Notes: generated from the sequence alone by a model not told the origin. A stretch of DNA of 64,000 nucleotides from Bdellovibrionales bacterium (GCA_965203785.1 OZ241911.1:548109-612108), one strand, 5' to 3'. Numbered from the stretch's first letter, positions 1 through 64,000 are shown. Numbers and translations: made by a program.

Positions 1-443
1 TGTTGCTGAGTTTGTGGTGGATCTTGAGTTATATCGTAGCAATTTGCAGCCGAATTTTTTACTCCTGCTACCACAGAATACGCTTCGTTTCCACTTTTTG
101 TAGAGTCATAGTTCAAATCATAATTGTTAACCCCTAGCTCTTCTGGTGTTTGCCATAATTGTACACCAGATGCATCCTTAACCACTAAGGAAATTTTAAA
201 CTCATCTGCTTTTACTTTCACACAAGCTCCATTTCCACTTAGAGTGTTATTTAGCGTCAAATGTGGTGCTTTGTGAACAATTTCTACCATTTGATTTCCC
301 CAATTTGTTCCCTTCAATGTGACTGTGTATTTTTGCTCCTCAGATGTTTGACCGCCAGGTGCCTTACTAGAGCCTTGTTTCTTTTTACAGCCCACCAAAG
401 CCAAAGCAATAAAAGTTAAACTCAATAATATCAATTTCTTCAT
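1..443 (-). CDS. Lipoprotein, hypothetical (3'-truncated by window edge; absent from ORF track)
   Basis: ATG at 443 with GGAGG RBS at 453-457; translates MKKLILLSLTFIALALVGCKKKQ..., lipobox LVGC; frame open to position 1. Confidence 0.85.
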   Translation of the reverse strand, partial: MKKLILLSLTFIALALVGCKKKQGSSKAPGGQTSEEQKYTVTLKGTNWGNQMVEIVHKAPHLTLNNTLSGNGACVKVKADEFKISLVVKDASGVQLWQTPEELGVNNYDLNYDSTKSGNEAYSVVAGVKNSAANCYDITQDPPQTQQ

Positions 444-623
444 CTTGATTATCCTCCATTTAGATTGACTAATTTTTATTTAGTTAAGCATATTTTTTTC
501 TAATCTGCAAAGTTTTATTCTGCACTGCGTTTTTTTAAATTTGTAGTTGAGAGGTGGGAAATTTATGATTTTTTAAGAAAATTTAATAATTTTAAATATT
601 TAATCTCTGTTTTTGATTAAATT

Positions 624-1109
624 TTATATATATCCATCTTCATCATCTATTGGTTCTTCATCGTTTTCAAAGGAATCCATAAAAGGATCGTCATCAGTTA
701 GTTCATGGTCCTCATCGCTTGTTTCGTGAATTTCATCGAATGAATCGTCAAAATCATCGCCATGGAGAGGAGGGGAATCGGTTTCTGTTTCTTCTAGTAG
801 GTTTTCTGGTGGGGAGTCTAAAGTGAGATCGAAAGGATTTTTAGTGGATTCTAGTTTTGAATGACTATCAGATAGAGCAGATGTTGCAGGAGTTCGGGTT
901 GTTTTTTTTAAAAGACTAGGTTTTTTACGAGATTTTGCTTTGGTAGGTTTTTTCTTTTTCTGTGTTTTAGCTTTTTGGTTTTTCTTTTTAGCACTTGTTT
1001 TCTTTTTTTTGGTGTTGGTTTGCTTTTTGGCTGTTTTTTTAGCGAGTTTTTTAGTCACCTTCTTTTTTTTAGTAGGTTTTTTCTTAGTGGGCTTTTTCTT
1101 AGTAGGCAT
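624..1109 (-). CDS. Bipolar low-complexity protein (Lys-rich histone H1-like N-half, Asp/Glu-rich C-half)
   Basis: PTKKK repeats and K/A/T-rich N-half, then a DE-rich tail; GGAGA RBS upstream. Confidence 0.7.
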   Translation of the reverse strand: MPTKKKPTKKKPTKKKKVTKKLAKKTAKKQTNTKKKKTSAKKKNQKAKTQKKKKPTKAKSRKKPSLLKKTTRTPATSALSDSHSKLESTKNPFDLTLDSPPENLLEETETDSPPLHGDDFDDSFDEIHETSDEDHELTDDDPFMDSFENDEEPIDDEDGYI

Positions 1110-1263
1110 TATTTTCTCCTTATGTAAATTCTATATAATACTTTATAATTTTAACAGTTTTCATTTTTGGATACACCTATAGAAGCTGTCAATAAGGAAT
1201 TTTTTGTTTGAAATCAAGTAAATATCTATATAATTTTATATAATTCTACATAATTTGATTGGA

Positions 1264-1269
1264 TTGACA
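1264..1269 (+). promoter_or_regulatory. Putative sigma70 -35 box upstream of clpB
   Basis: Perfect TTGACA; only a weak -10 (CATTTT, 1286-1291) just before the ATG at 1298. Confidence 0.3.
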
Positions 1270-1297
1270 AAATTTAATTCAGCTTCATTTTTATAGC

Positions 1298-3490
1298 ATG
1301 GATCGAGAAGCACAAAAAAGCCAGAAATTGCAATCCTTGGATGTATTAACTGAATTTGGCAGGGATTTGACAGCTTTGGCAGAGCAGAGCCGATTAGATC
1401 CCGTAATTGGGCGGGATATGGAAATTCGACGACTAATAGAAGTATTATCTCGTCGGACTAAAAACAATCCTGTGTTGATTGGGGAACCTGGGGTGGGAAA
1501 AACCGCCATTGCAGAGGGTTTAGCGGGTCGGATTATTCATCGAGATGTTCCTCAAGTTTTGTGGGATAAGAGAATTATCGCTTTAGATTTAGCAAGTCTT
1601 GTAGCTGGTAGTCATTTTCGGGGAGCTTTTGAGGCTCGGCTGAAAGCAGTTATTAAACAAGTCAGTGAAAGCAATGGTCAAATCATGCTCTTTATTGATG
1701 AGATACATAATTTAGTGGGAACTGGTGGACAAGCAGAAGGAGCTATGTCGGCTGGGCAGATTTTAAAACCGGAATTAGCTCGTGGAACTTTGAGAGCAAT
1801 TGGGGCTACAACTTTAGATGAATACAGAAAATTTATTGAAAAAGACAAAGCTTTAGAAAGACGCTTTCAGGTGGTGATGGTGAAAGAGCCGGATGTGCAG
1901 TCTACAATTACCATTTTAAGAGGTTTAAAAGATAAATATGAAGTGTATCATGGAGTGCGGATCAAAGATTCAGCTCTTGTTACAGCGGCTAAATTGTCTC
2001 ATCGTTATATTACAGGTCGTTTTTTACCAGACAAAGCGGTCGATCTCATTGATGAATCCGCCAGTCGTTTAAATATCGAAATCAATAGTGTGCCGACCGA
2101 AATTGACGAACTCAACCGACAAATTATGCATTTGCAGGTGGAACATAAAGCTTTAGAAAAAGAAAAAGATCGTTCTTCTATAGATCGTTTAAAGCTAGTT
2201 AAAAAAGAACTTAATGATTTGAAACAAAAATGCATAAAATTGCAATCTCAATGGGGTGAGGAAAAAAAATGGATTTCGGAGTTAAAAAAAATTAAATCAG
2301 AAGTTGAAAAACAGAGAGTGGAAATGGAGAAAGCAGAACGTGATGGTCGTTTAGACGAAGTGGCTAAATTCAAATATGGCACATTACCTGAATTAGAAAA
2401 AAAACTCCAATCGTACCAGAAATCTAAGTCTAATCAGTCTCATCAATTATTAAACGAAGAAGTGGGACCAGAAGAAATAGCTAGTGCGGTGTCTCATTGG
2501 ACGGGTATTCCAGTTAGTCGAATTTTAGAATCGGAATCGCGTAAATTGACTGACATGGAAAATCAGCTCAGCTCGCAAGTTGTTGGGCAAGATCATGCGA
2601 TTTCTGCTTTGTCGGGGGCTATTCGTAGGTCTCGGGCAGGTATTTCTGATCCCAACCGTCCGATTGGTAGTTTTATCTTCTTAGGTCCAACTGGGGTGGG
2701 TAAAACACAGACAGTTCGTTCTTTGGCAAATTTTTTGTTTAACTCTAAAGATGCTTTAATCCGCTTAGATATGAGTGAGTATATGGAAAAACATCAAGTT
2801 TCGCGTTTAATTGGTGCTCCTCCTGGTTATGTAGGGCATGAGGAAGGAGGGCAGTTGACAGAAGCGGTTCGTAGACAACCTTATAGTGTAGTGTTGTTAG
2901 ACGAAATCGAAAAAGCTCATCCAGAAGTGTCTCTTCTTCTTTTACAAGTTTTAGATGATGGACATCTAACTGATTCTCAAGGTCGGACCATTGATTTTAA
3001 AAATACAGTTTTAATTATGACTTCTAACATTCGCCCCAATGTTTCTATGTCGGCTCATAGTGATTCGGCTAATAATGGGGATGAGGATAGAGCCAAAACA
3101 CTTGATAGGATTAAAACACAAGAACAAATTAGAAAAGATTTGCAAAAATATTTTAAACCAGAATTTTTAAATCGTGTGGATGAGATTCTTTTATTTCGTT
3201 CTCTCACTAAGGAGCATATTAAAAAAATTGTTCAAATACAGATTAAGGATGTGCAAAACAGATTGCAAGAAAAGTACATTCATCTCAAATTGGATAAAAA
3301 AGCAATTGCATGGTTAGCTCACAGGGGGTTTGACCCCGATTACGGTGCAAGACCTCTAAAAAGAATTTTACATAAAGAGCTATTGAATCCTGTAGCGGAT
3401 CAAATAATCTCTGGTCAGTTGGAAGAAGGAAGTTTGGTAAAAGTAACGGCTAACGATTTAAACCTAGAAATAATTGTTAAAAAGAATTAA
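1298..3490 (+). CDS. clpB: ATP-dependent disaggregase ClpB lacking the Clp N-terminal domain
   Basis: Two AAA+ modules ([15 protein letters not shown]; [17 protein letters not shown]), coiled-coil middle domain, PPGYVG pore loop, YGARPL. Confidence 0.95.
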
Positions 3491-3505
3491 GGTTTTCTAC
3501 TTATT

Positions 3506-4291
3506 ATGTTTAGTGGGATTGTTAAAAAAGTAGAGCCCATTGTAGGGGTTCGATCTTGTGGAAGAGAGCTAAAAATTCAGGTGCGTCGTCCGCAAATGAA
3601 GTGTTTTTCTAATCTCAAACTTGGAGAAAGTGTAGCAGTGGATGGTGTTTGTTTAACTTTAGAAAAACTTTCCTCAAAAATGATGCAATTTCATTTGGGA
3701 GAGGAGACTTTAAACATAACAGGTTCTATCTATTGGAAACAAAAAAACCGCCTAATTAACTTAGAATTACCTCTCAGAATGGGTCAGTTTGTGGGGGGTC
3801 ATTTTGTGAGTGGACATATTGATGGCATGGCTCAAATAATAAGTGTGCAAAGAGCCAATCAGGTAGTGAGATCAAAAAAAGCTAGAAGTGTTCGAAATTT
3901 TATGAAGAGCGGAAGTTTTGTAATAGAATTAAAATTGCCAAATAAATTTAAAGATTTTTTTTGGAACAAATGTTTTATCGCCCTCAATGGAGTAAGTCTC
4001 ACTGTGAATAAAGTGATAAAAAATAAACTATCTGTTTGTTTAATACCAGAGACTTTAAAGTGTACTAATTTAGGGAGTATTGTAGAAAGCATGCTCGACA
4101 CTGACCAAGCGAATAGTAAAATTTTTAGTGCTGGTAAAGTTTCGGGTTTTGGCAGTGCTAAAAATAAAGATAAAGATAAAACAATAACAAAAATTAACGG
4201 TTTTGTAACTTTTGGGGTGGATCCTCTATCTCGAGCGGTGGTTTCTGTGTTAAAAAACCAGAAAGCGTTTCGTTCTATAGAGGGAGATTAG
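3506..4291 (+). CDS. ribE: Riboflavin synthase (alpha chain)
   Basis: N-terminal MFSGIV, GESVAVDGVCLT, GGHFVSGHIDG, IALNGVSLTV. Confidence 0.93.
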   Translation: MFSGIVKKVEPIVGVRSCGRELKIQVRRPQMKCFSNLKLGESVAVDGVCLTLEKLSSKMMQFHLGEETLNITGSIYWKQKNRLINLELPLRMGQFVGGHFVSGHIDGMAQIISVQRANQVVRSKKARSVRNFMKSGSFVIELKLPNKFKDFFWNKCFIALNGVSLTVNKVIKNKLSVCLIPETLKCTNLGSIVESMLDTDQANSKIFSAGKVSGFGSAKNKDKDKTITKINGFVTFGVDPLSRAVVSVLKNQKAFRSIEGD

Positions 4292-4294
4292 GTT

Positions 4295-5425
4295 ATGTCG
4301 TTTCATACTGTACCAGAGCTGATTGCCGATTTAAAAATTGGTAAAATGGTGGTGATTGTAGATGATGAAAACAGAGAAAACGAAGGTGATTTGGTATTAG
4401 CAACTGATTTTGTCACTCCGAAGGCTATTAATTTTATGTCATGTCGAGCTCGTGGTTTAATTTGTGTAGCCTTAGCTTACGATCAAGTCAAAAAGTTGGG
4501 ACTGAATTTAATGGTAGCACACGAGCAAAACCGTGCCGCCAATAAAACGGCTTTTACAGTTAGTGTGGAAGCAGCACATGGGGTGTCTACGGGTATTTCT
4601 GCCGCCGATCGTGCACAAACTATTAAGGTGGTGTCTAATCCAAATGCTCAGTCGAACGATATTATTTCTCCGGGTCATATTTTCCCTATTCGTTCTCATA
4701 AGGGAGGAGTGTTAAAGCGGGCTGGTCATACAGAAGCGGGAGTGGATTTATGTCGCTTGGCGGGCTTAAACCCATCAGCTGTCATTTGTGAGATTATTAA
4801 CGAAGACGGTAGTATGGCACGCACTGGGGATTTAAAAAAATTTGCTGAAAAACACAAAATAAAAATTGGTACCATCGAGGACCTCATCCGCCATCGCATT
4901 ACACATGAAAGTTTTGTAGAAGAAAAGGCAAAAGCTCCTTTTGTGTCCAGTGTGTGTCAGGGGTTTACGATACATTCTTTTGTAGATACGATTCATAATC
5001 GTGAACATTTGGTTTTGTCTAAAGGGGTAGTTGATGACGGACAACCCGTATTGGTTCGGGTGCATTTGGCTTGTGTTACGGGAGATGTATTTGGTGGATG
5101 TATTACCCAGAGCGGGGATTATCTGCAAGCTTCTTTGCAAAAAATTAATCGAGTAGGGCGAGGAGTTTTAATTTATTTGTGTTTAGAAAACACAACTCAT
5201 CAGCTCACCAACCGTGTGCAGTCTTATTTAGAGACAAATAAACAACTAACAGTTATGGATAAAAAAGATTATGGGATAGGGGCACAAATTTTACGAACAC
5301 TTGGAGTATCGAAGTTGCGTTTATTGACAAATTCGCCCGCCCGTCCACCCGGTTTAAAAGGCTACGGCTTAGAAATTATAGAAACCATTCCGATAAAACT
5401 CTCCAAAACAGATGGAATAAAATAA
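4295..5425 (+). CDS. ribB: 3,4-dihydroxy-2-butanone-4-phosphate synthase fused to a degenerate GTP cyclohydrolase II-like domain (RibBX type)
   Basis: DDENRENEGDL, GISAADRA, PGHIFP, RAGHTEA, VICEI; the C-terminal domain lacks the full Zn-binding Cys set. Confidence 0.9.
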   Translation: MSFHTVPELIADLKIGKMVVIVDDENRENEGDLVLATDFVTPKAINFMSCRARGLICVALAYDQVKKLGLNLMVAHEQNRAANKTAFTVSVEAAHGVSTGISAADRAQTIKVVSNPNAQSNDIISPGHIFPIRSHKGGVLKRAGHTEAGVDLCRLAGLNPSAVICEIINEDGSMARTGDLKKFAEKHKIKIGTIEDLIRHRITHESFVEEKAKAPFVSSVCQGFTIHSFVDTIHNREHLVLSKGVVDDGQPVLVRVHLACVTGDVFGGCITQSGDYLQASLQKINRVGRGVLIYLCLENTTHQLTNRVQSYLETNKQLTVMDKKDYGIGAQILRTLGVSKLRLLTNSPARPPGLKGYGLEIIETIPIKLSKTDGIK

Positions 5426-5429
5426 ATAA

Positions 5430-5912
5430 ATGGCAAGCAATAAAATATCAGATAAAATGGTAGATACAAAAAAAACAATTGCAGAAGAAATAGGCATAGT
5501 GAGTGCTGTTTTTAATACTCGCATCCACCAGCTTTTAAAAGCAGGTGCTTTAGATGAGTTAAAAAAAGCACAGGTACAAAGTTTTAAGTGGATAGAGGTG
5601 CCGGGTGTGGTAGAAATTCCTTTAACGGCAAAGTGGTTATTTCAAAAAAACTGCCAAGTGGTGATTGCTTTAGGTTGTGTCATCCGAGGGGAGACAGATC
5701 ATTTTCACTCTTGTTGTCGGTTAGTGGAGCAAGGTTGTATGGATGTGCAGTTAAGAGCCAATCGCCCTTTAATTTTTGGTGTGTTGATGACAAACAATGA
5801 AACTCAGGCTTTGGCAAGATCGGGTGGTAAAAAGGGGCATATTGGTCGATCGTCTGTTCGCAGTGCTTTAAAAATGCTTCAGATCAAAAAAAAAATAGCT
5901 GACAATTATTAA
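5430..5912 (+). CDS. ribH: 6,7-dimethyl-8-ribityllumazine synthase
   Basis: VPGVVEIP, IALGCVIRGETDHF, PLIFGVL, QALARSGG. Confidence 0.93.
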   Translation: MASNKISDKMVDTKKTIAEEIGIVSAVFNTRIHQLLKAGALDELKKAQVQSFKWIEVPGVVEIPLTAKWLFQKNCQVVIALGCVIRGETDHFHSCCRLVEQGCMDVQLRANRPLIFGVLMTNNETQALARSGGKKGHIGRSSVRSALKMLQIKKKIADNY

Positions 5913-5935
5913 ATAATTAATTAAGAGGGGTATTT

Positions 5936-6736
5936 TTGATGAAGTCTTTATTAGTGAGCATTCCCCATAGTGGGGAACAAGTGGGAGAAGAGGCCGACTG
6001 GTTAAAAAATCTACCAGAGGCAACTTTAATGTGTGATGTCGACCGATTTGTGGACAAGCTGTATCAGCCGGTACTTAATCAATTAAAGATACCCCATGTG
6101 ATTACTCCTTGGCATCGCTACATGGTGGACTGCAATCGATGGCCAGAAGATGTGGATTGTGATTCAGTAGAAGGGGCTGTGCATCCAGCAGGTACGCATC
6201 CAACGGGACTGCATTGGAGGTTGACGACAACGGGGTTTAAACTTATTAAAAAACCTTTAGCACATAGTTTGCATCAAAAAATTGTGGACAAATATTATCA
6301 TCCTTTTTTTAAAAAAATTGATGCCATTTATCAAAACTTTCGTCAGTTAGATGCTTCAAACATTTATCATTTAGATTTACATACAATGCCTTCGATGGGA
6401 ACCAAAGCACATAGAGATCCGGGTTGCTTGCGAGCAGATATTATTATTGGCACAGTTAAGGGAACCACTGCTGGTGAAGCATGGACAAAGCAAGTGGTAT
6501 CTGCTTATAAAGCACAAGCTTTAAGTGTAGAAGTTAATTTTCCCTATTATGGAGGAAGTGTGGTGCAAAAATATGGTCACCCACAAAAAGGTGTGCAAGC
6601 TATTATGATAGAGATCAATCGCCAATTGTATATGGATGAAGTTAGTAAGCAATGGATAGCTGAAAAAGCACAAGCTCTTCAACTCAAACTGACAAAAGCG
6701 ATTTCTCAAATTTATAATAAAATAAATGATGGATAG
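5936..6736 (+). CDS. hutG: N-formylglutamate amidohydrolase family protein
   Basis: SIPHSG, DVDRFVDKLY, RYMVDCNR, DLHTMPS, NFPYYGG, MIEINRQLY. Confidence 0.85.
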   Translation: MMKSLLVSIPHSGEQVGEEADWLKNLPEATLMCDVDRFVDKLYQPVLNQLKIPHVITPWHRYMVDCNRWPEDVDCDSVEGAVHPAGTHPTGLHWRLTTTGFKLIKKPLAHSLHQKIVDKYYHPFFKKIDAIYQNFRQLDASNIYHLDLHTMPSMGTKAHRDPGCLRADIIIGTVKGTTAGEAWTKQVVSAYKAQALSVEVNFPYYGGSVVQKYGHPQKGVQAIMIEINRQLYMDEVSKQWIAEKAQALQLKLTKAISQIYNKINDG

Positions 6737-6786
6737 ATTTTATGCTATTTAATTTCTTTAGTTTAGCTGGTTGGTCAAAGCATTGG

Positions 6787-7815
6787 TCAAAGCATAATAA
6801 AGATTTCGTCAACAATTTTTAATTTTTCTCTTAAAAACATTAATTTTTCGTTTTTTAATGTTATATCTCTTTCAACTTGGTTAGTAATAGGTGAATGAGA
6901 ATCTTGTGCTTCTTTTTTTTCTTTAATAAGTCCTAAAAGGAGACGTTTTGTATTATCTATTTCTGTTTGTATTTTATTTGTTTGATCCATTAAATAATCT
7001 ATTTGCTGATCTTTTGTATAGCTTTTTTTTAGTTTCTCAATGAGAGTTTCAGCGTAACGTTGGAGTTGTGGAATAGCTTGTAATTTTGTAAGAGCATGTA
7101 GTTTTGAATTTTCTTCTAATTTGAGTGATTCTTTTGTTTCTATATTTTGATTCATGTGTGGTTCTTGCTCTGTGTTTGTTTGTGTATTAGGTTCTGGTTG
7201 ATTTTCTTTTTCTTTTATTTGTTCTACTTCTATTTTTTTATTCACATCATCTGGTTTTTTTTGGTTTTCTTTTTCTATAATGGCATTAACTCTTTGACTA
7301 ATTACATACAAGGCAATATGCCCTAATACTTTTTGTGTCCCTCTGGTTGTTTTAGATAAGAGATCAGTTCCAGGATAGTGGAGGTTTAAAAAGTCGTTCC
7401 ATTCTTTTTTTGTCTGATCTAAAGATTCAGCCCGGGTGGCTTGAACAACCATATTGTTTTTTCTCTTTTCTTTTTCTGCATGTATCCAATCAGGTAACCA
7501 GTATTCTTCAGATTCTTCTATCCATTTTTCAGATTTGTGTATCCATGTATCATTTTTTGTAGAGAATTTATTCACTAGATTTTTTACAAGTATGAGAAGT
7601 TTTCTTAATTTATTTCGATAGTAGTTTTTTGGCTGGTCTAAGTATAGGTCTGGTGCAGAAAATGCTTTTTTACATTCTTTTGTCACTCGCTCGGATACTC
7701 GTTTCGATAAAGGTGGTTTATGATCAGGATTGACATTATCGGCAACAGCGTGTGTTGACACTAAACAAAATAGACATAAAGTTACAGCTCTTGTCAAATT
7801 TTTATAAGTGATCAT
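6787..7815 (-). CDS. Secreted coiled-coil hypothetical protein with CxxxF motif
   Basis: Signal peptide (..THAVA|DN), ECKKAF, helical K/E/Q-rich body; GGAG RBS. Confidence 0.75.
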   Translation of the reverse strand: MITYKNLTRAVTLCLFCLVSTHAVADNVNPDHKPPLSKRVSERVTKECKKAFSAPDLYLDQPKNYYRNKLRKLLILVKNLVNKFSTKNDTWIHKSEKWIEESEEYWLPDWIHAEKEKRKNNMVVQATRAESLDQTKKEWNDFLNLHYPGTDLLSKTTRGTQKVLGHIALYVISQRVNAIIEKENQKKPDDVNKKIEVEQIKEKENQPEPNTQTNTEQEPHMNQNIETKESLKLEENSKLHALTKLQAIPQLQRYAETLIEKLKKSYTKDQQIDYLMDQTNKIQTEIDNTKRLLLGLIKEKKEAQDSHSPITNQVERDITLKNEKLMFLREKLKIVDEIFIML

Positions 7816-8013
7816 TTTACATTGACTCCTTTAGATTAATAGATTAAATCGGTTCCTTAATTTAATTGTATTAAAAAATATTTATTTTTTTTAACAGCAT
7901 TTCTCTAACAATGCAACTACCATTAATTAAAGTAAGGTGAATACAAAATCAAACGATAAATAAATTGCGTGTAATTTTTACAATTTTTTATTTTTCCCCC
8001 ACTTTTTTAATTT

Positions 8014-8033
8014 ATTCTTGCCATTTTAATTGA
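8014..8033 (+). promoter_or_regulatory. Conserved upstream motif shared by the 8157 and 9599 genes (copy 1)
   Basis: ATTCTTGCCATTTTAATTGA versus ATTCTTGCTATTTTAATTGA at 9474-9493 (19/20 identical); contains a -35-like TTGCCA. Confidence 0.45.
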
Positions 8034-8156
8034 TGGAATGTATTTTTTTATAAAAAAATAAGAATTAAGTTTGTTTTTAAACTTAAAATTCTTAAATTTT
8101 ATTTTTTATTTCAAACGATATTTGTTTAAATAATTTGATCTCTAGGGGGGTTTGTT

Positions 8157-9347
8157 ATGAAGTATTTTTCTAGTTTATTGTTTATTATGTTGTTAGTTTT
8201 TTCGGCATTTAGTTTTGGAGAAGATGTCGAACCCAAAGGTTTATCTAAAGGTTTTAGTAACTCAGTAAAAAATTTTAAAGCTTCATTAAGTGCAAAAGGT
8301 GCCTCGTTGAAGCAAAAAGGTCAAAATTTTAAGCAAGTTTGCAGAAAATCTTTTGGCATCGATTTTATTGCTAATCAGAAACAAAAAAGAAATCAAAAAA
8401 AACAACAAAAAATGGAAAAATTGCGTATTGAAACCAATTTACGGATGAGCTACAGGGACGATCCAAGTTTACATTTGATTTGGGATCAATATTTAAATCT
8501 TCAAAATCAAGTTGATATCAAAAATAATATGTTGACTCAAGTGAGACTAACTCCCAATCTCTCTGATTCCGATCTCTCTCATGTGGCTTCTCTAAAAATA
8601 GAAACATTAGAAAGAGTACTCGAAGAAGCTAAAAATAATTTATCTTCTTTTGAAGCTGAATTTAGTGTGGAACTCAGTAAGATCAAACCTCTACATGAGA
8701 AATATAAACAATTTACTTCTCTTCAAAAGATATATGATGATTATAATAATTTGATTAAAAAGTATGACGACATTCATGTTACTGATTCGACAATATTAAA
8801 ATTTATTGGGTCTAAAATTTCGGAACGCAAACAATATATTCAAAAATTAACAAAAAAATTAGACAATCTTGTACAAAAAAAGCACAATTTAAAATTGGAT
8901 ATAGAGCTTGTCAAACAAGCATTGTTTTTAGAAGAACTCAACTTGCAAGATATTAAACGGTTAATCGGTTACAATGTGGATCCAAATTTGATTAAACAAA
9001 ATAATGACACTCAATTCTTTCAAACTTTTCATTTTCTTTTTTCAGCTATTACAACAAAAAAAGCAGCTATTACAACAAAAGAAGAAAAACCTGATGGTCA
9101 ATTTAACCAGTTAGAGGATCAGAATAAAACTTCCTCTGTAGAAGAACAGGAGATTGATATCAGAGAACAAGAAAGAGAACAAGAAAGAGAATGGGATGAA
9201 GAAAAAAAATTGGATGAAAGGTTTGAAAGAGAAGAGGAAGCAGATAGGTTAAAGGAAGAAAGGTTAGCAAAAGAAGAAGATGAAAGGTTAAACAGAGAAA
9301 GAGACAAACAATCAGGGAAAGAAATAGTAATAAGAGAAGAAATATAA
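8157..9347 (+). CDS. Secreted coiled-coil hypothetical protein with CxxxF motif
   Basis: Signal peptide, VCRKSF..FIANQKQK, E/R-rich C-terminus. Confidence 0.8.
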   Translation: MKYFSSLLFIMLLVFSAFSFGEDVEPKGLSKGFSNSVKNFKASLSAKGASLKQKGQNFKQVCRKSFGIDFIANQKQKRNQKKQQKMEKLRIETNLRMSYRDDPSLHLIWDQYLNLQNQVDIKNNMLTQVRLTPNLSDSDLSHVASLKIETLERVLEEAKNNLSSFEAEFSVELSKIKPLHEKYKQFTSLQKIYDDYNNLIKKYDDIHVTDSTILKFIGSKISERKQYIQKLTKKLDNLVQKKHNLKLDIELVKQALFLEELNLQDIKRLIGYNVDPNLIKQNNDTQFFQTFHFLFSAITTKKAAITTKEEKPDGQFNQLEDQNKTSSVEEQEIDIREQEREQEREWDEEKKLDERFEREEEADRLKEERLAKEEDERLNRERDKQSGKEIVIREEI

Positions 9348-9473
9348 ACTTATGAAAAAGCTTATTTAGCTACCGTAAAAATTAAACATTATTGTTAATA
9401 ATATAGTGACCTAGTGTAAAAATTTCAATTCATTGTAAAATTTTCACTATTGTTTTAGATTCTTTTGTAAGAT

Positions 9474-9493
9474 ATTCTTGCTATTTTAATTGA
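9474..9493 (+). promoter_or_regulatory. Conserved upstream motif (copy 2)
   Basis: Matches 8014-8033. Confidence 0.45.
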
Positions 9494-9598
9494 GAAAGTA
9501 TAAAGAAAAGTATTAAAGAATTGAGGAATATAAAAAAACAAGCTTGTTGTTTTTAAAGCTTAGTTACAAAATGAGTTATTTTTAGGAGGTTTATTGTT

Positions 9599-10612
9599 AT
9601 GAACTATTTTTCTATTTTATTATTTGTTTTGTTAATTTTTTCAGCATCTGGTGCGGTTATCCCTCCTGGAGGAGAATTTGGAGAACCAAAAGGTTTCAGT
9701 CATTCACTAAAAGCAACAAATCAAAAGTTTAAGACAGGTTGCAGAAAAGTTTTTAGCATGGAGTTTATTGCTAATCAGAAACAAAAAGCTAGAAGTCAAA
9801 TACACAAACTTCAGAGAGCGAGACAAAGAATTAATGCTAAAGTTGTTGCTTATGCTAGAATTCATTCTGTGGATAGAATTAATTTGAGAGCTAGAGTTAA
9901 TGCCATTTTGGCTAGAATGAATGCTCGACAGAAAGAAAAGGGAGTAACAACAGATATAAAGCAACTAGCATCTAAAGAAAAATTTATAAAAGCTCTTGAA
10001 GACATACAATTACAATTTGAAGACATACAATCACAAATAGGTGTAAACAAAGAAGTAGCACAAGAAGTACGATTACAAATAGATAATATAGTTCAAAAAA
10101 TAACACAACAAGTGGAAGCAACACACCAAGAGGTAACACACCAAGAAGCAGTGCAACCTGTTGTAGTTGATAAAAAAGTAGAAGCTAGTGTATCTGAAGA
10201 TGCATTGGTTAATGAGCAAAAAACATCAGATGATATAGTCCAACAAGTGGAAGCAAACAAAGCAGAAGAAGTAAATGATTCATTAGAAATTAATATAATA
10301 CCAGGTGATGAAGTAGAAATTACACTGACCCCAGATGGTGAATTGACAACTGAAGTAAATAAAAAAAGTAACAAACCAAAACAAGAGCATGATAGCAGTG
10401 GCAGATGGAAGAGTAAATCAACAAGTAAAAAAAATAAAGAAGCCACCGGCAACAAGTCCAAGTCACCTCAATCAGCTAAAAAAAGCAAACCAAAAAACAA
10501 GAAAGATCAAAAAGCCAGTAAAACAGATCAAAAGAAGAAAAAGATTAAGCAAACAGAAAATCAGGAGGAAATATACTCACCTAAGTCAGCAATTGATATG
10601 GAACTTGGATAA
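9599..10612 (+). CDS. Secreted hypothetical protein with CxxxF motif; N-terminus paralogous to the 8157 gene
   Basis: AGGAGG RBS, signal peptide, GCRKVF..FIANQKQK, Lys-rich tail. Confidence 0.8.
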   Translation: MNYFSILLFVLLIFSASGAVIPPGGEFGEPKGFSHSLKATNQKFKTGCRKVFSMEFIANQKQKARSQIHKLQRARQRINAKVVAYARIHSVDRINLRARVNAILARMNARQKEKGVTTDIKQLASKEKFIKALEDIQLQFEDIQSQIGVNKEVAQEVRLQIDNIVQKITQQVEATHQEVTHQEAVQPVVVDKKVEASVSEDALVNEQKTSDDIVQQVEANKAEEVNDSLEINIIPGDEVEITLTPDGELTTEVNKKSNKPKQEHDSSGRWKSKSTSKKNKEATGNKSKSPQSAKKSKPKNKKDQKASKTDQKKKKIKQTENQEEIYSPKSAIDMELG

Positions 10613-10690
10613 TTTTTAATTAAAAATTTGTATACCGACTGCTGACAAACCTATACAGAGAATAGATAGAAGGCAGATATAATTAAAATA

Positions 10691-10762
10691 TAAGATTAAG
10701 ATTAAGATTAAGATTAAGATTAAGATTAAGATTAAGATTAAGATTAAGATTAAGATTAAGAT
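10691..10762. repeat. Perfect hexanucleotide microsatellite (TAAGAT)x12
   Basis: 72 bp of exact TAAGAT repeats between convergent genes. Confidence 0.97.
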
Positions 10763-10819
10763 ATAAAAACAACTTTTGTGATAAAATTTTTACTTGATTT
10801 TTTTTGTTCGGTTTTTTGT

Positions 10820-11674
10820 CTAATCCTCTACTGCTTGATAAATTATTTGGATTTCGTCTAAGTTTTTAAAGTTTTTGTGTTTTTGGTATCCTTTTAATAA
10901 AATTTGGCATTTATTTTTTAAAACTCTTACAAGCTCTTTTTTTTCTCTTCTATTAATAAATTTATTAATCGATGGGTTTTTTAAGTGATTAGAAAGTGCT
11001 CGCACTCTCCATTCATCCATAGCTTTGTATTTTTTTGAAAGCTGGTCAGCGTGTCCTCCATACTTAACCACTAAAATTTTATTAATAAAACCCACTTCTG
11101 TTTGGCAAGTTGCTCTTAACCACAACTCATAATCTTCACATACCGGGAAATCTTCTCGAAAGTAACCAATCTGATTCAAAAACCTTCTTTCAATCAAAGC
11201 TGAAGATGGGCTAATTCGGCATATTTCTAAATTGTCGCCAAAACATCGCCCCCCTTTTTTAAGATGTTTTTTTAGCTGAGGCACTTCTAGCCCCTCCCTC
11301 ATCCATCTCTCATTTGTATGAATCAACTTGTGATGATCATTTTGTTTAACCCATTCCATCTGATATTTTAATTTGTCGGGGAGCCACTCATCATCCGAAT
11401 CCAACAAGGCAATCCAATTGGCCTTACCAGCTCGAATGCCTATATTTCTGGCTGTGCTTACTCCTTTATTTTTTTTTACCGATAATACGCTCATCTGCCC
11501 TTTTGGAAATTCACTTATATATTTTTTTAATACAATTGAGGTATTATCTGTTGAACCATCATTTACCACCCAGAGCTTAAAATCTTTAAAATTTTGATTT
11601 TGGACAGACTGGATGGCTCGTTTAACCTGATTTGCACGATTAAATACAGGAATAATAATATCCACAATGGGCAT
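10820..11674 (-). CDS. Glycosyltransferase family 2
   Basis: Likely start MPIVDIIIPVFNR (ATG 11674); VVNDGSTD, GVSTARNIG, LLDSDDEW, CEDYELWLR. Confidence 0.9.
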   Translation of the reverse strand: MPIVDIIIPVFNRANQVKRAIQSVQNQNFKDFKLWVVNDGSTDNTSIVLKKYISEFPKGQMSVLSVKKNKGVSTARNIGIRAGKANWIALLDSDDEWLPDKLKYQMEWVKQNDHHKLIHTNERWMREGLEVPQLKKHLKKGGRCFGDNLEICRISPSSALIERRFLNQIGYFREDFPVCEDYELWLRATCQTEVGFINKILVVKYGGHADQLSKKYKAMDEWRVRALSNHLKNPSINKFINRREKKELVRVLKNKCQILLKGYQKHKNFKNLDEIQIIYQAVED

Positions 11675-11857
11675 AATTTGCCTTTGATTGTTTTTGTTAT
11701 TTAAAGTATATACAAAAAAATAACCATAATTACCATAAATGAGATGCAAAATCTCAGAACATAAAAAAACAAGTAATTTAGAAAACTTACATAAAAGTAG
11801 GTCAAACAAATAGGTCAAACAAAATAGATTAGAAAAAATAAACCAAAGGGAAAAAAC

Positions 11858-12832
11858 ATGTTTCGGCAAAAAAAACTGTTTGAGGCATCAGAAAAGAAGT
11901 TAGAAATAATTTTTTCTCCTCAAGCTAAGCCTGTCAGATCTTATGGCTTCGATTTTTGGCAAAAACTATGTAAAACCGCTGGCACTCGCATTATTCAGTC
12001 GGGCTTGTCTAATTCCTTTTGTGATTCCTATGTGCTGTCAGAATCCAGTCTTTTTGTATGGGATCATCGCTTGCTGATGCTCACTTGTGGTCATGCTTCT
12101 TTAATCTCGGCTCTTTTGAATTTGTTAAAAAAAATTCGCTTAGAAGATTTGCAGATGATGTTTTATCAAAGAAAAAACGAACTTTCTCCCCGTAGTCAAA
12201 AAACTTCGTTCTTAGATGATTTAAACAAAATTACAAAAAAAATTGATGGTCAAGCTTTTTGCTTTGGTAGCCCCGATGAGCATCATTTCTATTTATTTCA
12301 TTCCTCCATGCCCTATCAACCGGGTACACACGATCAAACAGTAGAAATTTTAATGTATGATTTAGAAGACAGTATTAAAGAGGTTTTTTTTAATAGTTCT
12401 TCAGTAAAAGATATTAGACAGAGGTTGGGACTGAATCAGATATTTAAAAACACACAGACAAACGATTACTTGTTTAAACCTTACGGATATTCTCTAAACG
12501 GCATTAAAGGGCAAACCGGTTATTATACTATTCATGTGACCCCTCAAGAGCCGGGTTTTTATGTGAGTTTCGAAACCAATATTAAAGAACAACCATTAGA
12601 AGAAATCATTCATCAAGTGGTGTCTTTATTTAAACCAGTCAGTGTAGATGTTGTTGTGTTTTCTTCTAATCACTTAGCAGAATACTCTGCTCCAGATTTT
12701 TTTATTCGTTCTTCTTTTTTTGGACGAAAACTCGGCTGTGGATATTATGTTCAATTTTCAAGTTTTTTTAGACCTTACAAACATCCTCGTCCTCCTTTTA
12801 ATATGTCAGACAATTTACAGTATTTAAAATGA
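11858..12832 (+). CDS. speD: S-adenosylmethionine decarboxylase proenzyme, eukaryote-type (class 2)
   Basis: FEASEKKLEI, YVLSESSLFV cleavage site, TCG, PYGYSLNG, TIHVTP, YVSFETN; adjacent to speE. Confidence 0.88.
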   Translation: MFRQKKLFEASEKKLEIIFSPQAKPVRSYGFDFWQKLCKTAGTRIIQSGLSNSFCDSYVLSESSLFVWDHRLLMLTCGHASLISALLNLLKKIRLEDLQMMFYQRKNELSPRSQKTSFLDDLNKITKKIDGQAFCFGSPDEHHFYLFHSSMPYQPGTHDQTVEILMYDLEDSIKEVFFNSSSVKDIRQRLGLNQIFKNTQTNDYLFKPYGYSLNGIKGQTGYYTIHVTPQEPGFYVSFETNIKEQPLEEIIHQVVSLFKPVSVDVVVFSSNHLAEYSAPDFFIRSSFFGRKLGCGYYVQFSSFFRPYKHPRPPFNMSDNLQYLK

Positions 12833-13761
12833 CTAAAGTTAATTCCAATATTATTTCTGATTTTCAGGGGAAAGAATACTCCAATTCTTCTATGGATTTA
12901 TGGGTGGAAGAAAAACATGGCAATCATTTTGCCACCCGGTTTCGTTGTCAAAAAGTTTTATTTTCTGGTCGCAGTGTTTATCAAAATATTGATGTCGTAG
13001 AAACCCATAATCAAGGGCGACTTTTACTTAACGATGGCATTGTTATGCTCAGTGACCAAGATGAACCAGTTTATCATGAGATGATAACCCATGTGCCATT
13101 ATTTACACACCCTAAACCATGTTCAGTTCTCATTATTGGAGGAGGAGACGGTGGAACAGCCAGAGAGGTTTTGCGTCATCTAACTGTTCGCCAATGTGTA
13201 AATGTGGAAATTGATGAAATGGTAGTAGAAGTTTGTAAAAAATATTTTCCACGATTAGCCGATTCTTTTTCCGATCAACGAGTGAATTTAAAAATTCAAG
13301 ACGGAGCATTGTTTGTTAAAAATACTCAACAGACTTTTGATATAGTATTAGTGGATTCTACCGACCCTTTAGGCCCATCAAAGCCTTTGTTCAGCGAAGC
13401 ATTTTATAAAAATGTTTTTCGAATTTTATCTCCAGATGGAATTTTAGTGGTGCAAGCGGAATCTCCTTTATTTAAAAGAGAAAGAGAGGCACAAAAATTT
13501 ATTTTGCAATCTTTAGGGCTTGTGTTTCCGCTGGTGAATTTATATCACTACTCTAATGTTGTCTATCCAGGTGGGCTTTGGTCTTTTGCTCTGGCTTCTA
13601 AAAAATATTGCCCAGTTAAAGATTTTCAAAAAAACAAAGTATGTTCGATTAAAAATTGGAATTTACAATATTATAATACAGATATTCATCAGTCTGCTTT
13701 TGTCCAGCCAGAGTTTTTAAAAAAAGAATTTGGCAATTTGTTTAAACAACCTTTACGGTAA
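12829..13761 (+). CDS. speE: Spermidine synthase (polyamine aminopropyltransferase)
   Basis: YHEMITHVP, VLIIGGGDGGTAREV, VEIDE, DSTDPLGP, YPGGLWSF. Confidence 0.95.
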   Translation: MTKVNSNIISDFQGKEYSNSSMDLWVEEKHGNHFATRFRCQKVLFSGRSVYQNIDVVETHNQGRLLLNDGIVMLSDQDEPVYHEMITHVPLFTHPKPCSVLIIGGGDGGTAREVLRHLTVRQCVNVEIDEMVVEVCKKYFPRLADSFSDQRVNLKIQDGALFVKNTQQTFDIVLVDSTDPLGPSKPLFSEAFYKNVFRILSPDGILVVQAESPLFKREREAQKFILQSLGLVFPLVNLYHYSNVVYPGGLWSFALASKKYCPVKDFQKNKVCSIKNWNLQYYNTDIHQSAFVQPEFLKKEFGNLFKQPLR

Positions 13762-13771
13762 AAATCATTTA

Positions 13772-14773
13772 ATGATTGTTTTAAAACCTTTAACTCATCA
13801 GGCTTTGATCGATTTAATCGCACCCAGTTCTTCAGTTTCTAAACAACAAATTAAAAGTGCCATCGAGCAAGTTTCTTCTTTGGGTTTTCGCTATCGAGTG
13901 AGAGTTACAGATGGTTACAAAAACTCCTCAACAAAAAAGAATTTTACAGAAGAGTACCAAAAATTTGCTTTGCTAAAAATGGCTTTAATGGCTAAAGATT
14001 CAGAAGCTATATGGTGCATTCGTGGAGGTTATGGCAGTCAAAAATTACTTACTCTTCTTTCTCGTCTCAAAACGCATGTTCAACCCAAACTATTAATTGG
14101 CTATAGTGATATAACAGCTTTGCAACTTTTTTTAAATCAAAAATGGGGGTGGCCAGTATTACATTTTCCCGTTCTCACTCACTTAAACCAAGCCAGCTTA
14201 AGTGCGATTAAAAGATTTCAAAAGATAATTTGTGGTGGAGTTCTTAAAAAAGGAAGTTTGATTTGTCAAAAATTTAAAACACTTAAAATACTTAACTCAT
14301 CTTTTTTATCTAAAAAGCCTCATTCTATTTGTGCTCCTTTAATTGGTGGGAATATGACTGTGATTCAAAGTATGATTGGAACTGCTTGGGCAGGGTCTTT
14401 TCAGCAAAAAATGTTGTTTTTAGAAGATGTGGGGGAAGCTCCCTACCGTGTGGATCGTGCTTTATGGCAATTACAAAATGCAGGAGTTTTTAAAGGGATC
14501 AAGGCTTTAATTTTAGGAGATTTTTTACCTCCTCGTTTGTCGGATCGTTCTTTAATGCAAGATGTATTACAATCATTTTCTAAAACTATTAAAACTTTCC
14601 CTGTTGTAGCAGGGGTTCCTTGTGGACACGGACCTCAAAAAGAAGCCTTACCATTTGGGACTCAATGTGAATGTTTTTTTAATTATCAAAAAAAAGTGGT
14701 CGATTTGTCGATTCATAGTCCTTTCTATAGTTCTTCTCTAAAAAGCTCTTCTCTAAAAAAACAAGGAGGGTAA
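13772..14773 (+). CDS. ldcA: LD-carboxypeptidase (peptidase S66)
   Basis: IAPSS, RGGYG, GYSDIT (Ser), LEDVGE (Glu), CGHG (His); start taken as ATG 13772. Confidence 0.9.
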   Translation: MIVLKPLTHQALIDLIAPSSSVSKQQIKSAIEQVSSLGFRYRVRVTDGYKNSSTKKNFTEEYQKFALLKMALMAKDSEAIWCIRGGYGSQKLLTLLSRLKTHVQPKLLIGYSDITALQLFLNQKWGWPVLHFPVLTHLNQASLSAIKRFQKIICGGVLKKGSLICQKFKTLKILNSSFLSKKPHSICAPLIGGNMTVIQSMIGTAWAGSFQQKMLFLEDVGEAPYRVDRALWQLQNAGVFKGIKALILGDFLPPRLSDRSLMQDVLQSFSKTIKTFPVVAGVPCGHGPQKEALPFGTQCECFFNYQKKVVDLSIHSPFYSSSLKSSSLKKQGG

Positions 14774-14777
14774 TTTT

Positions 14778-16346
14778 TTGCAAATTCAAGTACGCACGGG
14801 GCTTAAAGGGGAGTTTTCTTCATTTAACCTTCCATCATCTGCAAAAATTTACATGATGGGAATATGTGGCACCGCCATGTCCGCCTTGGCTGGTTTATTA
14901 AAACAAAAAGGATACACACTATACGGTAGTGACAAAGCTTGCTACCCTCCTGCTACAGACATTCTGAAAAAACTTAAAATACATGTTCATTTGGATTATA
15001 AAGCATCTCGTATCGAAGAAGATTGGGATTTAGCGATTGTGGGCAATGTAGTTACTCGAAAATGGCCAATTACGCAAGCTCTTCTTAAAAGTGGTCGTCC
15101 TTATTTAAGTCTTCCAGAAGCACTCAATGCTTTAGTCATTAAACCATCTGTTAATTGTGTTATGGTAGTTGGTACACACGGTAAAACGACTGTTTCTTCT
15201 CTGCTGGCTTGGACCTTATATCGATGCGGTTTAAATCCCGGTTTTATGATTGGTGGAGTAGCAGAAAACTTTCAGACCAGCTTTTATTTAAGTAGTAGCA
15301 ATTGGTTTGTTTTAGAAGGGGACGAATACGATACTGCTTTTTTTGAAAAGACTCCAAAGTTTTTACACTACTCAGCTTCTCACATTTTACTTACCAATAT
15401 AGAGTTTGACCATGCAGATATTTATAAAAATATGGAAGAAGTTAGACAAGTTTTTTACAACTTGATAACTAAAAAAAAATCCAATGCTCAATTTGTTATA
15501 GGGTGTTCTGGCGAAACCAACCCATTAATTAATAAAGCTCAAAGCCAAACACTTACTTATGGTATTCAAACTGGCGATTATCAAATTGTGGATCGTCAAA
15601 TTCTCACCCCTTCATCTAATCACCCTACTCAATCACCAGTTCGACAAATTGTTTCCGTTCAAAATAAAAAAGGAGAGTATGTGGATCTGGAAATCCCATT
15701 AACGGGAGAACACAATGCACTCAATTTTTTGGCAGTTTATACAATTGCTCAATCTTTAAAGTTACCAAAACATCAAGTTCTTTCTGCATTTAAAAGTTTT
15801 CAAGGGGTGCGTAGAAGATTGCAAGTTTTAGGGGAATTTAATGGGATTGTTTTAATAGAAGACTTTGCCCATCACCCAAGTGCTGTCCGTGCCACAATTG
15901 CCAGTGTGCGAGAAATGTATCCTAAGCGGAGAATTTTAGCTGTCTTTGAACCTCGCTCTAATACCTCTAAAACTTCTATCTTTCAAACCGCTTACCAACA
16001 AGCCCTATCTTTGGCTGATCAAGTTTTTTGCATGGAACTTCCTCAAAAAAACTCCCCTACCCCTACCCCTACCCCTACCTCTGCCCCTACCTCTGCCCCT
16101 ACCTCTGCCCCTGCCCCTGTTTCTTCTTCTAAATTACATTTAAAAGATCATTTGTTTTCTGCCCACACCCTCATACAAAATCTCAAATCTCAACACAACA
16201 CTCCTGGTCAGATGGCAAAAACTGTAGAGGAAATGACACATATTGTCCAACACTCAGCGGTAAAAGGGGATGTCGTTTTAGTAATGAGCAACGGTGATTT
16301 TGGTGGGATTTACTCGTTACTTAAAGTCGTATTTCTGTCAAAATAA
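14778..16346 (+). CDS. mpl: UDP-MurNAc:L-Ala-gamma-D-Glu-mDAP ligase (murein peptide ligase)
   Basis: GICGTAM, GTHGKTT, EGDEYDTAFF, EFDHADIY, DFAHHP, FEPRSNT, MSNGDFGGI; follows ldcA. Confidence 0.9.
   Translation: MQIQVRTGLKGEFSSFNLPSSAKIYMMGICGTAMSALAGLLKQKGYTLYGSDKACYPPATDILKKLKIHVHLDYKASRIEEDWDLAIVGNVVTRKWPITQALLKSGRPYLSLPEALNALVIKPSVNCVMVVGTHGKTTVSSLLAWTLYRCGLNPGFMIGGVAENFQTSFYLSSSNWFVLEGDEYDTAFFEKTPKFLHYSASHILLTNIEFDHADIYKNMEEVRQVFYNLITKKKSNAQFVIGCSGETNPLINKAQSQTLTYGIQTGDYQIVDRQILTPSSNHPTQSPVRQIVSVQNKKGEYVDLEIPLTGEHNALNFLAVYTIAQSLKLPKHQVLSAFKSFQGVRRRLQVLGEFNGIVLIEDFAHHPSAVRATIASVREMYPKRRILAVFEPRSNTSKTSIFQTAYQQALSLADQVFCMELPQKNSPTPTPTPTSAPTSAPTSAPAPVSSSKLHLKDHLFSAHTLIQNLKSQHNTPGQMAKTVEEMTHIVQHSAVKGDVVLVMSNGDFGGIYSLLKVVFLSK
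16054..16119 (+). repeat. In-frame 6/12-bp tandem repeat in mpl encoding a PTPT/PTSA linker
   Basis: CCCCTA repeats followed by CCCCTACCTCTG repeats. Confidence 0.9.
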
Positions 16347-16583
16347 TGTCTCAATATTTCTTCTTAAATGAGACCTTTGGAAGATAGAAATGTTAGTTTT
16401 TTGTTAAGAATCATTTTAAGTCTTTTCTAATCAATTCAATATTTATAATCCTACAAGTAGCAGGTGCCAGTCACTCAAAGCGAGAACATTAAAGGCTGGG
16501 ACATTTTTGGGTGCATTTTCGGGGGCATTTTTAAAAACATAATGTATTTCATCTGGAGGTTTTTTTAAATTAAGGTTTTATTA

Positions 16584-17741
16584 GTGACGAAAATTATTTT
16601 AAGAGGGATATTTTTCAGTTGGGCGTTTTTGTCTGTTTTTGCAATCGCTCAAATGCAAGATAGTCATTTCTACAAAGTTCCCATTGATGATATTTCTTCT
16701 CCTTTTACATTAAACAGTTTGTGGAAAACTCGTATAGAGGGTTCTTTTTTACGCAACAACGAAAGTCGCGAAAGTTTAATGAAAGTCAAATTATTTGGGA
16801 AGTTTAATTTAAGTTTAACTCCCAACTTAACCGCTGAATTTGAACCTTATTTAACTATGACAGAAGGGGAAGTTCAAAGCCGTTTTACTCGTCCAGAATC
16901 TTCTATAGAAATGCGACAAGGTTTTTTACGCTATCAATTAACGGAAAGTATCAGTTGGCAGGCTGGTTCTATTTATCAAGGGTATTTAGATGCTCCTTTG
17001 TTGATTGCCAATCGCTCATTTTTATCTTCCTTTCTGGGGTATTTTTACATGAATGATGTGTACGAAGTGCAAAGCATTTTGCAAGTGAGTATGCCTTCTG
17101 TAGTTAATACTTTTAAAAGATATAGCGAAATTGCCAATACATCTTATTTTAACTCTTTGTTTGTGTATGGAGAATGGCTACCTTCCGATTATTATTCTTT
17201 TCGTGGTCATGTTACAGGCTTTCATTTTACAGAACTTCCGGCTTTTATTGCTCACCAAAGTAAACTTTATGGCAATACTGTAAAGGGAGTGGGTTCCAGT
17301 GCACAACTCATTTATCCCTATTATGGGGTGAATTTTGATATTAGCTCTCAACTGCGAATGACAGGAAATATTTATACTTCTTTAGGATACAACGGTTTGA
17401 TCAATTTAGGAGGTTCTCCTTTAGAGAATTCTTGGGGAGAAAGAATTTATGTAGTTTGTGATATTTCATCTGGTCAGTGGGCAAAAATTTATTTAAGAGG
17501 AGAATATTTTTATAATAACTCAGACACAGCTCCAGCATATTTCAATAGTGAAGCTTATGGACACAACGATAGAAAAGGCTTTTTAATGGAAGTAAAAACT
17601 TTTCTTCCGAATGGAAATTTTGAAGTAGGGGTTCGTTATGTCGTATCTCGTCCTGTGCAGAAAATGAATTTAACTTCTTCTTTAGGCGATAGTCAGCATT
17701 CTTTTCAAATATTTGTTAGCTCTCGTTATTCGTCTATTTAA
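16584..17741 (+). CDS. Putative outer-membrane beta-barrel protein
   Basis: Signal peptide (AIA|Q), alternating aromatic/hydrophobic strands, C-terminal FQIFVSSRY. Confidence 0.6.
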   Translation: MTKIILRGIFFSWAFLSVFAIAQMQDSHFYKVPIDDISSPFTLNSLWKTRIEGSFLRNNESRESLMKVKLFGKFNLSLTPNLTAEFEPYLTMTEGEVQSRFTRPESSIEMRQGFLRYQLTESISWQAGSIYQGYLDAPLLIANRSFLSSFLGYFYMNDVYEVQSILQVSMPSVVNTFKRYSEIANTSYFNSLFVYGEWLPSDYYSFRGHVTGFHFTELPAFIAHQSKLYGNTVKGVGSSAQLIYPYYGVNFDISSQLRMTGNIYTSLGYNGLINLGGSPLENSWGERIYVVCDISSGQWAKIYLRGEYFYNNSDTAPAYFNSEAYGHNDRKGFLMEVKTFLPNGNFEVGVRYVVSRPVQKMNLTSSLGDSQHSFQIFVSSRYSSI

Positions 17742-17776
17742 TTTTGAGATTGGAGAGTTACTATTTGTTACTCGTA

Positions 17777-17860
17777 GGTGTAAATACTTGATAAATAGTT
17801 TCAAAATACCAAGCAGAGTGGTTACAACTACGAGGTCATTCTAATCTGACTGTTCAATAA
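17777..17860 (+). pseudogene. Remnant copy of the 3' end of the downstream pentapeptide-repeat gene
   Basis: ATAGTTTCAAAATACCAAGCAGAGTGGTTACAACTACGAGGTCATTCTAATCTGACTGTTCAATAA (17795-17860) is nearly identical to 19071-19142. Confidence 0.8.
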
Positions 17861-18041
17861 ATAATTGCTTATTGTTCAATTGGGGTTTACAAGCGGAGGG
17901 TGGATCGGAGAGGCTTGATTTACTCTCTAATGGGGGGCTTTGTAATATTTACAATATGTAATATTTATAATAATTTAGTTAAAATATTTACTGGTATGAT
18001 TTGTTGTTTTAGGATTTCTCTAAAAAAAAAGGAAAAAACCC

Positions 18042-19142
18042 ATGAAAGTAATACTTTTTGTTAGCTTATTAATTATTGGTTCTTTTGCGTCTGCTAATTG
18101 TAACGAGCAGTTTGAAAATTTAAAAACTTTAAAAGATGAAGATTTACGAGATAGGGATTTACGAAATAGGGATCTACGCGGTTTTGATTTACGCGATATG
18201 GATTTAGAAGGTTTTGATTTACGAGGTGCGAATTTAAGAGATGCGATTTTAAAAAGGGCAGATTTGACAGATGCGAATTTACAAAGGGCACAATTGAGAG
18301 ATGCAGATTTAGAAGATGCGATTTTAAAAAGAGCAAATTTGAGAGATGCGGATTTACAAGGTGCGATTTTGACAGATGCGGATTTACAGTGGGCGAAATT
18401 ACAAAAGGCAGATTTGAGAGATGCGAATTTACAAAGGGCAGATTTGAGAGATGCGATTTTACAAAGGGTGATTTTACGAGATGCGGATTTGAGAGATGCG
18501 AATTTACAAAGGGCAGATTTGACAGATGCAAATTTACAGAGAGCGAAATTACAAAAGGCAGATTTGACAGCTGCAATTTTACAAAGGGCGGATTTGACAG
18601 CTGCAATTTTACAAAGGGCGATTTTGAAAGGTGCGAATTTACAAAGTGTACTTTTCATAAATGCAGATTTAAAAGGTATAAATTTGGAATATGCGAATTT
18701 ACAAAGGGCAGATTTGACAAATGTGCTTTTACAGTGGGCGATTTTACAAAGGGCGGATTTGACAGGTGCGATTTTGATAAGGGCAGATTTGACAGATGCA
18801 GATTTACAGAGAGCAAATTTACAAAAGGCGGATTTGACAGGTGCGATTTTGATAAGGGCAGATTTGAGAGATGCATATTTAGAAGATGCGAATTTACAAA
18901 AGGCGGATTTGACAGATGCGAATTTACAAAGGGCAGATTTGACAAATGCGATTTTACAAAGGGCGATTTTGAAAGGTGCGAATTTACAAAGTGTACTTTT
19001 CCAGGGTGCAGCTTTAGAAGCTATACATTTGGAAGATGTGAATTGGAAAGGTGTAAATTTGCAAGGTGCAATAGTTTCAGAATACCAAGCAGAGTGGTTA
19101 AAACTACGAGGTCATTCTCATTCTAATCTGACTGTTAAATAG
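18042..19142 (+). CDS. Secreted pentapeptide-repeat protein with CxxxF motif
   Basis: Signal peptide (ASA|N), NCNEQF, dozens of A(D/N/I)Lxx pentapeptides (15-nt periodicity). Confidence 0.95.
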   Translation: MKVILFVSLLIIGSFASANCNEQFENLKTLKDEDLRDRDLRNRDLRGFDLRDMDLEGFDLRGANLRDAILKRADLTDANLQRAQLRDADLEDAILKRANLRDADLQGAILTDADLQWAKLQKADLRDANLQRADLRDAILQRVILRDADLRDANLQRADLTDANLQRAKLQKADLTAAILQRADLTAAILQRAILKGANLQSVLFINADLKGINLEYANLQRADLTNVLLQWAILQRADLTGAILIRADLTDADLQRANLQKADLTGAILIRADLRDAYLEDANLQKADLTDANLQRADLTNAILQRAILKGANLQSVLFQGAALEAIHLEDVNWKGVNLQGAIVSEYQAEWLKLRGHSHSNLTVK

Positions 19143-19172
19143 GCTTAAAACACTAAACTATAGTTATAATTC

Positions 19173-19196
19173 GTTACAACTACGAGGTCATTCTAA
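19173..19196 (+). repeat. 24-bp perfect direct repeat of 17821-17844
   Basis: GTTACAACTACGAGGTCATTCTAA at both positions; a variant copy lies at 19097-19120 inside the gene. Confidence 0.9.
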
Positions 19197-19490
19197 GTTG
19201 TGTATTTGGTGCAGGTATCTCTTGGCTGATATCTCTGGGAATGAGAAAAATTTTTTACAAGTATTAAAAATGTCAAGAATGGGTTAGTTTTTTGTAAAAA
19301 ATTCTTTAACTTTCTATAGAAACTTGATTTTTTTCAAAAAAAACTTTATGGCTGTGCGAGGCTATTAAGTTTTTGTGTGAGGTTATAAGTCTTTAGTATA
19401 CGAGTTATTGATTGATAGTTGATTGATTACAGATTTTCTATATAAAAGACCTTATATATAGAGAAAAAATATTATTTAAGAGATACGGTT

Positions 19491-22400
19491 ATGAATCAAA
19501 TTTGGAACTTAAGAGTTAGTTTTTTTATATTAATAGGTTCTTGTTGGTTTCTTTTTGTATCGTGTTCTTTTTTATTTACAAACTCTAACCCATTGGGGAA
19601 CAGGCGAGGTATTTCTAGTGCTTTAGAGGATCATTCTAATTTTATTGTAGATGAAATTAAAGGTCAGGTGTTGGCTACTCGTTTGAACGGGGTGCCAGAA
19701 GAAGTTAAAATTTCTTATAAAGCATGTTTTAGAGAAGTATTTCAAACTGAAAATCCTCTGCCAAATACCTTATTTAAAGTGCATTTGTTTGAGTCCGGTC
19801 ATTCTGCAGATAATTCTAAAAAAGTGGGCAATCCACAGACTGTCAATCAGGATAATCAAAAAAAATCATCTTCTGCTGATTTATGTAGAGAAAGTTCTGA
19901 GTTTGTTTTTTCTGATAAAACTAAACCTTCTTGTTTAAAGCTTCGCACAGATGCCAATGGTTGTTTGACTTGGGCGGAGTTTTATTCTTTTCCGGCTATT
20001 AATCAATCGGTGTGGTTTGGTTATCAAAGAGCTTTTGAAGGCACTGGTATTTACGCAGGGAAGACAGTCGTCAACTTGGCTGTTAATCCTTTGCTTTCCA
20101 TTTTCTCAATGAGTTCAGATATGTCTTTGGTAGATTTACGGTATCACTCGGAGTATCAAAAACGGAACTTTGTTCGTCTGAGTAAAAAAAACTCTCAAAT
20201 ATGTTCTAATTGTATCCATCAACCGGCTAGTTTATCTGCTGTAGTCGATTATTTTTCAAAAACTCAAAACCGACTTCCTCGTTTATGGTTAAATGAAGTT
20301 TATGTCAATGTCAGTCAGGAGTTATTTCCCTTAACACAATCGAGTAAAAGTCAGCAAAAGCTTCTTCAAGATTTTAAAGTTTGTGTTCCTCATTCTAAAA
20401 GTTCGTGTAAAGATCCTCCTGGTCGATTTTTTAAAGTACAATTAGAGATGCCTTTAAAAATTCGGATCAAAGACCATAGAGGAGCTTCCAAGTTAGTCGC
20501 CTTAACTCATGGAAAATATTTGGTTAAACCCTATTTGTTTCTCCAAAGTGATCGAGGGGAGAATTGGTCTCTGCATCGGGATGTTCAATCTGTGTCTGCA
20601 GATTTGATTCAAGGTTCTGATCAGACCACTTTACGTGCTGATTTTTACCTCCATGTTCCTTATGAACGCTATGGAATTCCCATTTTATTAGGTTTGAAAG
20701 TTCAACCGTCTGGTGGGTCTCATGCATCTAATTTTTTGACATTTGAAGGAGTATTTTCTTTTCCAGATCATTTAAGCAGTGTGATTGGTAGTCAAACCTT
20801 AAAATTGGATCATAAGACGATTGCTTTTTATAAAAACTCCAACTCTGCATTGGGTTCTTTTATAGATACTTATCAGCTGTCTATGGATCCCAGAAAAAAT
20901 AGAGGAAGAAAAGGATTTCGCAAGGCAAGTTGGGATATTGAATTGCGACGGTTTCGTTTTTCGGACATTAGTTTAGAAGAAGGGAAGTGTCCAACACCGG
21001 TTGGTCGTTATGTTCGCTATGTGGGTGAAATATGTATTGTCGACCCTCTCACCAGAAAAACTATTCCCAATACTTCGATTGTGATTAAGCGAAGTGAAGT
21101 CAATTTTGATAAAGCGGGGCAAGTGTTGTTAGGACCAGCTACTGAAATTAACAAAATAGCAGAAGACGATCGATTTGATAGGGAAAGTTTTTCTATTAAA
21201 GGTCAGAGAGAAAATTTATCTGGTGAGAAAGAAGGTTCGACTTTATTTTATAACTCAGATGCAACAGGTTGTTTGCGTTGGATGGATAATTTATATCACA
21301 CTTGGTATGACCGAGAGCGATATTTTGTTCGAAAAATGATTTTTTCTATACCAGAGCTTGGTTTTGAAGGTGAAAAAATGATCGCAATTAACCCTTGGCA
21401 CTGGGGTTTTGTGTTCTTTCAAGACATTACTCAATTGGGTTCATCTTCTGTCCGTGTTAATCCTCAACGGGCCGAGCGTCCTCGTTTAGTATTACATGAT
21501 TTTAGAAGTATGTTTGTTAATCCAGTCTATGCAATCGATCGCTTATTAGGTATTAATATTTTTCAAAATCTGTTGTTTTTATTTCGAACACGAATTGATC
21601 GACCGGGAAATATCACCACTGGTTTTGGAGGGCAGAGACCATCTTCTATGGATATTAGAAGAGGATATTATTGGTTAAGATTTATATTGGTCAAAGCTCA
21701 TACAGAAGAGCAAGGCGGACAAGGTAATTTAGTAGTTAAAACAGAAGATTATATTAAAAATCACTACACTCAATCGAGTAATTTTAACTGGAACGATCAT
21801 GTTGCCGGTTGGGTATTAGATCGAAATGGTCATCAAACAGGTCAAATGATGAATACTCGCTTAGAATACATCACCCACTTTGATACTTATACGCAAATTA
21901 GAGATAGCACAGTGAATGCCTATATCAATTTTATTTTCAACTTAGATCAGTTTATTTTTATCGGATCTAACAATCGAGTGATTGTCCAACTGTTGCCAAC
22001 AAATCCGAAATATTATGTGTATCGTGAGGGGACTTGTGAAATTAATCCATCTCGTACTCAATTTATGCCTTTTACACAACATGAGTTAATTACCCGACCT
22101 TTTATGGGAACTTTTGTCCCCGGCGACAGAAGAAATTGGAATATTTTTAGGGTGTTGAGTACAGATTCTCATTCTCAGTTATCTAATAATTTTTTAGAAA
22201 ATCAATTATTAGCTTTAGATATGAAACATACAAACTCTTTAATTAATTATGGAAAAAAACACAGCAAAGAGCATAAATTGTTTTTAAAATTACAATCTCT
22301 ATTGAATATTAAAACTCAAAATTGGTCTGAAACTCCTCTGTTAGCTGTTAAAGATGGAATTAATATTCTCGAACAACTGTATCAATATATGGGAAAATTC

Positions 22401-24824
22401 TCACAATCTACTATTGATTCAGATCAGTTAGTGGAAGTGATTCATCAAACGAATCAATTTTTAACCAAGGCACTCAGTGGTTCTCATTTGCATCAACGAG
22501 TATCCACTTTTCTATCACAAATATCGATTTTGTTAAAAAATCTTTTACCCAAATTGTTAGAGTCTCAAAAAATAACAAATTCAAACTTAAAAAAATCAAA
22601 CTCAGATCTTAAAAAACAAGTTGCTCAAATTCGAAAAGAATTAACAAATTTGATCAATCAACAATTAGCTCATCCAGAGTTAGAAGACTCTTTAAAATCT
22701 TTCACTTTACAAAATTCTAAACCTCCAGAACAAAATAAAACAGAAGATGCTTGGGTTTTTCATTCTCTGACGGATTCTTATAAAAATCAAAAACTTAAAC
22801 CTTGGACAAAAAAAATAGATTCTTCATCAGAGACAGATCCTTCTTTTTTATCAGGGGCTAATATGAATCACTTTGCATATAACGAGGGTTTAAAAGTAAT
22901 TGCCATGGACAATCATAAAGTCGCTCAAAATTTTATAAGCGATTTAAATCACTTATCTAATAAATACAACACACAGTATTCATCTTTTCTCGATGTTTCT
23001 AGTGGAAAACCTTTTAACGAGCAAGTGGCACAATCTATTATTGAATTGAGAGAAAACCAAGCAGAAAATCCATCCAGTGAAACTCAATGGTGGGAGTCTT
23101 TTAAACAAAAAAATAAAGAAATTAGAAATAATTTTCCATTAGAAGATAAAGATAATTATGTGTCTTTTGTTAGAAAAAATAAGCAAATGTATTTACCACC
23201 TTTTTCTTCGGAGTGGTTAAGAACTGTTTTAACAGACGGTGTTCATGCTGGAACAATCGATACGCCAGAAGTGATGACTTTTTTGCATTCCATGTGTTTT
23301 TTCTGGTTCGAAAAATTTTATGACGAATACTTAGAACAAGATCAAATCGATGTTTTAAGACTCAAGCATATTGAATATTATGACTATTATAAAAGCACTT
23401 TGGAGTATTTAAGATCAGAAAGTCACATGGATCAATATAAAAAACTACTCCAATTACAACATGAATATTTTTTAGAAGACTTATCTGAAAATTTTGTAAA
23501 AAAAGAAAATCCATTTTTTGTCTATCCATCTGATTTAATTGGTTGGAAACTCGTAAAAAGAATTCAAAATGCGATAAGCGGTTTTTTTACTAACCAAAAA
23601 GAATCTATTCAGCAAAAAAAATCTATTCAGCAGACAAAAGTTAATGTTGTGGAATCTCTTTACGGCAAAATTCGTGAGCAATATGATAGAGAAATGGCTG
23701 GTTTGCCTTTAATGAGTCATTTAATTAACCCGATGAATATTTACAACCGTATAGAGGGAAAACATCCTTTTTTTAAATGTGTAGCTAATCCATTAAATTT
23801 TTTTCATTTAGAATCAAAGGTGATTGTTGGAGATATTAGTTCTCGTTACGAAGATTTAACTTATGAGTATGGGCAAACTCGGTCGTTAAATGTTCAGACT
23901 TCGTATGATTGGGCTTATGGAGTGAATTGGGCTATGTCGGTTGGTTTTTCTGGTTCGACGGGGACGGGTGTAGCCGTATTGGGTGGTTTAGGTGATTGGA
24001 TTCCTTTTAAATGGGTTAATAGTTTATTTACTTTTGCTGGCATTCGTGGGGATGTTGCTTGGAACACAACTCGTTCGGATGCAGAAAGTAGCCGAAGACA
24101 AATGTCTTTGCGTGTGGCTAGAACATTGTATTTGACTTTGAATCATTCTGTATTTTCTATTGGGCTTTCTCATTTTCGTCGATGTTTAGTTATTCGTCCT
24201 AAAAATTTAGCATTTGAAGGATATTCAGAAGATGATCAAATATGGAAAAAGAAATGGGCTAATAATTTTATGCGACAAATTTTATTTATTAAGTCTGGTT
24301 TATTAATTTGTTCAGAAAATATTCATGTTGGGGAAAACGACCCTCCAGAAAGAATTTTAGAAGATTATTTTTATATTTATCAACCATCTCCAGGGGATCA
24401 AGGGCAGTTTCAAAACCCTCTGAATTTTAGAAATCGTCCTTATGTCATTACTGTTCGAGGGATTACAGAGCTAGAAAAGTTAGAATTTTTGTTTCATTCT
24501 TTTGTAGAACCCAACCAAACTCCTGGTGTAGAAGACTACAATCCAGAACGACCAATGACTAACTTATTTTATCGACATCCAAAAATGATGGATGGGATGA
24601 GACGAGCTGTTAAACAAGCAAAAGTGTGGGATAAAACGGGTTTTTATCCAGGAGTTTACAATGTTAAATATAGCGAAGATCATCACTACTTTCGCGATCC
24701 CAAGCATCAAGCAAAAGGTGTATTAGAAAAATTTGGAGATTGGCTAACCAACAACAATCCATTAAATTTAATACGGATGGGAACGGATGAACAACCGATC
24801 TTAGACAAACCGAGTCGTCAATAA
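19491..24824 (+). CDS. Giant putative lipoprotein (1777 aa), unknown function
   Basis: Hydrophobic N-terminus with lipobox-like FVSC; internal repeat TDANGCLTW / SDATGCLRW; beta-rich segments. Confidence 0.75.
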   Translation: MNQIWNLRVSFFILIGSCWFLFVSCSFLFTNSNPLGNRRGISSALEDHSNFIVDEIKGQVLATRLNGVPEEVKISYKACFREVFQTENPLPNTLFKVHLFESGHSADNSKKVGNPQTVNQDNQKKSSSADLCRESSEFVFSDKTKPSCLKLRTDANGCLTWAEFYSFPAINQSVWFGYQRAFEGTGIYAGKTVVNLAVNPLLSIFSMSSDMSLVDLRYHSEYQKRNFVRLSKKNSQICSNCIHQPASLSAVVDYFSKTQNRLPRLWLNEVYVNVSQELFPLTQSSKSQQKLLQDFKVCVPHSKSSCKDPPGRFFKVQLEMPLKIRIKDHRGASKLVALTHGKYLVKPYLFLQSDRGENWSLHRDVQSVSADLIQGSDQTTLRADFYLHVPYERYGIPILLGLKVQPSGGSHASNFLTFEGVFSFPDHLSSVIGSQTLKLDHKTIAFYKNSNSALGSFIDTYQLSMDPRKNRGRKGFRKASWDIELRRFRFSDISLEEGKCPTPVGRYVRYVGEICIVDPLTRKTIPNTSIVIKRSEVNFDKAGQVLLGPATEINKIAEDDRFDRESFSIKGQRENLSGEKEGSTLFYNSDATGCLRWMDNLYHTWYDRERYFVRKMIFSIPELGFEGEKMIAINPWHWGFVFFQDITQLGSSSVRVNPQRAERPRLVLHDFRSMFVNPVYAIDRLLGINIFQNLLFLFRTRIDRPGNITTGFGGQRPSSMDIRRGYYWLRFILVKAHTEEQGGQGNLVVKTEDYIKNHYTQSSNFNWNDHVAGWVLDRNGHQTGQMMNTRLEYITHFDTYTQIRDSTVNAYINFIFNLDQFIFIGSNNRVIVQLLPTNPKYYVYREGTCEINPSRTQFMPFTQHELITRPFMGTFVPGDRRNWNIFRVLSTDSHSQLSNNFLENQLLALDMKHTNSLINYGKKHSKEHKLFLKLQSLLNIKTQNWSETPLLAVKDGINILEQLYQYMGKFSQSTIDSDQLVEVIHQTNQFLTKALSGSHLHQRVSTFLSQISILLKNLLPKLLESQKITNSNLKKSNSDLKKQVAQIRKELTNLINQQLAHPELEDSLKSFTLQNSKPPEQNKTEDAWVFHSLTDSYKNQKLKPWTKKIDSSSETDPSFLSGANMNHFAYNEGLKVIAMDNHKVAQNFISDLNHLSNKYNTQYSSFLDVSSGKPFNEQVAQSIIELRENQAENPSSETQWWESFKQKNKEIRNNFPLEDKDNYVSFVRKNKQMYLPPFSSEWLRTVLTDGVHAGTIDTPEVMTFLHSMCFFWFEKFYDEYLEQDQIDVLRLKHIEYYDYYKSTLEYLRSESHMDQYKKLLQLQHEYFLEDLSENFVKKENPFFVYPSDLIGWKLVKRIQNAISGFFTNQKESIQQKKSIQQTKVNVVESLYGKIREQYDREMAGLPLMSHLINPMNIYNRIEGKHPFFKCVANPLNFFHLESKVIVGDISSRYEDLTYEYGQTRSLNVQTSYDWAYGVNWAMSVGFSGSTGTGVAVLGGLGDWIPFKWVNSLFTFAGIRGDVAWNTTRSDAESSRRQMSLRVARTLYLTLNHSVFSIGLSHFRRCLVIRPKNLAFEGYSEDDQIWKKKWANNFMRQILFIKSGLLICSENIHVGENDPPERILEDYFYIYQPSPGDQGQFQNPLNFRNRPYVITVRGITELEKLEFLFHSFVEPNQTPGVEDYNPERPMTNLFYRHPKMMDGMRRAVKQAKVWDKTGFYPGVYNVKYSEDHHYFRDPKHQAKGVLEKFGDWLTNNNPLNLIRMGTDEQPILDKPSRQ

Positions 24825-24833
24825 GTATAATTA

Positions 24834-26306
24834 TTATTTAGTGTTAAAAATTTTATTAGTTTCCCATACACTTCCGTTAGGAGTGTCTTTAACTTGAATG
24901 TTCATTGCAGATAGTTGGTCTCTAATGGCGTCTGCTTTTTTAAAGTTTTTGTTTTTTCTGGCTAAAGATCGTTCATTCACTAATTGGTCAATTTCTTCTC
25001 TTTTTAAATGGTTTTGTGTTATGAAAATATCGTCCAGATTTTTCAAAAACTTGTCGGGAGACTCTTGAAACAAACTCATTATTTTCCCATATTTTAAAAT
25101 TAATTCCTGAGTTTTCAATGCGTGTTGTGCAATAACAGGTGCATTGGAAGTTTTGTTTTTCAGATCGTTAAAATGGCGAATTTGGGTAAATAAAATAGAC
25201 AGAGCATTTGGCGTATTGAGATCATCGTCTAAGGCTTTTTCTATTTTTTGTGCTATCAATTTTTGGGGTTTAGAAAATTGGTTATTATCTGTTTTTGCCT
25301 CTGAGTTTTTTAGTATTTGTTTAGATCTATGTAAAAAAGAATAGATACGTGTCAGAGCTTGTATACATTGCTGGATTTTCTTTTCAGACACTTCTATCAT
25401 AGATCTGTAATGAGAAGATAAAACAAGGTATTTAAAAATTTCTCCATTATAAATTGTGAGAAAATTTCGCATAATCGTTTGATTACCCGTGGATTTAGCC
25501 ATTTTTTCTCCACCAAAAGTGAACATATTGTTATGTATCCAGTATTTAACAAATAGGGTTGTTTTTTTTGGTTGTGTTTGAGCTTGTGCTCGTTCGTTTT
25601 CATGGTGAGGGAATATTAAATCGGTTCCTCCGCCATGTATATCGATAGGGGTTTTTAAAAGAGAATGGATCATGGAAGTGCATTCAATATGCCATCCGGG
25701 TCGTCCAAATCCCCAAGGGGAATCCCACCCCGGCTCATCGATTGAGCAATGCTTCCACAGTGCAAAATCTCGAGGGTCTTTTTTTCTCTTATCTATTTCT
25801 ACTCGACTACCACTTATGAGCTCTTCCCCCTTTTTTTTACTGAGTTCTCCGTAGTTAGAAAAAGATGGTACATGATAAAATATATCTCCTTGCACCTCGT
25901 AAGCTTTTTTATTCTGAATAAGTTTTTTAATAAGTTCTATCATATCACAAATGTAATGGGTGGCTTGAGGGTTGTGATCATGATTTTTTAGCTTCAGAGA
26001 CTTAAAATCTTTTTTAAATTCTTTAATATATTGGGTGGATATTTCTTGCATCGATTTATTTTCTTTTTTTGCTCGTTGAAGAATTTTATCATCTACATCT
26101 GTAAAATTATAAGCATAAGTTACTTCAAACCCTTTATGTTCAAGATAAAGACGAAGGCAGTTGTAAAACACAGCTCCACGAAAGTTTCCAATATGCAAGA
26201 GATCATAAACAGTGGGTCCACAACAATACATTTTTACTTTTGGAGGGTGTAAAGCTTTAAAAACTTCTTTAGTTTGAGTAAGAGTGTTGTATATTTTTAA
26301 TGCCAT
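24834..26306 (-). CDS. cysS: Cysteine--tRNA ligase
   Basis: CGPTVYD, HIGN, NFTDVDDKI, GRPGWHIEC, DIHGGGTDLIFPHHENE, KMAKS. Confidence 0.97.
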   Translation of the reverse strand: MALKIYNTLTQTKEVFKALHPPKVKMYCCGPTVYDLLHIGNFRGAVFYNCLRLYLEHKGFEVTYAYNFTDVDDKILQRAKKENKSMQEISTQYIKEFKKDFKSLKLKNHDHNPQATHYICDMIELIKKLIQNKKAYEVQGDIFYHVPSFSNYGELSKKKGEELISGSRVEIDKRKKDPRDFALWKHCSIDEPGWDSPWGFGRPGWHIECTSMIHSLLKTPIDIHGGGTDLIFPHHENERAQAQTQPKKTTLFVKYWIHNNMFTFGGEKMAKSTGNQTIMRNFLTIYNGEIFKYLVLSSHYRSMIEVSEKKIQQCIQALTRIYSFLHRSKQILKNSEAKTDNNQFSKPQKLIAQKIEKALDDDLNTPNALSILFTQIRHFNDLKNKTSNAPVIAQHALKTQELILKYGKIMSLFQESPDKFLKNLDDIFITQNHLKREEIDQLVNERSLARKNKNFKKADAIRDQLSAMNIQVKDTPNGSVWETNKIFNTK

Positions 26307-26647
26307 TAGAGTTGTGATTTAACTGGTTGTGGACATTTTTTAGGTGGGTGAATAGCCTCTACCGGGCAGGCTTCCATTGCTTCTTTACAAAGAGCAATTT
26401 CTTTAGATGTTACAGGTTGTTGAGTAATATAGGCACATTCAGCTTTTTCATCAACTTTAAAGTGCTTTTCGGCAATTAATACACATGCATCACAGGCAAT
26501 GCATTTTTCGTCCACAGACCATTGATTGTTGTTATCTGGTTTGCTTCTCCCCCCTCCCCCTTCAATCAATTGATTTTCTGAAATACATTTTGGCGAAACA
26601 GCCAAAGAATCAGGATATAAATGCGATAGATGATTTTTTGGGTTCAT
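26306..26647 (-). CDS. Monocluster ferredoxin
   Basis: CIACDAC...CPVEAI; its stop overlaps the cysS start. Confidence 0.85.
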   Translation of the reverse strand: MNPKNHLSHLYPDSLAVSPKCISENQLIEGGGGRSKPDNNNQWSVDEKCIACDACVLIAEKHFKVDEKAECAYITQQPVTSKEIALCKEAMEACPVEAIHPPKKCPQPVKSQL

Positions 26648-26828
26648 TGCAACACAATTAATCTCTCATACTGACAAACAATCAGCAAGTTATAAAAAAA
26701 AAAATTGACAAAAATACGGCATTGTAAGATATAAATAAGCTCTATTTAAACCACGCAAGTGGTGATGATGAAAACCTAACAAGGACCTAACAAGGGGTGT
26801 AAAAAATTCAATTTCAAAAGGTATTCAA

Positions 26829-27923
26829 TTGATTTTACATTTTATAATTTCTGTTTTATTAGTTTTTGGAGTTTATTGTTCTCAAGCGGATGTTCGCCCT
26901 CCTGGGGGTTACTTTAATCAGTCTGTTGATCGTACGAGTTCTCAATCAGATAAAAAATCATTAAAAGATACTTGCAGTACAGATAATTTAAAGAATCATA
27001 TAGATTTTTTAAGTGATCAGAGTGTTAGCATTTACAAGAGAAAGTTTTTTTTATATTCTATTTTAGAAAGTTGTGGATCAAATAAAAATCTTGCTGATTT
27101 TTTTCGATCTGTTGTATATCACGATCATATAGAATGGATTTTAAAGAAAGTAATTATCGAACAAGTTAATCACCGTTGCAATAAGAAAATAGTGGATTAT
27201 TTATTGCAGCAGTTGCGACAATCTACAATAGATCATTATCGGAGAGAAGATTTTATTTGGAGTTTATCTGATTTTTTACAAGAAAAACCTATCACGACAG
27301 AAAACAATTGCAGTGAACAAATTGTTTCTTCTTTTTCTAAGTTAATTCAAACAGATCAGAGTTATTTAACACCAGAGTTTATGGATTTTCGTACACAAAA
27401 AATTTTACCACTTTTGCTATCAATGGTGAGGTTAGGAATTAGAAATCAAATTTCTTTAGTTGGGCAAGAATTAAAAACAATTGCTTTAAATCATAATGTA
27501 AACGATCACTTTCGTGCAATGGCTGTTGAAGCTTTGCAAGGTTTTGGGGCTTATTCTGTATTTGGAGTGGATGGTTTGTATCAGGTGATTAAAGATATAA
27601 CTGTTCGTTTGAGTAAAAAAACATATTTAGAAATGACAGATAGTGAGTTAGTTCGAAATCAAAAAGATAACAAAATTCGTCAATATGCTCTAACCTCTCT
27701 TGAGGAGTTAGCTAATGGGAGTTATTTTAGTTTTTTAGATGGTATTGTTGGCAATCGGGAACATTTGGATGCACACACACATCAATTTTATTGGAGGAGG
27801 GTTTTGTTAGATCTTCCACCTCCAAAAGACAATTCTCATATTCTGAATGTATTAAAAAAATCTTCTGATGATTCAATAGTGAATGATTGTTGTGGTATTT
27901 TTTTTAAAAATTTGTTGCAATAA
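26829..27923 (+). CDS. Secreted alpha-helical (HEAT-like) hypothetical protein
   Basis: Signal peptide (SQA|D), helical repeats such as RAMAVEAL and IRQYALTSL. Confidence 0.6.
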   Translation: MILHFIISVLLVFGVYCSQADVRPPGGYFNQSVDRTSSQSDKKSLKDTCSTDNLKNHIDFLSDQSVSIYKRKFFLYSILESCGSNKNLADFFRSVVYHDHIEWILKKVIIEQVNHRCNKKIVDYLLQQLRQSTIDHYRREDFIWSLSDFLQEKPITTENNCSEQIVSSFSKLIQTDQSYLTPEFMDFRTQKILPLLLSMVRLGIRNQISLVGQELKTIALNHNVNDHFRAMAVEALQGFGAYSVFGVDGLYQVIKDITVRLSKKTYLEMTDSELVRNQKDNKIRQYALTSLEELANGSYFSFLDGIVGNREHLDAHTHQFYWRRVLLDLPPPKDNSHILNVLKKSSDDSIVNDCCGIFFKNLLQ

Positions 27924-28014
27924 ATTGAATTTTTTTATTGGTAGTTTTTTTTAAGTTAGTTAGGATGAATGATTATAGATCAATTATGAACTGTTGCTCT
28001 GTAAATAGAGCATA

Positions 28015-28668
28015 TTGAGTAGGGCAATGTATATAAGAATTTTGCAAATTGGTATTCGGTTGGTGTGTTTTTTAATTTGTTGTTTAGGGTCATCTTTTTT
28101 TGTGATTGCAGAAGAATTTTCTTTTTGTAGAAGAGCATTTAATTCTATGGTTTTTAAAATTCAATCCATTCAAAAACAAGTAGAAGAAAATCAAAAACAA
28201 AAGCGTATAAAATTTATTCAAGAAAGAGATCGAGCAGTTTTGTTGAATAATATTAATAATATGAGTGATAGTATAGATCGAGAAAATAAAAAAAGAGATA
28301 TTATTATTGCATTTTTTACATTTTATGTAAATTTCGATATATTACCAAAGCAGTATTCAGAAAAATTTTCTAAATTAACAAATGGACACTTGTTAGATAT
28401 GAATAAGAAAGCTCAGGATCGGATGGATTTGATAAATAAAATAGATAATTTAAGATCTCAAAAAAGTATGACACTATCTGATAAAAACCAATTAGTAGCA
28501 CATACTAATCAATTATTTAGAATGTATTATCATTTAATAGAGGGGCATAAAAATGAACTTCAAATGGTTAATCGTCAGTTAGAATATTTTATAGAAGAAA
28601 CTAAAGATTACTTTTTATTACCGGTTGTTTTAGATTTTAAAAAAAATCAAATCACTTATCGAAAATAA
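28015..28668 (+). CDS. Secreted helical hypothetical protein with CxxxF motif; paralog of 41405
   Basis: Signal-like segment, FCRRAFN; shares LPKQYSEKF, NRQLE, YFLLPV with 41405. Confidence 0.8.
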   Translation: MSRAMYIRILQIGIRLVCFLICCLGSSFFVIAEEFSFCRRAFNSMVFKIQSIQKQVEENQKQKRIKFIQERDRAVLLNNINNMSDSIDRENKKRDIIIAFFTFYVNFDILPKQYSEKFSKLTNGHLLDMNKKAQDRMDLINKIDNLRSQKSMTLSDKNQLVAHTNQLFRMYYHLIEGHKNELQMVNRQLEYFIEETKDYFLLPVVLDFKKNQITYRK

Positions 28669-28696
28669 GTATTCAAAAATAATAATTCAGTTGAAT

Positions 28697-31597
28697 TCAT
28701 AAATCAGCATCTTCTACAGAAGTACAAGTTTTATAATTGACATTGATACTTTCAAAATGCCTTTTACCACAGCTGATTTTATTTTTTTCAAGCCCTCGCA
28801 AATTTAATTCTTTTAAACTACTTTTTGTTTCTCGTATCATATAAACAATATTCCCATTTTGTTTCAAAATGGCCCAATCTGGATTGTAATCTCCCACAGG
28901 AGTAGGCACTTTAAACCAATTCGGCAATTTAATAAAGTACTTGATGTTATTCATATTTTCTAAACTTTCTGCAAACTTTTTTTCGGTATTTGATTCATAA
29001 TAAATATAATCATAAATAGACTTTTTAGTTGGAATAACTTTGTCATCTACAAATTCCATTTTATGTGCTTCTTTTTTAAATTCTGACATTTCATAACATT
29101 TTTCTAATTTTTCATATTGAATACCATCAATTATTAAATTATGTAAAGTGTTTTTAATGTTTTCTACTACTTGATCCATAAACTGTTGAGGATTTTTGGT
29201 AAAATCATCTAATCGTTCTGATTTATCTAATATATTAAAAATGGTTCTTTTTGTGATAGGGATTTTTGTTTGAATATATTTTAAAATATTAGGTAATTTA
29301 GTTTTGTGGGGTTGTAAATAATGAGTTGGAGTTTTTGTAGTATAAGCTACAACACCTGTAGATTGTATTTGCAAATCAGCTCTATTAGATATAACCTTAA
29401 TCGGTTCTATAGCTTTCATATTTTTTATAGCCTTCGCAGATTTGTTAATCAAATCTCGAGTGTTATAATATACAGAGTAGAGTGTTTTTTGCGAAATAGT
29501 ATTCCAAAATTTTTTAAACTCAGGATCTAAAAAAGCTTTATTATTTAAATGAGATTTAACTTTGCTTTTATGTTTTTTTATATGTGAATCCATTTGATAT
29601 TGTTCTATTATTTGAATAACATCATTAGTTATCTCATTAAATTTTTCTGGAATAGAAAATGTATTAGTTTTGACAGATTGGTTAAATGTTGTTTTTATCA
29701 GTCCATTTTCAGAAATAAAATTTTTTATTTTAAGATGATTCCATATTTTTTGTGAATCTTCCAAAGATATTGTATGTTCCTTACCTTTTTTGTCAAAAAC
29801 CATTTCTACAAATGCATTTAAAGGTAAACTTCCAAACACTACTCCATTTTCTTCTTGAAGTTCTTTTTGCAAGCTTTTTGTAAAATCATTATAGCTTTCG
29901 TTAGCTACAATCACTAACTCGTTGATTAAATGATCTTGGATTCTTTTTCCTTGTTGGTTGACAGGGAGCCTTAATCCTCTTCCAATTTCTTGTCTTTTTT
30001 TTATAACAGAACCTGTTTCATTAAGAGTACATATTTGAAAAATATTGGGGTTATCCCAACCTTCTCTTAAAGCAGAATGAGAAAAAATAAATTTAAGTGG
30101 GTTATTAATGTCTAAAAGTTTTTCTTTATCTTTCATAATCAAACTATAAGTATCTGTATCGTCTATAGTGTTGCCTCTTGTATTTTTTAAAGCCCCTTTT
30201 TTATCTTTAGAAAAGTAACCATTATGGACTTGAGAAACTTTAGTTATATCTAATTTGTTTTTATATTCTTTTGATATCTCTTTATAAATTTCTTCAAACC
30301 ATTTTCCATAAGGTCCTAGGGTAGAATGACCTTTTTCATATATTCTGTAATTTTCTACTCTATCTAAAAAAAACAATGATAATACTTTTATATCTAAATT
30401 TTTTAATTGGTTTTCTTTTTCAAAATGTGCTTTTATCGTTTCTCTAATTTGAATTTTTATAACAGCTTGTTTGCTACCTTCTTGTTCTTGCCCTAAGTAA
30501 AGCTTTAAGCTATTTGAAAACTTAACAAACTCATTACCCGGTTTACAATTAATTTCTGTTACTTTAAAACCGTTTTTATAGGTACTGTTTTCTTTTGAAA
30601 AAATAAATAAATCATCATGTTGTTGGCATACCTTTTTTATTAATTTTCTTCTCTCTTTTACATTTTGATAAAACTGTAGAGTGCAGGTTATTTTGTTATT
30701 TTTGTTTACAATTTTTAGTACTTTTATGTAGGCATTTGTAGGGTCGTTTTCTTCTACAATAGAAGCAACAGAAATCTTTTTAACTAATTTATTTTGAAAA
30801 GCCTGTATAGGGTCAAGTTTATAAATAAGATTATATAAATTACGATGGGTAGCAGAATACCGTAAAGTACATAAGGGATTTAAAGAGCGAATAGCTTGAC
30901 GAGATATTTCACTTTCCATGTTTTGGGGCTCGTCAATAATCACAATGGGTTGTGTTGCTTGCACAAACTCAATAGGTTTTGCTCCTCCCATTTGATCTCT
31001 TATAGAGTGCATAATATTGGTATCTTTATTAAAAGAATCTATATTAATTATCATAATTTGCAAAATATTACCTATAGCAAAACTTCTTAAAAGGCTTGTT
31101 TGTTTAGATTGATAAACAAATTTTTCAAACTGTATTTTGTTATAGAGTTCTTCAAAATGCATTGTCATCATAGATAGAGATTTTAAAACTCCCTCTCTTA
31201 CAGCTATAGAAGGAACCACAATAATAAATTTGTTAAACTTATATTGTTTATTCAGTTCAAAAATAGTTCTTAAATAAGTGTATGTTTTACCAGTGCCTGT
31301 TTCCATTTCTATAGAAAAATTCTTTCCTTTAGAATTTATATTTTCTGAAGAATCAATAAAGTTTTTTTGTTGTATAGATTTTAAATTTTTATTTATTTCC
31401 TCATCACTTAATGTGAGTTTATTCCCATACCCGGGCATAGAATTTTTAATATCAATAGTCATTTGCTCTATGTTTTCTGTTTTTCTTTCGGTTATATTAA
31501 AAAATGTATGAGAAGCTACTTGCCCCTTAAATAAATTTGTAACGGCAGAAATAGCATCTAACTGGTATTGTTGATTGGAATTAAATTGTAATTTCAT
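28697..31597 (-). CDS. res: Type III restriction endonuclease subunit Res
   Basis: EMETGTGKT, IIIDEPQ, RYSATH, SALREGWDNPN, QEIGRGLRL, C-terminal YNPDWAI...ETK nuclease. Confidence 0.93.
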   Translation of the reverse strand: MKLQFNSNQQYQLDAISAVTNLFKGQVASHTFFNITERKTENIEQMTIDIKNSMPGYGNKLTLSDEEINKNLKSIQQKNFIDSSENINSKGKNFSIEMETGTGKTYTYLRTIFELNKQYKFNKFIIVVPSIAVREGVLKSLSMMTMHFEELYNKIQFEKFVYQSKQTSLLRSFAIGNILQIMIINIDSFNKDTNIMHSIRDQMGGAKPIEFVQATQPIVIIDEPQNMESEISRQAIRSLNPLCTLRYSATHRNLYNLIYKLDPIQAFQNKLVKKISVASIVEENDPTNAYIKVLKIVNKNNKITCTLQFYQNVKERRKLIKKVCQQHDDLFIFSKENSTYKNGFKVTEINCKPGNEFVKFSNSLKLYLGQEQEGSKQAVIKIQIRETIKAHFEKENQLKNLDIKVLSLFFLDRVENYRIYEKGHSTLGPYGKWFEEIYKEISKEYKNKLDITKVSQVHNGYFSKDKKGALKNTRGNTIDDTDTYSLIMKDKEKLLDINNPLKFIFSHSALREGWDNPNIFQICTLNETGSVIKKRQEIGRGLRLPVNQQGKRIQDHLINELVIVANESYNDFTKSLQKELQEENGVVFGSLPLNAFVEMVFDKKGKEHTISLEDSQKIWNHLKIKNFISENGLIKTTFNQSVKTNTFSIPEKFNEITNDVIQIIEQYQMDSHIKKHKSKVKSHLNNKAFLDPEFKKFWNTISQKTLYSVYYNTRDLINKSAKAIKNMKAIEPIKVISNRADLQIQSTGVVAYTTKTPTHYLQPHKTKLPNILKYIQTKIPITKRTIFNILDKSERLDDFTKNPQQFMDQVVENIKNTLHNLIIDGIQYEKLEKCYEMSEFKKEAHKMEFVDDKVIPTKKSIYDYIYYESNTEKKFAESLENMNNIKYFIKLPNWFKVPTPVGDYNPDWAILKQNGNIVYMIRETKSSLKELNLRGLEKNKISCGKRHFESINVNYKTCTSVEDADL

Positions 31598-33120
31598 TTA
31601 TTTTTTTTACCATTATTAATGGTTTTTTTAATTATCTTCCAATAGCCAGCTTTATCAGAACCCATTCTTTTTAGTATTCCTTGTTTCTTTAATTTTTCTA
31701 AATGATATTTAATACCATCAACAGTTATATCTTTAATTTTTACTGATATTTTTTGTCTTGTAATATGAGGATTTTTCTCAATCAAATTTAAAATCTGGGT
31801 AGTTTTCTGGGTAGTGTTTTGAGTAGCTTTCTGAGTAGCTTTCTGGGTAGCTTTCTGGGTAGTTTTCTGGGTAGTTTTCTGGGTAGTGTTTTGAGTAGCT
31901 TTCTGGGTAGTTTTCTGGGTAGTGTTTTGAGTAGCTTTCTGGGTAGTTTTCTGGGTAGTTCTTAAAGGAAGTATCTTTTTGAAAGTAACACTATAAAACA
32001 TGTTATCATGTTGAATTTTAAGTTTAATTTTCTTTTTATGTTTTACAAGAGCTGATTTGATACGTTTGATTCCTGTTCCTGCTTTTTCTATGTAATTAGC
32101 TCTATGTAACATGGAAGCAATCAGAAGGTTACGAGGTACACTTTTAGTTCCAAAGTTTTTTGAGCTTAAACCGCTAGGTAATCCTCCTGGATTATAGATT
32201 TCTACCCTATCAGAATACACTTCTATAACAACATGGCACCTTCTTTCAAAATAATCTCTATGGCAAACAGCATTTACAATTGCTTCTCTTAAAGCGGTTT
32301 CAGGATAATCTGGAATTTCTTCTCTACGAGGTTTGCCGGTAATAACATACTCTGTATTTGTGTGTCTCTGTACGAAAGACAAAGAATTTTCAATATTTTC
32401 TATAATATTTCCCTTATATTGCTTCCTATCTAAAATTTTAACTTTATCTTTATCTTTAAATAACAAACAGTCCACAAGAGCATAGTTCATAATAAAATCT
32501 ATATCTTTAGAAAAAAACAATACACCTAAGTTTGTTAATTTTTTATCAGATGTTAAACAGTCAAGATTTTGCAAAAGAATATCCTGGTTAATTATGGAGC
32601 TAATTTTTGACAGCTTTAAAAAATATTTGAAAGCTTTTGAATCAAAATCTTTTTTAAAATCAGCTTTTGTATTAACTAATTCTCCAAAATTAACTCTACC
32701 TTCTTTTTTAAAAAAATTAATAATTTCATCTCTTGTCATTTTTTGAGAATTTGCTCCTACTCTCATAAAAAAACCTCTGGAACATCCATAAGGTTTTTCT
32801 TCACCTTCAGGAACATAAATAACAATAAGATTATTTTTCACTTCAACAGATATATTTAGCTTAGGTTGTAGTTTTTGCACTATATCTTGAATTTTAGAAC
32901 GCATGCGGTTATTTGTATCAATACCTTTAACTGTTCCATCATCAGCTACTCCCATTATAATGCGACCGCCTGATGAATTAGCAAAGGCACAAACTGCATC
33001 AATAAGTGACTTATCTAAGGTTTGTTTAAATTCTGTACGGTATCCTTCACCTGTTAGAATAAAGTTTTTAATATCTTTATCAATTATATTGATACTATTT
33101 TGTTTGTTATTTTTTTTCAT
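31594..33120 (-). CDS. Schlafen/AlbA_2 - HATPase-like - wHTH protein
   Basis: GEGYRTEFK, AFANSSGG..MGVADDG, ALREAIVNAVCHRDY, NPGGLP, PRN, EKAGTG, C-terminal wHTH (LKRMGSDKAGYW). Confidence 0.88.
   Translation of the reverse strand: MKKNNKQNSINIIDKDIKNFILTGEGYRTEFKQTLDKSLIDAVCAFANSSGGRIIMGVADDGTVKGIDTNNRMRSKIQDIVQKLQPKLNISVEVKNNLIVIYVPEGEEKPYGCSRGFFMRVGANSQKMTRDEIINFFKKEGRVNFGELVNTKADFKKDFDSKAFKYFLKLSKISSIINQDILLQNLDCLTSDKKLTNLGVLFFSKDIDFIMNYALVDCLLFKDKDKVKILDRKQYKGNIIENIENSLSFVQRHTNTEYVITGKPRREEIPDYPETALREAIVNAVCHRDYFERRCHVVIEVYSDRVEIYNPGGLPSGLSSKNFGTKSVPRNLLIASMLHRANYIEKAGTGIKRIKSALVKHKKKIKLKIQHDNMFYSVTFKKILPLRTTQKTTQKATQNTTQKTTQKATQNTTQKTTQKTTQKATQKATQKATQNTTQKTTQILNLIEKNPHITRQKISVKIKDITVDGIKYHLEKLKKQGILKRMGSDKAGYWKIIKKTINNGKKNK
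31792..31959 (-). repeat. 14 x 12-bp in-frame tandem repeat encoding (T/A)TQ(K/N)
   Basis: ACTACCCAGAAA and variants; recurring higher-order unit TTQK-TTQK-ATQN. Confidence 0.95.
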
Positions 33121-35237
33121 TAAATTACCTTAAAGTTTCTAACTCCAAAAGAATTAAAAGTCTCTTGAGCATTGGTTTTTAATTGGTCATTATTTTCAAA
33201 ACCTATATCTAAGCATACCACACGAGCAGGTTTCAGTTTAGCTATTTCTTTAATAAGGTTTTTTGTAATTTTGTCCTCTAAGCAAATTAAAAGAGCATTA
33301 TTATCTATAGAATAAACTTTTTTATCAGCTAATTTTATAGTTGTTGTTTTAGTTGTAAGTGGGTAACCTGTTTTTAAAAGAATCTCATAAAGTAAATCTT
33401 CTTTAGAAGATTTTTGATCAATAAATTCATCTATGTGCATTTTTATTTGATTTGATGAATTTTGATCAGTAGTTTCTTCTTTCCATATTTTGAAGTTAGA
33501 TTTGTCTAATTTAAAGACTTTAAATCCTAAGTCCAAGTTATTTTTATTTTGATCTAAAAGACTTTGTTGTTTATTTTCTTCTTTGATTTTTTTAATAACA
33601 CGCCGAATCCGTTCTTTTCCAATATCAGCAACAGTTTTTAACCATTTTAGGTCATTAGTGTTGTAATACTTATCTTTATCTACATTTTTAATAAATTCAG
33701 GTAATTGGATTGATATAACTTGTAAGTTATTTTGGTGTTTTTTATTATATTCCATAATTGCATGTACTGTAGAATTAGAACCTGAAAAAAAATCCATAAT
33801 AATATCTCCAGATTTTGGGTTTATTAACTCTAGCATCCTTTTTATTAATAAAATTGGCTTCTTGCCATTAAGATACTGAATATTTCCTTCTTTTGAAATA
33901 TTATTCCAATTTAAATCACTCCATAAAGTACCAATTTTATCTTTTTTTATTATCGTATCTTTCTTTTTTTCAGAAACATCTTTCAGCCAAGCTATCAAAT
34001 CTTTGTTCCGACCTTTATAATATAAAATTGTAGTTTTTCCTTTATTTTTTCCAGATTCAGGAGTGTATTCAATACTTAAAAAATCATCTTCATATTCAGT
34101 TGCATCGAGCACTCTTTTTCTAATTGAACTCTGTGCATTAGTGTCTCTAAAAATTTTATCAAAATATTCTAGATATATATTTTTTTCTAATTCATTTTTT
34201 TCTTCTGTTGAAAAACTTCTATTTAATTTAGATATTTTTTCTTTTATCAAATCATCTATTGTAGTAATTTTTATATTAGTATGTTTAAATATTTTAATTT
34301 TGTTTTTTGATCCATCTTCAATATTTTTATAAAATTTTTTATTACCAAAAGAGTTAAGAACTCTAGTATATTTCCAACTCTTTTTTATTTTTTTGTATTC
34401 TTTAATATATGAAAAAAGATCTTTTTCTTCATAAATATCACTAAATTCAGTCATTTTAGAAGTATCTTTGCAATAAAAAAGAACATACTCAATATTCTTT
34501 TGAAGACTTTGACCTAAATAACTTCCACTAACGCCTGCAATTTTTGTTTTTATATGCATACAGTTTATAAAATTTTCTTCGCCGAAAATTTCATCACAGA
34601 TTTTTCTTAAATTAGTTACTTCATTATCATCAATGCTGATAAAAATAACTCCATCTTCTCTCAATAAATTTCTGGCTAAAAAAAGTCGCGGATACATCAT
34701 GTTCATCCACTTAGAATGAAACCTGCCGTCTGTTTCTTGATTGGTAGAAAATTTTTTACCTTCTGAATCTTTTTGCTCTGTATATTGCAAATAAGTATCT
34801 AAAGTCTCTGAATAGTTATCAGGATAAATAAAATCTTTACCCGTATTGTAAGGAGGGTCAATATAAATCATTTTTACTTTGCCATAGTAGGAATGTTGCA
34901 GAAGTTTTAAAACTTCTAAATTATCACCTTCTAAAAATAAGTTGTTAGTTTTATCCCAGTCTACACTTTCTTTTTTACAGGGCTTTAAAGTGCCAAAACT
35001 TGGTTGCTGAATAATACGAAAACAATCAGACTTACCCGGCCATACTGTTTGATAGCGTTCTTGCCCATTATCTAATTCTTTTCCAAGGGTGGCTTTTAGT
35101 TTATTCCAGTCAATTTGTTTCTCATTAAAAACTTCTGGAAAAAGCTGTTTTAGTTTGCTTTTTTGCTCTTCAGTAATACTCATAGAGCTTAAGCTTATTT
35201 TCTTGGTTTTGGTATTATATCTGTTTTTCTTTTTCAT
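33120..35237 (-). CDS. mod: Type III DNA methyltransferase subunit Mod
   Basis: EGDNLEVLK, IYIDPPYNTG, WMNMMYPRL, FISIDDNE, DFFSGS, GFKVFKL. Confidence 0.93.
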   Translation of the reverse strand: MKKKNRYNTKTKKISLSSMSITEEQKSKLKQLFPEVFNEKQIDWNKLKATLGKELDNGQERYQTVWPGKSDCFRIIQQPSFGTLKPCKKESVDWDKTNNLFLEGDNLEVLKLLQHSYYGKVKMIYIDPPYNTGKDFIYPDNYSETLDTYLQYTEQKDSEGKKFSTNQETDGRFHSKWMNMMYPRLFLARNLLREDGVIFISIDDNEVTNLRKICDEIFGEENFINCMHIKTKIAGVSGSYLGQSLQKNIEYVLFYCKDTSKMTEFSDIYEEKDLFSYIKEYKKIKKSWKYTRVLNSFGNKKFYKNIEDGSKNKIKIFKHTNIKITTIDDLIKEKISKLNRSFSTEEKNELEKNIYLEYFDKIFRDTNAQSSIRKRVLDATEYEDDFLSIEYTPESGKNKGKTTILYYKGRNKDLIAWLKDVSEKKKDTIIKKDKIGTLWSDLNWNNISKEGNIQYLNGKKPILLIKRMLELINPKSGDIIMDFFSGSNSTVHAIMEYNKKHQNNLQVISIQLPEFIKNVDKDKYYNTNDLKWLKTVADIGKERIRRVIKKIKEENKQQSLLDQNKNNLDLGFKVFKLDKSNFKIWKEETTDQNSSNQIKMHIDEFIDQKSSKEDLLYEILLKTGYPLTTKTTTIKLADKKVYSIDNNALLICLEDKITKNLIKEIAKLKPARVVCLDIGFENNDQLKTNAQETFNSFGVRNFKVI

Positions 35238-35308
35238 TTTTTCTCCATAATGTTTAATGTGTTAGCATTATTACATATTTATTAGTATTTTTGTATGAAA
35301 TTTATATA

Positions 35309-37618
35309 TTATCTCCCTTTTTCTATAGGATATAAACTTATTTTTCCACAGTTACATTTCCAGCAATTAGTTTGCTTTCTTTGAGGTAATTCTTTACATT
35401 GATCACATATAAGTGTCTTTCCTAATTCAATAGTTTTATTTAAAAAAGAGTGTACTTCTTTATCAGAAATATCTGATCCTTTTTCATTAAAATGACAACC
35501 TACTTGGTTTCTGATAGGGTTTGTTATTTGAAATAAATTATTTATCATATCTGAAAGGATAATTGTCTTATTATCTTTTTTAATTTGTATCTGTTTTATA
35601 AATTTTTTTGGAAATGCATTCATTAACTCTCCTAAAGTATAAATAGGGCTTGCTCTCCTGGGAAGTTTAAGTTTATATATAAAAGTTAAATGATCTAGTA
35701 AATTTTCTAAAAAAACACTTGTTTTAGAAGCAACAATTTGGCGATCAAGAGGTTCTTTTTTTTTAAGCTCTTCTAATTCTTCAATCAATAGCTTTGTTTG
35801 ATTACTTTTTATTCCTTGTTCTATAGACCAATTGGTTGATAATTCAATAAATTGAATATTTGAACTATGTTGTCGATGGAATTTGTATTTATCACGCCAA
35901 GGACGATAATGAGTAGTAAGGATGATTTGATTAAAGTTTTGACTTTCCTTCTCCAACATTTGAATAAAGCGATCTAAATGTTGCTGATCTAAAGAGGTTA
36001 CAACATCATCTAAAACAAGTATGTTATTTTTAAAATATTTTGCCATAGCAATAAAAACACAGATTCCAAGAGTATCTAAATGAGAATCACTAAAATAAGC
36101 TTGTGGTGGAATACCCTCTTTATTCTGAAAAGTACTCTTAATTTCAAGAGACCCTTGTGTTTTTAGGTTTAAAAGTAATTGGATATTATTCAAACCTTCA
36201 TCAGGATGAAGTTTTAAATACAAATCTTCTATATCTTGAGAGATTTTAGTTAAAATATTTACTACATAGTTTTTTCTTTCTTTTTCTATAATTTTTAAGA
36301 TTTTATCTAAGTATTCTTTTTTATTGTTTAAATTTTGTATATACTTTTCTGTTTCTTGTAATGAATTAAAAGAAGTTTTAATTAAATTTAGTTGGTTTAA
36401 ATTTTTTTTATCTTTCTCATAGGATTCCTCAAGAACTCTAAGTGACAGTTGTACATCTTTAACAAATAAAGAAGTTTTATTTAAGTCAATTTGATCTTCA
36501 GTTAACAAGTTATTTTTATTAAAATTCTCTATAATTTTTTTTGTTTCAATAACACTGTTTTTTTCTTTACAAAAATCAATTAGTCTTTTGACTGATTTTT
36601 TTAGTGATATTTTAATTTCAGAGTGTTTGTTTTGAAAGAATTTATAATTATCTTTTGCTTTTTCAAATTTCTTACTTGCTTCTACTAAATTGTTCATATT
36701 GTTTAAACGATCAACAATTCTTTTTTGTAAATCATCAAAAACAATAGGCTGTTCACAAGCAGGGCATTCTTCAGCAGTTTTCTTTTTTTGTAAAAAACTT
36801 TTAGTTTTTGTTAAAATATCAATAATTTCTTCTGGTTGATTTTCTTTACTTTGTTCTTGTAAATTACTTTTAGCTGTCTCGAGTTCTTTTTTTGATGTAT
36901 TACATTCTTTTATTTTTTTTTCTAGTTTTTCCCAATTGTTATTAAATCCCTCTATTAAATCAATAAGTTCTTCGTAGTTGATAGTGTTTTCTGTTAACTC
37001 TTGAGTATTTTTACTACTTATATTTTTAGCCCATTTGAGATGGTCATTTTCAGGTTGCCCTTCCTGTTCCCATGATTGTTCAAGATTCTTGTCTTGGGTT
37101 TGTCTATTTGATATTTTAGTGTTTAATTTAGCATTTATATATCTAATACTCTCTCTAAGAGAGTTTTCAGAAGAACTAATATTTGGTAGATCGATAAAAT
37201 CTTTTAATTTTTCATATCGTGTTTTTGGTTCTGCATTTATTAATTTAAGTATTTTATCTCGTCTTAATATTCTAACTGACAGCAGTAAATTACTATCTCC
37301 TTTAATTTCTGGTTTGGATCCATCTAATTTGCCTTTAAATCCATATCCTTGATTAGTTTTAATACATACTTCAACATCCTGTGATGTGGAACCTAAAGAT
37401 GGAAGGTGACTTTTGATGTTTGTTGAACTTTTTTCTTTTAAAGAACCACATTGTTTATTAAAGATAAAATCTATTGCATCAATGATTGTGGATTTACCTG
37501 TTCCATTTTCTCCAAAAATCATTACCATTGATTTTTTTTTGTCAAAATCTATTTGTAAAGTCTTAGTTGCTCCACGAAAAGAGTTTAATTTTATAGTTTG
37601 AATTTTATTTTGATTCAT
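35309..37618 (-). CDS. Rad50/SMC-like ABC ATPase with zinc hook, putative HEPN domain and C-terminal zinc ribbon (RloC-like architecture)
   Basis: Walker A GENGTGKS, coiled coil with CPAC, signature YFSDSH, Walker B VLDDVVTSLD, H-loop LTTH, RNQVGCH, CDQC...CNC. Confidence 0.8.
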   Translation of the reverse strand: MNQNKIQTIKLNSFRGATKTLQIDFDKKKSMVMIFGENGTGKSTIIDAIDFIFNKQCGSLKEKSSTNIKSHLPSLGSTSQDVEVCIKTNQGYGFKGKLDGSKPEIKGDSNLLLSVRILRRDKILKLINAEPKTRYEKLKDFIDLPNISSSENSLRESIRYINAKLNTKISNRQTQDKNLEQSWEQEGQPENDHLKWAKNISSKNTQELTENTINYEELIDLIEGFNNNWEKLEKKIKECNTSKKELETAKSNLQEQSKENQPEEIIDILTKTKSFLQKKKTAEECPACEQPIVFDDLQKRIVDRLNNMNNLVEASKKFEKAKDNYKFFQNKHSEIKISLKKSVKRLIDFCKEKNSVIETKKIIENFNKNNLLTEDQIDLNKTSLFVKDVQLSLRVLEESYEKDKKNLNQLNLIKTSFNSLQETEKYIQNLNNKKEYLDKILKIIEKERKNYVVNILTKISQDIEDLYLKLHPDEGLNNIQLLLNLKTQGSLEIKSTFQNKEGIPPQAYFSDSHLDTLGICVFIAMAKYFKNNILVLDDVVTSLDQQHLDRFIQMLEKESQNFNQIILTTHYRPWRDKYKFHRQHSSNIQFIELSTNWSIEQGIKSNQTKLLIEELEELKKKEPLDRQIVASKTSVFLENLLDHLTFIYKLKLPRRASPIYTLGELMNAFPKKFIKQIQIKKDNKTIILSDMINNLFQITNPIRNQVGCHFNEKGSDISDKEVHSFLNKTIELGKTLICDQCKELPQRKQTNCWKCNCGKISLYPIEKGR

Positions 37619-37797
37619 AAATTTTGACCTTTTTGTTCAATGTAAAAATCTGAAAGTAAATTCCAATCTTCAGCAGATACTTCACCTAAAGATAATTTTT
37701 TTATCCATTCCTCTTTTTTATTCTCAAGGAGTAGTTTTGATTTTAAAAGTTTTTCTACAACTCTTTTTGCTACAATATTATCTGGTTTATCACTCAA
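37615..37797 (-). CDS. Small helical protein coupled between the SNF2 and ATPase genes
   Basis: TTG start directly abuts the SNF2 stop; its stop overlaps the ATPase ATG (ATGA). Confidence 0.7.
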   Translation of the reverse strand: MSDKPDNIVAKRVVEKLLKSKLLLENKKEEWIKKLSLGEVSAEDWNLLSDFYIEQKGQNL

Positions 37798-40677
37798 TTA
37801 AATCATCTCCCATTCTATTTCAAAAACGATGTTCTCTTTAATATTTTGTTTAAGGCAGGTTTCAATATTATCAATTAATTGTTCTTTTTTGTATTCAATC
37901 TCTTTTTTAGCTATTTCGTATTCTTTCCATGCTTTGTCTCTTTTATTTTCTGTATCACTAACCTGTTTTTGAAGTTTAATTTTTTCAGGCAAAGAATTAG
38001 CTTTACGAGCTGATCTTCTTAACTCTCTAATATTTTTATCCATGCTTTTTAATTTTTGCTTTAGTGTATTTTTTCTATCCTCTGCCCAGAAATCCAATTT
38101 ATCCATCTCTATATCAAAATTTTTAGAGTTTCTCTCTGTAACCTTATTAGTAATTTTTACTTTTTCTTTTTCATACATGCTCGTTAGCTTTTCAGTAGTG
38201 ACTTGATTTTGTATATCAGATATTTGAGCTGGAATCAAAAAAAGCTTTGAACATTGTTCTGTATCTAAAGCTTCTCCTGTGTTAGTGATGGCAGAAAAAA
38301 CCAAATAATCTTCTTTCTCAAAACTACGTATAGTAAGCTTCGTTAGTCTTAACAAACCTGATTTGCCAATAAATCCCTTTAGTATACTAATTTTTGGACC
38401 TTTTCTATAATTAAAAATTAATCTTTTTTTATCTGTTTTTTTACTAAGAACTTGATCTATAATTTTTTCTGCTAATGGGTGATTGGGTCTATATATATGA
38501 GAATCTTGTATATTATTGCCCATTTTATAAGGTCCTAAAGGGATGGTATTTAAATCAAAAGGTCTTATTTTTAAATTAAAAATGTAGTTGTTGGGTTCAA
38601 ATATAGCATTATCCTTTAAAATTAATTTTGTAATTTCCCAGAGCCATTTTTCATGTTTATCTAAGTAGATTTTTCCATTTTTTTTATGAGTTCTTAATTT
38701 TTCATGAACCTCTTCATCAAAGTTTTCGATTAGTTTTTGTCTTGTGTGTTTCATTTTTTCATCAATGGGTTGAGACATTTCTTCTTGTAAATTATCAAAA
38801 GCTTTGTTAATTTCTTCTAAAGTGCGACACTTTTGGTAGATGTTTAAAATTCTTTTTTCAAAATCAACTCCAGATTCAATACTTCCCAATACTTCATCAC
38901 TAGCTCCAAAAATACCTTCAAAAAGTTTGAATTTTTCTGAAAGCAATTGAAATACTCTTTTGTCTGCTTCATTCTTTTTATTTAAAAAATTTACCACTAC
39001 AACATCATGTTTTTGTCCATAACGATGACATCTTCCAATTCTTTGCTCAATCCTCTGAGGATTCCATGGCAAATCATAATTTACTATAAAGGAGCAAAAT
39101 TGTAAATTGATACCTTCAGCAGCAGCTTCTGTAGCAATCATAATTTGAGCTGTGTGTTTAAAGTAATCCACTAGAGCTGATCTCATATCTGCTGTTCTGG
39201 ATCCTGTAATACAGTCAGAATCTTTATTTTTACTTTTCCAATCTTGATAAATTTGTTTTGATTTATCATCGTTATTTGATCCGTTAAATAAAACAATTTT
39301 ATCAGTATATTCAGTTTTACTTAATAATTCTAAAAGATAGTTTTGTGTTCTCCTGGATTCTGTAAAAATTATTACTCTCTCCATAGCATCTAATTCTTTT
39401 GCTTTTGCAAAGCCTGCCTTGAGAGCCTTTAAAAGAGATTGTCCCTTTGTATTTTCTTTTATAGAAAATGCTAAATCTCTAAACTCCTTTAGTTCATCAA
39501 TTTCCCCTTCTATCGCTTGTCTGTTTGATTCAGATAATTCAGGTTGAATTGAATTTTTTTCTTCATCCCATTCTTCTTTTGTATTTTCAAAAGATTCAAA
39601 ATCTTCTGAAAGTTTTTCTTCTGCCTTATTTGTTTGGTTTAAGTCATTTTTTAGTAAAACTTCTAACCTGTTAATCATTTTTGTTAAGGCTCCATGAATA
39701 GCAAATGTAGAAGACGCCAAGAGCTTTCTTAAAACCAGTGTAATTAGTTGCCTTTGGCTGGAAGGGAGAGCTTTAAGATTTTCTCTTTGCAGATAATTTG
39801 ATATTTTTTCATATAAAACTTGTTCTTCCCTCTTAGGAGTAAATTCTTCAGTCATTGAGATCCGTTTTGTATATCGAACATATTCTTTAACCTGCCTTCT
39901 TAAAGTGCGTTGACAAACTAAAGCCAGTCTATTTTTAAGTTCTTTATAAAGTTCTTCATTTGATCCAATCCGTGAGGAATATTGAGATTTAAAGCTTATT
40001 TCATCTCCGAAAATATGTTTATCTACAAAGCTGGTGAGACCATAAAGTTCCATAAGAGAATTTTGTAAAGGTGTCGCTGTAAGTAAAATTTTAGGGATAT
40101 TCTTAAATGTATCTCTTAAAGAACGAGCAATCTTATTTTGTGGTTTATAAACATTTCTTAGTCTATGAGCTTCATCAATAACAATTAAATCCCATTTGAT
40201 TTGGTTGGCATATTTTGATTTGTTTCTTGCAAATTGGTAAGAGCAAATGACTAACTCATTATTTCTTTGAAATGGATTTTCCATATCTTGTTTGATGTTG
40301 ATATTGAAAGATCTTGTTTCTAATATACAAGAAGGTAAGAAAAACTTTTCTGAAAGTTCTTGATTCCATTGTTTTCTTAAACTAGAAGGGACTATAATTA
40401 AAAGATTTCTTTTTCTTTCAGCCCATTTTTGAGACAACAAAATACCTGCTTCAATAGTTTTTCCAAGTCCTACTTCATCAGCTAAAATTGCACCTTTTGA
40501 TAGAGGAGATTTAAAAGCAAATAAGGCTGCATCCACCTGATGAGGATTCAAATCTACTTGAGCAGACATTAAAGTTGAAATAAGCCCTTCAATATCGCCA
40601 GATGGTCGGCGTTTTGTTAGCTCCTGAGCATAATACTTAGCATGGTAGTCTGTTATTTCCATATTTGTATTTTGCAT
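37798..40677 (-). CDS. SNF2-family helicase/translocase
   Basis: LADEVGLGKT, DEAH, LTATP, EGINLQ, YDLPWNPQRIEQRIGRCHRYGQ, C-terminal coiled coil. Confidence 0.92.
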   Translation of the reverse strand: MQNTNMEITDYHAKYYAQELTKRRPSGDIEGLISTLMSAQVDLNPHQVDAALFAFKSPLSKGAILADEVGLGKTIEAGILLSQKWAERKRNLLIIVPSSLRKQWNQELSEKFFLPSCILETRSFNINIKQDMENPFQRNNELVICSYQFARNKSKYANQIKWDLIVIDEAHRLRNVYKPQNKIARSLRDTFKNIPKILLTATPLQNSLMELYGLTSFVDKHIFGDEISFKSQYSSRIGSNEELYKELKNRLALVCQRTLRRQVKEYVRYTKRISMTEEFTPKREEQVLYEKISNYLQRENLKALPSSQRQLITLVLRKLLASSTFAIHGALTKMINRLEVLLKNDLNQTNKAEEKLSEDFESFENTKEEWDEEKNSIQPELSESNRQAIEGEIDELKEFRDLAFSIKENTKGQSLLKALKAGFAKAKELDAMERVIIFTESRRTQNYLLELLSKTEYTDKIVLFNGSNNDDKSKQIYQDWKSKNKDSDCITGSRTADMRSALVDYFKHTAQIMIATEAAAEGINLQFCSFIVNYDLPWNPQRIEQRIGRCHRYGQKHDVVVVNFLNKKNEADKRVFQLLSEKFKLFEGIFGASDEVLGSIESGVDFEKRILNIYQKCRTLEEINKAFDNLQEEMSQPIDEKMKHTRQKLIENFDEEVHEKLRTHKKNGKIYLDKHEKWLWEITKLILKDNAIFEPNNYIFNLKIRPFDLNTIPLGPYKMGNNIQDSHIYRPNHPLAEKIIDQVLSKKTDKKRLIFNYRKGPKISILKGFIGKSGLLRLTKLTIRSFEKEDYLVFSAITNTGEALDTEQCSKLFLIPAQISDIQNQVTTEKLTSMYEKEKVKITNKVTERNSKNFDIEMDKLDFWAEDRKNTLKQKLKSMDKNIRELRRSARKANSLPEKIKLQKQVSDTENKRDKAWKEYEIAKKEIEYKKEQLIDNIETCLKQNIKENIVFEIEWEMI

Positions 40678-40877
40678 TTTAAATACTTCTTAACTTGTAA
40701 AAAAACTATTAGTATCAATATTCCAATAATTAAGATTGCTATTTTATCAGACTTTTGTTGTTTTTTGATCTATTTTATTAAAATATTTGTAATAGATCTC
40801 TTTGTTGACGAATCAGCTACTTGACTCTAATTAAAAAATCACCTGATACAAACCCTACAACTTTGATGATCCCTTAA

Positions 40878-40988
40878 GTGAGTCTATATACCTTATATTT
40901 AGATGATAGTAAATGGGATGGTAACCCCAATGAACCAAAATATATGGTGTGGGGTGCTACTCTTTACTCAAAAAGTTGGACTGCCTAA
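40878..40988 (+). pseudogene. Possible truncated gene fragment (DUF3800-like start)
   Basis: GTG-started 36-aa frame MSLYTLYLDDSKWDGNPNEPKYMVWGATL resembles the YxD(E/D)S...Y.V.G start of DUF3800 proteins. Confidence 0.25.
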
Positions 40989-41404
40989 AATAAAAAACCT
41001 ATCATACTTAGTTTATTAGAACCGTCTATTTATTTCTCTTTTGAATTCCATAATCCATTAGTACAAATAATGGAGTTTAAAGTAATAAAAGATAAGGAGG
41101 AAAGAATTATGCCATCATTACAATGTTCATTAGATGAAGCTATGGAAACGAGTTTAAGAGTGGTTCGGAAATATTTTCCGAACTTTAATTTTGAAGGAGC
41201 TTCAATATACAATTTAATCTCTTTATTTGTAATTTTCACTTGTTTATGTAAAATAGTATGAACTTTCTTGTAAATTTTACAATACCTTTGCAAGATGTTT
41301 GATTACAATACGATTATATAGTTAAATTTAAACTAAAAAAAAACTAAAGAATAAAAGAAAATATTAAACCAAAGAAACAAAAAAACTACAGAGAAGGAGA
41401 AAAA

Positions 41405-42148
41405 ATGAAATCGATTCTAAATAATAGAATATATTTTACTATAGATAAGATAATATCTATCAAAAAGCAAATATCGAACATTATTGTGTATTTGGCGTAC
41501 TCCCTTGTTTTTTGTTTAGGATCTTCTTTGTTTGTTGTTACAGTAGCAACAGCAGAAGAGTCTTCTTTTTGTAAAAAAGTATTTAATTCTGTAGTTTTTA
41601 AAATTCAATCCGTTCAAAAACAGAAAGAAAAACAAAAAGAAGAAAAACAAAAACAAGCAGAAGAAAACGAAAAACAAAAACGAATAAAATCTATTCAAGA
41701 GCGAGATCGATTAGAATTAGTAATAAGTATTAATAATCAACTAAATAGACTAGTTTTAGAGAATAGGGTCCAAGCTGGCATTTTTTCATTCTGGGAGACT
41801 TATGCAAATTTTGATAAATTACCAAAGCAGTATTCAGAAAAATTTGATAAGTTTATAAATCAATATATATTACATACGCGTCAGACAGACAAAGAGCAGA
41901 AGGATTTAATAGATAAAATAGAGCATTTACAATCTCAAAAAAATATGACATTAGCGGATGAAAATCAATTAACATCAAATCTTAATCAGTTGTTTAGGGT
42001 GTATTATCGTTTAATGGACAATCACACAAATTTACTTCAAATGACTAATCGTCAGTTAGAAAATTTGATAGAAGAAAGCAAGGAGTATTTTTTACTACCA
42101 GTTGGTTTAGATGTTCCAAAAAATCAAACCACCTATCGAAGAAAATAA
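41405..42148 (+). CDS. Secreted helical hypothetical protein with CxxxF motif; paralog of 28015
   Basis: AGGAG RBS, signal-like segment (ATA|EE), FCKKVFN, shared blocks with 28015. Confidence 0.8.
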   Translation: MKSILNNRIYFTIDKIISIKKQISNIIVYLAYSLVFCLGSSLFVVTVATAEESSFCKKVFNSVVFKIQSVQKQKEKQKEEKQKQAEENEKQKRIKSIQERDRLELVISINNQLNRLVLENRVQAGIFSFWETYANFDKLPKQYSEKFDKFINQYILHTRQTDKEQKDLIDKIEHLQSQKNMTLADENQLTSNLNQLFRVYYRLMDNHTNLLQMTNRQLENLIEESKEYFLLPVGLDVPKNQTTYRRK

Positions 42149-42159
42149 TTTGAAAAAAA

Positions 42160-42236
42160 TGGTCGGACCGACTGGATTTGAACCAGCGACCTCCACCACC
42201 CCAAGGTGGCACGCTACCAGGCTGCGCCACGGTCCG
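42160..42236 (-). tRNA. tRNA-Pro(GGG)
   Basis: CGGACCG acceptor stem, anticodon arm CCACC-TTGGGGT-GGTGG, GGTTCAAATCC T-arm, encoded CCA. Confidence 0.95.
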
Positions 42237-42340
42237 AAATACATTTTGTCTGCCAGTTAATTTGCCCTACTTACTTTAAAATGACATCCCTCAAATATCC
42301 AAACTATATGGTTTCAAAATTTATTTTTACAACCAAGTCA

Positions 42341-43033
42341 TTACAAACGAGTAATCACTCCTAAGCTGACATAATTCATGGCTCGTTTTGTAACTCCCCA
42401 ACCAGCTTCTATATTGAATTCAAATTTGTGAAAGTAAATAAAAGATAGTTCTCCTCTAATACCAAATGCAATTTGTATCAGACAATCTGTTTTTTTATCT
42501 CCTAACCAAGTTTGCAAAACAATTGGTGTGGATAAATAAGGAGTGATTGGTCCGTAAATGGTGCTAAACTCTTTACTCATTAGGGGTTGAGTATAAATTT
42601 CCAAAAAATGAGATTGAGCATCGGTAAAAGAACTCAGCTTCCAAAATTTTTCTAATCGCCACCCAATACCACCATTAATTCCAATCGCTGGTTGATATCC
42701 GTAATCAGAAAGGGGAATCCATTTTAAAAAAGTTCCTCCTTGCCATCCCGATCTGCCTATTCCCATAAAATATCGTATGTTCATGCTCCGAATACTTAAA
42801 CCCTGATCTAAACGAGCCATTAAATCCCAATTCCACATTTCCTTAACCTTTTTTGGGTTTTGTTGATAGGCGAATTGTCCATAAACAGACATGGCCGATT
42901 TACCAGATCGTAAAAGTTGCCCAGTGTCTACCACGGGAGCTAAAGAAAAGCTCCATGCATGAAAACTCAAACCGCAAACTACCAATAGTTGCTTAATGTT
43001 TTTAGTATTTAGTGTCTTGATATTTAATTTCAT
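42341..43033 (-). CDS. Putative outer-membrane beta-barrel protein
   Basis: Signal peptide (AWS|F), Gly/aromatic beta-strand pattern, C-terminal YVSLGVITRL. Confidence 0.6.
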   Translation of the reverse strand: MKLNIKTLNTKNIKQLLVVCGLSFHAWSFSLAPVVDTGQLLRSGKSAMSVYGQFAYQQNPKKVKEMWNWDLMARLDQGLSIRSMNIRYFMGIGRSGWQGGTFLKWIPLSDYGYQPAIGINGGIGWRLEKFWKLSSFTDAQSHFLEIYTQPLMSKEFSTIYGPITPYLSTPIVLQTWLGDKKTDCLIQIAFGIRGELSFIYFHKFEFNIEAGWGVTKRAMNYVSLGVITRL

Positions 43034-43174
43034 GAAAAATAATTTTCCGTTATGTTAGGAATTTTTATTTATATAAAAAATCAAATTCTGGCAACTGTAA
43101 AACTTGGGATAGATGTAAAAATATGTAAAAGGTTGATTTTTATGTGTTTTGTAGAATAAAGTGTCATATTGTGT

Positions 43175-43252
43175 GGCGGTCGTAGCTCAGTTTGGTAGAG
43201 CACCAGATTGTGGATCTGGTCGTCGCGGGTTCAAGTCCCGTCGATCGCCCCA
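43175..43252 (+). tRNA. tRNA-His(GTG)
   Basis: G-1, GCGGTCG/CGATCGC acceptor stem, anticodon arm CCAGA-TTGTGGA-TCTGG, C discriminator, CCA. Confidence 0.95.
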
Positions 43253-43303
43253 TTATAATAGACCACATTGTAACAGAAATAAATTGTAATAGGAATAAAC
43301 TTA

Positions 43304-44047
43304 ATGCAAAACTCAAATTCTTCTCCCAAAGGATCCTCTGATGAGGGTTCATTACAAAACTCTTTGGATCATCGGATTAGATATTCTTTTAAAAATGTTC
43401 AGCTCAAAGAACTGGCTTTAACCCGCAAAAGTTTTGCTGGTGAAAATGATCAAAAAAATCATAATGAAAGGTTAGAATTTTTAGGAGATGCTGTGTTTGA
43501 ACTTTGTGTAAGTGATCTATTGATGACAGAATATCCCGATGCAGATGAAGGGGATTTATCTAAAATGAGAGCTTCTGTGGTTAATACCAATTATATGGCT
43601 CAGTTGGCTTTGGATCTTAAATTAGATCGGGATATGAAAGTGGGTCTTTCGGAAAGACGAGATCCCGATTCTCTTCCCAATCCTCGCCCACTAGCTAGTG
43701 TTTTAGAAGCAGTAATAGGTGCTGTGTATTTAGATGGGGGTTGGAAAACAGTAAGGAAAGTAGTTAAGAATTTAATAGTGGAAAAGATTAAAAATGGCTT
43801 GATCAATAAAGACTATAAAAGTATTTTACAGGAGTTTACTCAAAAAAAATTTCAAACAATACCGTCTTATAGTTTAATTAAAATTTTTGGACCATCACAC
43901 GAAAAAACATTTATTATGCGAGTTAAACTTGGGGAAAAAAACTTAGGTGAAGGGGAGGGTAGAACAAAAAAGCAAGCTACTCAATCAGCTGCTCTTTCTG
44001 CTCTTAAACATTTTGAAGTTCCCCCTTATATATCTATTAAAAATTAA
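43304..44047 (+). CDS. rnc: Ribonuclease III
   Basis: NERLEFLGDAV, EGDLSKMRA, EAVIGAVYLD, dsRBD (DYKSILQE, GPSH, KKQATQSAA). Confidence 0.96.
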   Translation: MQNSNSSPKGSSDEGSLQNSLDHRIRYSFKNVQLKELALTRKSFAGENDQKNHNERLEFLGDAVFELCVSDLLMTEYPDADEGDLSKMRASVVNTNYMAQLALDLKLDRDMKVGLSERRDPDSLPNPRPLASVLEAVIGAVYLDGGWKTVRKVVKNLIVEKIKNGLINKDYKSILQEFTQKKFQTIPSYSLIKIFGPSHEKTFIMRVKLGEKNLGEGEGRTKKQATQSAALSALKHFEVPPYISIKN

Positions 44048-44066
44048 AGAGATGGGAATATAAAAA

Positions 44067-45431
44067 ATGTTAAAAAAAGTATTGATTGTTGGACGCCCTA
44101 ATGTGGGAAAATCTTCTTTGTTTAATAAATTAGTTCGGCAAAGAAAGGCTTTAGTTTGGAATCAACCGGGAGTGACACGGGATATTTTAAAGCAGAAAGT
44201 GTCTTGGTGGGGAACCGATTTTGAAGTATGGGACTCGGGCGGGTTATGGAATACTAATCGTGAGATCGATCAAAAGGCGATTGACCAGAAAGTGGCTCAA
44301 GCTATTTGCGGTGCAGATATGATAGTACTTATTATGGACGGACGAGTGGGTTGTTTAGATGAAGATAAAAGAACCTTTCGCTTGGTGAAAAAATCTGGAA
44401 AACCATTTTTAGTTCTTGTCAATAAAGTAGATGATTGGAAAAAAAAAGATGAATGGTTGAGTGATTTTTCATCTTTAGGGGTGACTTTGAGAGCCTGTGC
44501 CTTCGAGTCGGATAGAGGGGTGTCTGAAACTGTGGATTGGATCATCCAACACACAAAACAAGCCCCAAAAAAAACAAAAAAAATTAATCTTTCGCTGACG
44601 AATTTTCCTGATCGCTCGCCTTCGAGACGGATTTTAGTGATCGGAAAGCCCAATGCTGGGAAGAGTACTTTATGTAATGTTTTATTGAAGCAAGATCGAA
44701 TGCTAACTTCCCCTATAAAAGGAACCACTGTGGATGTGGTGGAAGAAGTGTTTCAAAGAGGAAATTTTTCTTATCATTTAATGGATACTGCTGGTTTTTG
44801 CCGACCAGAAAATTCAAAAAGTTATCAAAGTTTGGCACAGTTTAAAATGCAACAAAGTTTTAAGTCTTCGGATTTAGTATTACTTTTGGTGGATTCGTTA
44901 GCAGGTCCTAGTCGTCAAGATGCTCGATTGCTAGAAGAATGTACTAAAGCACATAAGGCAGTGATTTTAGTAGTGAGTAAATGGGATCTAAAAAGCGATT
45001 TATCGCAAAATACAGAGCAGAACAAAGAGCAGAGTAAAGAGGATTATCGTAGAAAAGTAAGAGAAAAGTTTTTATTTTATCCTCATTTGCCAGTTGTATT
45101 TATCAGTGCTTTAAAGCAATCGGGGTTGGGTGGGTTGATGAATACAATTGATCAAATCTACAAAAAATTATGTTTTCGCATTTCTACTTCAGAACTTAAT
45201 CGTTTTTTGAATAATATGACTCGTCGGACTCCTTCTCCGGTATGGGGTGTGCAGGATGTGAAATTTTATTATTTCACTCAAACTCATCGGATTCCTCCTT
45301 CTTTTGTTGCATTTGCTAATTATCCTCAGGCGGTATCCCCAGCTTATTGCCGATTTCTTATTCGGCGAATTCAGAAGAATTGGAATTTAAAAGAAATTCC
45401 TTTGCGTATTTCTGTGCAACCTCGCCGTTAA
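44067..45431 (+). CDS. der: Ribosome biogenesis GTPase Der (EngA)
   Basis: Two G domains (GRPNVGKS..PGVTRD..NKVD; GKPNAGKS..GTTVD..DTAG) and a KH-like C-terminus. Confidence 0.95.
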   Translation: MLKKVLIVGRPNVGKSSLFNKLVRQRKALVWNQPGVTRDILKQKVSWWGTDFEVWDSGGLWNTNREIDQKAIDQKVAQAICGADMIVLIMDGRVGCLDEDKRTFRLVKKSGKPFLVLVNKVDDWKKKDEWLSDFSSLGVTLRACAFESDRGVSETVDWIIQHTKQAPKKTKKINLSLTNFPDRSPSRRILVIGKPNAGKSTLCNVLLKQDRMLTSPIKGTTVDVVEEVFQRGNFSYHLMDTAGFCRPENSKSYQSLAQFKMQQSFKSSDLVLLLVDSLAGPSRQDARLLEECTKAHKAVILVVSKWDLKSDLSQNTEQNKEQSKEDYRRKVREKFLFYPHLPVVFISALKQSGLGGLMNTIDQIYKKLCFRISTSELNRFLNNMTRRTPSPVWGVQDVKFYYFTQTHRIPPSFVAFANYPQAVSPAYCRFLIRRIQKNWNLKEIPLRISVQPRR

Positions 45432-45666
45432 AACCCCATCTGTCCAGATGATTACGAATTAAAAAATATTCATTTTTTAATTGAATATTTTTTTTATTTT
45501 TTCTATACATAGAAATATTAAAAAGTATTATTGTGTGGTAGCAATGTAATAAATTGTGGTAACAAGGTAATAAACGATAAAACTCATTGGATCATTTTAA
45601 TTAGATCATTAAATGAGGTTATTAAATGGGGTTGTTCAATTGGATCACTAAAAAAGGGAGGTTCTC

Positions 45667-46017
45667 ATGAGATCTTTACTAAGTATTATTTTTATCAGTT
45701 TGGTGTTTTTACCAGCGATTACAATGGCTCATTGCGGATCTTGTGGTATTGGAGATAAAAAAGATAAAAAATCACGAGAAGCTCAAAGTGGTGAACACAC
45801 TTGTTCTAAAGATGATCATCAATGTAAACATTCTGATCATCATAAACATCCTGTAAAAAAAGCTAAATCTTCTTCATCTACTTCTACTTCTACTTCTTCT
45901 TCGGGAGCGACTACAGCGACTACAGATACCACTCCTTCTGCTAAAAAACCGGTTAAAAACTTAAGAGGTAAGTCAAATAACCAAAAACCAGTTGCAAAGA
46001 AAAGTAAAAATTTATAG
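45667..46017 (+). CDS. Small secreted His/Cys-rich putative metal-binding protein
   Basis: GGGAGG RBS, signal peptide (TMA|H), HCGSC, HTCSKDDHQCKHSDHHKH, Ser/Thr linker, Lys-rich tail. Confidence 0.7.
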   Translation: MRSLLSIIFISLVFLPAITMAHCGSCGIGDKKDKKSREAQSGEHTCSKDDHQCKHSDHHKHPVKKAKSSSSTSTSTSSSGATTATTDTTPSAKKPVKNLRGKSNNQKPVAKKSKNL

Positions 46018-46103
46018 ACTAAGCGACTTAAATGATTAGTTGTTATTTTATAGATGCAATTTTATAGGAGTATTTTTAATACAGTAAAAATTGGAGGGGA
46101 ACT

Positions 46104-46631
46104 ATGGGTTTTATTTTTAGGTGGTGTTTTTATATTTTATTATGGAGTGGTTTAACAGCTTTTAGTAGTGGACTCGAGGGAAGTAGCGAATTAAAAGTAG
46201 CTTATGTGAGCGTTCTCGAATCAGCTATTAATACAGGCGAGCAAAGTAAAATGCGTAAAACTATGGCAAAAGAGCGATCAAAAATAGAGAAAGCGATGAA
46301 GAATAAAGACAGCCAGTTCAAAAAAGAAGCAGATAAGATTAAAGATAAAATCGCCCTTCTTTCGGATGATGAAAAAGCAAAGCAATACGAAAAAATGCAA
46401 AGATTACAATTATCTATGCAACAATTTATGAAGCAGAAAAACATGGAATTTCAAAAAAAAGAGACGGATTTGAATAATCTCTTTATGGATCGCCTTAAAA
46501 AAGTTATTGCTGGTGTAGCAAAAAAAAACAAGGTCAGTGTAGTTCGAAATCGGGATGCTATTTTATGGGTAGTCAATCGATTAGACATCACTCAACAAGT
46601 AGTGAAAGCTTATAAGAAAAAATATAAATAG
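46104..46631 (+). CDS. skp: OmpH/Skp family periplasmic chaperone
   Basis: Signal peptide, KVAYV strand, long coiled coil, LDITQQVV ending; directly upstream of fabZ. Confidence 0.8.
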   Translation: MGFIFRWCFYILLWSGLTAFSSGLEGSSELKVAYVSVLESAINTGEQSKMRKTMAKERSKIEKAMKNKDSQFKKEADKIKDKIALLSDDEKAKQYEKMQRLQLSMQQFMKQKNMEFQKKETDLNNLFMDRLKKVIAGVAKKNKVSVVRNRDAILWVVNRLDITQQVVKAYKKKYK

Positions 46632-46636
46632 AAGGT

Positions 46637-47122
46637 TTGACTTGGGTGTCTAGTGAGGGTTTATTTCTCGATATAGAGGGTATTAAAAAGCTTTTACCCC
46701 ATCGGTATCCGTTTTTAATGGTAGATCGGGTGATGAGTTTAACGCAGAAGCATTCTGGAGTGATCCCTGGTCGGGTGTGTTGGGCACGCAAAAATGTTAG
46801 TTTTGGGGAGCCGTTTTTTCAGGGACATTTTCCCAATCAGCCAATTATGCCAGGAGTGTTAATTTTAGAGGCTTTGGCTCAGACTGGAGCCTTATGTTGT
46901 TGTGGTTTGCAGGGGGATTTACCTATCGAGAATGTTTTTTTTGCTGGATTGGATAAAGTGCGGTTTAAAAAACCAGTTTATCCGGGGGATGTTTTAGATC
47001 TAAAGGTAGAAATTACCAAAAATCGGTCTTCTTTTTATTGGGGTTTGGGAGTGGCCAGTGTGGATCAAACAACAGTGGCTCAGGCAGAAGTATTAGCTCA
47101 TGTTGTTTTTAAAAAAAGCTAA
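46637..47122 (+). CDS. fabZ: 3-hydroxyacyl-ACP dehydratase
   Basis: LPHRYPFLMVDRV, FFQGHFP..PIMPGVLILEALAQ, RFKKPVYPGD. Confidence 0.96.
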   Translation: MTWVSSEGLFLDIEGIKKLLPHRYPFLMVDRVMSLTQKHSGVIPGRVCWARKNVSFGEPFFQGHFPNQPIMPGVLILEALAQTGALCCCGLQGDLPIENVFFAGLDKVRFKKPVYPGDVLDLKVEITKNRSSFYWGLGVASVDQTTVAQAEVLAHVVFKKS

Positions 47123-47150
47123 AAAATAAAAAATAATTATCTCGCATAAT

Positions 47151-48062
47151 ATGGTTAATAATCGAAAAGCGACAAATAGAGGAGTATTGACGATTGGTAA
47201 TTTTGATGGTGTTCATATTGGGCATCAGCATATTATCCGTTCTGTTCTTCAATTAGCTCAGCAGAAAAAAACTCATTCTATTCTCTACACTTTTAATCCT
47301 CATCCGGTTACTGTTTTAAAGCCTCAAAAAAAACTGAAGCGATTGTGCAGTTTAGATCACACCTTATTACTATTAAAACAGATGGGCTTAGATCGTATTA
47401 TTATCAAGCGATTTACTAAAAGTTTTTCTACACACTCTCCGTTAAATTTTATTAAAAATTATATTGCTCCTCTTCATCCTTCTGTGATTGTAGTAGGAGA
47501 GAATTTTCGTTTTGGTGCAGATCACAAAGGGTCAGTTCAAACTCTTTATGATGTGAGTGGTTTGTATCGTTTTGAAGTTCAAATTGTGCCTCCTTTAAAA
47601 AAAACTCATCATGTGGTTTCTAGCTCTTTGATTAGACAATTAGTAGTGAGCGGAAAGTGGGATTTAGTGAATCGTCTGTTAGGGCGACCTTTTTCTATCA
47701 GAGCTTTAGTTGTTAAAGGGACTGGTCGGGGAAAGAACTTAGGCTTTCCCACTATCAATTTGAAGCCAGACGAAGATGTAATAAAGCCCATTCGAGGAGT
47801 ATACGGTGGACGAGTAAAAATAAAAGATAGAATACAACCGGCTATAGTCAATATTGGTGTGTGTCCCACTTTTTTGTCCAAATCTACTCAATTAAGCAAC
47901 CAAAAGCTCAAAATAGAAGTTCATTTGATTGGTATTTGTTATCAATGGACATCTCCCTATTGTGAGGTGGAAATTTTAAAATACATTCGACCAGAAAAAA
48001 AATGGACAAATCCTGCAGAGTTAGTTCGTCAAATTAAAACAGATATCCGACAGATGAGTTAA
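47151..48062 (+). CDS. ribF: Bifunctional riboflavin kinase/FAD synthetase
   Basis: GNFDGVHIGH, VGENFRFG, VSSSLIR, GRGKNLGFPTIN, IRPEKK. Confidence 0.95.
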   Translation: MVNNRKATNRGVLTIGNFDGVHIGHQHIIRSVLQLAQQKKTHSILYTFNPHPVTVLKPQKKLKRLCSLDHTLLLLKQMGLDRIIIKRFTKSFSTHSPLNFIKNYIAPLHPSVIVVGENFRFGADHKGSVQTLYDVSGLYRFEVQIVPPLKKTHHVVSSSLIRQLVVSGKWDLVNRLLGRPFSIRALVVKGTGRGKNLGFPTINLKPDEDVIKPIRGVYGGRVKIKDRIQPAIVNIGVCPTFLSKSTQLSNQKLKIEVHLIGICYQWTSPYCEVEILKYIRPEKKWTNPAELVRQIKTDIRQMS

Positions 48063-48172
48063 AATCTGCTCTTCTGTCTAAAAGGCGAGGTTTCTTTGAA
48101 AATGTCATCTAAAAAAGTTATTCAGATTTTTAATCGAGTAACCGATAAGCACAATTAACAAGAGGACAACTC

Positions 48173-49978
48173 ATGAAATTAAAAAAGAAAATAAAGCAAA
48201 CAACAGATCCTGTAGTTGTGTTGAAGGGTGTTCATTCATCTTCTGTTGCTACCCCTTCTACTACTGAAAAAATAAAATCAGGTAGCCTTAAAATTCGATC
48301 GACCGAGCTAATTAAAAAAACTAATGATTTGCTTCAAATTAAAAAAATGCATGGTGTTCAGAGGCAAAAATATTTGAGAAATCTTGTCAAATGTGGTTGG
48401 TCCGAAGCTGAAATTACAAAAAACTTAGCAGACCAATATAATCTACAAAAAATAGATATTTCCAGTTTTACAATTAATCCTGAAATTGCCAAAATGATTC
48501 CTAAAAGAATATGCGAAAAATTTGGCATAATACCTATGTTGAAAATAGAAGATACTGTAGTGGTTGCCTTCTGTGATCCGGGAGACATTTCTGCTAAAGA
48601 AGTGGTTTCGTTAGGGATTAGATTCAAAACTCAAATAGTAGTGGCAGAACGAAGTCAAATTAAAAAAGCTATTAATCAACTACATGATGAAGAAGATTCA
48701 GAAAATTCAGATGTAGAAGGAATGGAAGATTTTAATATTGATTCATCTTCAGATAATGAGAAAGAGTCTCTCAATATTGTCGATTTATCAGCTATTCACA
48801 GTGAGCCAGTTACAAATGCTGTAAATAAGATTATTATTAGAGCTATTCGTTGTGGAGCTTCTGATATTCACATAGAAATATATGAGAAATTTTTTCGTAT
48901 TCGGTTTCGTTTAGATGGTTGCTTGTCAGAACAAGGTAAAATGTCTATGCATTTAGCCCCTTTTATTGTGAATCGAATCAAAATATTGGCAAAAATGGAT
49001 ATTAGTGAAAGACGCCTACCTCAAGATGGACGCATGAAAGTGCAGATCAATAATCGAGTGGTGGATTTAAGGGTGAGTTCTGTTCCGGTTGTTCATGGAG
49101 AAAAAGTTGTATTGAGAATACTGAATTCTGAAATGAGTGGAGAAGGTGTTGACAAATTAGGAATGCTAAAAAAACAAGAAGTTTTGTTCAAAAAATATCT
49201 CCATTTAAGTCAAGGTTTAATTCTGATGACAGGACCTACTGGTTCTGGGAAAACAACCACCATCTACAGTGGTCTTAGTACACTCAATAAGTCAGATAAA
49301 AATATTTCGACAGTCGAAGATCCTGTGGAATATAAAGTACAAGGGGTTAATCAAGTTCAAGTGCATGCAAAAATTGGGTTAACTTTTTCTAGTGTTTTAA
49401 GAACTTTTTTGCGTCAAGATCCAGATGTGATTTTAGTTGGTGAGATTAGAGATTTGGATACAGCAAAAATTTCTTATCGAGCAGCTGCTACGGGGCATTT
49501 GGTGTTAAGCACCTTACATACAAACGATACGATTTCTACCGTGACACGATTAATTGATATTGGCTTGCCATCTTATGTAGTGGCTGAAAATACTTCCTTA
49601 GTTGTTGCACAGAGATTGATTCGTCTTCTATGTGAACACTGTAAAGAACCCTATAGAGTTTCAGAACAAGATCTCATTCAGCTCGGAATATCTCCAGACG
49701 AAGCACCAAAAGCAGTTCCAAAAATTATGGATAAGGGAACGGGGTGTTCTCATTGTAATAACATGGGTTTTAAAGGCAGAAAAGCGGTGTTTGAAGTTAT
49801 GGAAATGAGTAGATCTCTTAAGGATGGTATTATCAGAAACCAATCTCTAAAAGAGTTAAAAAATATAGCTGTTAAAAAAAATAATATGATTACTCTCAGG
49901 CAAAGTGCTTTGCACAGCTTGCAAGCTGGTCAGACTTCTATTTCTGAAGTACTCTACGGAACCACACAGGATTATTAA
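48173..49978 (+). CDS. pilB: Type IV pilus assembly ATPase PilB
   Basis: ASDIHIE, RRLPQDG, GPTGSGKTTT, LRQDPDVILVGEIRD, TGHLVLSTLHTND, CxxC...CxxC. Confidence 0.93.
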   Translation: MKLKKKIKQTTDPVVVLKGVHSSSVATPSTTEKIKSGSLKIRSTELIKKTNDLLQIKKMHGVQRQKYLRNLVKCGWSEAEITKNLADQYNLQKIDISSFTINPEIAKMIPKRICEKFGIIPMLKIEDTVVVAFCDPGDISAKEVVSLGIRFKTQIVVAERSQIKKAINQLHDEEDSENSDVEGMEDFNIDSSSDNEKESLNIVDLSAIHSEPVTNAVNKIIIRAIRCGASDIHIEIYEKFFRIRFRLDGCLSEQGKMSMHLAPFIVNRIKILAKMDISERRLPQDGRMKVQINNRVVDLRVSSVPVVHGEKVVLRILNSEMSGEGVDKLGMLKKQEVLFKKYLHLSQGLILMTGPTGSGKTTTIYSGLSTLNKSDKNISTVEDPVEYKVQGVNQVQVHAKIGLTFSSVLRTFLRQDPDVILVGEIRDLDTAKISYRAAATGHLVLSTLHTNDTISTVTRLIDIGLPSYVVAENTSLVVAQRLIRLLCEHCKEPYRVSEQDLIQLGISPDEAPKAVPKIMDKGTGCSHCNNMGFKGRKAVFEVMEMSRSLKDGIIRNQSLKELKNIAVKKNNMITLRQSALHSLQAGQTSISEVLYGTTQDY

Positions 49979-49980
49979 TA

Positions 49981-51063
49981 ATGATATCAATGGTACAAAT
50001 TTTAAAAGCAGCTACTCGAGAAAAAGCTTCCGATATTCATATTACTCCTAAAGTTCCTCCGGTTTTGAGAGTAGGAGGGCAATTAGTTAAATTGGATGTA
50101 GAACCTTTAAATTATAAACAGTGTAAAGAACTTTGTTATTCCGTTATTACAGATGAGCAAAAAGGGATTTTTGAAGCTCAGAAAGATTTGGATTTTAGTT
50201 TTGCTATTGGTCAGTCTAGCCGTTTTCGTGGACATTTGTTTTACCAACAGCAGTCAGTTGCAGGAGTGTTTCGTCAAATACCTGTAGAAATTCCGGATAT
50301 TCAAAAAATTGGGTTACCTCCTATTGTTATGGAGTTAGTAAAAAAACCTTACGGATTGATATTAGTTGCTGGTTCTACTGGGTCGGGTAAATCCACAACA
50401 TTGGCAGCTGTTATTAATCAAATTAACAAAACCAGAAAATGTCATATTGTGACCATGGAAGACCCTATTGAATTTATTTATTATCCAGATAAATCTATTA
50501 TTAATCAAAGAGAAATCGGAAAAGATGTTACAGATTTTAATGAATCCATGAAATCAGTTTTGCGTATGGATCCAGATGTTTGTCTACTTGGTGAGATGAG
50601 AGATCAAAACACTATTTCGACAGCTCTTAAAGTAGCAGAAACTGGGCATTTAACCTTTGGAACAGTTCATACTAACACGGCTTATCAAGGAATTGAACGA
50701 CTCACCAGTGTATTTAGTGGAGTGGAGCGAATGTTAGTGCAAAATCAATTGAGTATGGTTTTACAAGGGATTATCTGTCAAAAATTGTTACCAACTGTGA
50801 ATCGAAATGCTCGAGTTCCAGCTGTAGAAATTTTATTATTTCCTCAGTCAGTTAGACATTTGATTAAAGAAGGGCAACTCAATCAAATTTATTCGATTAT
50901 GCAAACTCATAAATCTATAGGTATGCTGACTATGAATCAATCTTTATGTAATCTTTTTGTAAAAGGATTAATTAGTGAAGACACTGCATATATGGCGAGT
51001 GGTGATACAAAAGAGCTGGAAAATTTAATTCACAGAGCTGGTGGGAAGATAAAAAGTGCCTAA
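49981..51063 (+). CDS. pilT: Type IV pilus retraction ATPase PilT
   Basis: ASDIHI, GSTGSGKSTT, EDPIE, QREIG, GEMRD, AETGHL, SVRHLIKE (AIRNLIRE-like). Confidence 0.93.
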   Translation: MISMVQILKAATREKASDIHITPKVPPVLRVGGQLVKLDVEPLNYKQCKELCYSVITDEQKGIFEAQKDLDFSFAIGQSSRFRGHLFYQQQSVAGVFRQIPVEIPDIQKIGLPPIVMELVKKPYGLILVAGSTGSGKSTTLAAVINQINKTRKCHIVTMEDPIEFIYYPDKSIINQREIGKDVTDFNESMKSVLRMDPDVCLLGEMRDQNTISTALKVAETGHLTFGTVHTNTAYQGIERLTSVFSGVERMLVQNQLSMVLQGIICQKLLPTVNRNARVPAVEILLFPQSVRHLIKEGQLNQIYSIMQTHKSIGMLTMNQSLCNLFVKGLISEDTAYMASGDTKELENLIHRAGGKIKSA

Positions 51064-51085
51064 TGGGTATTTTAAATAAAGGTTA

Positions 51086-52300
51086 TTGAATATGTATATT
51101 TTTACTTTTAAAGCACAAAGAACAGATGGTTCAATTGTTAAAGGGCAACTCAAAGCTAAAGATCAAAATCAAGCGATTCATTTGTTAAAAGTTAAACAAT
51201 TGCAACCTATTATAATTAGAAAAAAAACCAATGCTTTGCGTTCCACATTTGGTAGTGGGTCGGTGGCACAAAAAGATTTGGTTGTGTTTTCTAGGCAATT
51301 GGCTTTTTTAGTTTCTTCTGGGGTTCCCATTATGCAATCTCTTCAAACCATTCAACCTATGACTCAGTCAGTAATTTTAAAAAATGTATTAAGCCAGATG
51401 ATTAAAGATATTGATTCGGGGAAAAACCTATCAGAAGCGATTGCCGAACATCCCATTATATTTAATAATTTGGTTTTTTCTTTAGTGCAAGCCGGAGAAG
51501 TAAGTGGTCAGCTGAGCTTGTTGCTTACACAATTGGCAGATGATTTAGAAAGTAGTGATAAAATTAAAAACAAAGTAAAAAAAGCTCTCTATTATCCTAT
51601 TTTTGTATTGGTTGTTGGGGTAGGTATCGTAATTGGTTTAATGACATTTGTTGTGCCGAGGTTTGCAAGTATTTTTGAAAGCTCAGGCAGTGATCTTCCG
51701 TATGTTACAAAAATTCTTATGTCAATTAGTGACTTTTTTGTTAATAATATCTTTTTTGTGATATTTATTGTCATTTTTATCCCCATTGCTTTGTTTGCTT
51801 ATTTAGCGTCTCCTATTGGTCGAAAATTACGAGATCAGTTATTTTGGTTTTTACCAATTGTAGGACCTTTGGTGAGAAAAAACTGTTTCTCTCGTTTTAC
51901 AAAAACATTGGCTTGTTTAATGAGAGCTGGAGTCAATGTAGTAGAAGCTTTAAATAATTCAGCCATTGCTTCTAATAATTATTTGATAGAGCAAGCTATC
52001 TCTCATGCAGTGATTCGTGTCGAAAAGGGAAAAACAATCTCTGAATCATTAAAGAAAGAACGACTGTTTCCCGATCTAATACCTCGTATGATCTCTATTG
52101 GAGAAGAAACAGGGAAGGTGGATGCGACTTTGCAAAAAGTATCTGAGTTTTATGAGGAACAAGTGAAAACAGCTTCAGCAACTATTTCAGATATGATTCA
52201 GCCTGTTTTTATTGTTGCATTGGGTGGATTAGTGGCTTTTGTGGTGATTGCTATGTATTTACCTATGTTCAAAATGGCTGGTGTGGTTGGAGGTATGTGA
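51086..52300 (+). CDS. pilC: Type IV pilus platform protein PilC
   Basis: FSRQLAFLVSSGVP, AGEVSG, ALYYP, IGEETG, AMYLPMF. Confidence 0.93.
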   Translation: MNMYIFTFKAQRTDGSIVKGQLKAKDQNQAIHLLKVKQLQPIIIRKKTNALRSTFGSGSVAQKDLVVFSRQLAFLVSSGVPIMQSLQTIQPMTQSVILKNVLSQMIKDIDSGKNLSEAIAEHPIIFNNLVFSLVQAGEVSGQLSLLLTQLADDLESSDKIKNKVKKALYYPIFVLVVGVGIVIGLMTFVVPRFASIFESSGSDLPYVTKILMSISDFFVNNIFFVIFIVIFIPIALFAYLASPIGRKLRDQLFWFLPIVGPLVRKNCFSRFTKTLACLMRAGVNVVEALNNSAIASNNYLIEQAISHAVIRVEKGKTISESLKKERLFPDLIPRMISIGEETGKVDATLQKVSEFYEEQVKTASATISDMIQPVFIVALGGLVAFVVIAMYLPMFKMAGVVGGM

Positions 52301-54087
52301 TGATAAATGGAGTGAAAACTTTAAAAAAAAACGAGCTGATGGCTTCTGTTCAGAATGTGCCATCTGTCCATTGGTTTTTTATTGTTCAATGTTTACATTC
52401 TGCTGTTCATGGGTTGTTGCTCTTAGGGTTTGTATTTTATCAATTTGCTCAACCTTTATTTCTTAATTCGGATATATGGGTATTTGCATATCTTTGTTTG
52501 TTTGTTTCTTTGTCTGTTGATTTTGTGTATTTTTACTTTTACGACAAAATCAAAAGTAAAATTTTTCTATGTGGGTTATTTTTATTATTTGATGCCCTTT
52601 GGATGACTTGGTGTTTGAGTGCTATTTTACCAGCTTTATATTCTGTTTTAGTATTTGTTTATTTATTAGAAATTGCCAGTGCTGGTTTAATCGGTGGATA
52701 CAGGTGGGCTTTTACACAAGGTTTATGGGTGTCTCTTTTGTTTTCGTGGGTTTTGATATTAAACCCTTTAAAATTGGATCAGCCGATTATTTTATCGTTT
52801 ATTTTAAACAATATTGCTTTTTTAGCTACAGCTGGATTAAGTGGATTTTTTGGAAGTCAAACAGAAAAATGGAACTGGTCTTTGTGGACTGCCAATCAGA
52901 CTGTGCAGAATTTATCTCATCTCAACGAGCGGATTGTAGAAAATATTGACATGGGTCTTTTGATTCTGAACGAACAACTCCGTGTGGTCCACCACAATGC
53001 AGCCGCACAGAATTTATTAAAGTTGCCAGACTCTTTTTCTGATTCGGTGCAAACATTGTTTCCGGCTTTACAAAAGCATATTACATCTGGTCAATCCCAA
53101 AAAATTAATCATCTAAAAACAGAGTACAATAGAGATAGCGATAAAAAAGTTATAGAAATGTTTATTTCTCCATTTAAAGATATGCATTGGGGAATTTATG
53201 GGGAAAGGTTAGTGGATACTGCGTCTGAGAGCAAAAAATATCTCATTTTGTTTCAAGATTGCACTTATACACGCAATTTAGAAAGAAAAGTTAGAGATCA
53301 AGAAAAACTCACTGTCATTGGGAGAATGTCAGCTGGTATTGCTCACGAAATCAGAAACCCTCTGTCTGCTATTAGTGGTAGCATTCAACTGTTGGATCTG
53401 AAAAATAAAAGCAGTTTGGAAAATAAAAAACTGGTAGATAATTCTTTAAAAGAAATTAGCCGACTCAATAGAATTATTGGAGATTTTTTAGATTATGCCA
53501 GTGACGAAAAATCTATTACACACAATTATAAAATAGATACCTTATCAGTCAATACTGTTTTAGAAGAACTGTTAGATCATATACAGGTTAATCCTCGTTG
53601 GACACATGTCAATCATCATTTTACTTTAAAGGCACATGGTTTAATTCAGATTTCTTCCGATCGGTTAAAACAAATTTTTTTAAATGTAATAAAAAATGCT
53701 TGTGAAGCCATGGAAGGGAGGCAAGAAGGTCAGTTAGAAATAGAAAGTTTTGATGATCATGAATGGGTAGTTGTGCGAGTAAAAGATAATGGTATAGGTA
53801 TTAGTAAAAAAGATTTTCCTCATATTTTTGAGCCGTTTTATTCTAAAAAATCTGGCAACTTAAGAGGGACTGGATTGGGACTTCCTATTGTTCATAAATT
53901 GATAAATGCTTTTGGAGGTCATATTTCATTCGAAAATCGAGTTGTGGATTCTAACAATCTGGGTTTGCAAGAAACACTCCTGTCTTCAAAAGATGGTTTA
54001 AAAGAAACAGGCACTATTTGTACTCTGCGGTTTCCAATTGCACCGACTCCTGTTCCGGGAGAAATGGCAAAAAGTAAAATTGCTTGA
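52297..54087 (+). CDS. pilS: Membrane sensor histidine kinase, PilS-like
   Basis: Multiple TM helices, PAS-like region, AHEIRNPL H-box, NACEAM, DNGIG, FEPFYS, GTGLGL. Confidence 0.85.
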   Translation: MMINGVKTLKKNELMASVQNVPSVHWFFIVQCLHSAVHGLLLLGFVFYQFAQPLFLNSDIWVFAYLCLFVSLSVDFVYFYFYDKIKSKIFLCGLFLLFDALWMTWCLSAILPALYSVLVFVYLLEIASAGLIGGYRWAFTQGLWVSLLFSWVLILNPLKLDQPIILSFILNNIAFLATAGLSGFFGSQTEKWNWSLWTANQTVQNLSHLNERIVENIDMGLLILNEQLRVVHHNAAAQNLLKLPDSFSDSVQTLFPALQKHITSGQSQKINHLKTEYNRDSDKKVIEMFISPFKDMHWGIYGERLVDTASESKKYLILFQDCTYTRNLERKVRDQEKLTVIGRMSAGIAHEIRNPLSAISGSIQLLDLKNKSSLENKKLVDNSLKEISRLNRIIGDFLDYASDEKSITHNYKIDTLSVNTVLEELLDHIQVNPRWTHVNHHFTLKAHGLIQISSDRLKQIFLNVIKNACEAMEGRQEGQLEIESFDDHEWVVVRVKDNGIGISKKDFPHIFEPFYSKKSGNLRGTGLGLPIVHKLINAFGGHISFENRVVDSNNLGLQETLLSSKDGLKETGTICTLRFPIAPTPVPGEMAKSKIA

Positions 54088-55553
54088 GGTTAAACATTGT
54101 GAATAAAACTATTCTTGTTGTGGATGATGAACAATCCATTTGCGATTTTTTTCATATTTTGTTTAGAAAATTATCTTCCGAATCTTCTATTTTTTTTGAA
54201 GTTCGGTCAGAAAAAAATGGAAAAAAGGCTTTGGAGTTATTAAATAATAAATCATTTGATATGGTGATTTGCGACTTAAAGTTACCAGATATATCGGGTT
54301 TAGAGTTATTAAAACAAGCAAAAGTAATTGCACCACTTAGTATTTTTTTAATAGTCACTTCTTTTGATAGCTCCAAATCGGCTGTGCAAGCTATCAAAAT
54401 GGGAGCTTTTGATTATATCCTCAAACCTTTTAATGTGGATAATATGAAACAAATTATTTTATCTGCTTTCAGTACGAAAGATAAAAAACCAACTCATTGT
54501 TCGCATTCAAAAACTCTCAAAGAGCCTATAAAAACTGTGCAGATGATTGGTGCATCTTCTGCTATTCAAAAACTTCATCAAGATATTAAACAAATTTCTG
54601 ATTCTATAGTGAATGTTTTAATTACTGGGGAAAGCGGAACAGGTAAAGAAGTAGTTGCTCGCTTAATTCATCACAAGAGTACTTTAAAACAAAAGCCATT
54701 TATAGCAGTTAACTGTGGTGCCATTTCTGAAAACTTAATTGAGTCCGAATTATTTGGTCATGTGAAAGGGGCTTTTACAGGAGCTATTTGTGATAAGAAA
54801 GGTTTTTTTGAAATGGCTGATACGGGTACATTATTTTTAGATGAAATTGGAGAACTTTCTTTGTCTATGCAACCTAAATTACTGAGAGCTTTGCAAGAAA
54901 AGATCATTCGTAGAGTAGGAGCTACAGAAAGCCAAAAGGTGGACATTCGCCTCATTACAGCTACTAACAGAAATTTAGAAGATATGGTGCAAGAAGGTTC
55001 ATTTAGAGAAGATCTTTTTTATCGGTTGAATGTTATACACTTTCACCTGCCAGCTTTGCGAGAAAGAAGAGAAGATATTCCGTTGTTATTAGATTATTTT
55101 TTAAAAAAACATTGCCAAAAATTAGGTCGCCCAAAACCCTTACTGTCTCAATCCATTTTGCAAATGTTTCAACGATTTAATTATCCGGGCAATGTGCGAG
55201 AATTAGAAAATATGGTGGAAAGAATTATGGTTTTAGGGGATCAAAAAATTGATCATTCCACAGCCATTTTATCTTTTTTACAAGATAAAAAATGGGATAT
55301 CTGTCCATCAGAAGAAACTAAAAATTCTGAAGCTTCCCCTGTATGGGATATTGCTCTTCCCAAAGAGGGAACTAATATAGAGCAAGCTCTCAACCAAATA
55401 GAAAAATGCCTATTAGAACAAGCTTTAGAGAAAACAAAAGGGCATAGAATAAAAGCTGCTCAGTTGTTACATCTGTCCCCACGAGCTTTCCGTCATCGAT
55501 TGAGCAAGCTTAAAGTGTTTTCTTCACCACTTGCTTCAAAAACCCAGAGTTAA
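54084..55553 (+). CDS. pilR: Sigma54-dependent response regulator, PilR-like
   Basis: Receiver (VVDDE, CDLKLP, KPF), GESGTGKE, ESELFGHVKGAFTGA, FREDLFYRL, PGNVREL, Fis-type HTH. Confidence 0.88.
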   Translation: MRLNIVNKTILVVDDEQSICDFFHILFRKLSSESSIFFEVRSEKNGKKALELLNNKSFDMVICDLKLPDISGLELLKQAKVIAPLSIFLIVTSFDSSKSAVQAIKMGAFDYILKPFNVDNMKQIILSAFSTKDKKPTHCSHSKTLKEPIKTVQMIGASSAIQKLHQDIKQISDSIVNVLITGESGTGKEVVARLIHHKSTLKQKPFIAVNCGAISENLIESELFGHVKGAFTGAICDKKGFFEMADTGTLFLDEIGELSLSMQPKLLRALQEKIIRRVGATESQKVDIRLITATNRNLEDMVQEGSFREDLFYRLNVIHFHLPALRERREDIPLLLDYFLKKHCQKLGRPKPLLSQSILQMFQRFNYPGNVRELENMVERIMVLGDQKIDHSTAILSFLQDKKWDICPSEETKNSEASPVWDIALPKEGTNIEQALNQIEKCLLEQALEKTKGHRIKAAQLLHLSPRAFRHRLSKLKVFSSPLASKTQS

Positions 55554-55560
55554 AAATATC

Positions 55561-56124
55561 TTAAGAAAGACATTTATTTTTAAAATCTGTAGTGTAATGA
55601 AAAGCCGTTATAATACTTAACACGACACATATCCATAACAAAATTGCTCCAAATATATTTAAATAAGCAGATAGAGGAGTACTCATTATCAAACATAATA
55701 TCCCGATTATTTCTAAAGCTGTTTTCCACTTGGCTAAAGGTTTAGCATAGAGGATGATTTGTTTTTCGGCAGCTAGAGCTCTAAGGCTTGTGACATAAAT
55801 ATCTCTAACGGTCAGTATAATGACCAAAATGGGAAACACTTCTTGCTGATAACATAACCAAATGAGTGTAGATAAAGTAAGAATTTTATCTGCCATGGGG
55901 TCTAAAAAAGCTCCTGCTATGGTTTGAGCTTTCCATTTGCGAGATAAATGCCCATCTATCATATCGGTTAATCCGGCTATTAACCATAAACTTCCAGCTC
56001 CCCAATAAGACCATGTTGTGCCAATGGCCAATAAAATCAAGATTGGCAGTGTAAGCAAAATACGAAAAATAGTTATATAATTAGGGATATTTTTTTTATT
56101 CATCTTTAAATTAATGTTTAACAT
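55561..56124 (-). CDS. pgsA: CDP-diacylglycerol--glycerol-3-phosphate 3-phosphatidyltransferase
   Basis: NIPNYITIFRI, TDMIDGHLSR...GAFLDPMADK, KWKT. Confidence 0.92.
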   Translation of the reverse strand: MLNINLKMNKKNIPNYITIFRILLTLPILILLAIGTTWSYWGAGSLWLIAGLTDMIDGHLSRKWKAQTIAGAFLDPMADKILTLSTLIWLCYQQEVFPILVIILTVRDIYVTSLRALAAEKQIILYAKPLAKWKTALEIIGILCLIMSTPLSAYLNIFGAILLWICVVLSIITAFHYTTDFKNKCLS

Positions 56125-56231
56125 ATCATGTTTAACATAAAAAAGCTTGTTTCAAATACCCATTTATTGTGCAATACAAGAAAAAATAATAAGATCTACA
56201 CAGGTATCAATATGGAGTTAACGGATATTTT

Positions 56232-57170
56232 ATGGAATTAACAGATATTTTGCAACTCACACAAAAGGCAGCTTTAGCTTGTGTTCCTTATATTGGTTCG
56301 GGAGATCGTAAACTCTGTGACCAAGTAGCTGTAGAGGCGATGAGAGAAGTATTTCGCAATTTACCAATTAAGGGAACAATCGTCATTGGAGAAGGTGAAA
56401 GAGATCAGGCTCCCATGCTTTACATTGGAGAGAAAGTGGGAAGTTGGGGGGAGAGTTACTTTCAATGGGATATTGCCGTAGATCCTTTAGAAGGCACTAA
56501 CTTATGTGCTAAGGCTCAAGGAGGTGCTTTATCTGTATTAGCCCTGTCCCCACAGGGAGGGATATTTAAAGCTCCTGACATCTATATGGAAAAAATTGCA
56601 GGAGGTCCTGCGCTCAAAGGAGTTATTGATTTAAAAAAATCGGTTGAAGAAAATATCCGGCAAAGTGCTTCAGCATTGGGTAAGAAAGTTACAGATATTG
56701 TTGTAGCGATTCTCAATCGACCTCGTCATGCCAAACTCATCCAATCGGTTTATGCTTTAAAAGCTAAAGTGTATTTAATCGATGACGGCGATTTATCGGC
56801 ATCGATTCAAACTTGCTTGCCAGAACAATCAGTAGATTTGATGATAGGAAGCGGAGGCTCTCCAGAAGGAGTATTGTCAGCTTCTGCTTTAAAATGCCTG
56901 GGGGGAGAGTTTCAAGCTCGTTTAATTTTTAATAATTTGGAACAAAAAAAAAGAGCATTCCAGATGGGTGTCACTCAACCCGATCAAATCTATTCTATTG
57001 ACGATTTAATCCATAAGCCTGTTATATTTTGTGCAACAGGTATTACGACAGGTCGGTTACTTAAAGGGGTTAGCAAAAAAAACGGATACTTAGAAACAGA
57101 AAGTTTTTATATGGATTCTCAAAAAAATACTTACTTTAAAATTCATTCTCATGTAAAGGAGTCCTTGTAA
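56232..57170 (+). CDS. glpX: Class II fructose-1,6-bisphosphatase
   Basis: VIGEGERDQAPMLYIGE, DIAVDPLEGT, APDIYMEK, RPRH, GGSPEGVL, ATGIT. Confidence 0.95.
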   Translation: MELTDILQLTQKAALACVPYIGSGDRKLCDQVAVEAMREVFRNLPIKGTIVIGEGERDQAPMLYIGEKVGSWGESYFQWDIAVDPLEGTNLCAKAQGGALSVLALSPQGGIFKAPDIYMEKIAGGPALKGVIDLKKSVEENIRQSASALGKKVTDIVVAILNRPRHAKLIQSVYALKAKVYLIDDGDLSASIQTCLPEQSVDLMIGSGGSPEGVLSASALKCLGGEFQARLIFNNLEQKKRAFQMGVTQPDQIYSIDDLIHKPVIFCATGITTGRLLKGVSKKNGYLETESFYMDSQKNTYFKIHSHVKESL

Positions 57171-57180
57171 AGGAACACCC

Positions 57181-58437
57181 ATGAATCCATCTATAAAAAC
57201 TTTGGTCATTTTTGGAGAGCATTTTGAAGGAGGATATATCAATGGTTTGATCCAATTTGCAGAATCTCATAATATAAAAGTTATTTATTCCACTGTTGGG
57301 AGGCGAACCCCAGATGGACAATTAAGACCTTTAAATAAAGAAGAATTAACCAATTGGAAAAATAAATCTTACATTAATGTGCCTTTGGAAGCTGGTTTTG
57401 ATAAAGAACTTGTTTCATCTAATCTCACTTTAGCCGATTTGTGCAATCGAGCCGGACGAGATAATTGGGAACACTTTCAGGTAGACCAAAAAGCTCTTGA
57501 GTTAGCTCGTAGCAGGGGTTCCGAATCTTTTTGCCAAAGAACTCGACAATGGATAACTGAACTATCTCACCTCTTACCTAAAAAGGGAGATATTTTAATT
57601 GCTCACACAATGGCTGGAGGAGTGCCACGGTGTCGTGTGTTTATGCCTATATTAAATCGAGTACTCAAAGGATTAGGTGAAAGGTTTTTTTCTTCCAAGG
57701 TATTTTGGCAGTCAGATTTAGGGCAGTTTTGTGCAAAAAATTTTGATGAAGTGACCGCCCAAACCTATAAGTATTTGATCGAACTGACTCAAAAATTAAG
57801 AGAAAAATTGCAATCTCAAGGGAGAAAAATATTTTATACAGCTTATAGTTATCACGGCACAAAAGTTTTAATTGATGATCAATATCAATGGCAAAGCTAT
57901 GCTCCTTATCTTCAGGGGTTTGCGAAATTGGAATTAGAAAATATCTCTCAAAAATTTTTTAAAAAAGGAGTTAATACTTGTATCTTTAATGTGCCAGAAA
58001 TACTTACAAAATCCAGTGCTGTGTTCCCAGGTGTTGAAATTCCCCTCTATGCTTTATTGGGTGCACTTAAAAAATCCAACATCTCTGATGTTTCCCAATC
58101 ACTTATTAATTCTTGTTTAAAACATTTGAAACCCAACAGTTTGCCTAATATAATGGAAATCACAACTAATTATTTTTTATCTCCAGAGGTTCAAAAACAA
58201 ACTGTTTTTGATAAATGGCCTCAACACAATACAGAAGAACATATCCAGTTAATGTTAGAGACTTCTGCTTGTTTAAAAAATCTACATAACGATCCATCTC
58301 AAATGATTACAGAAAAACTAAGCCAAGTGGTGTTAAAAAATTGTGGAGAAGTTATGTTTCAAACGTTTAAAAAACCTATGTTGCACCGTGCAGTCGAATG
58401 GATTGGACACGAAGAAATTGCAAATCAGGTCAGTTGA
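57181..58437 (+). CDS. Probable FabMG-family enoyl-ACP reductase
   Basis: Motifs recalled for this family: FGE.F..GY.NGL, YSTVGRR, PLEAGFD, HTMAGGVP, YHGT, WQSYAPYLQGFAK; needs HMM confirmation. Confidence 0.5.
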   Translation: MNPSIKTLVIFGEHFEGGYINGLIQFAESHNIKVIYSTVGRRTPDGQLRPLNKEELTNWKNKSYINVPLEAGFDKELVSSNLTLADLCNRAGRDNWEHFQVDQKALELARSRGSESFCQRTRQWITELSHLLPKKGDILIAHTMAGGVPRCRVFMPILNRVLKGLGERFFSSKVFWQSDLGQFCAKNFDEVTAQTYKYLIELTQKLREKLQSQGRKIFYTAYSYHGTKVLIDDQYQWQSYAPYLQGFAKLELENISQKFFKKGVNTCIFNVPEILTKSSAVFPGVEIPLYALLGALKKSNISDVSQSLINSCLKHLKPNSLPNIMEITTNYFLSPEVQKQTVFDKWPQHNTEEHIQLMLETSACLKNLHNDPSQMITEKLSQVVLKNCGEVMFQTFKKPMLHRAVEWIGHEEIANQVS

Positions 58438-58567
58438 AGTTATTAATTGATTGAATTTTAGTCAAAAGTGTATTTTTTACATTTTGAACTGTATTTATTT
58501 TAATAATTTTTGTGCATTATTTTAGTATCAGTTTTTACTATTAGTATCAATTGTTATTAAAAAGGTC

Positions 58568-60766
58568 ATGCATATTATGAAACTAAAAAAACTATTTTTT
58601 TATATATTGTACATGTTTTTGTTATACACAATCAACGGACATTATGTCGTAGGGGCAAGTACTTGCCAAAATATTTTTAGTTCAGATAATTTAGCAAAAT
58701 CAGATACAAAAGATATCACTTCTTCAGATCTAAAGTTTTCTATAGATTCTTTTATTCAAAAGATGACTCAAACTTTTATTCAAAAGATGACTCAAAATTT
58801 ACTGTTACATGAAAACCAAGTTGATTTATTGCGTTTTTATATATTGCGTTCTTTTTCTTCAGGTGAGTTGATTACAGTATTGGATCCTCGTTTATTTGTA
58901 ACATTATTTGACACTTTAAAACGATATCCTCATTTGTCTAAACCAATGGTAAGAGAGCAAATAATTAGTTTTTATGATATACAACCTAATAAAGACCGTT
59001 CGGTACCAAAAGAACTCATCGATTCTATTAGTTCGTTTAAAAAAACATCCAGCCAATTAAGAAACAATCTTTTTCAGATAGAAGCGAATTATGGTTTTTG
59101 GATAAAGTTATTAAATTTTCCACTATTAGAGCTGGAATCGACTTTAAATAAAAAAGAACAACAATTACAAAAACAGGAGTATAAAAATCAATTTATTAGC
59201 TATTTAGATACGACAGCATTAAATAAAGACACAAGGGAGATTATTAAAAATCCTGATCTGGGCTATAAAGATAGAACATTTATATTATACAAAGCTTTAA
59301 ATGAGATTAAACAATTGGTTTTATCTAAAACAGATGATAGTGAGTCTTTAAAAACAGCTCAAAAAATATCGCAAGCTATGGCAGAACTCATTCACACATC
59401 AGGTTTTGGCAATCAAAACTTAGTAAAGTTATTAAATAATAATAGCTATGAAGATAAAGTGCAAGCTGTGGATAAAATACTTAATGAGCGAGAAGCAATG
59501 GCACAAGAATTAGGTTTCGGTTTCACAGATTTTTTAACACTTAAAACTCATTTAAAAGCTAACATAGCTAATGTAGAGGATAAATTAAAAATGTCAAAAG
59601 ATATTCATAAAGAAGTTATATATTCTGAAAATGAATTAACTACATATAGGTTACGATCTCTTTCTATTCAAGAATCCCCTTTTAGATCTTGTTTAAGTGG
59701 AGACTGTGCGTCTCGGACCTATTTTGGAAAAGCTTTAGACCCTAATTATCTTTATTTTACTTTAACAGATAAAAATAATAAATCATCAGGTCATGTGACT
59801 GTTGTTTTAGGGGAGTCCGAAAACCATAAATCTATTAAAGTTCGCACAGCTTTTATAGATAAAATACAAGCAGTAGCTGAAGAACATTTATCAGCTATGT
59901 TAGAGGGTATTCGCTTAAGCCTTAAAGAAATAGGTTATGAGTTAGCTCTTCCTGTTGATATAGGTTCGGTGAATGGTTTATCTAACCAAGAAGGCATACA
60001 AAATTCAATTAAGAAAATACTACCTACTTTACAAAATAAATTAGAAAATTTTACCCCTCATTACCATGACTATGTATTTCCAGATGGCTTTTCAAGAGCT
60101 CATGCTCGATTAACTCTTTTGAGAGTAGAACATCTTAATGTAAAAGATGCAAAAATTCAAAAAGGGGAATTATTTGATGTTTACTATGATGAAACATTCA
60201 GTAAATCAGATCTAGAATCTCTTGTATCTTTAAGATATTCTGAAAAAGAAACTGATCAAAGGGAATTTGTAAAATCTTTGTTTGTTTTAATCGATATTCC
60301 GGGTACTCAGATTCTAATTACTGAGTCAGATGCCATTAATCATTTATATAATATTATACGAAATACAAATTTCTCTTTTCTTTTTAGAAAACAAGTTTTT
60401 TTTCAGTTTATTCAATTTATTGAATCTCATAATATGGACTCTATTATACTCCCTGACTATGGATTGATGGAATATGATGATATACACAGCGTGATATTTT
60501 TAAAGCAAGTTACTTTGTCATTTTCTGAGAAAGAAATTCATTCTATTATAGGTGAAATGAGTAATTGGAAAACATCTTTAGGTTATAGAGAAGATTTTGT
60601 CAACCAATTAAAAAAATCAAAGACTAGTCATTATGATTTTAATAAAATGAAAGCATTGGTAAAATCTCAGTGGTATCCTCTTTTAGGGAAAGACGATATA
60701 GAATATATGAGAAATGTAAGATTTAATAGAGTGCTGAAAAGTAGTGATGTTAAATCACGTTTATAG
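58568..60766 (+). CDS. Large secreted hypothetical protein with CxxxF motif
   Basis: Signal-like N-terminus, ASTCQNIF; central SPFRSCLSGDCAS..Y block. Confidence 0.75.
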   Translation: MHIMKLKKLFFYILYMFLLYTINGHYVVGASTCQNIFSSDNLAKSDTKDITSSDLKFSIDSFIQKMTQTFIQKMTQNLLLHENQVDLLRFYILRSFSSGELITVLDPRLFVTLFDTLKRYPHLSKPMVREQIISFYDIQPNKDRSVPKELIDSISSFKKTSSQLRNNLFQIEANYGFWIKLLNFPLLELESTLNKKEQQLQKQEYKNQFISYLDTTALNKDTREIIKNPDLGYKDRTFILYKALNEIKQLVLSKTDDSESLKTAQKISQAMAELIHTSGFGNQNLVKLLNNNSYEDKVQAVDKILNEREAMAQELGFGFTDFLTLKTHLKANIANVEDKLKMSKDIHKEVIYSENELTTYRLRSLSIQESPFRSCLSGDCASRTYFGKALDPNYLYFTLTDKNNKSSGHVTVVLGESENHKSIKVRTAFIDKIQAVAEEHLSAMLEGIRLSLKEIGYELALPVDIGSVNGLSNQEGIQNSIKKILPTLQNKLENFTPHYHDYVFPDGFSRAHARLTLLRVEHLNVKDAKIQKGELFDVYYDETFSKSDLESLVSLRYSEKETDQREFVKSLFVLIDIPGTQILITESDAINHLYNIIRNTNFSFLFRKQVFFQFIQFIESHNMDSIILPDYGLMEYDDIHSVIFLKQVTLSFSEKEIHSIIGEMSNWKTSLGYREDFVNQLKKSKTSHYDFNKMKALVKSQWYPLLGKDDIEYMRNVRFNRVLKSSDVKSRL
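58749..58796 (+). repeat. Perfect 24-bp tandem duplication (in frame)
   Basis: CTTTTATTCAAAAGATGACTCAAA x2, giving FIQKMTQ twice. Confidence 0.95.
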
Positions 60767-60811
60767 TGGGATTAATAATTGATTTTAAGAATGTAAAAAT
60801 CAACATTCCAT

Positions 60812-63187
60812 TTATTTGATGGGTCTTTTTTTTACTTCCATAAACCCTTTAATCGTTGCAGAAAATACATTAATTAAATGCTCACGATCCATTTGTAAAG
60901 TCCAATCACTAGCTGGTAACTGAGACATTCCAAGTTTACAAGTTGAGCAATTCCTCCATATAGAATGAGTTTGTAATTGAAACATATCCCACCAATCGTT
61001 TAAACCTTTATAGAGAGAATTGTGAGGTGTTTGATGAGTAAGTTTTTTGTGAAAGATAACATACGCATATAAATCAGGTGTAAACTTAACCGCCTCTTCC
61101 CAACCCAACATATCCACGACTGTTCGATTAATGTATCCTTCAAAAATAGGGAAAGCTTTCCATATTTCTGGATGATCTAAAATAAAATCGTTGTTGATAT
61201 CAAATCTAATAAATACGGTTTCAATAAAATAAACTCCCATTAGAATATTTTTTAAGTGCCATCGTGTAATATATTTTTCTGAATCGTATGCGGTTTGTGT
61301 TTCAAAAGCAATGTGGATTAAAGATTTTGTAAAACTTTGTTTTTTATGATTAGACATTGCTTTAATAGAATTTTTAAAATCAGGTAAATTTGGTAGGTTT
61401 TTAATCAGTAAATTCAGTAAATGTTTGTTTACACAAGCCATCTTATATCCCATAACTTCTGGTTTGCAAACTTTTTGTAAAGCTGGTTCTACCACTTGTA
61501 AAGTAGAACTAATAGACACAGTGTAAGCTAAGTATTCTGTCATTTCGCGGGTGGTTATGTATTCTGGCTCTTTCCAATTGGGATTAAAACCTTGAGTCGA
61601 GGGTGTCACTGTATTTGCTAAAATAAACTCGGTATCTCCATAAGATAAAACAGAATTGGGTGATTTTTCGAACCATCCCATATCTTCTGCTATGGAGTTA
61701 ATATCATAAAAAAATTGTTTAAGTTCAGAGTGTGTCATACCTGTTTTAAGATTTGTTTTCTGATATCCCATTTGTATCATTTGAATCATCTGATGATATA
61801 AATTATAAAGTGTTGCAGTTTTATAATTATGTTTAGTCATTCGAGATAAATCAAAAAAAACAGAATGCGATATCTCTACTTGCTGGCTTGTTTGATAGAA
61901 TGGCTTGAGAGATAATATTTGGTAAATGTCTTTTAGAATTTGACCAGGGAATACATTTTTAGAAAAATAATTTTGACTGAATATATTATTCTTAGATTGT
62001 TTAATCGCTTGATTAAATAATAACTGAATACTCATCCAATTATTAATGACCAACTTCATTTTTTTTATACGTTTGGGGTCTAATTCTATCAATCTATAAT
62101 TTTCTTTATTTGTATTAAATATCACTCCTAAAATAATTTGCATCATATTACGAAGCGATGTCGACCGAAAGTATTGTGGAATAATGTTTATAGATTGTAG
62201 ATAATTAGTCATTCGGAGTAATTCTTTTTCTTTAATTGTATTTTGAGAGTGAGAGTTGACACTGGCAGAAAGAAAATTCATTAAATTTTGGATTAAAGAG
62301 TTAATGGAGTTTATATTTTTAGGTGTTATCAAATGAGTTTGCTGGGTTAAAGCCATGTAGTGAATGCTGATATTGATCAGATGAGATATCCCTAATAAAA
62401 AACGCCTCCATTCGTGAGGTTGAATGACATCAAAAGATCCATTGACAATAAATTGTTTGATCATTCGCCCAGTTTGTATTTGTTCTTGTAAATTTGGTAA
62501 ACTCACTTGGTTATCAATCACTAAATCTAATTCATGAATTAAAGTATACATATCAGAAAAAGAATACGAATGGGCAAATTGATTGAGAAAAACAGAAATA
62601 TGATCCACTGATTTCATAAAATCAGATGTAATTTTATAATTATTGTTTATTAAATAAGCCGTGTTATTTCTATTATATAGTGCTTGAATATGAGGCTGTA
62701 GAAACAACATTTCGTCCTTAATGACATTCAGAAATACAACTAATCTGTCTATATCTTCTATGGTGAGCTTATGAGGAGTTCCTCCTATGATCATTGTTTT
62801 TAAAGTTGCTAGTTGGTGAAGAAGGGAATCGTTGATGACCTGGTTTTGCATAATAAAATCATGGATAAATTTTCTTAGTTCGTTAGGTGTAAATTCTCCT
62901 TTTTTATTTCCACGAGCATTTTCTTTAAAACTTTCTAAAGATTTTTTTATACATTCAAACATGTTGTTAAATAATCGAGATACAGTGCGACCTTTTAAAT
63001 ATTTTGTAATAGCTGGATCTAATGAGTTTAAACAACCAGAAGAAAGACTATCTTCGGTTAATGTATGAGAGGTTAAATGCGTTTCCCCAATTTGTAGATG
63101 GCAACTGGTTTGAAGTAATCCAATTAATAATGTCCAGTTTATGACATGTTTTAAAACCCTATTTTGTTTAATCGATTTCATATTCAA
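60812..63187 (-). CDS. Large putative lipoprotein, unknown function
   Basis: Lipobox-like LQTSC; helical body; one EF-hand-like RFDINNDFILDHPEI. Confidence 0.7.
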   Translation of the reverse strand: MNMKSIKQNRVLKHVINWTLLIGLLQTSCHLQIGETHLTSHTLTEDSLSSGCLNSLDPAITKYLKGRTVSRLFNNMFECIKKSLESFKENARGNKKGEFTPNELRKFIHDFIMQNQVINDSLLHQLATLKTMIIGGTPHKLTIEDIDRLVVFLNVIKDEMLFLQPHIQALYNRNNTAYLINNNYKITSDFMKSVDHISVFLNQFAHSYSFSDMYTLIHELDLVIDNQVSLPNLQEQIQTGRMIKQFIVNGSFDVIQPHEWRRFLLGISHLINISIHYMALTQQTHLITPKNINSINSLIQNLMNFLSASVNSHSQNTIKEKELLRMTNYLQSINIIPQYFRSTSLRNMMQIILGVIFNTNKENYRLIELDPKRIKKMKLVINNWMSIQLLFNQAIKQSKNNIFSQNYFSKNVFPGQILKDIYQILSLKPFYQTSQQVEISHSVFFDLSRMTKHNYKTATLYNLYHQMIQMIQMGYQKTNLKTGMTHSELKQFFYDINSIAEDMGWFEKSPNSVLSYGDTEFILANTVTPSTQGFNPNWKEPEYITTREMTEYLAYTVSISSTLQVVEPALQKVCKPEVMGYKMACVNKHLLNLLIKNLPNLPDFKNSIKAMSNHKKQSFTKSLIHIAFETQTAYDSEKYITRWHLKNILMGVYFIETVFIRFDINNDFILDHPEIWKAFPIFEGYINRTVVDMLGWEEAVKFTPDLYAYVIFHKKLTHQTPHNSLYKGLNDWWDMFQLQTHSIWRNCSTCKLGMSQLPASDWTLQMDREHLINVFSATIKGFMEVKKRPIK

Positions 63188-64000
63188 CCTTTACAGTGAT
63201 GCGATCATTTTGTTTGTAGGTATTAAAAAATCCTTTATTTTTGTTGTCTTCGCTTTCACCACTACCTAATATGTCTGCCTGAATAACGAATTGAAGTTGA
63301 GGAGTGATGTGCCAATCAATACTGAAACTTAAGAGATCTCCTTGATCGGGGATGGAATGCCAATATTTACTATTTATGGAGAAGTGTTGTGTTCTCCATT
63401 TAAATGGTCGGCTCTTTATTGCAAAAGAGTATCCATGATACAGTTTAAAACGATCCATAGAAGGTTTTTTCCCTTTCAGATGGGGATTGGTTTTTATTTG
63501 ATCATTGTTAGCTTCTTTAAAATGGGAATGAATAAAATTAAAATCTATAAAGCTCATAATCCAATTTTGCGGTAAGTGCAATCTAATATGTGACGAAACA
63601 AAAAAAGCTTGTGGCAATAAAGGTATTTCTCGATTTTTAATGGTTTTTGTTCGTCGGGGTTGCTCTTGAGTAACAGATAAAACAGCTGATAACCATTTTT
63701 CTCTGGTTCCAAACTCAGCAGAAAACAAAGAATGGGGAAATAGCTGGTAAAAAATAACATTGTTTATCACTGTTTTTTTTAAAGAAAGCACACTATCTAC
63801 TGTGAAGTAGATTTGATTCATGGGTTTTCTGGCATAAGATAAGCTCATCCACTGTTTCTGAATATCCCCTACACGCATGCGAAAAGCAATGCTGTCGTTA
63901 AGTAAAATGTTTTTCAAATAAGGAGTGTTCATCCAGTAAAGAGTTTCGATCCGTTGGTTAAAAAGAAGTAAATTAGAAGCTGGCGGTGTAAACCATCGAC
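63168..64000 (-). CDS. Putative outer-membrane beta-barrel protein (5'-truncated by window edge)
   Basis: Frame open from the window edge (RWFTPPASNLL...) through MNTPY; amphipathic strands, C-terminal NDRITVKVEY. Confidence 0.6.
   Translation of the reverse strand, partial: RWFTPPASNLLLFNQRIETLYWMNTPYLKNILLNDSIAFRMRVGDIQKQWMSLSYARKPMNQIYFTVDSVLSLKKTVINNVIFYQLFPHSLFSAEFGTREKWLSAVLSVTQEQPRRTKTIKNREIPLLPQAFFVSSHIRLHLPQNWIMSFIDFNFIHSHFKEANNDQIKTNPHLKGKKPSMDRFKLYHGYSFAIKSRPFKWRTQHFSINSKYWHSIPDQGDLLSFSIDWHITPQLQFVIQADILGSGESEDNKNKGFFNTYKQNDRITVKVEYEID

Follow-up and report, generated by a model that had tools for sequence, protein, structure and literature searches.

A short motif, a cysteine followed at +4 by phenylalanine (C-x3-F), was found on approximately 30 Sec-exported proteins of a Bdellovibrionales bacterium, corresponding to about 8-10% of its predicted secretome. 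In most of them it lies near one end and supplies the sole Cys. The combined results support the conclusion that C-x3-F is a real, selected and lineage-restricted tag on exported proteins that are otherwise unrelated, and from its sequence context it looks like an undescribed tethering or sorting signal. No published description of the motif was found in literature searches. A sequence-only reading of a 64,000-nucleotide stretch of this genome (the window) had proposed C-x3-F as an N-terminal tag that marks a repertoire of effectors. Its lineage restriction and its presence on unrelated proteins were borne out, and the tag lies outside every Pfam and NCBIfam model. The purely N-terminal placement was not, because half of the genomic copies lie at the very end of the chain, as in ...GETCKKVF* and ...NNSCQKIF*. 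A signal read only beside a signal peptide therefore cannot explain the tag.

We confirmed the seven tagged ORFs of the window, each having a predicted Sec-type signal followed by C-x3-F. Signal peptides were predicted by a crude home-made n/h/c-region heuristic that flags 512 of the 1346 ORFs of the genome, and the mature positions given here follow a simple -3/-1 rule for cleavage. The first gene (6787..7815, minus strand) encodes a coiled-coil-like protein of 342 aa with no family match. With cleavage predicted after AVA, mature residue 23 is the only Cys left in the chain, and it starts the tag C48-K-K-A-F52 (ECKKAF; 7660..7674, minus strand, from codon positions counted from the ORF start). 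The other six tagged genes of the window are on the plus strand. Two adjacent genes encode a 396-aa coiled-coil or charged protein (8157..9347; tag C62-R-K-S-F66, VCRKSF, 8340..8354) and a 337-aa protein without a family match (9599..10612; tag C48-R-K-V-F52, GCRKVF, 9740..9754); each has a single Cys in its entire chain, at mature positions 46 and 29, respectively. A 366-aa pentapeptide-repeat protein (18042..19142; PF00805, E 1.3e-89) carries C20-N-E-Q-F24 (NCNEQF; 18099..18113), where the Cys is either mature residue 2 or the residue directly after a lipobox-like ASAN. Three paralogs elsewhere in the genome have CNEQF or CNDQF. Proteins of 217 aa (28015..28668) and 247 aa (41405..42148) are paralogs with 56% identity, and both have the tag Cys at mature position 6: C38-R-R-A-F42 (FCRRAF; 28126..28140, with the TGT codon at 28126 in repeat D4) and C56-K-K-V-F60 (FCKKVF; 41570..41584). 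Finally, a globular protein of 732 aa (58568..60766) carries C33-Q-N-I-F37 (TCQNIF; 58664..58678) with the Cys at mature position 4. The tag Cys was the sole mature Cys in six of the seven proteins, the exception being this last protein with three. Flanking genes are of the housekeeping kind (riboflavin, spermidine, Mur ligase, CysS, type IV pilus and FabZ genes), as had been noted. The earlier view that the protein bodies are unrelated apart from the pair at 28015 and 41405 needs a correction: the proteins at 8157 and 9599 are related, with a similarity (43% identity, E 2e-8) confined to the signal and tag in their first 72 and 58 residues, respectively.

To quantify the association genome-wide, 149 Cys cases were collected from 101 signal-bearing proteins with one or two mature Cys. 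Phe was at +4 in 29 of these cases when 7.5 were expected (p=3.5e-10), whereas all other offsets from -8 to +8 were flat. The cytoplasmic, non-secreted control showed Phe at +4 in 6 of 186 cases. When each of the 88 BLAST families in the set was represented by one random member, the excess persisted (22.1 of 130 versus 6.5 expected, p about 6e-7). Enrichment was strong in this offset-specific test and weak in a wider one that accepted C...F anywhere within 63 residues past the signal (29 observed versus 19.2 +/- 3.9 in shuffled sequences, 2.5 sd). BLAST grouped the 33 candidates into 21 families. A cause at the DNA level, such as an A-run, a T-run or a slippery site, was discarded: Cys and Phe stay constant, but the codons of the three residues between them differ freely.

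Among the 29 motif copies in the low-Cys exported proteins, 13 were near the mature N-terminus, 13 were in the last 30 residues and 3 were in between. Their consensus is [ST]-C-[KRQ]-[KRN]-[VIA]-F-[ST]. The same preference for the ends was seen in the 47 exported proteins with a single Cys, of which 19 have it among the first 50 residues, against 10.0 expected, and 13 among the last 30, against 6.0 expected. N-terminal tags usually start at mature residues 2-7. In C-terminal tags, Phe is 0-10 residues and Cys 5-15 residues from the end, and no hydrophobic or transmembrane segment follows. Polarity is higher in the linkers adjoining the tag (0.62-0.64) than in the protein bodies (0.50-0.53). 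An AlphaFold model of one carrier had pLDDT of 49-57 at residues 28-60 and >90 from residue 61, and the predicted structure for the 58568 family had pLDDT below 50 at residues 28-61. These models place the tag outside folded domains, in segments predicted to be flexible. All Pfam and NCBIfam matches of the carriers fall in passenger domains; no model covered the tag in the seven window proteins (Pfam and NCBIfam), in 22 further carriers searched against Pfam or in 11 searched against NCBIfam at E up to 1. The passengers include HEAT, pentapeptide and coiled-coil proteins, an ankyrin-bearing family and an alpha/beta hydrolase, in agreement with the earlier suggestion of an effector-like repertoire, as these are repeat-type, effector-like or adhesin-like proteins. 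A comparable arrangement in the same bacterial order is found in the Bdellovibrio MAT fibre proteins, many surface proteins in which a common module directly follows the signal peptide; this conserved N-terminal domain is thought to bind a cell-surface element (PMC10769870). That module is a beta-rich domain of ~130 aa rather than a motif of 5-7 residues, and the main text of that report does not use the word 'cysteine'.

The tag was retained in homologs. In the family of a 1019-aa hydrolase, 69 of 86 homologs had a signal followed by C-x3-F with a nearly invariant Phe at +4, and in 61 of these 69, with lengths of 623-1306 residues, the tag Cys was the only Cys; Cys makes up 1.47% of residues genome-wide. 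The 58568 family had the tag in 18 of 21 loci, and C33 and F37 were invariant in 15 aligned homologs. Homologs in other species have extra C-terminal ankyrin repeats. A fold search with the model of this family had no match with an E-value of 0.001 or below and showed only a weak likeness to GNAT acetyltransferase folds, over about 190 residues. All six members of a 650-aa HEAT family end in C-x3-F; the remaining matches of its profile search were generic HEAT proteins. A homolog search with another HEAT carrier, of 449 aa, found only the query itself, and a repeat-protein family at C1:161643 has just five members. The tag was also kept in ortholog pairs with 30-54% identity. This pattern indicates purifying selection on Cys and Phe and against any further Cys.

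Small-genome relatives of Bdellovibrio are barely studied and known only from metagenome-assembled genomes. The analysis sampled 200-400 kb from each of nine relatives. Tags were seen in G000, G008, G016, G027 and further genomes of the genus, and none in the sampled DNA of G015, G021, G025 and G028. Genomes of the genus are reduced (1.3-2.3 Mb). The 3.0-Mb G027, which belongs to another family, had two tags in 200 kb, and one candidate was found in the 4.2-Mb genome of G017.

Gene neighbourhoods and genome searches revealed no dedicated enzyme or partner for the tag, and a proteome-wide scan for C[KRQ][KRN]xF found no membrane-anchored hub protein with the motif. The genome encodes a type II secretion system. 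When neighbours of 45 tagged genes from ten genomes or samples were compared, only the gspG-M pseudopilin operon recurred. This was the case in G000 and G008, where a C-terminally tagged HEAT gene directly precedes gspG. In 12 further genomes, gspG was preceded by gspF in 10 and by an untagged HEAT gene in one, with one case unclear; gspF also precedes gspG in G005 and G025. The link between the tag and type II secretion is therefore weak. Oxidative-folding genes were present, namely a VKOR fused to a thioredoxin-fold domain (VKOR-DsbA), a DsbA-like lipoprotein and a TlpA-like protein. DsbB was not found in the genome, which has VKOR instead.

As a tentative best explanation, to which we give somewhat less than an even chance, C-x3-F may tether or sort exported proteins through its thiol, by forming a disulfide at either end of the chain. 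A tagged protein would be exported by Sec and then cleaved by signal peptidase I. Its flexible linker would hold the tag where it is observed, at the mature N-terminus or no more than about 10 residues from the C-terminus. There, the motif would form a short amphipathic turn that exposes one Cys, which shares its face with the +3 aliphatic residue and the +4 Phe, while the basic residues lie opposite. The sequence of this turn is observed, and a helix is predicted at low confidence only: in the AlphaFold model of a carrier with C36-F40, residues 33-40 form a helix over the tag at pLDDT of only ~50. In a periplasm with the VKOR-DsbA fusion and the DsbA-like lipoprotein, the lone thiol would be caught in an intermolecular disulfide with a carrier, an anchor or another tagged protein. 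Keeping the rest of the chain free of Cys would leave the tag Cys as the sole reactive thiol. The disulfide might then hold or route HEAT, pentapeptide, ankyrin-associated, coiled-coil or hydrolase passengers at the envelope or on the cell surface, from which reducing conditions could conceivably release them. Generic DsbA has little sequence specificity, and the strictly conserved +4 Phe would therefore need a specific reader.

A precedent for this mode of working is offered by the Mia40 docking signals (ITS/MISS) of the mitochondrial intermembrane space, in which a docking Cys on an amphipathic helix has hydrophobic residues 3 and 4 positions away. These signals may be upstream or downstream of the cargo, which is captured by a mixed disulfide that further Cys pairs resolve. 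The tag resembles them in its single Cys, its location on either side of the cargo and, by sequence, the hydrophobic pair of V, I, A or T at +3 and F at +4. The likeness is one of how the tag may operate. The Mia40 system is eukaryotic and organellar, and its substrates have extra Cys pairs, whereas the remainder of tagged proteins is free of Cys. No Mia40-like receptor was found, and the oxidative-folding genes found were all generic. It is possible, but in our judgement rather doubtful, that C-x3-F represents a new class of bacterial sorting signal: a lone docking Cys at either end, without a membrane span, that a putative thiol-reactive receptor or enzyme would read. In a host-associated branch of Bdellovibrionales, this reader would load, tether or translocate a repertoire of effector-like repeat proteins, as a prokaryotic counterpart of disulfide-relay targeting.

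The alternative that survives best is a non-canonical lipid anchor, in which an enzyme that reads C-x3-F instead of a lipobox would acylate or lipidate the tag Cys at either end. The layout of the carriers, with a Cys at the extreme end, a polar flexible tether and then a domain, is indeed that of lipoproteins processed by Lgt, LspA and Lnt, where an invariant Cys near the end of the Sec signal is likewise shared by many unrelated exported proteins. Basic residues at +1 and +2 with hydrophobic residues at +3 and +4 would favour contact with the membrane interface. Lgt is present, in one copy, and this genome tolerates unusual residues before lipoprotein Cys, with N or D at -1 recurring in many lipoprotein-like signals. 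The four pentapeptide proteins have x-A-[ND]-C, similar to such relaxed boxes, and this sequence may be a relaxed lipobox; the earlier statement that the Cys lies outside a lipobox therefore applies to the tags generally, with a possible exception for the pentapeptide family. In contrast to a lipobox, the tag Cys is not preceded by [LVI][ASTVI][GAS], Phe is conserved at +4 and about half of the tags are C-terminal. The -1 residues of the seven window tags (E, V, G, N, F, F and T) do not match a lipobox, with the N of the pentapeptide protein as the possible exception. In the hydrolase family, where an A-x-A-type site comes first, the -1 position is occupied by R, N, F, D, T, E, K, S or other residues. 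Because a good A-x-A cleavage site and charged or bulky residues (E, D, K, Q, L, F and T) lie between the h-core and the Cys, processing by Lgt and LspA is unlikely.

Another Cys-based tag thought to be lipidated is MYXO-CTERM of Myxococcota. This short signature also has an invariant Cys and occurs, in each genome, on dozens of exported proteins that are otherwise unrelated; in PMC11980579 it is linked with the myxosortase MrtX and thought to lead to surface anchoring, with type II secretion as the export route. Here, by comparison, only 0-10 residues and no transmembrane helix follow the Phe, and N-terminal tags occur as well. The C-terminal tags thus have no membrane-embedded segment that would present them to a membrane enzyme. 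Furthermore, a CPBP protease (PF02517) of the cognate type was found in none of the 15 genomes of the genus, including G000 (92% complete), and in 6 of 31 relatives overall. With a single Lgt and no such protease, a lipid anchor appears unlikely.

A still less probable alternative is that the Cys staples dimers, with a disulfide between two copies or neighbouring paralogs that stabilizes elongated proteins and has no role in sorting. Many carriers are coiled coils or solenoids, one Cys per chain permits exactly one intermolecular bond, and adjacent tagged paralogs are common, as in the 8157/9599 pair, the four genes at C1:1254434-1259426 and three genes in G008. However, stapling would leave unexplained why the +4 Phe and the basic +1 and +2 residues are kept across 21 unrelated families, why the Cys is on a long flexible linker away from a dimer interface, and why a 1000-aa hydrolase and globular proteins carry the tag.

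We regard it as improbable that the motif is read by a host. The carriers would then be effectors that enter a eukaryotic host or prey cell, whose enzymes would S-acylate or otherwise recognize the terminal Cys and thereby target the proteins to host membranes. The eukaryote-like passenger repeats (HEAT, pentapeptide and, in homologs, ankyrin) and the reduced genomes are consistent with such delivery, and the tag resembles usual S-acylation sites, which typically have a terminal Cys near basic or hydrophobic residues and function at either end. However, host S-acylation has no strict consensus, unlike the nearly invariant +4 Phe, and the tag extends to G027 and possibly G017, whose genomes are larger. 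We know of no route from the periplasm to the host cytosol in these bacteria. Some tags end exactly in C-x-x-x-F (CKKVF*, CQKIF* and CKNVF*), similar to a CaaX or extended C(x)3X box. A CaaX box has its Cys exactly fourth from the C-terminus, with two aliphatic residues next to it, whereas between 0 and 10 residues follow the tag, which is therefore not a CaaX box; its +1 and +2 residues are mostly K, R, Q or N, N-terminal copies exist and the carriers have Sec signals. Finally, a functionless origin, whether random, from AT-rich composition or from 5' gene segments of common ancestry, could draw on the 34% GC genome with its abundant K, F and N, on the several paralogous carriers and on the modest excess in the 63-residue test, but is hardly credible given that the enrichment is limited to +4 and to exported proteins and persists with one representative per family, that codons at the x positions are free while Cys and Phe are constant, that shared 5' segments cannot yield C-terminal copies and that homologs with 30-50% identity retain both residues.

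Known tags such as the lipobox, LPXTG, PEP-CTERM, GlyGly-CTERM, MYXO-CTERM and the type IX C-terminal domains have each led to a dedicated machine and made whole surface proteomes predictable from sequence. If C-x3-F is a tag of this kind, it would give the same predictive power for small-genome relatives of Bdellovibrio. In that case, functioning at either end without a transmembrane segment, it would also offer a compact means of displaying proteins covalently and perhaps redox-reversibly. In each genome of these bacteria, the tag points to about 30 proteins with eukaryote-like HEAT, ankyrin and pentapeptide repeats, the obvious candidates for contacts with a host or prey.

All seven ORFs singled out by the sequence-only reading (window starts 6787, 8157, 9599, 18042, 28015, 41405 and 58568) were present. 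Each begins with an n/h/c-type signal and carries C-x3-F at residues 48, 62, 48, 20, 38, 56 and 33, respectively, which places the Cys at mature positions 23, 46, 29, 2, 6, 6 and 4 by a simple −3/−1 rule. As had been proposed, the tag Cys is often the sole mature Cys (six of the seven proteins), and the neighboring genes in the window are housekeeping genes. The tag region matched no Pfam or NCBIfam model in any of the seven; the same search identified 18042 as a pentapeptide-repeat protein and gave no significant family for the other six.

The adjacent genes 8157–9347 and 9599–10612 share only their first 72 and 58 residues (43% identity), which comprise the signal peptide, a KGxS...FK linker and the tag with a FIANQKQK continuation; the remainder is unrelated, a sequence pattern that suggests exchange of a 5′ module. 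The tagged paralogs 28015–28668 and 41405–42148 (56% amino acid identity, 77–82% nucleotide identity in parts) flank a 12-kb low-GC stretch (28697–40677; 27% versus 33–36% elsewhere). This stretch holds a defense island with a type III restriction enzyme, a DNA methylase, a Schlafen/AlbA-HATPase protein, an SMC/AAA ATPase and an SNF2 helicase, adjoins tRNA-Pro (42160–42236) and tRNA-His (43176–43252), and resembles either an insertion into a tagged gene or a duplication around one. The Schlafen/AlbA gene (31594–33120, minus strand) contains a 12-nt tandem repeat at 31770–31984, with at least 12 registered copies of the units TCTGGGTAGTTT / TCTGAGTAGCTT. A 1777-aa ORF at 19491–24824 had no Pfam or NCBIfam match at E up to 0.01. 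Outside the window, the small contig C5 (41% GC versus 34% for the chromosome) carries three identical short ORFs (1620–1892, 4336–4608 and 7052–7324) spaced 2716 bases apart, which points to a tandemly repeated unit; C5 may lie on a different replicon from the chromosome.

The genome (1.48 Mb, 34% GC, 7 contigs), in which the window is C1:548109–612108, yielded 1346 ORFs with a simple home-made caller. A crude home-made hydrophobicity rule found signal-like N-termini in 512 of these, 380 without a further membrane segment; because the rule is over-inclusive, it would weaken any enrichment, not produce one. In the wide form of the shuffle control proposed with the original claim, the excess was weak (29 C...F within 63 residues versus 19.2 ± 3.9 shuffled). 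An offset-specific +4 test was strong. When 101 exported proteins with a mature part of at least 100 aa and one or two mature Cys were examined, Phe occupied +4 of Cys in 29 of 149 cases versus 7.5 expected (p = 3.5e-10), and the remaining offsets between −8 and +8 each gave counts of 5–10. The corresponding control, non-exported soluble proteins with one or two Cys, had Phe at +4 in 6 of 186. With one random representative per BLAST family (88 families), the excess persisted (22.1 of 130 versus 6.5 expected, p about 6e-7). Of the 93 proteins with the first Cys no more than 15 residues from the hydrophobic core, 15 had Phe at +4. When the pattern was tightened to C[KRQ][KRN]xF, the proteome had 25 occurrences versus 10.3 ± 3.1 after shuffling, and 17 of the 25 were at the ends of signal-bearing proteins.

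The motif had been described as an N-terminal tag. The N-terminal copies are real, but inspection of single-Cys exported proteins revealed copies at the very C-terminus as well, where chains end in GETCKKVF, NNSCQKIF, GRSCKNVF, ADTCKKVFSS, GISCEKIFNS, PSSCSKIFRKF, TSSCKKTFEK or SNTCQKPFKKRI. Low-Cys exported proteins carry 29 copies: 13 no more than 50 residues from the signal, 13 among the final 30 residues and 3 internal. Inclusion of copies missed by the filters gave 33 candidates in 21 BLAST families. The consensus is [ST]-C-[KRQ]-[KRN]-[VIA]-F-[ST]. Codons at the x positions vary freely, indicating selection on the protein. The passengers comprise HEAT repeats (six of seven C-tagged proteins tested), pentapeptide repeats (four), an unnamed family with repeats about 45 aa long (four), coiled coils, a 1019-aa alpha/beta hydrolase, a DUF6973 protein and several proteins without any match.

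N-terminal copies typically follow a good A-x-A-type cleavage site, with a spacer of one to six residues, acidic or polar for the most part, before the Cys (for example AIA/QDLC, AVA/DTC, VYA/DDC and SIA/NDC, slash marking cleavage); in three window genes 22–45 residues precede the Cys. In the 25-residue linkers between tag and body, the fraction of polar, disorder-promoting residues was 0.62 versus 0.53 in the body for N-tags (n = 18) and 0.64 versus 0.50 for C-tags (n = 22). An AlphaFold2 model of the hydrolase, built from a 60-sequence alignment of 59 of 86 homologs picked mostly among signal-bearing ones, had a mean pLDDT of 88.9, with 49–57 at residues 28–60 and above 90 in the domain from residue 61; a short helix spanning C36–F40 was drawn at residues 33–40 in the low-confidence region. 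The model of the family of 58568 likewise fell below 50 at residues 28–61. Linker polarity and low pLDDT around the tag indicate a free motif on a linker, outside any fold.

The tag was retained among homologs, although kin are not independent and homolog counts overstate independent events. In the family of 58568, signal and C-x3-F were kept in 18 of 21 loci from other Bdellovibrionales genomes, several being paralogs within one genome; the exceptions were L020 (no ORF found), L021 (CLEFY) and L024 (start unclear). An alignment of 15 sequences had C33 and F37 invariant amid 60 otherwise variable surrounding residues. Members of this family (58568–60766 in the window) also share an invariant core, QESPFRSCLxGDC...GH, and those of other species carry ankyrin repeats at the C-terminus. 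The model showed only weak likeness to GNAT acetyltransferase folds (TM-score 0.4–0.45 to the target over about 190 residues, E above 0.001). The family may be an acyltransferase-type effector. The hydrolase (C1:758939) had 86 homologs in a collection of 5.8 billion proteins. Of the 74 with a signal and nearby Cys, 69 had Phe at +4, and the other five had L (twice), S, C and T. The tag Cys was the only Cys in 61 of the 69 (lengths 623–1306 residues), where the genome-wide Cys frequency of 1.47% predicts about 15 per 1000 residues. With the 650-aa HEAT family as the profile, a search of 1.84 billion representatives recovered six true members, all ending in C-x3-F, and 143 generic HEAT matches, two with such an end. 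Ortholog pairs with G008 (same genus) or G016 (another genus of the family) kept the tag at 30–54% identity; variants were CEREM..., ending a G016 paralog, and CLIEL in a distant homolog from G017 (same family, 4.2 Mb).

Terminal tags on low-Cys exported proteins, counted in sampled stretches rather than whole genomes, numbered 10 per 400 kb in G008, 1 per 400 kb in G005 (same genus), 4 per 208 kb in G016, 1 per 400 kb in G017 and 2 per 200 kb in G027 (another family). The relative G025 had 1 per 400 kb, its Cys directly at the signal and lipoprotein-like, and the relatives G021, G028 and G015 had none in 200 kb each. Hydrolase homologs extended the tag to other members of the genus (matching G001, G004, G005 and G010), which has at least 15 species genomes of 1.3–2.3 Mb.

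C-x3-F fails the defining features of every known Cys-based tag. No Pfam or NCBIfam model covers it in the carriers searched, and its varying distance to the C-terminus rejects a CaaX box. The MYXO-CTERM tag includes a transmembrane helix with an Arg-rich tail and depends on a CPBP protease (PMC11980579); nothing hydrophobic follows C-x3-F, and PF02517 (CPBP protease) was found in none of 15 genomes of the genus. The tag is also distinct from the module at the N-terminus of Bdellovibrio MAT fibres, which is a beta-rich domain about 130 aa long (PMC10769870). Full-text literature searches, in which most subscription journals were missing, yielded no description of the motif, which does not prove its absence.

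A non-canonical lipid anchor at the tag Cys is the strongest rival, if an unlikely one. The tag is not a standard lipobox: charged or bulky residues precede the Cys after a signal-peptidase-I site, and C-terminal copies are excluded as Lgt/LspA substrates. The exception is four pentapeptide proteins (ASAN/C, ANAN/C, TNAD/C and VKAD/C), which may be lipoproteins because N, D or Q at −1 is common in lipoprotein-like signals of this genome, which encodes one Lgt. Such signals have N, D or Q for G, A or S before Cys (LLSN/C, FLTN/C, LLAD/C, FFMN/C and VFSQ/C; for example C1:1022374, 436447, 263156 and 843056), suggesting from sequence a relaxed lipobox in the lineage.

The genome encodes VKOR fused to a thioredoxin-fold domain, a DsbA-like lipoprotein and a TlpA-like protein, so that exported proteins meet an oxidizing periplasm; no DsbB turned up in the genome, which is 92% complete. 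VKOR and the DsbA-like thioredoxin domain (CPHC) form a single 394-aa membrane protein (C1:1021155–1022339). Also present are four secretins, including GspD with a GspC-like PDZ protein and PilQ with PilMNO, and a gspG-H-I-J-K-L pseudopilin operon, located apart from gspE/F here and in G008. A C-tagged HEAT gene is directly upstream of gspG in both genomes (L184, C1:1163001–1183000; L060, G008 C1:200001–220000), with three more after the operon in G008. In 10 of 12 other genomes, and in G005 and G025, gspF rather than HEAT precedes gspG; G006 has an untagged HEAT-like gene there. The link to type II secretion is weak.

The results show that C-x3-F is under selection as a terminal motif, sits on a flexible linker, provides the sole Cys of the chain and occurs on unrelated Sec-exported proteins of a cell with disulfide-forming enzymes. 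Strong selection for a lone exposed thiol, with other Cys purged, suggests use in covalent chemistry. On a helical turn, one face would carry Cys together with the aliphatic residue at +3 and the Phe at +4, opposite basic residues, a type of docking surface that thiol oxidoreductases bind. The closest known analogy is the Mia40 docking signal of mitochondria. We therefore favor, at somewhat below even chances, capture of the tag Cys by an intermolecular disulfide that would tether or route the passenger. The lone thiol might instead be a plain dimer staple, to which we give a rather small probability. Reading of the motif by host enzymes after delivery, for example by S-acylation, is less probable still; a host-associated or predatory lifestyle is judged only from genome size and domain content. 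That the motif has no function is scarcely credible. The leftover probability goes to mechanisms outside these.

A bolder reading, less likely than not, would make C-x3-F a new class of docking-cysteine signal. We file it, as a new form, with the known end tags that have an invariant Cys and serve to sort or anchor proteins.
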